16,740 nucleotides of DNA from a virus (Duplodnaviria; Heunggongvirae; Uroviricota; Caudoviricetes). This document shows positions 1 through 16,740 of the stretch, in pieces. The stretch's first letter is position 1, and every line of letters begins with the position of its first letter. The translations under genes were made by a program, and so were the position numbers. The stretch lies in the IMG/VR virus record IMGVR_UViG_3300031867_000033, positions 64,344 through 81,083 of that record; one strand, written 5' to 3'. The notes under the pieces were generated by a model. That model ran no database searches. It was not told the origin of the DNA and worked only from the letters and a program-made list of their open reading frames with translations.

Positions 1-1686
1 AAAATCTCCAACGTGTCCAAAATCCCTAATGCAAGCCTTAGCGAAGTTATCAACTAAAGTTTCCATCGGAGTCCCATAAAGACCTGCTGCAAGTCCAGTA
101 TCTACTTTAAATTTTGCATTTGAAGCATTTAAATAATCTAAAATCTTATGAGCAAGTTTATTGCCGTTTTCTTCAAACTGGCTTTCTCCTGTTATATACT
201 TCACACATTCATAAAGTCCAGCATAGCCTAAACTAATTGATGGTCTACCAGAGTATACTTCTTTTTCTAAAGTATCATTGGGGTCAAGTTTTGTTAAGCC
301 GCCATAAACCCAAAGTAAAGGAGACTGTCCTGCTCTTATTTTTGCGATATGATTAGCTCTCCAAAGCATATCTCTATGAGCAATATCTAAATAATAGTCT
401 AAGTTCTTAAATAGAATTTCTTCACTTCTTTCTTTATTATTTTCCATAGCTATATAAGGAAGATTAAGACTTTGTACACCAAGATTCCATCTTCCCCACA
501 ATTCATGTTGTCCATTCTCATTAATGTACTCATGAAGCAGACTGCGGCAACCCATCGGCGGTGTAGGAACGCCTTTAAGCTCACGATGAACCTTAACACT
601 GAGATAATCAGGAACTAACCTCTTTGCACTACATTCAGCACAAAGTTTAGTTATATCATAATATTTTCCGCCACGCATTGTATCTTCATCTAAGAAATAC
701 AATATCTTAGGGAAATTAGGATTTAAATAAGTACCATCTTTTTGCTTAATCCCTTGAATACGCTGCTTAATAAACTCTTTAAATACTAAGATTAAATCAT
801 CCGTATATTCAGGGTCTTCATTCAGCCAAGTAGATACTGAGAGAAATACAGCTTGTCCAGTGCCAGCACAAAGTGTATTGTTCTGAAAGAGGAAAGTCTA
901 CATACCGTCTTTGATTTCACTAGCCAATTCATCTTCTATAATTTGTTTTTTAATGCCTTCTGACAAATTGTATTTCTCAAATTTCTTTTCTATTTTCTTT
1001 CTAGAAACTCTTACAAATTTAGCTAAATGAAGTAGATTAACAGTTATACCGCCATACTGCTAAGAGGTAGCATGTGTAAGGATCTAAGTAGCTACTGTAC
1101 AAGCAGTACGAAAACTTTTGGGAGTCTCAATCCAAATACCGTTAATCTCACAACCAGCAAATAGAGTTTCAAGATCCAGCAAATCACAGTTATGCATTGG
1201 TCGTGCAGAGTACGCCATATCGTGAAAGTACACAACGCCCCTATCATGCGCATCAAGACAATCCGCCGGTAATTGTTCTCTCATAAATTGCCTACCAGGG
1301 ATCTCCGCTAAATAAGCATTTTTAATATGAGTTAAATCAGGATTTTTATTACCATTTTCTTGAGCAATATCAGGACTTACAAACAAAACTTTTTCAACTT
1401 CATTAGGATTTTTTCTAGCTTCTTCTTTCTTTATTCTATATTGAGAATAAATCCTTGCAACCGCTGGAGCTTCTCGATATAGAACGCTCATCACGCAATT
1501 TGCAACTGTTTCTACATCAATTCTATCATTCTTAGCTTTACTCCAAACTAAATCAGCAATTTCATCAACCATAAAATCAATTTCTTTAAAATCTGGAAAT
1601 TGAATTTGATTATATGCTGCAATTATTGCCCTTCTTACTTTATTATCATCATAAGGAAATTCTTTTCCCTTTTTTAATACTACCAT
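1..1686 (-). CDS. nrdD: Anaerobic (class III) ribonucleoside-triphosphate reductase with N-terminal ATP-cone; runs off the window; code 15
   Basis: RBS GAGGAGG before ATG at 1686. The frame stays open to base 1 if TAG=Gln (TAGs at 1084-1086, 1060-1062, 898-900). NrdD-type motifs: HDxGxxYFHD, VATQILTHATSQQYGG, PPMGCRS, GRWNLGVQSLNLP, SISLGYAGLYE, LYGTPME. Confidence 0.95.
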
Positions 1687-1719
1687 TAGTATCCCTCCTC
1701 GCTTTTCTATTCTATATTT

Positions 1720-1748
1720 AGTATATCATAAGTAAAAGAAAAAGTCAA
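1720..1748 (-). promoter_or_regulatory. sigma70/sigmaA-type promoter for nrdD (TTGACT-17-TATACT, extended -10 TG)
   Basis: -35 at 1743-1748, 17-bp spacer, -10 at 1720-1725. The -35 lies inside the hairpin arm at 1742-1750. Confidence 0.75.
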
Positions 1749-1765
1749 GATATTACTCTTGACTT
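1731..1765 (-). terminator. Intrinsic terminator overlapping the nrdD promoter
   Basis: Stem AAGTCAAGA/TCTTGACTT (1742-1750, 1757-1765) with a 6-nt loop, followed on the minus strand by TTTTCTTTT, just after the stop at 1791. Confidence 0.65.
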
Positions 1766-1790
1766 ATTCTTTTTTTATAGCAAAAACTTA

Positions 1791-2177
1791 TTAAAATTCT
1801 TCTTCCCAGGTCTTCATCTCATTTACTATCTACTTAATATAAGAGTTACCTTTTAACTTCTTATACTACTCAAATAAAGACAGAATATTTTCTTTCTCAT
1901 AATGAGGAATTTTTTTCTAATCCTTATACTTTATATATATATGAGTAATAGTGTTACGTATTAAAGCCTAGTCAGTAATATCGCTCTAATCTAATCTCTT
2001 CTCTATTTTATCAAGCTAAACTACTATTCCTTGATTCGCCGCCGTACTCTCATCTCTTATAGTTTTTCTAAACCATTCCTTGGGTTTCTTGGTTATAACC
2101 CCAACAAAAGTTATAATTGTTAAGATAACTCCAAGCACAGCCCCTATTGCCTCAACTATAGCTAAAATTCCCATCAT
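1791..2177 (-). CDS. Small membrane protein, putative holin-like family (N-terminal TM helix, C-terminal Y-x-x-L-x-G-N motif); code 15
   Basis: 128 aa MMGILAIVEAIGAVLGVILTIITFVGVITKKPKEW...LFEQYKKLKGNSYIKQIVNEMKTWEEEF. ATGA overlap with the upstream gene, GGGGTG RBS, 6 in-frame TAG, ends TAA. The holin assignment is by family resemblance only. Confidence 0.6.
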
Positions 2178-2578
2178 CTCACCCCTTTTTCTATAAGATT
2201 TATATTATGATTTGGTGTCTTAACAATAAACTCCGGTGTGTTAAAAATTTTCTAAAGGGTAAGATTTTCAAGTTCCCAATAAGGAATACGAATTAAGGAA
2301 ATTTTATTTTTAAGACAAAATTTATTTTTACGTATATCATACTCCTTCTGCCGGCGAAACGCAATAAGGGACTTATGGAAATATGGAACGTAGGTAAAAT
2401 GTTGACGCCCATCTAACTCTAGAAGAACCCAAAGCTAGCCATTACGGTAAATAGCGAAATCAAATCGTAAGTAATCTTTGCCTCCTTTTAATCCCTAAAA
2501 AGAAATTTCTTGTTTAAACTAAATGCCACCTCGCCTTAATAAATTCGCAACCTTAATCTCGCCCTTAGAATGCTTCAT
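2174..2578 (-). CDS. PD-(D/E)XK endonuclease, DUF559/Vsr-like; code 15
   Basis: 134 aa: HSKGEIKVANLL, LRFDFAI, LELDGRQH, YDIRKNKFCLKNKISLIRIPYW. TAATG overlap with the upstream gene; 4 in-frame TAG; ends TGA. Confidence 0.75.
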
Positions 2579-3357
2579 TACTAATCATCTCTTCGCCGCG
2601 GTGGTTTAGAAGGTTTTCTACAAGGCCCCTTAGGTATCGGAACTGGATAAACTGGAATTACTTGCTATGCCGGTACATGATAAGGCTTAACCTTTTGAGG
2701 TTCACAATGATAAGTAGATACATGAAGATAATCTTCATTCAGATTATCAAATGCTCCTCGAATAGCTGTAGTTTTATTGCGTTCAAAAAATTTACAATGT
2801 AGAGAAACTGAGAATGGTGTCGTGTTGATAACCTCTACGTCAGTTCTTTTGTTCTCTTCCAACTCAGTTCTCCAAGTAGCAAGAATTCCTTGAATGGTTT
2901 CAACTGAATCAGGTTTTAGTTCATACTAAACTCCATAATAAAGTTCTTTTCCTATTGAAACTTCAAACTTTTCAAATTCAGTTGAATAATTAAAAACAAA
3001 CATTACATAAAAATCCTCTATTTTATAAAGCAATTTAACCCTATTTTCACTAGAAAATTTTGCAGTTAAAAATTCTCCCACTATGGTCTAATCTTCTTTC
3101 TTCGGTACTATATTAACTTCCTATGGAAAGATTGAATTATCAGAAAAATCATATCCAGTAAATCCATCATCATTAAGAACTATTTCTCTATCTTCCTGCG
3201 GCGTACCTAGTACATTCTATATAAGTGTAGCAACTTTTCTATAATCATCCTAAAACTAACATACATCTCGTTTAGAACACTCCAAGCAGCGAATATCTAC
3301 TAGAGTATGAGAAGGATCTATTGCGATATTAATTGGGTTTAAATAAAGTCGGTCCAA
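2578..3357 (-). CDS. Hypothetical protein, 259 aa, with CxxC-x4-C near the N terminus and a Pro-rich basic tail; code 15
   Basis: RBS GAGGTG then TTG at 3357. Open to TAA at 2578 with 8 TAG read as Gln. Contains the track ORF 2665..2862 in frame. Confidence 0.72.
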
Positions 3358-3374
3358 GATATTCACCTCATTTT

Positions 3375-3409
3375 AAAAAAATAAAGAGGAAAATTTTTTC
3401 CTCTTTATT
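3375..3409 (-). terminator. Intrinsic terminator after the DNA ligase gene
   Basis: 13-bp stem AATAAAGAGGAAA/TTTCCTCTTTATT (3380-3409) followed by a T-run on the minus strand. Confidence 0.75.
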
Positions 3410-3442
3410 AAGTAGAATTTTTTTTAAGTTATATCTAAAGAC

Positions 3443-4564
3443 TTAGTTTGATTCTATCTGTGACCATTCACAATCTTCAGGTCGCTTATCGGTTCTCCTT
3501 TCTAAAATTTTACCATGACGAAGTGAATAGTGTCCTTCAATTTTTTCCACTTGCATTGCACTCAAAGCATAGACTTGTCCTACCCACTTATCTGGCTCTT
3601 GAACAATTCCTCTCTTCATCTCATCAGATACTCCACTAATATACGCTATATGTTCAGGCTTTCCATCTTTCATTACAGAAAAAGATAACGCACCGGCGTA
3701 GCCAAGATAAAATGGTTTAGTTACTGGAGTAATAGGAGCACCATCGGTATATTCAGCGAAATGATTCCCAATAGGCAATCTCTCTCCAGACTTTAGATTT
3801 ATATAATATTCCCAAGACTCCAAATTCTTTCCAGTATAATCACGTGTAGGCGGCTTATAATCTCCATCAAGAAATGCATCAATTGTATCAGTTAGCTCCT
3901 TCTTTAGTTTCAGAGATAGTCTAGCAGTCCTTTTTCCGCACGTGTATGGGGCAGTATTTTTCTGAATTACAATACCTTCTTGCCCCGCTGCAATAACATC
4001 AAGATAAAGTTCCCAAAGTTCTTCTCCTCTTTTATATTCCGCTACTTCAACTGGACCCTCAAACTTAATATTTTTTAAATACTCAATTCTCTTTTCAATA
4101 GCAGTATTTACAAGAACTTCTCCTGCCCAAGCTAGACAATCAAAACAATAAAAATGAAGAGGTGTACTAGCTTGTCTTTCCAGACTCTTGTCTTTTAAAC
4201 AATTAAGAATTGAAGTTGTTTTACGGCTTCCTTCATCTCCAAACTTATAGATTTCACCAAGAAGAACAGTTCCATTAGGAAGATATGAAAACTCTTCTGT
4301 AATAGACGGAATCCACTCAGCTTTATCTGCATAAGTTTTATTTACATTGGGAGTTCGGCTACGCAGATGAAAATTGCCAGTTTCATCTCGGATAATCATC
4401 GCCCATACACCATCAATTTTTCTCGAGCCTGTGTATTCTCCGCTCATTACCATATTTTTCGCTTCTTCACGCTTACGTTCTGTACTATAGGACTTAGGGT
4501 GTGTCCAATACTTCATTGCATTAAAAGAATCCCAAAAATCAATTCCTGAAATCACAATATTCAT
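3443..4564 (-). CDS. lig: ATP-dependent DNA ligase (373 aa)
   Basis: Nucleotidyltransferase motifs I (RKIDG), III (LGE), IIIa (FDCL), IV (QEGIVIQK), V (LKLK), plus a C-terminal OB-fold-like region ending LRHGKILERRTDK. No TAG; ends TAA. Confidence 0.9.
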   Translation of the reverse strand: MNIVISGIDFWDSFNAMKYWTHPKSYSTERKREEAKNMVMSGEYTGSRKIDGVWAMIIRDETGNFHLRSRTPNVNKTYADKAEWIPSITEEFSYLPNGTVLLGEIYKFGDEGSRKTTSILNCLKDKSLERQASTPLHFYCFDCLAWAGEVLVNTAIEKRIEYLKNIKFEGPVEVAEYKRGEELWELYLDVIAAGQEGIVIQKNTAPYTCGKRTARLSLKLKKELTDTIDAFLDGDYKPPTRDYTGKNLESWEYYINLKSGERLPIGNHFAEYTDGAPITPVTKPFYLGYAGALSFSVMKDGKPEHIAYISGVSDEMKRGIVQEPDKWVGQVYALSAMQVEKIEGHYSLRHGKILERRTDKRPEDCEWSQIESN

Positions 4565-4753
4565 TTATTCTTCCTCCTTATAAGCCGCAGTTTCATATTC
4601 ATAAGTTTTACTTATTGTTGAATCGAACCATTCTAAAGGAGGCTCAAATTCAAAGATTTTCTCTCCTGTTCTTCTATCATAAATAGAAACTAAGTCAAGT
4701 TTCACTAACTCAAGATTCTTCATTAACTCTTCTATTGTTTCTTTATCATTCAT
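4565..4753 (-). CDS. Hypothetical acidic protein (62 aa)
   Basis: AAGGAGG RBS, first gene after the promoter at 4783-4811; its TAA abuts the ligase ATG. Confidence 0.7.
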   Translation of the reverse strand: MNDKETIEELMKNLELVKLDLVSIYDRRTGEKIFEFEPPLEWFDSTISKTYEYETAAYKEEE

Positions 4754-4782
4754 TTATATTTCCTCCTTTATTTTCTATAATA

Positions 4783-4811
4783 ATTATATCAAAAATTATT
4801 TAAAAATGCAA
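4783..4811 (-). promoter_or_regulatory. Strong sigma70-type promoter (TTGCAT-17-TATAAT), class A repeat copy
   Basis: -35 at 4806-4811, -10 at 4783-4788. 4769-4817 matches the 49-bp promoter repeat at 10264/11390 with 4 mismatches. Confidence 0.85.
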
Positions 4812-4834
4812 ATATTTTATTAAAATTTTTAACT

Positions 4835-4913
4835 TACAATGCACCGCCTGTCCAAAAATTTGGACTCGCGGCGCGTTGTAAAAGAAAGCGCCACGGATGA
4901 TACCGCGGCGCAA
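4835..4913. repeat. Cluster of GC-rich GCGCCGC-motif copies forming two imperfect hairpins
   Basis: Inverted repeat TACAATGCACCGCCTGTCCA / TGGACTCGCGGCGCGTTGTA (4835-4880), then GCGCCACGG-ATGATA-CCGCGGCGC. The 18-mer GGATGATACCGCGGCGCA (4895-4912) is identical to 11577-11594. Confidence 0.65.
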
Positions 4914-4920
4914 TATAGAA

Positions 4921-5100
4921 TTAAAATTCTAGGTATCCAGCATTTATAGTAATTGCAGAATCGTTTTTCCTTTCAAATTCTTCCTTTGTAATAAACTCAA
5001 CTAAAGCTTCCGAAGGAATAACGATTTCATTTCCTCTTTGTTCGACACTCTCCGAAGTGATTCTAAAATATCTTCCTTCTGCTTCAAAACACAGTGTCAT
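4921..5100 (-). CDS. Hypothetical protein (59 aa), missed by the ORF track
   Basis: ATG directly follows the TAA of the GIY-YIG gene. MTLCFEAEGRYFRITSESVEQRGNEIVIPSEALVEFITKEEFERKNDSAITINAGYLEF; ends TAA. Confidence 0.6.
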   Translation of the reverse strand: MTLCFEAEGRYFRITSESVEQRGNEIVIPSEALVEFITKEEFERKNDSAITINAGYLEF

Positions 5101-6201
5101 TTAACTCCCTCCTTTGGTTCCATTATAACCCCAGTTCTAAGAATCATAGAACTCAATAAAATACTTTTCTTTTTCATTAAGCTCTTCTGGCTTACAAGTA
5201 GTAATAACTTCAAAAGTAAAATTCTCTGGCCCCGTCTCCCACATTTCCTCATATAACTTATTTCTAGTTGCTGGTTCTGCACGAACTCCTCTACGAACAT
5301 GAGCTCGCCATCTTTCAGAAAACTTTTGTTTAGTCTATCCAATATAGGACTTTCCATTTTGAATGTTCGTTATCTTATAAATTCCTACTCCTTGCGCATC
5401 TGTTGACACAACACGACCAATCATTTGAGAAAAAGGATTTTTATAATAATTCTCCCATATTAATTTATAAAGAATTGTTGGGGAATTTAATGTTTCTGCG
5501 ACTTTTCTTAATTTCTATATATCTTCCCTATCTTGTTCTTTAAGCTAAATTTTATAAAATTCCACTTGCTACTTCTTTTCCTCATCTGCTTTAAAACGAG
5601 CAATAATTTCTTTTTGTTTTTCCTCATAAGCTTTAATTTCTTTATCTAAAGCCTCCTTTTTTAAATTAATGCTCGTATTATAGTTAAAAAAATCTGTATC
5701 AAGTTCCTCCTTCTTCTCCTTATAATCTCCCTAAATTGCATTAAGAAAGCTCTAAAACCTAGCCTATTCCTCTAAAATTTTCGCCGTATTCTCTGCTTCT
5801 CTTTCACGTTGCGCCGCAGTATCAAGCTCCTTATAATGTTCAAGCCTTTCTTCAAACTATTCCTAAGATTGCTTAATTCGTGCATCAATAGTTCTTTGAA
5901 AATCTTTTTCCTACTAATTTAAAGCTTCAAGTTTTCTTTTTGTTTCTCCTTCTTCAAACTAAATCTATTCCTTTGCTGCAACTCTATAATTTTCAACTTC
6001 TTCTTCTATTTCTTCTTTTATTTCTTTTTCATATGCATTTTTCTTAGCTTTGATCTAACCCATAGCTTCAAGTTCAGCAATATTAAACTAATTAATATCA
6101 AACTAATGCTTTTTATGATAATGATCTGCAAGAGTCAAAATAATATTAACCGCTGAATAGATAAAGAGTAGAATATAGCTTATAATAAAAAATATATTCA
6201 T
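5101..6201 (-). CDS. Membrane-anchored coiled-coil protein with C-terminal GIY-YIG nuclease domain (366 aa); code 15
   Basis: GGAGG RBS; hydrophobic N terminus (NIFFIISYILLFIYSAVNIILTL); long E/K/Q-rich coiled coil; then GIYKITNIQNGKSYIGQT...ERWRAH...LNEKEKYFIEFYDSQNWGYN. About 17 in-frame TAG, including the Q of YIGQT. Confidence 0.85.
5809..5825 (+). repeat. Dispersed 17-bp motif copy (TTGCGCCGCAGTATCAA), intragenic
   Basis: Matches consensus YT(G/T)CGCCGC-NN-YAYCAW; lies inside the GIY-YIG gene. Confidence 0.7.
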
Positions 6202-6214
6202 ATAACCTCCTTAT

Positions 6215-6889
6215 TTATATATAATCTGTATAAATTTTCTGTCCACAACTACATTCAACATTTTTAACTAAACCCAATGAGTCACAATAAACTTCACAAA
6301 TAGGTTTATGTACATTATCATTATTATTTTGTATATGTTTTACAAAGCCCTCCATAATTTTTTGAACTTCTTCTGACGTAAACATATTATTAATTTTTCC
6401 ATTCAGTTTTCTATTTTGTTCTTTTAATTCCTCTATTTCTTTATTCTTTTGTTCAAATATTTTGTCATTAGTAAGCTCTTTTAATACTTCATTATCTTCA
6501 TTTATTTTACAAAAGCTTTCATACATATTAATTAAAAACTCAATTATATTAAAAAATTTTTTATCATTAGAAGAATAATTCCATATACCTTCATGTAAAT
6601 CTCTTTCGTTATTCTTGTATTTTGAAAGAATATTATTATATTTTTCTTGTCGTTCCTTTCTCCTATTTACATATTCTGGGTCTCTTTTTAATATTTTTTC
6701 CATAACACGTTTTCTAGCTTCTTTTTGATGTTGCGGCGGCAAAGTGTTTTCAATATTATTCAAAATTTCATTAATTTGTTCTTTCGGAATGTCAGCATAA
6801 TCATCAAACACAGAAAGTTTAGCTCTCATTCCTCTTACGGGGCTGCTTTCTTCTTCCTTTGTTAATCTCTCTAACACGTCTTGAGCCAT
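6215..6889 (-). CDS. Hypothetical protein (224 aa) with coiled coil and C-terminal Cys motif (CxCG)
   Basis: GGAGG 7 nt before ATG at 6889 (alternative start 6829). No TAG in 10 Gln codons; ends TAA. Confidence 0.72.
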   Translation of the reverse strand: MAQDVLERLTKEEESSPVRGMRAKLSVFDDYADIPKEQINEILNNIENTLPPQHQKEARKRVMEKILKRDPEYVNRRKERQEKYNNILSKYKNNERDLHEGIWNYSSNDKKFFNIIEFLINMYESFCKINEDNEVLKELTNDKIFEQKNKEIEELKEQNRKLNGKINNMFTSEEVQKIMEGFVKHIQNNNDNVHKPICEVYCDSLGLVKNVECSCGQKIYTDYI

Positions 6890-7376
6890 TATAATCCTCC
6901 CTCATTAATTCAAAAATTATTTCATCATGAATTTTCCCATCCATTAAAACTGCTTTTTGATGTAATATTCCTACTTCTTTACCACCATAATCTCTACAAA
7001 AATGTCTGTATCCTTCCAATATTGGATTATCACGATAGCACATCCATTCAATTCGATTAAGATTATATTTATTAAATATATCATCAATAGCCTTTAATAT
7101 ATCTCTTCCAAAAATAAGTGATGGTGCTGCGGCGCAACGAACAATATAGAATCCATTAACACTTCGGCTAATCCAATCTATTTCATACCCAAGACAACCA
7201 ACTATATTATCTTCTGAATCAACAGAAACAAATTGATGATTCCATCTATTATCATTAGGATATGGCTCGATCCTCATTCCAGTTCCGCTACAAGCTCGTT
7301 GAATGTCAATGTCATACTAATGTTCAAACCACCAATTATTAATTTCTTCCTCATAAAGTTTCGCATTCTTTAACAC
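6819..7376 (-). CDS. GNAT (RimJ/RimL-like) acetyltransferase, 185 aa; true start upstream of the track ORF (code 15)
   Basis: AAGGAGG RBS then GTG at 7376 (MLKNAKLYEEEI...). One TAG at 7317-7319. GNAT-like segments FVSVDSEDNIVGCLGY and DNPILEGYRHFCRDYGGKEVG...DGKIHDEIIFEL. Confidence 0.72.
7121..7137 (-). repeat. Dispersed 17-bp motif copy (TTGCGCCGCAGCACCAT), intragenic
   Basis: Matches consensus; lies inside the GNAT gene (encodes RCAAAPS). Confidence 0.7.
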
Positions 7377-8085
7377 TTATTACTTCCTCCTTCTTTGGAT
7401 AACGTCCACAACTATATTTCTCATTACAATAACCTAATCTCTGACATTTAGGAATTAGCATATGCTCTTCTTCAATTAACCAATACCATTCATCTGAATA
7501 AATCTTCAAAGCGTCAATAATCTCATGCATTAAGTCTCTATATTCGTGATAAGCACGAGTACATAATCTTTGCTCGCACATATTAATAAGTTCTCTAAGT
7601 CCAATTCTAACAATAACCTTAGTATTATAATTAAGTGGTAAGAGTCCACTAGCATCTTCTTTTGATATACCAAGCTCTTCCAACTTTTTTATAGACTCTT
7701 TAATATTATCCATTGCATCTAAATAAATCTTTTTCGCCGCCTCATTATCCATAATTGACTTAGGAGTAGTAAAATTAAAATCCCCATACTGAATATAACG
7801 AGTTGACGCTTGCAATCTTGTAACGGAGATAATATGGGTATAAAATTCACGAATACATTTAGCTGACCATCCATCGAGTATCATGTAAATTTGTGGATAT
7901 TCTAATGCTCGCCAATGTCCAGAACGATAGCACTCAATTCCTCTTTTAAAATTCTTCTCGTGGTCATTCACATCAGCATTCCAGCATGCTCCTGCAGCAT
8001 ATCCGCTTAATGTCAATGGTTCATCAGTTGTTTCCGAAAGTATTTGTATCTTACCTTTTATTTGATTCCAACGTCTAGCCAGCAT
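7351..8085 (-). CDS. thyX: Flavin-dependent thymidylate synthase ThyX
   Basis: GHWRALEY, REFYTH...RLQASTRY (variant of the RHRx7-8S signature region), LLPLNYNT, RELINMCEQRLCTRAYHEYR. No TAG. Confidence 0.9.
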   Translation of the reverse strand: MLARRWNQIKGKIQILSETTDEPLTLSGYAAGACWNADVNDHEKNFKRGIECYRSGHWRALEYPQIYMILDGWSAKCIREFYTHIISVTRLQASTRYIQYGDFNFTTPKSIMDNEAAKKIYLDAMDNIKESIKKLEELGISKEDASGLLPLNYNTKVIVRIGLRELINMCEQRLCTRAYHEYRDLMHEIIDALKIYSDEWYWLIEEEHMLIPKCQRLGYCNEKYSCGRYPKKEEVISVKECETL

Positions 8086-8306
8086 TAATTATTCCCTCCT
8101 GTATTTGTTGTTGTCTTTATATTTATTCCATTTCCAAAAAAAATATAGCAAAGCACATATAATCCAAAAAATTGCCAAGCACTTAAAGAAGGAAGTCCTA
8201 ATGCCGCAACTGCAACAACTTGCCAAAGCCATAAGCCAACCAACCATTCAATAAGTATAAGTATTATAATTCCAAGTGTAATTCCAATTATTTTTGATAT
8301 ACTCAT
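8085..8306 (-). CDS. Small two-TM membrane protein (73 aa)
   Basis: GGAGG RBS, strongly hydrophobic, TAATG coupling to thyX. Confidence 0.7.
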   Translation of the reverse strand: MSISKIIGITLGIIILILIEWLVGLWLWQVVAVAALGLPSLSAWQFFGLYVLCYIFFGNGINIKTTTNTGGNN

Positions 8307-8419
8307 TCAGAAACCTCCTTAATTAAATAGATAATAAGCCAAATAGCAAGAACGATTGTATTAGAAATTATTTGTCGCTCAATTTTCTCCTTATCCATAT
8401 CTTTAATAAAGTTTTTCAC
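8303..8419 (-). CDS. Small single-TM peptide (38 aa)
   Basis: GGAGG RBS, GTG start, MKNFIKDMDKEKIERQIISNTIVLAIWLIIYLIKEVSE; ATGA overlap with the next gene. Confidence 0.5.
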   Translation of the reverse strand: MKNFIKDMDKEKIERQIISNTIVLAIWLIIYLIKEVSE

Positions 8420-8420
8420 C

Positions 8421-8993
8421 TTAAAATTCCTCCATTCCTTTAAAAAAAATTTCATCATCAATTAATCTTGGTACTTCTGTATAATCAACCGGGTAAAAAT
8501 CCCAAGTAGATAAGCTTAAATTCAGAATCTAATCTCTATAAATTTCGCCTTCTTTTAGAAGCTAATTCTCTATTGCAGCACTTTCTGCCATAGCAATATA
8601 ATTTCTTTCACCAAGCCAAAGCTAAATATTAGAAGAATTAGTTGCAATTATAACATTTGCTTTTTCTCCATTAATTGTTCCTACAACAAAACCATCAAGA
8701 GAACGCGCTCTCTAAGCTCCCATATCTTTCCAAAAATCTTCAATTTTATAAAGCGGCTAATCTTCTAAATCAACAATTTCCCATTTTGCTTTGATTTGAG
8801 ACATTAAACTTTTAGTTGATTCAAAATCACCAACACTTGTTTCCCCAAAAACTATTAAGTAGTCATCTTCTTCAACTATTAAATTAATTCTATCAATAAC
8901 CATTTGATTATATTCCTAAATTGTCATTTTCTAATGTTGCGCCGCGACACCATCAAACAATTTCATATCTGCCGCAATAAAAGTCTTATCCAA
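8421..8993 (-). CDS. Degenerate calcineurin-like metallophosphoesterase homolog (190 aa); code 15
   Basis: GGAGGGAGG RBS, TTG start. FIAADMKLF, EYNQMVIDRINLIVEEDDYLIVFGE and LNLSLSTWDFYPVDY follow the spacing of small phage phosphoesterases (xFTSDxH, EMNExLIxxWNxxVxxxDxVYxLGD, NVGVDxWxYxPV), but metal ligands are changed. 7 TAG; ends TAA. Confidence 0.65.
8937..8953 (+). repeat. Dispersed 17-bp motif copy (TTGCGCCGCGACACCAT), intragenic
   Basis: Matches consensus. 8941-8957 is also the exact reverse complement of 16582-16598 in the endolysin gene. Confidence 0.7.
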
Positions 8994-9025
8994 ATTCCTC
9001 CCTCCATTATTTTATTTATATTTAT

Positions 9026-9054
9026 AGTATAACACAAAAAGGCTTTGAATTCAA
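9026..9054 (-). promoter_or_regulatory. sigma70-type promoter (TTGAAT-17-TATACT, extended -10 TG) embedded in a terminator hairpin
   Basis: -35 at 9049-9054 in the hairpin loop, -10 at 9026-9031. Confidence 0.72.
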
Positions 9055-9068
9055 ATAATCCAAAGCCT
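9035..9068 (-). terminator. Intrinsic terminator after the RNA ligase gene
   Basis: Stem AGGCTTTG/CAAAGCCT (9040-9047, 9061-9068) followed by a T-run on the minus strand, just after TAA TAA. Confidence 0.7.
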
Positions 9069-9075
9069 ATTGTTA

Positions 9076-10017
9076 TTATCTCTCATTTAATATAGAACGA
9101 ATAATCTCCATTGTTATACTTCCAGAGAACTTTCCAAAACCTTCAATTGAAAAAACTGCCTCTGGCTCTTCCTTTCTTATGTCTTCAAATACAAGCTTTG
9201 GTATAGTCTTGCTTATCTCCTTCATATTAGTCTCATCCCAATCAATAGGAAGCTGACCCTCGTCAATAAGCTTTAATATAATCTTTTCTATACGCTGACG
9301 CGTCGCAAACTGAGCAACATAGGCTCTTGCTTCTTCTCTCTTCTTCAACTCTTCAGGGTCAATAGGCTTTTTAGCTCCTTTATGAACCTCTCCAAACTGC
9401 TCATTAACGATTTTTATATACTTAGGGCGGCGAGAATTCTCCTTATCTTCAAGTCTATCTTGCGTTTTGATGACAATTCCTTCCTCAGCTGGTTGCCCAC
9501 CAAGTGTCTTTAACTTCATAAGTTCCATTAAGTCTTCCCAAGAGTTAAACTTCCCATCATAAAGAACAGGAACGAAGTTTATTTCAATATTAAACTTTTC
9601 CGCCACTAAGAGTAGCTTCCCAAAAATTATCCAAGCATCGTGATAGGAAATATAGCATTCCTTCTCGCGATCGTAGACATCGAACATATAAAACTTATTA
9701 TACGCAGTATCTGGATACTTAACCGCGTGTGGAACTAGCCACTCACCGAACACAAGGTAGCGTCCAAATTCCGTAATCTCTTTTATATCTTCCAGAGAAA
9801 ACTTTTGTGTCCACTCCCAAAAACCACGAAGATTATTAGTTTCACTTAGTCTTGTCTTACGAGAAAAGGCAGCAATTGAATCCGTTTCTACGTCATAGGT
9901 AAAGCTCCCATTTGCGCCATCTAACTTGCTTTGCGCCACGATATGTTCACCAACATCAAACATCTCACTATATTTCGCCTTTAATCTGGATATATCAACG
10001 TAATGCTTCATTTCCAT
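9076..10017 (-). CDS. RNA ligase, Rnl2-like nucleotidyltransferase (313 aa)
   Basis: Motif I QSKLDGAN, FSRK, III FGEW, IIIa FDV, FVPVLYDG, IV EEGIVIK, V KIVNEQFGE, and a helical C-terminal domain. No TAG in 8 Gln codons. Confidence 0.85.
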   Translation of the reverse strand: MEMKHYVDISRLKAKYSEMFDVGEHIVAQSKLDGANGSFTYDVETDSIAAFSRKTRLSETNNLRGFWEWTQKFSLEDIKEITEFGRYLVFGEWLVPHAVKYPDTAYNKFYMFDVYDREKECYISYHDAWIIFGKLLLVAEKFNIEINFVPVLYDGKFNSWEDLMELMKLKTLGGQPAEEGIVIKTQDRLEDKENSRRPKYIKIVNEQFGEVHKGAKKPIDPEELKKREEARAYVAQFATRQRIEKIILKLIDEGQLPIDWDETNMKEISKTIPKLVFEDIRKEEPEAVFSIEGFGKFSGSITMEIIRSILNER

Positions 10018-10031
10018 TAATTTTTTCTCCT

Positions 10032-10244
10032 TTATATTAACTTGCCTTCAAACTCACATTTACAGGTTATACTATCAACATTAGTTGGATAATGCCAATC
10101 ATCAATAACTCTTCCACAACAAGGACATTTATAATAATTGCAGCAGTCTTTATCACTGTAGCCTAATGGAATCCAAGTCATATTCTTTTCAAAATCTTTA
10201 AGATAGGCTTTATCTTTATATCGTTTTGTATGAATATAAAACAT
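10032..10244 (-). CDS. Small Cys-rich (zinc-ribbon-like) protein (70 aa)
   Basis: YKCPCCG...ITCKCE; GAAAGG RBS; first gene after the class A promoter. Confidence 0.7.
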   Translation of the reverse strand: MFYIHTKRYKDKAYLKDFEKNMTWIPLGYSDKDCCNYYKCPCCGRVIDDWHYPTNVDSITCKCEFEGKLI

Positions 10245-10263
10245 TTATATTTTCCTTTCACTT

Positions 10264-10312
10264 TATTTTCTATAATAATTATATAATAAATTTTTTAAAA
10301 TTGCAAATATTT
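10264..10312 (-). repeat. 49-bp promoter repeat, copy 1 (TTGCAA-17-TATAAT plus leader TATTATAGAAAATA)
   Basis: Base-for-base identical to 11390-11438. -35 at 10301-10306, -10 at 10278-10283. Confidence 0.9.
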
Positions 10313-10332
10313 AAAAGATTTTTAAATCTACG

Positions 10333-10374
10333 TTGCGCCGCCATATCATAAACCTTGCTTCGCCGCACCATCAA
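10333..10374 (+). repeat. Tandem pair of GC-rich motif copies (TTGCGCCGCCATATCAT at 10333-10349; CTTCGCCGCACCATCAA at 10358-10374)
   Basis: Same 25-bp spacing and arrangement as the pair at 11444-11460 / 11469-11485. Confidence 0.75.
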
Positions 10375-10462
10375 CCTTAGCCTGTACTACGATATGCTCG
10401 CCCACATCAAACATTTCATTATACTTAGCCTTAAGTCTTGATATATCTACATATTTATTCAT
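10346..10462 (-). pseudogene. Truncated 5' copy of the RNA ligase gene (38 aa)
   Basis: GAAAGGAG RBS; MNKYVDISRLKAKYNEMFDVGEHIVVQAKVDGAAKQGL. 26/30 residues identical to the ligase N terminus (YVDISRLKAKYSEMFDVGEHIVAQSKLDGA); homology ends just after motif I. Confidence 0.85.
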
Positions 10463-10482
10463 TTATTAAAGCTCCTTTCAAC

Positions 10483-10833
10483 TTATCTTCGTCCATAAGC
10501 GAATCTATCTTCGTAGGATTCAAGGTTTATCCACTCATTATTTCTTTTAAAATAATCTTTTATAAATTCATCTATATAATGCTGATCCATATCAATATTA
10601 TGAACATCTACCATTATAATCTTTATATTAGGATTATCAACCGATGAATTAAGAAAATTATATATCTCGCTAGTATTATCAGAATATTCCAATACTACAC
10701 CTATTAGAGCATCATTATCTTCCACTTCATCCTTTATTGATGCTCTATAATCGTCCATTGCAAAACTACCGATGCCTCTTCTCCCATTATCATTTATATC
10801 ATCTTTTATTTTTCTATACAAAAATCCCTGCAT
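10483..10833 (-). CDS. Hypothetical acidic protein (116 aa)
   Basis: AAGGAGG RBS; no TAG; ends TAA. Confidence 0.72.
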   Translation of the reverse strand: MQGFLYRKIKDDINDNGRRGIGSFAMDDYRASIKDEVEDNDALIGVVLEYSDNTSEIYNFLNSSVDNPNIKIIMVDVHNIDMDQHYIDEFIKDYFKRNNEWINLESYEDRFAYGRR

Positions 10834-10844
10834 ATGAACCTCCT

Positions 10845-11372
10845 TTAAATTCTATTCATTAAATCACAACATTTTTCTTTAGTTTCAATTCTATATTCCT
10901 CTTTAAAAAGAGAATCAATAATATTATTTACTTCTTCGTGAGACTTCTTAAAAATAGCGACGAATAAAGGAAATAAGTCTCTTATATCACTAAAAAGACA
11001 ATAATATTCTCCATTATAAGAGAATGAAGAAGTATAACCTATTTGTTCAAATAAAAACGTCCAACCATTTGGACTAATACCAGCTCCTTCTTCGTTTAAT
11101 ATTTGGTTTTTAAGATATGTTAAAGAATGATTATTCTTTTCTCGTTCCTCAATCGCCCTATCCATATTATCAAAATCTTCTTTTGTTGAAGAACGAACAA
11201 ATTCCAACTGATTATCATGCCACCAAGCACTAGTTCCACCACTTTTAAGGAAACGAAGTTCATAGCCAGAAGAAACTTCGATAATTACAGCAAGTTGTCC
11301 TATACTAGGATCTGTCTTTTCATTCCAAAAACCTTTAATTACTTTTACGACATCTCCCATTTTATATTTCAT
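10845..11372 (-). CDS. Hypothetical protein with N-terminal SH3/KOW-like beta segment (about 175 aa)
   Basis: Likely start MKYKMGDVVKV at 11372 after the AGAAGGT RBS (track start 11390 is in frame); no TAG. Confidence 0.72.
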   Translation of the reverse strand: MKYKMGDVVKVIKGFWNEKTDPSIGQLAVIIEVSSGYELRFLKSGGTSAWWHDNQLEFVRSSTKEDFDNMDRAIEEREKNNHSLTYLKNQILNEEGAGISPNGWTFLFEQIGYTSSFSYNGEYYCLFSDIRDLFPLFVAIFKKSHEEVNNIIDSLFKEEYRIETKEKCCDLMNRI

Positions 11373-11389
11373 TATATTACCTTCTTTCA

Positions 11390-11438
11390 TATTTTCTATA
11401 ATAATTATATAATAAATTTTTTAAAATTGCAAATATTT
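11390..11438 (-). promoter_or_regulatory. 49-bp promoter repeat, copy 2 (TTGCAA-17-TATAAT)
   Basis: -35 at 11427-11432, -10 at 11404-11409; identical to 10264-10312. Confidence 0.9.
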
Positions 11439-11443
11439 TTATA

Positions 11444-11595
11444 CTGCGCCGCGGTACCATAAGACTTACTTCGCCGCGCTACCAAACTTTTAGACACATC
11501 TATTAGAAATTCTACATTAAGAAAATTTCAAAGGGCGCCGGCACATTATAGATAAAGCATCATAAAATAAAGGTATGGATGATACCGCGGCGCAT
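11444..11595. repeat. 152-bp element bounded by inverted copies of the GC-rich motif, at the divergent transcription point
   Basis: TGCGCCGCGGTACCAT (11445-11460) and ATGATACCGCGGCGCA (11579-11594) are reverse complements at 15/16 positions. Internal partial copies at 11469-11485 and near 11535. Confidence 0.75.
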
Positions 11596-11716
11596 TGTAG
11601 ATTTTAAACAAAATTTTAAAAGTAAATTTGTTTAAAACGTAGATTTTCTTTTTCTTATTAATTTTCTTTTAAAATAAAACTTTTAAATTCCCAACTTTAA
11701 AAACGAGGTGATTAAA

Positions 11717-11944
11717 ATGTATAGTTATAAAGAGTATAATGAACCAATTCAAATTTTAATTAAGTTAATGCATAGAGATTATCCTAATGGATTTGAGTTA
11801 AGAATCAATGGATTTGGTGCAGAATTGGTTAATAATCAAATGGTTCATACTTATATGAATGATGAAATAATGAAAGAATATTGTAGTGGTGGAAACTTAT
11901 CAATGGAAGAAATAATGAGTAATTTAAAAGATATGGGTTATTAA
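11717..11944 (+). CDS. Hypothetical protein, paralog 1 of a tandem pair (75 aa)
   Basis: GAGGTG RBS then ATG at 11717; 24/40 N-terminal residues identical to the next gene. Confidence 0.8.
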   Translation: MYSYKEYNEPIQILIKLMHRDYPNGFELRINGFGAELVNNQMVHTYMNDEIMKEYCSGGNLSMEEIMSNLKDMGY

Positions 11945-11981
11945 ATATTTTAAATCTTAGTTTAAAATGAGGCGATGTGTA

Positions 11982-12206
11982 ATGCATACATATGAAGAAT
12001 ATAATAAACCAATTCAAGAACTTATTAAAATTATGGAAAATGACTATCCTCATGATTTTATATTAGAGATAGGTAGTTTTGGAGCGGAATTAAAATCAAA
12101 TATTAGCGTTAGAACTTTTTTAAAAGATAATAATAGATTAGAGAATAATATAGATTGGATTGGACTTTTAAAAAAGGTTTTCAATGAGAATGAGAAAGAC
12201 AGTTGA
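11982..12206 (+). CDS. Hypothetical protein, paralog 2 of a tandem pair (74 aa)
   Basis: GAGG RBS then ATG at 11982; MHTYEEYNKPIQELIKIMENDYPHDFILEIGSFGAEL. Confidence 0.8.
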   Translation: MHTYEEYNKPIQELIKIMENDYPHDFILEIGSFGAELKSNISVRTFLKDNNRLENNIDWIGLLKKVFNENEKDS

Positions 12207-12230
12207 TATTACTCAACTGTCTTTTATTTT
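12195..12230. terminator. Intrinsic terminator at the convergence point, possibly bidirectional
   Basis: 12-bp stem AAAGACAGTTGA/TCAACTGTCTTT (12195-12206, 12213-12224), loop TATTAC, followed by TATTTT on the plus strand. Confidence 0.8.
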
Positions 12231-12331
12231 ATTCTTCTGAACTAATAATTATCTGTCTTTCACAGTTTTTTTCAGTGATTCAATAAATTATTCGATATAC
12301 ATTATTATATAAAAAGCTAATGATTAATTTC

Positions 12332-13126
12332 TCACTGATAATAGAAATAATTTTGGTTGCCATCTCCCCACCAAGAGTTAGCTTCATCGAAATCATAAGG
12401 ATTAGCCAAATAATAATTAACTGCATCATAACATTCCTGCGTAGGTGCACAATTTCCCGGCCAATAACCAGTAAACTGTCCAGGTGCAATCAATACATCA
12501 TAAACCGTATTCGGGAATCTTGAGTCGTAAACTCTATTCATTACTGCGGCAGCAATATGAGCCTTATCATAAAGACTAATCCAGTCACTTCCAGCTTCAT
12601 GCCAAACTATTTCTGCAAGCAACTGGTATGAATAATTATCAATTTCAATATTTGGGTTTTCATCAATAAATTCTGTAGTGGTTGTTGTCTCTTCAATTGG
12701 TTTTTCTACGACAATCCAGGATGATGTCTCTTCTATATCACTCACAGGTGCATCAATCTTTATCTGAGAAGTAATTGCCTCTGAAGCTTTTGTAGTAGTA
12801 GTTATGGTAGGATCTATATTAGAACTATCAACATCAATGTTAGTTTCAACAGGAATTTTATAAGTATTGTCTCCCTTTTTATCCTCAATCGAAATTAAAT
12901 TCTCTACTGAACTAGTCTCTATTATAAGTTCAAATGAAGTATCATCTGATATACTAGATTCATCTATATTTGTATTTGAACTTTCCACCTCCGTTGTGGC
13001 TTCTATTATAGAATTTAAGGGTGATACAGAACTAGTGCTTCTATGATATGTCGCTGGTTTAGTTCCACAACTTACAAGTGCCGTGGCACAGAATAGAGAT
13101 AAAAATATAGTCTTTAAATTCTTCAT
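12332..13126 (-). CDS. Lipoprotein with Ser/Thr/Glu-rich linker and C-terminal SleB-like cell-wall hydrolase (Hydrolase_2) domain
   Basis: Signal peptide with lipobox LVSC (Cys20); LLAEIVWHEAG, AAAVMNRV, FPNTVYDVLIAPGQF. No TAG. Confidence 0.85.
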   Translation of the reverse strand: MKNLKTIFLSLFCATALVSCGTKPATYHRSTSSVSPLNSIIEATTEVESSNTNIDESSISDDTSFELIIETSSVENLISIEDKKGDNTYKIPVETNIDVDSSNIDPTITTTTKASEAITSQIKIDAPVSDIEETSSWIVVEKPIEETTTTTEFIDENPNIEIDNYSYQLLAEIVWHEAGSDWISLYDKAHIAAAVMNRVYDSRFPNTVYDVLIAPGQFTGYWPGNCAPTQECYDAVNYYLANPYDFDEANSWWGDGNQNYFYYQ

Positions 13127-13131
13127 TGGAA

Positions 13132-13602
13132 TTATTCCTCCTTAATACTAAATAATAAAATTAATAAAGTTCCATTCTAATAATAAGCTAAATACCCATT
13201 AATATTAAATAATCTTACTGGAAAGAAATTACAAACAATTTCATAATCTTCATCTATACAGCTTTCTTTAATTTGCTCTTTAATTTCTTCCTAATTAAAA
13301 TTAAGTCTTCCAACCTAATTACTAATAATTGCTAATGCTCTATTAAAAACATTAAATGGTTCTGTTAAAGCAATTGATTTCATAAATTCAATAATAGGAC
13401 AATTTGCGGCAGATAAACGTGCTTTACAATCCCAACCCCTTTTCTTAATGTTTAAATCTTTCATTACTTGTCCATAAAGAAAATCTTTTGCTCCATAACT
13501 TAAATTAATCCATTGTGGACAAGTCTCCTCTAAATACTAATGAAAAGGTTTAAGAATTTCAATTTTTATCTCTTCATCCTAATAAATAATATAAGTCTCC
13601 AT
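13132..13602 (-). CDS. Hypothetical protein (156 aa); code 15
   Basis: TAATG coupling to the helicase stop. METYIIYQDEEIKIEILKPF...LLILLFSIKEE; 5 TAG; ends TAA. Confidence 0.7.
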
Positions 13603-14714
13603 TAGAATTCAATTAACTCCCCATAAGCTCGTTCAATTTGTCTATTAATCTTAAAGTTCCTATTTGGCTCTTTAAGTTTCCCTTCTTCTTTCTTTAAGGC
13701 TGGACACCACCAAAGATTTGTTTCAGCTCTTGTTGCAGCGACATAAGCAATCCTTCTTTCTTCTTTATTATAAGTTAACGCACCAACGACAATTACATTA
13801 GGTGATTCAAGACCTTTTGCCTAATGAATAGTCATAACTTTAACTGTATTTTCTGCCATTAAACCTTCCATTTCTTCGATACTAAGCTCTGAACGTTTAA
13901 AAGTCGTATTGGGAATTTCTTTTTCTTTAAGCATTTCCATTATTGAATAGACGTCTCTATTAGTTCTAGCTATAATAAACCAAGAACCCCAGTTACCAGA
14001 GACTTCTAATTCTTCAAGAGCCTCTGGAAATCTACAACGTTCAATGAGACCATTCTTTGTTTTTCTTGGAATTGTTTTAGGACTTAAAGGTTCTGTTCCA
14101 TTTAGAAAACCCTCTGCAAAGTCGACTATCTCAGGAGTATTACGATAATTTTCTACAAGGAAATATTTTGTATAAGTTGGGTCTTCATACATCTCTCTTA
14201 AATATTTATCAGTGGCCCCTTTAAAGCCGTAAATTGCTTGTCGATCATCTCCTGTCCAATACTCATTATTCTTCGATAGATAAGTTAAAAAGTTAAATTC
14301 CAAATCACCTAAATCCTGACACTCATCAATGAATAAATAAGAAATGGGTTTTAGTTTATCCCTAGGAATCGTCATTGCTCGTTCAATAATTCTATCAAAC
14401 TTCTCTTCTCTTATATACTATTCTGTATCAAGTCCATTAAAAGTACAAAGCTTATTAGCATAAGAATGAATCGTTCCAATAAACGCTTTTTCTCCTAGCT
14501 TTCCCAATCTAGAATACATCTCACTTGCTGCCTAATTGGTGAACGTAATGGCCACTATATCCTCGGGTTTACACCAGCCCTATTCTATTACATAACGAAT
14601 TCTTTCGGTAAGTACTCTACTTTTTCCTGCCGCAGCACAAGCTAGGCATAGGATTCGTGAATTTTGTGCTTGTACGACTTTCTTCTAACGTATGTTTAGA
14701 TTTATTTCACTCAT
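13602..14714 (-). CDS. Compact UvrD/Rep/PcrA-like superfamily 1A helicase (370 aa); code 15
   Basis: AGGAGG RBS; Q motif LNIRQ (Q=TAG, codon 10), Walker A ACAAAGKS, AITFTNQAASEM, GTIHS, Walker B IDECQD, GDDRQAIYGFKGA, LVENYRN, MTIHQAKGLE, YVAATRA. 5 TAG. Confidence 0.92.
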
Positions 14715-14760
14715 TTACAATCCTCCTAATTTTTAATATAACATTTTCATTTATAATATT

Positions 14761-14789
14761 ATTATATCAAAAAATTTAAGGGAAATCAA
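14761..14789 (-). promoter_or_regulatory. sigma70-type promoter (TTGATT-17-TATAAT, extended -10 TG) with -35 inside a hairpin
   Basis: -35 at 14784-14789, -10 at 14761-14766. Confidence 0.75.
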
Positions 14790-14806
14790 ATATTTTGACT
14801 TCCCTT
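14769..14806 (-). terminator. Probable terminator hairpin overlapping the helicase promoter
   Basis: AAGGGAA-A-TCAAA-TAT-TTTGA-C-TTCCCTT (14778-14806) starting at the upstream TAA. The T-run is offset by AAA, so it may be weak. Confidence 0.5.
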
Positions 14807-15156
14807 TACTCTATATTTAAATATTTTTTTAATTCTTCAATCTCACTAACATTTTCATCGTCATTAATAAAAATTACTACGTCTGTAACGTCAATTACAT
14901 TTTTATAAGTCTAATATTGTTCCATAGTAATCGCATAATGCTCTTTATCCTTTTCTCCAATATGAAGATAGATAGTTCTTTTATTAGACTTCATTTCTCC
15001 AGAATTAACCTATAATGTTATTGGATAAAACTTATTATTATTAGATATTATTGGACTTGTTTCTTTTATTGCTTCTTCGTTATTTTCATAAAGATTTTTA
15101 AAATTAACGATCTATCCAGAAGTATTTAAATCAACCGTATAAATTATCGTCGCCAT
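14806..15156 (-). CDS. Hypothetical protein (116 aa); code 15
   Basis: AAGAGG RBS; MATIIYTVDLNTSGQIVNF...; 3 TAG; ends TAA. Confidence 0.7.
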
Positions 15157-15484
15157 TTTCTTCCTCTTTCTTCACTTTATCTAATGCATAAATTGTATAA
15201 CGACTAAATACTTCCTTTAATGCATCGAACCCTTTCATGGAAACAAAAGCAATTATAAATCCAAATAAAACGCCAGTTATAATTGGTCCTAAAGTCGGTC
15301 CCTAAGTTGCTACTGTGGCTCCTACTGTTAAAAATAAAGAAACAAAAACAGTTAAAACCTAAGTCGGAAATTCCTTTGGTAATATTGCCTTAAGAACTTC
15401 TGTTATAATTGTAGTTAATGCCGCAAGAATTCCTAAGTCAGTTAAAGAAATTCCAGCTGTTAATCCCAGTAATCCTTCTATCAT
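15131..15484 (-). CDS. Putative holin (three hydrophobic segments, charged C-terminal tail; 117 aa); code 15
   Basis: GAGGTGAGG RBS; LGILAALTTIITEVLK, PTQVLTVFVSLFLTVGA, IITGVLFGFIIAFVSMKGFDALKE; 2 TAG; downstream of the endolysin. Confidence 0.68.
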
Positions 15485-15489
15485 TAACC

Positions 15490-16296
15490 TCACCTCTCTT
15501 TAAATCGAAAGTCGATATTTAATATATTAATATTATAAGGAATCTATAAATAAGAATTTCTCCACTACAGTGCGCCGCGACCCTATAACGTTGGTCTAAA
15601 CTCCATTATATAATCCTCGGAGTTAAATTCAAATTGGAATCCATCTATCTCTCCAAATGGTAAACCGGCACATTGTCCATTAGAGGCCCAGGCTGACCAG
15701 GCTTGATTTTTATTATGAACTCGATAAGTAATATTTCCAATATTTGTTTTTAATTTTATTCTATTAAAACTATGAATAGAATCCGGAAGCTACCAACTTC
15801 CATTAATTAAAACTTCAATCTCAATCTTTGGCTGAATTTTCTTTTTAACTTCGGGCATTTCAAAAGCAACTTTCTCTATTTTTTGCTTATCTGCCTTTTC
15901 AAAAAGTTTTTGCTAGAAACTTTCTGAAACTCTATAAAAGAAAATTCTATTCTGAGCAATATTAAACTTTTTTGCTAAGGCAATAATTAAAGAAATTGCT
16001 TTCTTTTCTACTCCTTTTCTAGTTCCACAAATTCCAATCTTTAAAACCTTATGATATGACGGTATAGCCTCCCATATTGATAAATGGTCAACGTAATAAT
16101 CAATAGTTAAAGGTTCCATTAAACCTAAAGTCTGTTGCCTCATCATATACTCTGCTAATGTTGTATTTGATTTAACAATTAAATCGGGCAACTAGTAAAT
16201 ATATAAATTAAAAGGAGCCGACCCTTGCGGCTCCCTCCCATTAACCTAATATATAGGAAAACCGAGGTCTTTATTAATTATTGCACGAAGTGGCAT
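15490..16296 (-). CDS. Degenerate amidase_2-like domain fused to a ChW-like cell-wall-binding segment (268 aa); code 15
   Basis: TAATG overlap with the endolysin stop. DYYVDHLSIWEAIP...KIGICG...AISLIIALAKKFNIAQNRIFFY mirrors amidase_2 spacing without the Zn-binding His residues. ITYRVHNKNQAWSAWASNGQCAG...IDGFQ resembles a ChW repeat. 7 TAG; ends TGA. Confidence 0.62.
16206..16234 (-). terminator. Terminator-like hairpin inside the 15490..16296 reading frame
   Basis: GGAGCCG-CAAGGGT-CGGCTCC (16234-16214) followed by TTTTAATTT. Confidence 0.6.
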
Positions 16297-16740
16297 TATT
16301 TTACGTAATATTCTCCATCAGAAGTTTTAAATAAGCACCACCCTGAGGGAATTTTTCCCCAGACTTCCCCATTAGTTAATTCCTTAACTTCCAAAACTGA
16401 AACCTTGGTTCCTTTCTTAAGAACTGCTTTGGACTAGTTATAAGAATTAGCCTTTGCATTTTCAGTTAACTAGCTCCTAGACTTCCAAGAATATGATGTG
16501 CCAGCACCTGAACGAACCTTAAGGTCTACCTAAAGTGTATAGACTTTGCCAATAGTATAGATTGATTTCTTAGTAGAAGTATTTGATGGTGTCGCGGCAC
16601 TTTGTGAAGGAACAGTTTCAGCTTTAATTTCTTCCTTAGTCTCAGTTTTAGCTTCTTCCTTAGTTTCCTCCTTATTTAAAGTAGGAATTGAATAAAAGTA
16701 GTTCATGTCTACTCCACTACTAATTGAATTTAACTTATAA
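16296..16740 (-). CDS. Endolysin C-terminal part (end of a probable GH25 domain, linker, SH3-like cell-wall-binding domain); 5' end outside the window; code 15
   Basis: ISSGVDMNYF resembles the end of a GH25 domain; an E/K/T/S linker follows; then YTLQVDLKVRSGAGTSY...VLKKGTKVSVLE...WGKIPSGWC. 3 TAG in the visible part; ends TAA. Confidence 0.78.

Follow-up and report, generated by a model that had tools for sequence, protein, structure and literature searches.

The window, the whole stretch of 16,740 nucleotides analysed here, is the final 16.7 kb of an 81-kb phage contig from IMG/VR with a CheckV completeness of ~49%; the contig ends at window position 16740. The phage is large, uncultured and low in GC (31-32%). 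A standard gene finder cuts about half of its genes into fragments, as TAG stands for Gln in these. With TAG taken as Gln, genes are closely packed along the minus strand, and most starts are preceded by AGGAGG-type ribosome-binding sites. The following features are distinguished under this reading.

1-1686, minus strand: NrdD (anaerobic ribonucleotide reductase), 562 aa from the N-terminus, with the remainder beyond the left window edge; a single continuous Pfam NRDD match (2.1e-86, aa 110-556) takes in all three TAGs
1084-1086, 1060-1062 and 898-900, minus strand: in-frame TAGs of NrdD at aa 201 (VATq), aa 209 (TSqQYGG) and aa 263 (DGMqTF)
1791-2177, minus strand: 128-aa protein, 6 TAGs; phrog_4105 (1.6e-11)
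2174-2578, minus strand: 134-aa homing-endonuclease-like nuclease domain, 4 TAGs; phrog_559 (2.1e-22) and phrog_9084 (4.3e-18)
2578-3366, minus strand: 262-aa protein, 8 TAGs; its final sense codon is TAG, directly followed by TAA
3443-4564, minus strand: ATP-dependent DNA ligase, TAG-free; Pfam DNA_ligase_A_M (5.2e-18)
4783-4815, minus strand: promoter-family copy upstream of a TAG-free gene block
5101-6201, minus strand: protein of 366 aa, GIY-YIG nuclease domain at its C-terminus (Pfam GIY-YIG, 6e-07, aa 273-360), 17 TAGs, the most of any window gene; the match spans the TAGs at aa 289 and 355
5335-5337, minus strand: TAG at aa 289 (YIGqT) of the GIY-YIG nuclease
6819-7376, minus strand: 185-aa protein, one TAG (7317-7319), GTG start after AAGGAGG; phrog_30343 (7.4e-38, aa 1-162) takes in the N-terminus and the TAG; 152 aa under code 11
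7351-8085, minus strand: ThyX (flavin-dependent thymidylate synthase), TAG-free; Pfam Thy1 (8.4e-35)
8421-8993, minus strand: 190-aa protein, 7 TAGs; weak match to a phosphoesterase PHROG
9076-10017, minus strand: RNA ligase, TAG-free; Pfam RNA_ligase (9.1e-21)
10278-10310, minus strand: promoter-family copy upstream of the TAG-free gene 10032-10244
11404-11436, minus strand: promoter-family copy upstream of the TAG-free gene 10845-11390
12332-13126, minus strand: SleB-type cell-wall hydrolase, TAG-free, with a signal or lipoprotein-like N-terminus; Pfam Hydrolase_2 (2.1e-08)
13132-13602, minus strand: 156-aa protein, 5 TAGs, two of them kept in frame in the relative L011
13602-14714, minus strand: UvrD/PcrA-like SF1 helicase, 370 aa, 5 TAGs; Pfam UvrD-helicase (1.9e-30) and UvrD_C (3.2e-18)
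14685-14687 (aa 10, LNIRq), 14580-14582, 14532-14534, 14418-14420 and 13821-13823 (aa 298, TIHqAKGLE), minus strand: TAGs of the UvrD-like helicase
14806-15156, minus strand: 116-aa protein, 3 TAGs
15131-15493, minus strand: 120-aa hydrophobic membrane-type protein, 2 TAGs; phrog_18218 (3.6e-09)
15490-16296, minus strand: 268-aa protein, 7 TAGs, all seven kept in frame in L011
16296-16706, minus strand: 136-aa protein, 3 TAGs; weak SH3_3 match

The most TAG-rich genes are homing endonucleases. The product of 15131-15493 is possibly lysis-related, judged only by its position; in relatives a CHAP/GH25 endolysin lies upstream of UvrD, and a PHROG search gave no confirmation of a lysis role for 15131-16706.

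In total, 71 in-frame TAGs are present in 13 of the 27 window genes (48%), so the statement of the earlier note that about half the genes are hidden is correct, while in-frame TAA or TGA does not occur in those 13 genes. The close packing described there is likewise found, with one-base TAATG junctions at 2578, 8085, 13602 and 16296 and four-base ATGA overlaps at 2174-2177 and 15490-15493. TAG-free genes account for 42% of the window and the curated gene set with TAG as Gln for 92%, and the share of the minus strand that lies in stop-to-stop frames of at least 60 aa grows from 67% to 92% with TAG as sense. The proposed comparison of translation tables 11 and 15 gave the predicted gain over the whole contig, from a density of 0.67 (code 11) to 0.85 with the strand bias kept, and the median ORF length increased from 91 to 132 aa. 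The gain is specific to TAG: recoding TGA gave a density of 0.70, almost no gain, and recoding TAA reached 0.84 only via new ORFs on both strands. TAG is present in 39% of the contig ORFs. The earlier note had also stated that no complete gene ends at TAG; as TAG had already been read as sense, this wording is circular. What stands is that in-frame TAGs, 206 over the whole contig, are distributed evenly along the genes, with no pile-up at the 3' ends, and that all 138 called ORFs terminate in TAA (113) or TGA (25).

In NrdD, the UvrD-like helicase and the GIY-YIG nuclease, Pfam and PDB matches are not interrupted at the TAGs, and the phrog_30343 match likewise spans its TAG. In a codon-by-codon comparison with L011 (82% nucleotide identity), 10 TAGs are kept in frame; in protein alignments the number is 35 for L057 and 51 for L060. 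Downstream of the first TAG in UvrD, the changes relative to L011 are distributed 30/16/129 over the three codon positions, corresponding to 118 synonymous and 29 non-synonymous codon changes. Judged by this dominance of third-position changes, the sequence downstream of TAGs is under protein-coding selection. A 153-kb relative shows the same pattern, its density rising from 0.60 to 0.87 with TAG recoded.

All motifs named in the earlier note (LNIRQ, TIHQAKGLE, YIGQT, VATQ, SQQYGG and DGMQTF) contain an in-frame TAG on the minus strand. That these lie at Gln columns was confirmed for the UvrD Q motif, where 112 of 120 homologues carry Gln, and for NrdD aa 201 and aa 263, which are Q in the solved structures of T4 NrdD and 9d3x. 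At aa 209, the first Q of SQQYGG, solved NrdD structures have S or H rather than Gln. L011 has no TAG in UvrD and carries CAG or CAA at all five of its TAG positions, and the product (P0001) translates under table 11. Against L057, 32 aligned TAG columns lack TAG there, and 19 of these are Gln (16 CAA, 3 CAG). CAA is two base changes away from TAG. In likelihood comparisons over the aligned TAG columns, Gln ranked first for each of L011, L057, L058 and L060, with a lead of 14 to 43 log units, and in the pooled comparison with the 153-kb relative it exceeded Glu by 11.3 units over 118 columns. TAG-containing genes are specifically depleted in CAG (0.35% vs 0.95%, Fisher p = 1e-9). A point against the assignment is that, with TAG counted as Gln, their Gln content would be about twice that of TAG-free genes (4.3% vs 2.1%). 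CAG/CAA and TAG seem to interchange freely once suppression works. Taken together, comparative sequence evidence shows TAG to be a sense codon that stands for Gln, an assignment supported by four independent lines, namely conserved Gln columns, codon exchange with relatives, likelihood, and the Gln-type tRNA(CUA) genes of relatives.

As had been noted before, the window contains no tRNA gene, suppressors included; a phage suppressor tRNA(CUA) is common among code 15 phages, though some lack it. ARAGORN finds a candidate with a CUA anticodon at G000:53442-53518, 10.8 kb upstream of the window. It is intergenic, lies on the coding strand with a copy of the promoter family upstream, pairs U1 with A72, has its CCA encoded in the DNA, directly adjoins a GIY-YIG homing endonuclease gene, and occupies the slot of the tRNA island that is used by the tRNA(CUA) of relatives; in 300 locally shuffled copies of the contig ARAGORN made no calls. 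The Rfam tRNA model does not report it even at E <= 10, its T-arm is non-canonical, the T-stem being mismatched (G53-U61, C55), and the relatives have no homologue that can be aligned with it. It may be a degenerate copy or a tRNA-like RNA of another kind, and as about half of the genome is missing, the true decoder may lie elsewhere. Among the relatives, the tRNA(CUA) genes of G001:C1 (62 bits) and L060 (60 bits) are of the Gln type, the former closely resembling its own tRNA-Gln(UUG), and both have the GCCAAG..AAGGCA D-arm and the U1-A72 pair of tRNA-Gln. Amber suppressors of the supE type are tRNA-Gln with a CUA anticodon (E. coli glnV44), and these two genes likewise look like tRNA-Gln with a changed anticodon. 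The tRNA(CUA) of L057, an ARAGORN call below the Rfam gathering score with an 8-bp acceptor stem, shares its slot just upstream of the Ala/Asn/Glu tRNAs with that of L060. In contrast to the supE type, L057 and the contig candidate have bodies unlike the Gln-type suppressors of L060 and G001. We infer that the decoder is a phage tRNA(CUA).

Other explanations for the in-frame TAGs were weighed against this assignment. TAG could still be a stop, with the TAG genes broken or split in a decaying or defective phage, since code 11 does fragment them, NrdD being in four pieces in some public calls on relatives. Gene decay would not, however, confine in-frame stops to TAG at all 71 window and 206 contig sites, keep them in frame across relatives, let third-position changes dominate downstream, or recur in the 153-kb relative; it is contradicted by these observations and its probability is practically negligible. 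A sense reading other than Gln, with Glu or Lys as the likeliest amino acids, draws on the distant relative (50% amino-acid identity), for which, taken alone, the contig's TAG columns are ambiguous between Glu and Gln with a slight lead of 3.3 log units for Glu, on K, E and D being common partners of TAG columns, and on the local tRNA(CUA) candidate which, like that of L057, lacks a Gln-type body and so leaves room for a non-Gln amino acid. Yet K, E and D are the usual replacements for Gln at variable surface positions, Gln leads for each of the four closer relatives, the commonest exchange is with CAA despite the two base changes, and TAG is found at the invariant Gln of the Q motif and at two conserved Gln columns of NrdD. 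A Glu or Lys reading is thus very improbable.

Just as little credit can be given to low-efficiency readthrough by near-cognate tRNAs or a suppressor of the host in place of a dedicated phage tRNA, by which the TAG genes would be expressed at a low level rather than late. The poor performance of the contig candidate on the tRNA covariance model would fit such leakiness. So would the outcome of the search for RF2 and GlnRS genes proposed in the earlier note, as the 81 kb, roughly half of the genome, yielded no RF-1, PCRF or tRNA-synt_1c domain; these genes are optional for code 15 phages, and the incompleteness of the contig weakens any argument from absence. On the other side, leaky readthrough of 17 TAGs in a single 366-codon gene would yield almost no full-length product, and relatives have clear tRNA(CUA) genes in the conserved slot.

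Hence, we consider it very probable that this large, low-GC, uncultured phage decodes UAG as glutamine (genetic code 15) and that its genes fall into two classes. TAG-free genes, which include those for DNA ligase, ThyX, RNA ligase, the cell-wall hydrolase and many small genes, would be translatable from the start of infection by the standard machinery of the host, which presumably uses the standard code. TAG-containing genes, comprising NrdD, the UvrD-like helicase, the homing-endonuclease-type nucleases and the block 13132-16706, would give full-length protein only after the phage tRNA with the anticodon CUA outcompetes release factor 1. The two classes may differ in the timing of their expression. 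A promoter family of host type, ATATTTG[ACT]A[AT]-N17-TATAAT, has 17 copies, all on the coding strand, and mostly precedes TAG-free genes (13 of 15 cases, p = 0.024). Against a timing model count the variant of the same family in front of the TAG-containing UvrD gene and the presence of NrdD and a helicase in the TAG class, both being atypical for late genes. The contig, about half a genome, yielded no identifiable structural genes.

The same island slot holds three unrelated tRNA(CUA) bodies (L060, L057 and the contig) in a group of relatives with 85-94% identity to the contig in the Ro60-like protein. It is conceivable, if rather unlikely, that the decoder turns over quickly. Should all three bodies be functional, suppressor tRNAs would be exchanged as cassettes, with homing nucleases as possible agents, and a recoded phage recorded as suppressor-less may simply have a suppressor that is not recognisable. 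As a separate point, the TAG-richness of the homing nucleases would suggest selfish elements tuned to the recoded state.

The reading of TAG as Gln is real here but, as the earlier note rightly held, established biology and already well described for gut phages with code 15. Metaproteomics has demonstrated it for crAss-like phages (Peters et al., PMC9523058), and TAG-recoded gut phages include crAss-like, Lak, Garnet, Amethyst and other clades with 26-71% TAG genes per clade (Borges et al., bioRxiv 10.1101/2021.08.26.457843). As in those phages, GC is low, only some of the genes contain TAG as a sense codon, the lineage has suppressor tRNA(CUA) genes, and TAG exchanges with CAG/CAA over short evolutionary distances. 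The heavy recoding of a homing endonuclease resembles that of a group I intron endonuclease in the TGA-recoded Agate phages, whereas replication genes mostly use the standard code in that study (Borges et al.) and NrdD, NrdG and UvrD-like genes carry TAGs here. The present phage also belongs to a separate lineage, its best GenBank phage helicase match being only 29.6% identical (Clostridium phage Amboise). phAss-1 and the proposed Phassvirus group are likewise large gut phages (~136 kb) in which many typical phage ORFs contain in-frame TAG and which encode several suppressor tRNAs, and their description, too, stresses the practical need to pick the right translation table (Babkin et al., PMC10607447); searches of the phage collection with the window DNA and the helicase protein gave no close match that would indicate kinship. 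In a public protein collection, genes of the relatives are already translated with TAG=Q, and full-length gene calls are present for a 98-kb contig of the same phage.

The window forms the right end (64344-81083) of a linear IMG/VR virus contig of 81,083 bp, which is ~49% complete according to CheckV, has a GC content of 31-32% and carries nearly all of its genes on the minus strand. If TAG is read as a sense codon, the window is tiled by 27 genes, most of which start behind a strong ribosome-binding site of the AGGAGG type; TAATG and ATGA gene junctions are present, and 71 in-frame TAGs fall into 13 of the genes. Coverage of the window is 42% for genes without TAG and 92% for the gene set with TAG as Gln. 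Hence, with 13 of 27 genes containing TAG, the estimate of the earlier note that about half of the genes are hidden under the standard code is accurate.

Every motif that the earlier note had named in NrdD, the UvrD-like helicase and the GIY-YIG nuclease indeed holds an in-frame TAG.

In-frame TAGs in the named motifs (window positions; q, TAG read as Gln)
898-900, NrdD, DGMqTF
1060-1062, NrdD, TSqQYGG
1084-1086, NrdD, VATq
5335-5337, GIY-YIG nuclease, YIGqT
13821-13823, UvrD-like helicase, TIHqAKGLE
14685-14687, UvrD-like helicase, LNIRq

Pfam and PDB matches continue unbroken over the TAGs. In the comparison with L011, a Logan contig of a closer relative with 82% DNA identity over 4 kb, the differences 3' of the first TAG lie mainly at third codon positions; for UvrD, 30, 16 and 129 changes were counted at the first, second and third positions, and of the changed codons 118 are synonymous and 29 non-synonymous. 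Ten TAGs are kept in frame in L011 in a codon-by-codon comparison, and protein alignments show 35 conserved in L057 and 51 in L060, two further contigs of closer relatives. On the whole contig, the 206 in-frame TAGs are evenly distributed along the genes, and therefore TAG is not a true stop behind which the reading frame has been falsely prolonged by a short stretch. All ORFs of the contig end with TAA (113) or TGA (25).

The coding density of the whole contig was determined by greedy ORF tiling under the standard bacterial code (code 11) and with each stop codon recoded.

Coding density and median ORF length
Code 11: density 0.67, median ORF 91 aa
TAG recoded: density 0.85, median ORF 132 aa, strand bias retained
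TGA recoded: density 0.70, median ORF 94.5 aa
TAA recoded: density 0.84, median ORF 115 aa, ORFs on both strands

The gain anticipated for TAG as a sense codon was thus obtained with the strand bias intact. Recoding of TGA brought no real gain over code 11, and that of TAA increased the density solely through spurious ORFs across both strands, which is an artefact expected of AT-rich DNA.

To assign the amino acid, ORFs of the contig were aligned to each relative after X had been put in place of TAG, and every amino acid was scored by the substitution pattern of these same alignments. Gln came first against each of four closer relatives (L011, L057, L058 and L060), with a lead of 14 to 43 log units, and TAG is most often paired with CAA, a codon two base changes away. 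With the distant 153-kb relative (G001:C1, 50% amino-acid identity) a pooled two-way comparison favoured Gln by 11.3 units, while the TAG columns of the contig alone were ambiguous, with Glu 3.3 units ahead. The UvrD gene of L011 contains no TAG, has CAG or CAA at all 5 positions and can be translated with table 11. Among homologues, the expected Gln was found in the Q-motif column of UvrD (112 of 120 sequences) and in the columns of NrdD aa201 and aa263 (T4 NrdD and 9d3x); it was not found at NrdD aa209, where the column holds S or H and the position is therefore variable. Genes with TAG are specifically poor in CAG. A Gln compensation test, which asks for a constant CAA+CAG+TAG content between the gene classes, was of no help in identifying the amino acid, as the total was 2.1% in TAG-free and 4.3% in TAG-containing genes. 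Taken together, the observation that TAG is a sense codon in the window is confirmed and its interpretation as Gln is supported.

In agreement with the earlier note, no tRNA was found in the window. Of the 11 tRNAs that ARAGORN detects on the contig, which cluster at 42.2-42.8 kb and at 50.7-54.4 kb, one is a candidate with a CUA anticodon.

CUA candidate and split tRNA genes on the contig (G000:C1)
53442-53518, minus (coding) strand, tRNA(CUA) candidate called by ARAGORN
54060-54182, minus strand, tRNA gene interrupted in the anticodon loop
54454-54578, minus strand, tRNA gene interrupted in the anticodon loop

The candidate is intergenic, directly adjoined by a GIY-YIG homing endonuclease gene (G000:52440-53396), and shows a U1-A72 pair, the canonical U8, A14, G18G19 and U33, and an encoded CCA. 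The T-arm is of poor quality, and even at E <= 10 no match to the Rfam tRNA model is reported. Since ARAGORN called nothing in 300 copies of the contig after local shuffling, the candidate is a real tRNA-like element. Homologues were found neither by a 19-mer search of viral contigs nor by a metagenome scan, which gave five chance matches on unrelated contigs; a 29-mer search of viral contigs for the tRNA-Ile likewise returned nothing. Relatives do encode a tRNA(CUA): that of the 153-kb relative scores 62 bits and is a near-copy of its own tRNA-Gln(UUG), that of L060 scores 60 bits and is of the Gln type, and that of L057, an ARAGORN call with an 8-bp acceptor stem under the Rfam gathering score, differs from the one in L060. 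According to flank alignments, those of L057 and L060 occupy the slot of the candidate, just upstream of the Ala, Asn and Glu tRNAs. A single slot among close relatives holds three unrelated tRNA(CUA) bodies, the one on the contig being the candidate missed by the standard covariance model.

A hidden, intron-split suppressor was also considered, and none of the split tRNAs of the island, a Thr(UGU) and a Gln-like one (G000:54454-54578), yields CUA. The latter has U1-A72 and G73; after splicing, its anticodon is UUG or UUA, according to where the junction is placed. The inserts of ~46-50 nt each fold like the top half of a tRNA (a 7-bp stem and a T-arm) with CCA at the end. For a Gln-like remnant at ~G000:53915-54048 no tRNA fold was obtained by eye. 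The search for release factor and GlnRS genes advised by the earlier note found none in the 81 kb of the contig, from which about half of the genome is absent.

TAG-containing genes of the window encode NrdD, the UvrD-like helicase, the GIY-YIG protein (17 TAGs), a homing-endonuclease-like nuclease domain and phrog_30343 (6819-7376, GTG start and a single TAG, the PHROG match covering the N-terminus); several genes without assigned function, including the block 13132-16706, also contain TAG. On the rest of the contig, genes of HNH and GIY-YIG homing endonucleases are richest in TAG (10, 10, 16, 10 and 5 TAGs), and TAGs are present in TnpB and NrdG. NAMPT, PRPP synthase, the RNA ligases, PNK, a phosphatase and a Ro60-like protein are TAG-free. 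Genes without TAG make greater use of Lys, Glu and Gln codons that end in G and, with TAG counted as Gln, contain about half the Gln of TAG-containing genes, a trend between the classes that recurs in the 153-kb relative. No structural genes were identified on the contig. For 15131-16706, synteny with a relative's CHAP/GH25 endolysin is the sole basis of a proposed lysis module, which found no confirmation in PHROGs. This endolysin and a cell-wall hydrolase of the window point to a probably Gram-positive host.

A conserved sigma-70-like promoter family of host type, ATATTTG[ACT]A[AT]-N17-TATAAT, whose -10 element often has a TG extension, is represented by 17 copies. All of them lie between genes on the coding strand, 12-57 nt upstream of a gene start or a tRNA; 14 are on the contig outside the window.

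Promoter-family copies in the window (coding strand)
4783-4815, copy of the family
10278-10310, copy of the family
11404-11436, copy of the family
near 14745-14796, variant before UvrD

Two copies precede tRNAs, and the nearest gene downstream lacks TAG in 13 of 15 cases (p = 0.024). This association agrees in part, and only modestly, with the model of Borges et al. (bioRxiv 10.1101/2021.08.26.457843), in which the early phase belongs to standard-code genes and tRNAs and the translation of recoded genes follows. The same study describes genomes with only part of the genes (26-71%) recoded, strong recoding of a homing endonuclease, and close relatives differing in code.

As the earlier note stated, TAG-to-Gln recoding in gut phages is already established (Borges et al.), with metaproteomic proof for crAss-like phages (Peters et al., PMC9523058) and a further case of TAG recoding in phAss-1 (Babkin et al., PMC10607447); the mechanism itself is known and not novel. 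The right end of the window had no DNA match among GenBank phages, a protein search gave only distant helicases, and an IMG/VR search for related loci with the helicase returned no relatives. The lineage has many metagenomic relatives of 150-190 kb and no close GenBank phage. A public protein collection already contains genes of the relatives translated with TAG as Q, and the genes of a 98-kb contig of the same phage called at full length. The phage is present in the samples ENA ERZ27256863 and SRA SRR9036512. One further lineage joins the known TAG-recoded phages, and the main value lies in correct annotation: the default bacterial code truncates or misses about half of the window genes, including NrdD, the helicase and several nucleases, and functional or taxonomic work on the lineage must use code 15.

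Some further features of the window were observed. The gene at 2578-3366 ends with ...DD-TAG-TAA, its final sense codon TAG (2581-2583) abutting TAA, and either codon could terminate the protein. The only convincing plus-strand genes are two tandem, TAG-free paralogues of 78 and 79 aa (11708-11944 and 11967-12206), which share the pattern ..Y.EYN.PIQ.LIK.M..DYP..F.L.I..FGAEL. Upstream of the RNA ligase region lies a short ORF (10264-10462), at the place of which a 38-aa gene is called on the 98-kb ENA contig. A dispersed GC-rich motif with the core CCGCGGCGCA stands out from the AT-rich DNA at 4895-4926, 7119-7150 and 11577-11608, with both intergenic and intragenic copies.

What the first reader, a model, noticed from the sequence alone, without database searches (positions are those of the whole stretch)
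2034..16602. Dispersed GC-rich 17-bp motif YT(G/T)CGCCGC-NN-YAYCAW, inside and between genes, in both orientations
Seen: near-perfect copies at 4897-4913(-), 5809-5825(+), 7121-7137(-), 8937-8953(+), 10333-10349(+), 11444-11460(+) and 11579-11595(-). Partial copies at 6725-6741, 7732-7748, 10358-10374, 11469-11485, 15570-15586, 16586-16602 and 2034-2050. By hand I count about 31 GCGGC/GCCGC pentamers (16 vs 15 by strand), where roughly 2-3 are expected at about 30% GC, and 9 GCGCCGC heptamers where well under 1 is expected. Intragenic copies are read in different frames (TAAQ, RCAAAP, DGVAAQ, SAATP), so selection appears to act on the DNA rather than the protein. Inference: a genome-wide binding or recombination site. 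Candidates are a phage nucleoid/segregation protein site (compare the GC-rich B. subtilis RacA ram sites), a Chi-like site (B. subtilis Chi AGCGG shares the GCGG core), or a regulator of the class A promoters, all three of which have a motif cluster upstream.
Basis: partly seen in the sequence, partly recalled or inferred. Interest (0 to 1): 0.88.

Follow-up and report, generated by a model that had tools for sequence, protein, structure and literature searches.

The report
GC-rich boundary motif of recoded phage
A 23-base GC-rich word, repeated about 85 times in an AT-rich rumen phage that reads TAG as glutamine, mostly sits at the borders between early gene units, where it forms hairpins just upstream of a standard promoter; related phages carry their own versions of the word even inside genes, so an unknown factor probably also reads it on the DNA.

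Summary
In detail: coordinates, counts and enrichment all hold. The motif is longer than reported: TAYAAT-GCGCCGC-GGTAYCAT-AA, 85 copies above the shuffle threshold on the 81-kb contig. The phage reads TAG as glutamine, and on the recoded gene map 70 of the 85 copies lie outside genes of 100 aa or more.

Copies pointing with the genes are the 5' arm and loop of intrinsic terminators. Inverted pairs can form long hairpins. Fourteen of 31 copies of one conserved sigma-70-type promoter have the motif upstream, always in divergent orientation, mostly 28-31 nt from the -35. This matches the PeSL terminator-promoter cassettes of T4-type phages. Breaks of synteny, including a ligase stub, fall on motif copies.

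This does not explain everything. Codon-shuffling leaves a clear excess inside genes (8 vs 1.2). Genic copies persist in relatives while the amino acids change. Hairpin arms do not co-vary. Two complete relatives carry their own GCCGC-centred words, mostly inside genes (55 vs 3.3), and one is strand-polar. DNA-level selection is therefore supported.

RacA/ParB-like, Chi-like, RAYT, integrase and methylase readings found no support. The scan has seen similar hairpin-promoter cassettes in other large gut phages.

Verdict: a new variant of a known kind, with an unexplained clade-wide component.

The parts
4895..4919 (-). Strong motif copy (PWM 37.8). Its GC core and the following bases are the 5' arm and loop of an intrinsic terminator (stem-loop 4911-4888, then a T-run) at the end of the unit holding the GIY-YIG gene and a 59-aa ORF.
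   Evidence: best terminator-like site of the window, 9 pairs of which 8 G-C; kept at the same place in L169 and L170
4833..4882 (.). Inverted pair: a copy on the - strand (4858-4882) facing a degenerate copy on the + strand (4833-4857, core GCACCGC). They form a second hairpin directly upstream of the promoter. Synteny with contig L144 ends at 4873, inside it.
   Evidence: break of synteny
4783..4812 (-). Class A promoter (-35 TTGCAT, 17-nt spacer with TGn, -10 TATAAT) for the 62-aa ORF 4565-4753 and the DNA ligase gene.
5803..5827 (+). Genic copy, antisense, inside the GIY-YIG endonuclease gene 5101-6201 (17 in-frame TAG). Read as D-T-A-A-Q.
   Evidence: kept in L169, L170 and L171, with one change towards the consensus
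7119..7143 (-). Genic copy, sense, inside ORF 6819-7376. Read as R-C-A-A-A-P.
   Evidence: kept in three relatives, with the A-to-G change giving CCGCGG
8931..8955 (+). Genic copy, antisense, near the N terminus of ORF 8421-8966 (7 TAG). Read as D-G-V-A-A-Q.
   Evidence: the CGCGGCGCA core is invariant in three relatives, while the residues change (G-V to A-T) and the DNA moves towards the consensus
10327..10376 (+). Cluster of one strong and two weak direct copies, divergent from and 29-54 nt upstream of the promoter at 10278-10306.
10350..10462 (-). 5' stub of an RNA ligase allele of the type found in relative L170. Homology to the full gene ends at ...GATGGTGC, exactly where the motif copy 10358-10374 begins. 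This is the junction of a cassette replacement.
   Evidence: (note e1-5386406)
10278..10306 (-). Class A promoter (TTGCAA, N17, TATAAT) for the 70-aa ORF 10032-10244 and the RNA ligase gene 9076-10017.
11438..11487 (+). Two direct copies 25 nt apart (strong, then weak), divergent from and 14 and 39 nt upstream of the promoter at 11404-11432.
   Evidence: both cores kept in L169, both mutated in L170
11404..11432 (-). Class A promoter (TTGCAA, N17, TATAAT) for gene 10845-11390.
11530..11550 (-). Variant copy with the palindromic core GCCGGCGC preceded by TATAAT. It belongs to a second related word family (21 GCGCCGGC on the contig).
11577..11601 (-). Best-scoring copy of the window (PWM 39.7), pointing with the genes and followed by a short hairpin and a T-run. 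Identical over 23 nt in L169 and L170.
15564..15588 (+). Genic copy, antisense, in ORF 15490-16296. No CGCCGC/GCGGCG core is listed near the expected place in L169.
16584..16608 (-). Genic copy, sense (core GTGCCGC), in ORF 16296-16706. Read as S-A-A-T-P. L169 has a near-consensus copy at about the corresponding place (S-A-A-V-S); the correspondence is inferred from shared flanking bases, not from an alignment.
14761..14789 (-). Class A promoter of the other subtype (-35 TTGATT), with no motif upstream. This is the counter-example within the window.

Best explanation
The motif is the signature sequence of a boundary cassette between early transcription units. SHOWN: it is a roughly 23-nt asymmetric element lying mostly between genes. 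When it points with the genes, it is the 5' arm and loop of hairpin-plus-T-run terminators. As inverted pairs it can form 15-30-bp hairpins. In 14 of 31 cases it sits directly upstream of, and divergent from, one highly conserved sigma-70-type promoter. INFERRED: on the RNA the hairpins terminate or insulate transcription coming from the unit upstream, so each cassette restarts transcription at its own promoter. On the DNA, the many near-identical copies act as patches of homology where related phages exchange, gain or lose gene cassettes. This is the arrangement described as PeSL in T4-type phages. A second layer is not explained by this. The GCCGC-centred core is kept as a word on the DNA itself, also inside genes and in lineage-specific versions across the clade, which implies a sequence-specific reader that has not been identified.
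For: Location: 70 of 85 PWM hits lie outside genes of 100 aa or more, which cover 72% of the contig. Terminators: the best terminator-like site of the window is built on the motif, and similar sites occur at contig 11116, 13901, 29340 and 59314. Their 3' arms are not motif copies but complements with G-U wobbles. Inverted pairs: 18 convergent pairs, cores identical in 108 of 126 positions. In long arm-to-arm pairings, G-U on the sense RNA occurs 24 times against A-C 6 times. Promoter link: 31 copies of one promoter, all on the gene strand; 14 have the motif within 60 nt upstream, 14 of 14 in the same divergent orientation and 8 of 14 at 28-31 nt. The motif goes with -35 hexamers TTGC.. or TTGT.. 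and never with TTGA... Promoters without it abut the stop codon of the gene before. Recombination: synteny with L144 ends at 4873 inside a motif hairpin, with L169 and L170 at 4881 and with L170 at 10365. A ligase stub ends exactly at a motif copy. The motif-promoter-70-aa-gene unit is present in the window and L171 and absent in L170. Contigs of other runs pile up on the promoter cassettes and diverge at their edges. Literature: PeSLs are composite terminator/promoter sequences with a stem-loop consensus that differs between lineages, and they are linked to indels (PMC4122927; PMC2839356).
Against: A plain structural role does not need a conserved loop or flank, yet GGTAYCAT and TAYAAT are conserved where they are unpaired. 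The three variable bases after the core do not co-vary between the arms of inverted pairs (23 matched, 7 wobble, 24 mismatched), so the arms behave as independent copies of a word. About seven promoter-proximal copies have no obvious partner (read by eye). Other terminators in the window do not use the motif. Genic copies exceed the codon-shuffled expectation and persist in relatives. In relative G003 the related word is mostly genic. The number of synteny breaks on the motif is small and not clearly above what any intergenic sequence would give. No RNA data exist to show termination. My sense-versus-antisense folding test failed its control and carries no weight.
Confidence: 0.45

Rival explanations
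1. The motif is first of all the duplex-DNA binding site of a sequence-specific protein, phage-encoded or host. The protein would control the subclass of class A promoters with weak -35 hexamers, as an upstream activator or a roadblock/insulator, and also occupy sites elsewhere. Hairpins would then be a by-product of placing two sites head to head.
For: The conserved unit is 17-23 nt, asymmetric and conserved across its whole length, including parts that are loop or unpaired. Arms of inverted pairs do not co-vary. Orientation is fixed in 14 of 14 cases, and the preferred spacing puts the site centre near -70, only at promoters whose -35 departs most from TTGACA. Genic copies keep the pattern while residues change. 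Relatives carry lineage-specific versions, two of them palindromic as for dimeric binders (G002 GTGCCGCGGCAC, G003 T-CGCSGCG-A). In G003 the word lies within 70 nt upstream of 7 of 44 strong promoters; my rough estimate of the chance expectation is about 1.
Against: No candidate protein was identified. Fixed spacing and orientation are equally expected if the cassettes are copies of one ancestor. In terminators the partner arm has clearly evolved to pair with the motif, so structure is selected there. Early promoters must fire before any phage protein is made. 17 of 31 promoters do without it. In L170 both promoter-proximal cores are mutated at an otherwise conserved locus.
Confidence: 0.3
2. 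The motif is the core of a divergent, antisense promoter: TAYAAT as the -10, the GC block as the discriminator, and a start in the following G's. It would fire back into the unit that has just ended, as in the 'antisense promoter-hairpin' boundary cassettes this scan has noted in other large gut and rumen phages.
For: TAYAAT keeps the A2 and T6 of a -10 hexamer in about 34 of 38 non-genic copies. It is present in several terminator-type copies where pairing does not require it. From my own memory, not checked here, TATAAT plus a GCGCC... discriminator is the layout of stringently controlled rRNA promoters. Promoter-proximal copies are always divergent from the class A promoter. Similar cassettes with perfect backward promoters were reported by earlier agents in other genomes.
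Against: There is no conserved -35: information content upstream of TAYAAT is at most 0.3 bit per position. The palindromic TTGCAA lies 21-23 nt away (by eye), too far for sigma-70. TAYAAT pairs with ATTGTA of the other arm, which alone would conserve it. Genic copies lack TAYAAT. No RNA data exist.
Confidence: 0.1
3. The word is a polar recombination or replication signal read along the DNA, Chi-like. It would protect or direct processing of linear or concatemeric phage DNA by a helicase-nuclease and make hot spots of exchange.
For: There is excess in genes and between genes after codon control in all four records. Genic sites are spread evenly along genes, and spacing is Poisson-like at about one per 2-3 kb in G003. 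In G003 the central base of the palindrome is on one DNA strand in 43 of 55 genic sites, whichever strand the gene is on. Junctions of exchange fall on copies. Versions are lineage-specific, as Chi differs between hosts.
Against: In this genome 17-23 nt are conserved, against 5-8 nt for every known Chi. 82% of copies are outside genes. Two of the three versions are palindromes, which have no polarity. No PDDEXK_1 nuclease is encoded in either complete relative. The host is unknown, so host enrichment is untested.
Confidence: 0.08
4. There is no dedicated function. The excess would be a molecular drive: biased repair tied to a methyltransferase, as proposed for HIP1 palindromes of cyanobacteria, or ectopic gene conversion from the many intergenic copies pulling similar sequences towards the consensus.
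For: Changes in genic copies between relatives tend towards the consensus. The words are GC-rich and palindromic in two lineages. The real ligase gene has a weak look-alike at 9925-9949, and the stub junction shows that such look-alikes do recombine with true copies.
Against: No C5-methyltransferase is found in four records, two of them complete. The excess of 10-30 fold for 7-8-mers is, from my own knowledge, far above what biased repair is known to give. Gene conversion from about 15 intergenic copies cannot easily make 55 genic ones in G003.
Confidence: 0.05
5. The elements are mobile palindromes moved by an enzyme: REP/BIME with a RAYT transposase, or attC-like hairpins with an integron-type integrase.
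For: They are GC-rich imperfect palindromes with a conserved 5' flank, lie in intergenic DNA at gene ends, occur as inverted pairs and number dozens of copies.
Against: There is no Y1 transposase and no tyrosine recombinase in any of the four records; the controls rang.
Confidence: 0.02

Closest known systems
PeSL (promoter-early stem-loop) cassettes of T4-type phages (Arbiol et al. 2010, PMC2839356; Comeau et al. 2014, PMC4122927)
   Same: It is a composite of a stem-loop/terminator and a near-consensus sigma-70 early promoter. Dozens of dispersed copies lie between small early genes. The stem-loop consensus differs between phage lineages. Copies sit at indels and replacements between close relatives.
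   Different: The host phage is not shown to be T4-like (no Gp23 hit, though the control was silent) and uses TAG=Gln. The conserved part extends beyond the stem into the loop and a -10-like flank. Arms do not co-vary. Many copies are solitary. The core word is also in excess inside genes, which is not reported for PeSLs.
Antisense promoter-hairpin boundary cassettes noted by this scan in other large gut and rumen phages (e1-1615445, e1-1841161, e1-1615987, e1-1614228; not in print as far as those notes say)
   Same: GC-rich hairpins with a shared sequence sit at the borders of early operons, on the back side of a conserved host-type promoter cassette, in uncultured phages of about 140-180 kb from gut or rumen.
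   Different: Those cassettes are described with a perfect backward promoter. Here only the -10-like TAYAAT is present, without a -35 at a workable distance. The genic excess and lineage-specific words were not part of those notes.
REP/BIME elements of enterobacteria
   Same: These are GC-rich imperfect palindromes at the 3' ends of transcription units, often in inverted pairs. From my own knowledge, they act as mRNA stabilisers or terminators and as protein-binding sites.
   Different: No RAYT transposase is encoded. The elements here are coupled to a promoter and occur in a phage.
HIP1 and other highly iterated palindromes of cyanobacteria (from my own knowledge: Elhai 2015)
   Same: They are short GC-rich palindromic words in large excess both inside and between genes, with lineage-specific variants and unknown function.
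   Different: HIPs go with cognate methyltransferases, and none is found here. The version in this genome is a 17-23-nt asymmetric word concentrated between genes.
   Same: They are over-represented GC-rich words on an AT-rich background. Polarity is seen in one relative (Chi-like). Two relatives have GC-core palindromes with A/T flanks (ram- or NBS-like).
   Different: The length is 17-23 nt and the location is mostly intergenic. No ParB_N and no RecB-type nuclease is encoded. There is no clustering near one locus as for ram sites.

Membership tests
PeSL-type terminator-promoter cassette | A stem-loop able to act as a terminator lies immediately upstream of an early sigma-70-type promoter. 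| tested here: met
   14 of 31 promoters have the motif hairpin or arm within 60 nt upstream. One motif hairpin scores as the best terminator-like site of the window. Function on RNA was not measured.
PeSL-type terminator-promoter cassette | There are many dispersed, well-conserved copies in intergenic DNA between small early genes. | tested here: met
   85 PWM hits, 70 of them non-genic; 31 promoter copies on 81 kb.
PeSL-type terminator-promoter cassette | Copies coincide with insertions, deletions and replacements between close relatives. | tested here: inconclusive
   Breaks fall at 4873, 4881 and 10365, plus the ligase-stub junction and a cassette indel. There are too few independent events to show an excess over other intergenic DNA.
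PeSL-type terminator-promoter cassette | The host genome is a T4-type myovirus. | tested here: inconclusive
   There is no Gp23 (PF07068) match in four records, but the control genomes hold no phage, so the search proves nothing.
REP/BIME with RAYT | A cognate Y1 (HUH) transposase is present. | tested here: not met
   PF01797 is absent from G000-G003; the control rang in 6 genomes.
Integron-like attC cassettes | A tyrosine recombinase acts on hairpin sites. | tested here: not met
   PF00589 is absent from G000-G003; the control rang in 14 of 14.
Chi site | A short (5-8 nt) asymmetric word is in excess throughout the genome, genes included. | tested here: not met
   The excess is real. However, the conserved unit is 17-23 nt and 82% of copies are non-genic.
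Chi site | Strand polarity follows replication or DNA ends, and the word is read by a RecBCD/AddAB-type enzyme. | tested here: inconclusive
   Polarity is seen in G003 only (43 of 55). This contig has nearly all genes on one strand, so polarity cannot be separated from transcription. No PDDEXK_1 nuclease is encoded in the phages. The host enzyme and genome are not available.
ParB-parS / Noc-NBS / RacA-ram type centromere or anchoring sites | A cognate ParB-family (or RacA) protein binds palindromic sites. | tested here: not met
   There is no ParB_N domain in G000-G003; the control rang in 11. The motif of this genome is not a palindrome. A RacA-type MerR-like protein was not searched for.
HIP-type iterated palindrome with methyltransferase | A cognate DNA methyltransferase has its site inside the word. 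| tested here: not met
   There is no C5-methyltransferase (PF00145) in G000-G003; the control rang in 9. N4/N6 methylases and host enzymes were not tested.

The most novel reading that the evidence does not exclude
A whole clade of TAG-recoded rumen phages of about 160-180 kb keeps a lineage-specific word centred on GCCGC/GCGGC. The versions are TGCGCCGCGGTAYCAT here, GTGCCGCGGCAC in G002 and T-CGCSGCG-A in G003. The word occurs about once per 1-3 kb over the whole genome, against codon usage, and is strand-polar in at least one member. This would be the target of an unidentified, fast-evolving sequence reader that gives the phage DNA a 'self' signature or directs recombination or replication. 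The terminator-promoter cassettes would then be only the most visible place where the word is reused.
Probability: 0.25. Interest if true: 0.8.

Novelty: new variant of a known kind. Interest (0 to 1): 0.55.

Why it matters
If the cassette reading holds, the modular-shuffling device known from T4-type phages also operates in an unrelated, stop-codon-recoded group of large rumen phages. It also gives a practical key for annotating their early transcription units: promoter, terminator and unit borders can be read from the sequence. The larger question is the second layer. A GC-rich word is held in place inside genes, differs between sister lineages, and is polar in one of them. That pattern points to a sequence-specific reader of phage DNA for which I found no described counterpart in phages. 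The three natural specificities offer a ready-made test set for finding the protein by co-variation.

Tried and rejected
1. Sense-versus-antisense folding energy of motif regions. The sense RNA folds better in 29 of 33 clusters, but motif-free genic and intergenic controls show the same bias. The test is rejected as uninformative.
2. Exact 17-mer scans. The viral collection gave 4 singletons. The metagenome scan was swamped by an unrelated repeat of an organism of about 45% GC, and only L011, L080, L108 and L118 were relatives.
3. The first relatives found through the 698-aa protein (L017-L020, 33% identity) have no GCGCCGC at all. GenBank phages gave no DNA match and only remote protein matches.
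4. RNA evidence: no RNA run holds the phage, so no transcript ends or starts could be read.
5. Rfam: no family at the gathering threshold in the window.
6. Enzyme or partner searches in four records, all negative: C5-methylase, Y1 transposase, ParB_N, PDDEXK_1 nuclease and tyrosine recombinase. The Gp23 search was uninformative.
7. A canonical sigma-70 promoter built on TAYAAT: no -35 at 16-18 nt beyond what T-rich DNA gives.
8. Position of genic copies within genes: uniform, with no bias to either end. Conservation of genic copies against the gene-wide rate is only modest: 6 changes versus about 14 expected for L169, and 7 versus 7 for L171.
9. Host identification for a Chi test was not attempted, because no reliable host link was at hand.

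Full report
WHAT IS THERE. The window is the last 16.7 kb of an 81,083-bp IMG/VR virus contig, about 49% complete by CheckV, 31% G+C. The sequence is found mainly in bovine gut metagenomes. On the whole contig the strict 17-mer occurs 13 times and its reversed control never.

THE GENE MAP CHANGES. Reading TAG as a sense codon raises the share of the contig covered by ORFs of 100 aa or more from 57% to 78%. In the window it produces a compact row of minus-strand genes. Pfam confirms this: the anaerobic ribonucleotide reductase, a UvrD-type helicase and a GIY-YIG endonuclease are whole only if TAG is read through (3, 5 and 17 TAGs). Other genes in the window are a DNA ligase, ThyX, an RNA ligase and a cell-wall hydrolase. 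With this map, 70 of 85 motif copies lie outside genes of 100 aa or more, although such genes cover 72% of the contig.

ANATOMY OF THE MOTIF. Aligning all copies shows a conserved unit of about 23 nt: TAYAAT, GCGCCGC, then GGTAYCAT-AA. Four settings recur.
- Copies pointing with the genes are followed by a complementary arm and a T-run, so they are intrinsic terminators. The motif supplies the 5' arm and the loop, while the 3' arm is a free complement with G-U wobbles. In the window this is 4911-4888, the best terminator-like site found.
- Two copies face each other a few to some tens of bases apart (18 convergent pairs) and could form hairpins of 15-30 pairs that include TAYAAT/ATTGTA.
- Solitary copies, or direct pairs 25 nt apart, lie just upstream of a promoter.
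- A minority lies inside genes and lacks TAYAAT.

THE PROMOTER. It has 31 copies on the contig, all pointing with the genes. Fourteen have a motif copy within 60 nt upstream of the -35. In all fourteen the nearest copy is on the opposite strand, back to back with the promoter, and in eight the distance is 28-31 nt. The motif goes only with -35 hexamers of the TTGC../TTGT.. kind and never with TTGA... Promoters without it usually abut the stop codon of the preceding gene. In the direction of transcription the order is: end of gene, hairpin(s) built from the motif, promoter, next gene.

COMPARISON WITH THE LITERATURE. This is the layout described as PeSL (promoter-early stem-loop) in T4-type phages. 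PeSLs are small composite terminator/promoter sequences whose stem-loop consensus differs between lineages, and they sit at the indels of hyperplastic regions (PMC2839356 and PMC4122927). Earlier agents of this scan reported closely similar hairpin-promoter boundary cassettes in several other large gut and rumen phages, so the kind has been seen before on other DNA.

RECOMBINATION. Several observations place junctions on motif copies.
- A 6.4-kb contig (L144) is 92% identical to window 2255-4873, then becomes unrelated inside the motif hairpin. The promoter-side arm is shared and the terminator side is different.
- Three syntenic relatives fetched through RNA-ligase homologues (L169, L170 and L171; 80-89% protein identity) lose homology at 4881 (L169 and L170), 10365 (L170) and 10312 (L171).
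The stub at 10350-10462 is the 5' end of an L170-type allele, and its homology stops at ...GATGGTGC, where the motif copy 10358-10374 begins. The full ligase gene downstream carries an L171-type 5' end.
- The unit 'motif, promoter, 70-aa gene' is present in the window and in L171 and absent in L170.
- Contigs from other runs pile up on the three promoter cassettes and diverge at their edges. A variant skipping 11443-11578, the stretch between two inverted copies, occurs in two runs.
The events are few. Since any breakpoint is likely to be intergenic, I do not claim a statistical excess.

WHAT THE CASSETTE READING DOES NOT EXPLAIN.
- The loop and the flank are conserved where they are unpaired.
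- In the 18 convergent pairs the three variable bases after the core match in 23, wobble in 7 and mismatch in 24 positions. The arms therefore behave as independent copies of a word, not as co-evolving halves of a stem.
- Shuffling synonymous codons within each gene expects 1.2 GCGCCGC in genes, and 8 are seen (maximum 4 in 200 shuffles).
- The strong genic copies at 5809, 7121 and 8937 are present in all three syntenic relatives. Some changes move towards the consensus and alter residues, for example G-V to A-T at 8937. At 16586, L169 has a near-consensus copy at what appears from its flanks to be the same place, reading S-A-A-V-S against S-A-A-T-P here. The weak partial copies are not kept, although L169 has a strong copy at the ThyX position where the window has only a remnant. 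Measured against the gene-wide rate the conservation is modest: 6 changes against about 14 expected for L169, and 7 against 7 for L171.

THE CLADE. I examined three further records.
- G001 (42 kb) has the same word as this contig.
- G002 (163.5 kb) is a complete genome with terminal repeats; its DNA ligase is 59% identical.
- G003 (180.6 kb) is also complete with terminal repeats; its DNA ligase is 54% identical.
All are TAG-recoded. Each lineage has its own top GC-rich words: TGCGCCGC(GG) plus GCGCCGGCGC here and in G001, GTGCCGCG(GCAC) in G002, and T-CGCSGCG-A plus GCCCGGGC in G003. After codon shuffling the genic excess is large: 17 against 0.5 in G002 and 55 against 3.3 in G003. An unbiased screen of all words ranks GCCGC/GCGGC as the top pentamer in G002 and G003, and second to the overlapping CGCCG in G000+G001. 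In G003 most sites are genic, evenly placed along genes and Poisson-spaced. Their central base lies on one DNA strand in 43 of 55 genic sites, whichever strand the gene is on. The word is also found within 70 nt upstream of 7 of 44 strong promoters. A DNA-level constraint on a GCCGC-centred word is thus a property of the clade. The cassettes of this genome are where the word is most concentrated.

TESTS OF NAMED CANDIDATES. The following were absent from all four records while the control genomes rang: C5-methyltransferase, Y1/RAYT transposase, ParB_N domain, PDDEXK_1 nuclease and tyrosine recombinase. The motif of this genome is not a palindrome and is three times longer than any Chi. TAYAAT looks like a -10 hexamer, but no -35 is conserved at a usable distance. 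There are no RNA data and no Rfam match. A folding-energy comparison of the two strands looked supportive but failed its control, so I discarded it.

VERDICT. My best reading (0.45) is a PeSL-like boundary cassette. The motif is the shared arm of the terminator and insulator hairpins placed before one subclass of the early promoter, and its many copies serve as homology for cassette exchange. The main rival (0.30) is that the word is primarily the duplex-DNA site of an unidentified sequence-specific protein; this would also account for the genic copies, the missing co-variation and the lineage-specific versions. The two readings are not exclusive. Smaller rivals are a divergent antisense promoter (0.10), a Chi-like polar signal (0.08), a repair or conversion drive (0.05) and enzyme-moved palindromes (0.02). 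Shown: the anatomy, positions, orientation rules, the excess after codon control, the persistence in relatives and the junctions. Inferred: termination, insulation, recombination as the mechanism, and the existence of a reader.

Noticed in passing
window 1-16740 and whole contig: TAG use is a mosaic. Neighbouring genes on the same strand have either no in-frame TAG (DNA ligase, ThyX, RNA ligase) or many (GIY-YIG endonuclease 17 in 366 codons; contig genes 46727-47791 with 16 and 41171-42196 with 10). The heaviest users include homing-endonuclease genes.
   Followed up: partly
contig-wide; window promoters at 4783-4812, 10278-10306, 11404-11432 versus 14761-14789: The conserved early promoter comes in two subtypes by its -35 hexamer. 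TTGC../TTGT.. usually has the GC motif upstream (14 of 16). TTGA../TTGG.. never does (0 of 15), and it includes the promoters of the tRNA island.
   Followed up: partly
window 11530-11550 and 21 places on the contig: A second, related word family has a palindromic core GCGCCGGCGC, often also preceded by TAYAAT. With the main motif it forms a larger composite module of roughly 120-150 nt (my estimate by eye) that recurs upstream of the promoters at contig 29197, 38863 and 75775.
   Followed up: no
G003 (L159-L168): Relative G003 has a second iterated word, GCCCGGGC: 62 copies, 38 of them intergenic, often in hairpins followed by T-runs near early promoters. It seems to play the terminator part there, while T-CGCSGCG-A is mostly genic.
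   Followed up: partly
L171:781-2766: In relative L171 the UvrD-type helicase is 661 aa instead of 370 and carries a faint intein-splicing hit, so it probably holds an intein that the window's gene (13602-14714) lacks.
   Followed up: no
L118:12998-13124 versus contig 80957-81083: A 13-kb metagenome contig ends with the exact reverse complement of the last 127 bases of this contig. It is probably the neighbouring piece of the same assembly graph, so the genome continues there. It carries the same motif and a TnpB element.
   Followed up: no
L021-L140 (metagenomes Ga0209781, Ga0209679, Ga0209364): An unrelated, very abundant repeat family of an organism of about 45% GC contains the same 17-mer inside a conserved stretch of about 70 nt (my estimate by eye). 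More than 100 contigs carry it. This looks like coincidence, but it swamped the scan.
   Followed up: no
window 11717-12206 (+): This is the only plus-strand genes of the window (two small ORFs; GC skew flips here). They have no class A promoter of their own. The inverted motif copies at 11438-11601 lie between them and the divergent minus-strand promoter, and two other runs carry a form lacking 11443-11578.
   Followed up: partly
L169:9100-10017: Relative L169 has a 305-aa gene inserted between the 116-aa gene and the RNA ligase, at the very place where the window has the ligase stub plus the 70-aa gene cassette. This is a third state of the same variable slot.
   Followed up: no

Follow-up and report, generated by a model that had tools for sequence, protein, structure and literature searches.

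Why does a phage genome that encodes a complete RNA ligase also carry, upstream of that gene, a 38-aa open reading frame (ORF) that begins like the ligase and then breaks off in a repeated GC-rich motif? The original prediction was that a module of promoter, small gene and ligase had recombined in from a relative at the motif, leaving the resident gene as a stub, or alternatively that the stub is a maintained peptide. The window analyzed here, a stretch of 16,740 nucleotides, is the last 16.7 kb of a linear 81,083-bp IMG/VR record (31% GC; CheckV completeness 49%). Its genes lie on the minus strand, save for a small plus-strand pair at 11675-11826 and 11942-12091. These two, the only plus-strand genes noticed in this part of the window, are tandem paralogs of 74-75 aa with 70% DNA identity, and are also found in the related contigs L004, L005 and L008.

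Many genes of the phage contain in-frame TAG codons, at which aligned relatives show TAG or, as the commonest sense codon, a codon for Gln, and a tRNA with a CUA anticodon is encoded at genome positions 53442-53518, outside the window. Taken together, the alignments and the tRNA indicate a stop-codon-recoded phage that reads TAG as Gln. Since the stub ends in TGA, the recoding leaves its length unchanged. There are 7 TAG codons in the 190-aa gene that follows the ligase (8421-8993, minus strand) and 17 in a 366-aa gene (5101-6201, minus strand), the counterpart of which is annotated as GIY-YIG in relatives, while the genes for the ligase, ThyX and DNA ligase have none. A nucleotide search of deposited phages with the locus gave no match, and a protein search among them found relatives only ~34% identical, in phages of Bacillus, Staphylococcus and Listeria. 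The nearest counterparts of the ligase are in SPO1-like phages of Firmicutes, and the phage itself is not T4-like. A pattern scan of IMG/VR for ligase relatives yielded one distant locus, and a protein search of metagenome contigs yielded ligases 80-91% identical. The 81-kb record, 49% complete according to CheckV, yielded neither a tyrosine recombinase nor a Y1 transposase.

The stub (10346-10462, minus strand) consists of 38 codons and a TGA stop. Codons 1-33 are the 5' end of an RNA ligase allele of the L004 type and retain the motif I lysine (KVDGA), whereas codons 34-38 and the stop are derived from a cassette containing the GC motif, the frame exiting the ligase at codon 34. The ribosome-binding site, GAAAGGAG (10472-10479, minus strand), is the same in L004 and was inherited from the ligase allele. 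A six-frame search of the genome picks up the stub with an E value of 1.2e-12; its residues 4-33 are identical to residues 6-35 of the complete ligase at 26 of 30 positions, and the DNA is 75% identical over 100 nt. Approximately 16.5 of 18 synonymous sites differ between the two. Synonymous sites are thus saturated, and the stub is not a fresh duplicate, in agreement with the original prediction, which had described an ORF with its own ribosome-binding site that matches the ligase N terminus and is a diverged allele rather than a recent tandem copy. The similarity breaks off after GAT GGT GC, at the GCGGCG core at 10361-10366, so that the predicted end of homology directly after motif I does fall inside a copy of the GC motif.

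The further elements expected downstream, namely a second motif copy, a 49-bp promoter, a zinc-ribbon gene and a complete ligase, are each present. The zinc-ribbon-like gene (10032-10244, minus strand; 70 aa, with CxxC/CxC) has no family match and accompanies the ligase in most relatives. The complete Rnl2-type RNA ligase (9076-10017, minus strand; 313 aa) belongs to a second lineage. It is matched by Pfam RNA_ligase PF09414 over residues 25-200 (E 9e-21) and by PHROG 548 (E 3e-50), with a weak match to T4 Rnl2 (E 7e-4), and has motif I (KxDGxN) as SKLDGAN near its N terminus. While the full gene is thus a member of the T4 Rnl2-type ligases (PF09414, PHROG 548), the Rnl2 catalytic domain (motifs I, III, IV and V) is incomplete in the stub, which keeps the N terminus and is ligase-derived only up to motif I (AKVDGA). 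Lacking every nucleotidyltransferase motif past motif I, the stub cannot be an enzyme.

Among the relatives, ligase N termini are of two types, MNKYVD as in the stub and MEMKHYVD as in the full gene of the window. An uninterrupted ligase at the stub start, which had been predicted to exist in relatives, is found in L004, where the 175-aa gene and the 116-aa gene are followed, after 20 nt, by a ligase gene starting exactly at the position of the stub start. In L005 a 305-aa gene is located directly upstream of the ligase, between the 116-aa gene and the ligase; in L008 the 305-aa gene also precedes the ligase but follows the zinc-ribbon gene, and the 116-aa gene is missing. A promoter, the zinc-ribbon gene and the ligase are found downstream of a 250-aa or 281-aa gene in L006, L007, L080-L087 and L088-L092. 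The stub itself was found in no relative.

In the window, the segment that ends in the stub, of L004/L005 type and referred to here as resident, begins with the 175-aa gene (10845-11372, minus strand) and continues with the 116-aa gene (10483-10833, minus strand). By BLASTN, positions 12231-10365 are 90.5% identical to L004, in a match that covers the first 98 nt of the L004 ligase and ends at the GC core. Codons 1-33 of the stub differ from those of the L004 ligase at 7 of 99 nt (93% identical; dS 0.24, dN 0.04), which matches the divergence of the flanking 116-aa gene from L004 (dS 0.21, dN 0.04). The equal divergence implies that the two are collinear in ancestry; judged from these alignments, the stub is the continuation of the L004-type segment. 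On the other side, positions 10312-5099 are 95.6% identical to L079, which likewise has the promoter, the zinc-ribbon gene and the ligase, in a match that begins at the promoter, and from the promoter on the window is 84-88% identical to L006, L083 and L088, while its full ligase is only ~75% identical to that of L004. Lineage affinity changes four times in 1.3 kb: at a GC core, the 3' end of the upstream promoter copy (P1), the ligase/cassette joint and the 5' edge of the downstream copy (P2).

The joint is illegitimate and lies at 10364-10367 (minus strand), where the ligase sequence ending in GATGGTGC is fused to GGCGAAG of a first motif copy, the crossover point being ambiguous within GC/G. 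Only the right half of this copy, GCGGCGAAG (10358-10366, minus strand), is present according to the alignments. A second copy (10333-10349, minus strand; core GCGGCGC at 10335-10341) provides the TGA of the stub through its TTATGATA part, and is followed by a long spacer with a small AT hairpin (10313-10332, minus strand). The two direct motif copies fold no better than shuffled sequences (z +1.1). An origin of the motif pair from the ligase itself was considered and rejected, the local alignment score not exceeding that of shuffles (p 0.21).

Promoter copy P2 follows at 10264-10312 (minus strand), with a -35 TTGCAA at 10306-10301 and a -10 TATAAT at 10283-10278. Copy P1 (11390-11438, minus strand), 1126 nt away, is identical to it at 49 of 49 positions. 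Both contain TTGCAA-17-TATAAT, a predicted sigma-70-type promoter by sequence match, and both are of the type located upstream of the zinc-ribbon gene in relatives; they bracket a unit made up of the 175-aa gene, the 116-aa gene, the stub and the cassette. Upstream of P1, a motif pair (11440-11490, minus strand) is L004-like up to the core of its second copy and then continues with the short spacer of the zinc-ribbon type.

The 54 nt between joint and promoter (10366-10313) comprise the half motif copy, the second copy 25 nt later and the long spacer, and are identical at 47 positions, with no gaps, to the cassette that L005 has ahead of its 175-aa gene, L004 being next best. Other promoter-upstream modules of the phage's own genome match far less well. 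In 15 of 15 relatives, the module upstream of the zinc-ribbon gene differs from the joint: its two motif copies are separated by a spacer of 37 nt, and the spacer preceding the promoter is short. It follows from the 47/54 match that the module at the joint is orthologous to the L005/L004 cassette, that is, to the cassette of the stub's own lineage, which sits ~1.1 kb upstream of ligase codon 33. The layout P1, 175-aa gene, 116-aa gene, ligase codons 1-33, cassette and P2 is a circular permutation of the L004-type order, and, by the alignments, the switch of lineage lies at the 5' edge of the promoter (10312/10313) and not at the GC core. The proposal that a module had recombined in from a relative therefore stands in so far as a module of promoter, zinc-ribbon gene and ligase does exist behind other upstream genes. 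Its entry at the motif does not: the motif pair and spacer (10366-10313) belong to the resident lineage, and the joint at the GC core appears to close a resident segment that was copied in tandem or as a circle.

We consider it most probable (approximately 0.6) that the stub is the dead 5' remnant of an L004-type ligase, that the joint closes a copy of the resident segment, in tandem or as a circle, and that a promoter exchange came later. The joint would have formed by illegitimate, microhomology-guided recombination between two sites of one lineage: the motif I DNA of the ligase, CTAAGGTTGATGGTGC, and, ~1.1 kb upstream, a sequence, CTAAAAGTTTGATAGCGC, in the first of the GC-motif copies in the terminator/promoter-type cassette ahead of the 175-aa gene. 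The 16 nt to the left of the cassette core agree with the motif I site at 11 positions, and this site tied for the best when ~1920 positions of the L004 segment, all downstream of the cassette, were compared, so the joint formed where chance similarity is highest, as short-homology illegitimate recombination would predict. An exchange of this kind, between sister genomes or within one genome, would yield a head-to-tail duplication or a small circle with the cassette, the promoter, the 175-aa gene, the 116-aa gene and the ligase 5' end as its unit. Homologous exchange at the promoter could then have joined the unit to the zinc-ribbon gene and the complete ligase of the second lineage.

The sequences themselves show the joint, the affinities to two lineages, the orthology of the joint cassette, the microhomology and the identical promoters; the order of the steps, a duplicated or circular intermediate and the lack of function of the 38-aa product are what we infer. 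Several points count against the account. The present mosaic of resident cassette, zinc-ribbon-type spacer and P1, resident unit and zinc-ribbon-type P2 needs at least three exchanges or conversions, and a single promoter crossover would not leave both promoter copies of the zinc-ribbon type without a later conversion. No tandem copy or circle of the unit was found among the relatives, and a donor could have carried a module type that has not been sampled.

Such a donor is the core of a simpler explanation, in which the first motif copy of the incoming module itself joined ligase codon 33 and everything downstream was replaced in one step. The donor would be a co-infecting relative with a motif pair, promoter, zinc-ribbon gene and ligase. 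A single event then suffices, the closest relatives differ between the left and right flanks as they should, and the donor-type module of L088 likewise begins with GCGGCGAAGC. However, the donor must have had a close motif pair and a long spacer, a combination found in 0 of the 15 sampled modules upstream of zinc-ribbon genes, and an unsampled module of this kind is possible. The cassette at the joint is also most like the L005/L004 module of the 175-aa gene (47/54), as against scores of ~12 for zinc-ribbon-type modules, and the left flank of the L088 type agrees with motif I at only ~9 of 17 positions, by eye in a hand alignment, fewer than the 11 of 16 of the resident cassette. We regard replacement in one step as unlikely on this evidence, yet as the strongest competitor of a closed resident segment.

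Within the preferred reading of a tandem or circular resident copy, it is a tentative and rather improbable further suggestion that the 1.1-kb unit between the identical promoters is an integrated mini-circle like those formed by the promoter-early stem-loop (PeSL) cassettes of T4-type phages, excised via the GC motif, and that it may still circulate free. The only hints of a circle are the permuted layout and the identity of the two promoters on either side. If this is true, a TAG-recoded phage with no relation to T4 would have, in its GC-motif/promoter cassettes, an active system for shuffling genes, and the motif might also be a preferred site of breakage or template switching. In any case the locus is a concrete candidate for a mini-circle intermediate.

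It is also conceivable, with a low probability, that the integrated order is a choice made by the assembler at the 49-bp repeat, and that the real genome has the cassette, promoter, zinc-ribbon gene and ligase in succession, the unit being a free mini-circle or a tandem array. A swap of paths at the repeat does restore the layouts of both groups of relatives (long spacer with 175-aa gene, short spacer with zinc-ribbon gene), and PeSL mini-circles have been documented (PMC2839356). The exact 38-aa product, including the five codons past the joint, is encoded in two further assemblies. One of these is a 1137-bp Logan contig that spans the unit and breaks within both promoter copies, 30 nt into each of P1 and P2, which is where an assembly with k=31 should end in a repeat of 49 bp. 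The other, a 98-kb ENA contig, has the same gene order as the IMG/VR record, so that the integrated order is found in two long contigs (81 kb and 98 kb), and assemblers of the kind behind the sister contigs (names beginning k119_ and k141_) probably work with k-mers of more than 49 nt, long enough to bridge the repeat. Moreover, the parental sequences share no k-mer at the ligase/cassette joint; the assembler therefore cannot have invented it, and the joint must exist in real DNA. The exact 18-mer across the joint is absent from viral contigs. A 19-mer had 69 hits in metagenome contigs, 50 of them with more than 40% GC, and the 18 low-GC ones checked by BLAST gave no match to the locus.

It is very improbable that the 38-aa ORF encodes a small protein that is being maintained, such as a regulator or decoy derived from the ligase. 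In favor of this, its ribosome-binding site and start codon are intact, no terminator separates it from the 116-aa gene, and the dN/dS that the original prediction had called for is 0.16 against L004, an estimate without power as it rests on only 7 differences. Against it, this ratio equals that of the flanking DNA and so mostly reflects history before the truncation, the 90% cluster of the stub has one member, and only motif I of the nucleotidyltransferase fold is present. In addition, a search of 5.8 billion proteins with residues 1-45 of the L004 ligase gave only two short proteins similar to the ligase N terminus, the stub and an unrelated truncation. The most likely state of the stub, as read from its sequence, is that of a transcribed, possibly translated, functionless remnant, and annotators should label the 38-aa ORF a remnant of the ligase rather than a gene. 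The second short protein, P0139 on L094, is an independent truncation by a different insert: at L094:755-940, codons 1-45 are those of a ligase and are followed by unrelated sequence with an ORF on the opposite strand. The L094 break is not at a GC motif, and the upstream region L094:1-600, moderate in GC, looks structured.

Within a consensus of ~22 nt, the 81-kb record has 47 copies of the core GCGGCGC, found in both orientations; in the window, the motif 9-mer with at most one mismatch has 12 hits against 0.49 expected. Elsewhere in IMG/VR, the full 22-mer was found in one contig, a distant relative (L009). The element occurs in single copies, in direct pairs, or in inverted pairs, the last forming predicted terminators, the inverted copies away from the joint giving strong hairpins followed by T runs (e.g. 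window 4850-4930, z -4.4). Copies antisense to the genes, represented in the window at 4868-4913 and 11579-11595, are mostly located 5-60 nt past stop codons, and 13 of 21 have a partner arm. Eight of 20 intergenic antisense copies lie at most 10 nt from the stop, five of them at exactly 10 nt, a spacing that suggests a fixed stop-to-hairpin architecture. Sense copies are found upstream of gene starts, some immediately before the conserved promoter, a module that recurs ~30 times in the genome. Of 26 sense copies, only 6 have a strict promoter match within 60 nt.

A full GC motif is also found within a gene, at 8933-8955 (minus strand), ~16 codons into the 190-aa gene (8421-8993), where it encodes the peptide FDGVAAQH and is conserved in 5 of 5 aligned relatives. 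Other in-gene copies (window 5811; genome 34450) share the frame and read D-x-x-A-A-Q. The positions of these copies suggest a role at the DNA or RNA level that is tolerated inside genes.

The broader claim that the motif is a recombination junction is weakly borne out. Homology ends within 30 nt of a GC core in 11 of 76 cases, compared with ~5% for random positions in one sequence, the 76 ends coming from comparison of the genome with four relatives and being non-independent, as the same events are counted repeatedly and intergenic position confounds the count. Clear motif-linked borders are at 10365, 10312, 11578 and 4881, and the 250-aa and 281-aa gene contexts meet the common module at a hairpin arm. 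On the other hand, several indels have no motif at the border; the indel of the 305-aa gene lacks one, and so do the borders at 12231-12334.

Short-homology (illegitimate) recombination generates mosaicism in phages and leaves gene remnants behind. The locus resembles such cases in having a joint at a chance similarity (11/16), a truncated gene and flanks with different closest relatives, and differs from typical ones in that a repeated regulatory cassette was one of the partners and the layout of the product is circularly permuted. It shows base by base how a phage gene gets truncated and replaced. On the preferred account of a closed resident copy followed by promoter exchange, a conserved enzyme motif that happened to resemble a repeated regulatory cassette would have been enough to seed an illegitimate joint, and the identical promoters would have done the rest.

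In T4-type phages, a PeSL cassette pairs a sigma-70 promoter with a stem-loop; such cassettes mark the borders of indels and form mini-circles (Arbiol et al. 2010, PMC2839356; see also Comeau et al. 2014, PMC4122927). Here too, a hyperplastic region has many near-identical sigma-70-type promoters between its small genes, each adjoining a GC-rich stem-loop or terminator element; at some of these cassettes, genes have been gained, lost or replaced between related phages, and a unit flanked by two identical cassette copies is the expected outcome of mini-circle integration or of unequal exchange. Unlike in the PeSL systems, the phage is not T4-like and reads TAG as Gln, the GC element is a conserved half-site of ~22 nt with few sense copies near a strict promoter (6/26), and the joint is illegitimate and within a gene instead of a homologous exchange between two cassettes. 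The cassettes may thus be called functionally PeSL-like by analogy only. The locus is a well-resolved recombination scar at such a PeSL-like cassette, a fresh example of known and ordinary gene shuffling in phages, and would extend PeSL-style modular shuffling from T4-like phages to an uncultured, stop-codon-recoded lineage.

The ligase genes of L004, L005 and L008 are mosaic themselves (e.g. L004:6001-6936). The first 300 nt of the L004 and L005 ligase genes are 70-80% identical and the remainder 90-97%, while the pattern is reversed between L005 and L008; these opposite patterns point to an intragenic exchange point near nt 300.
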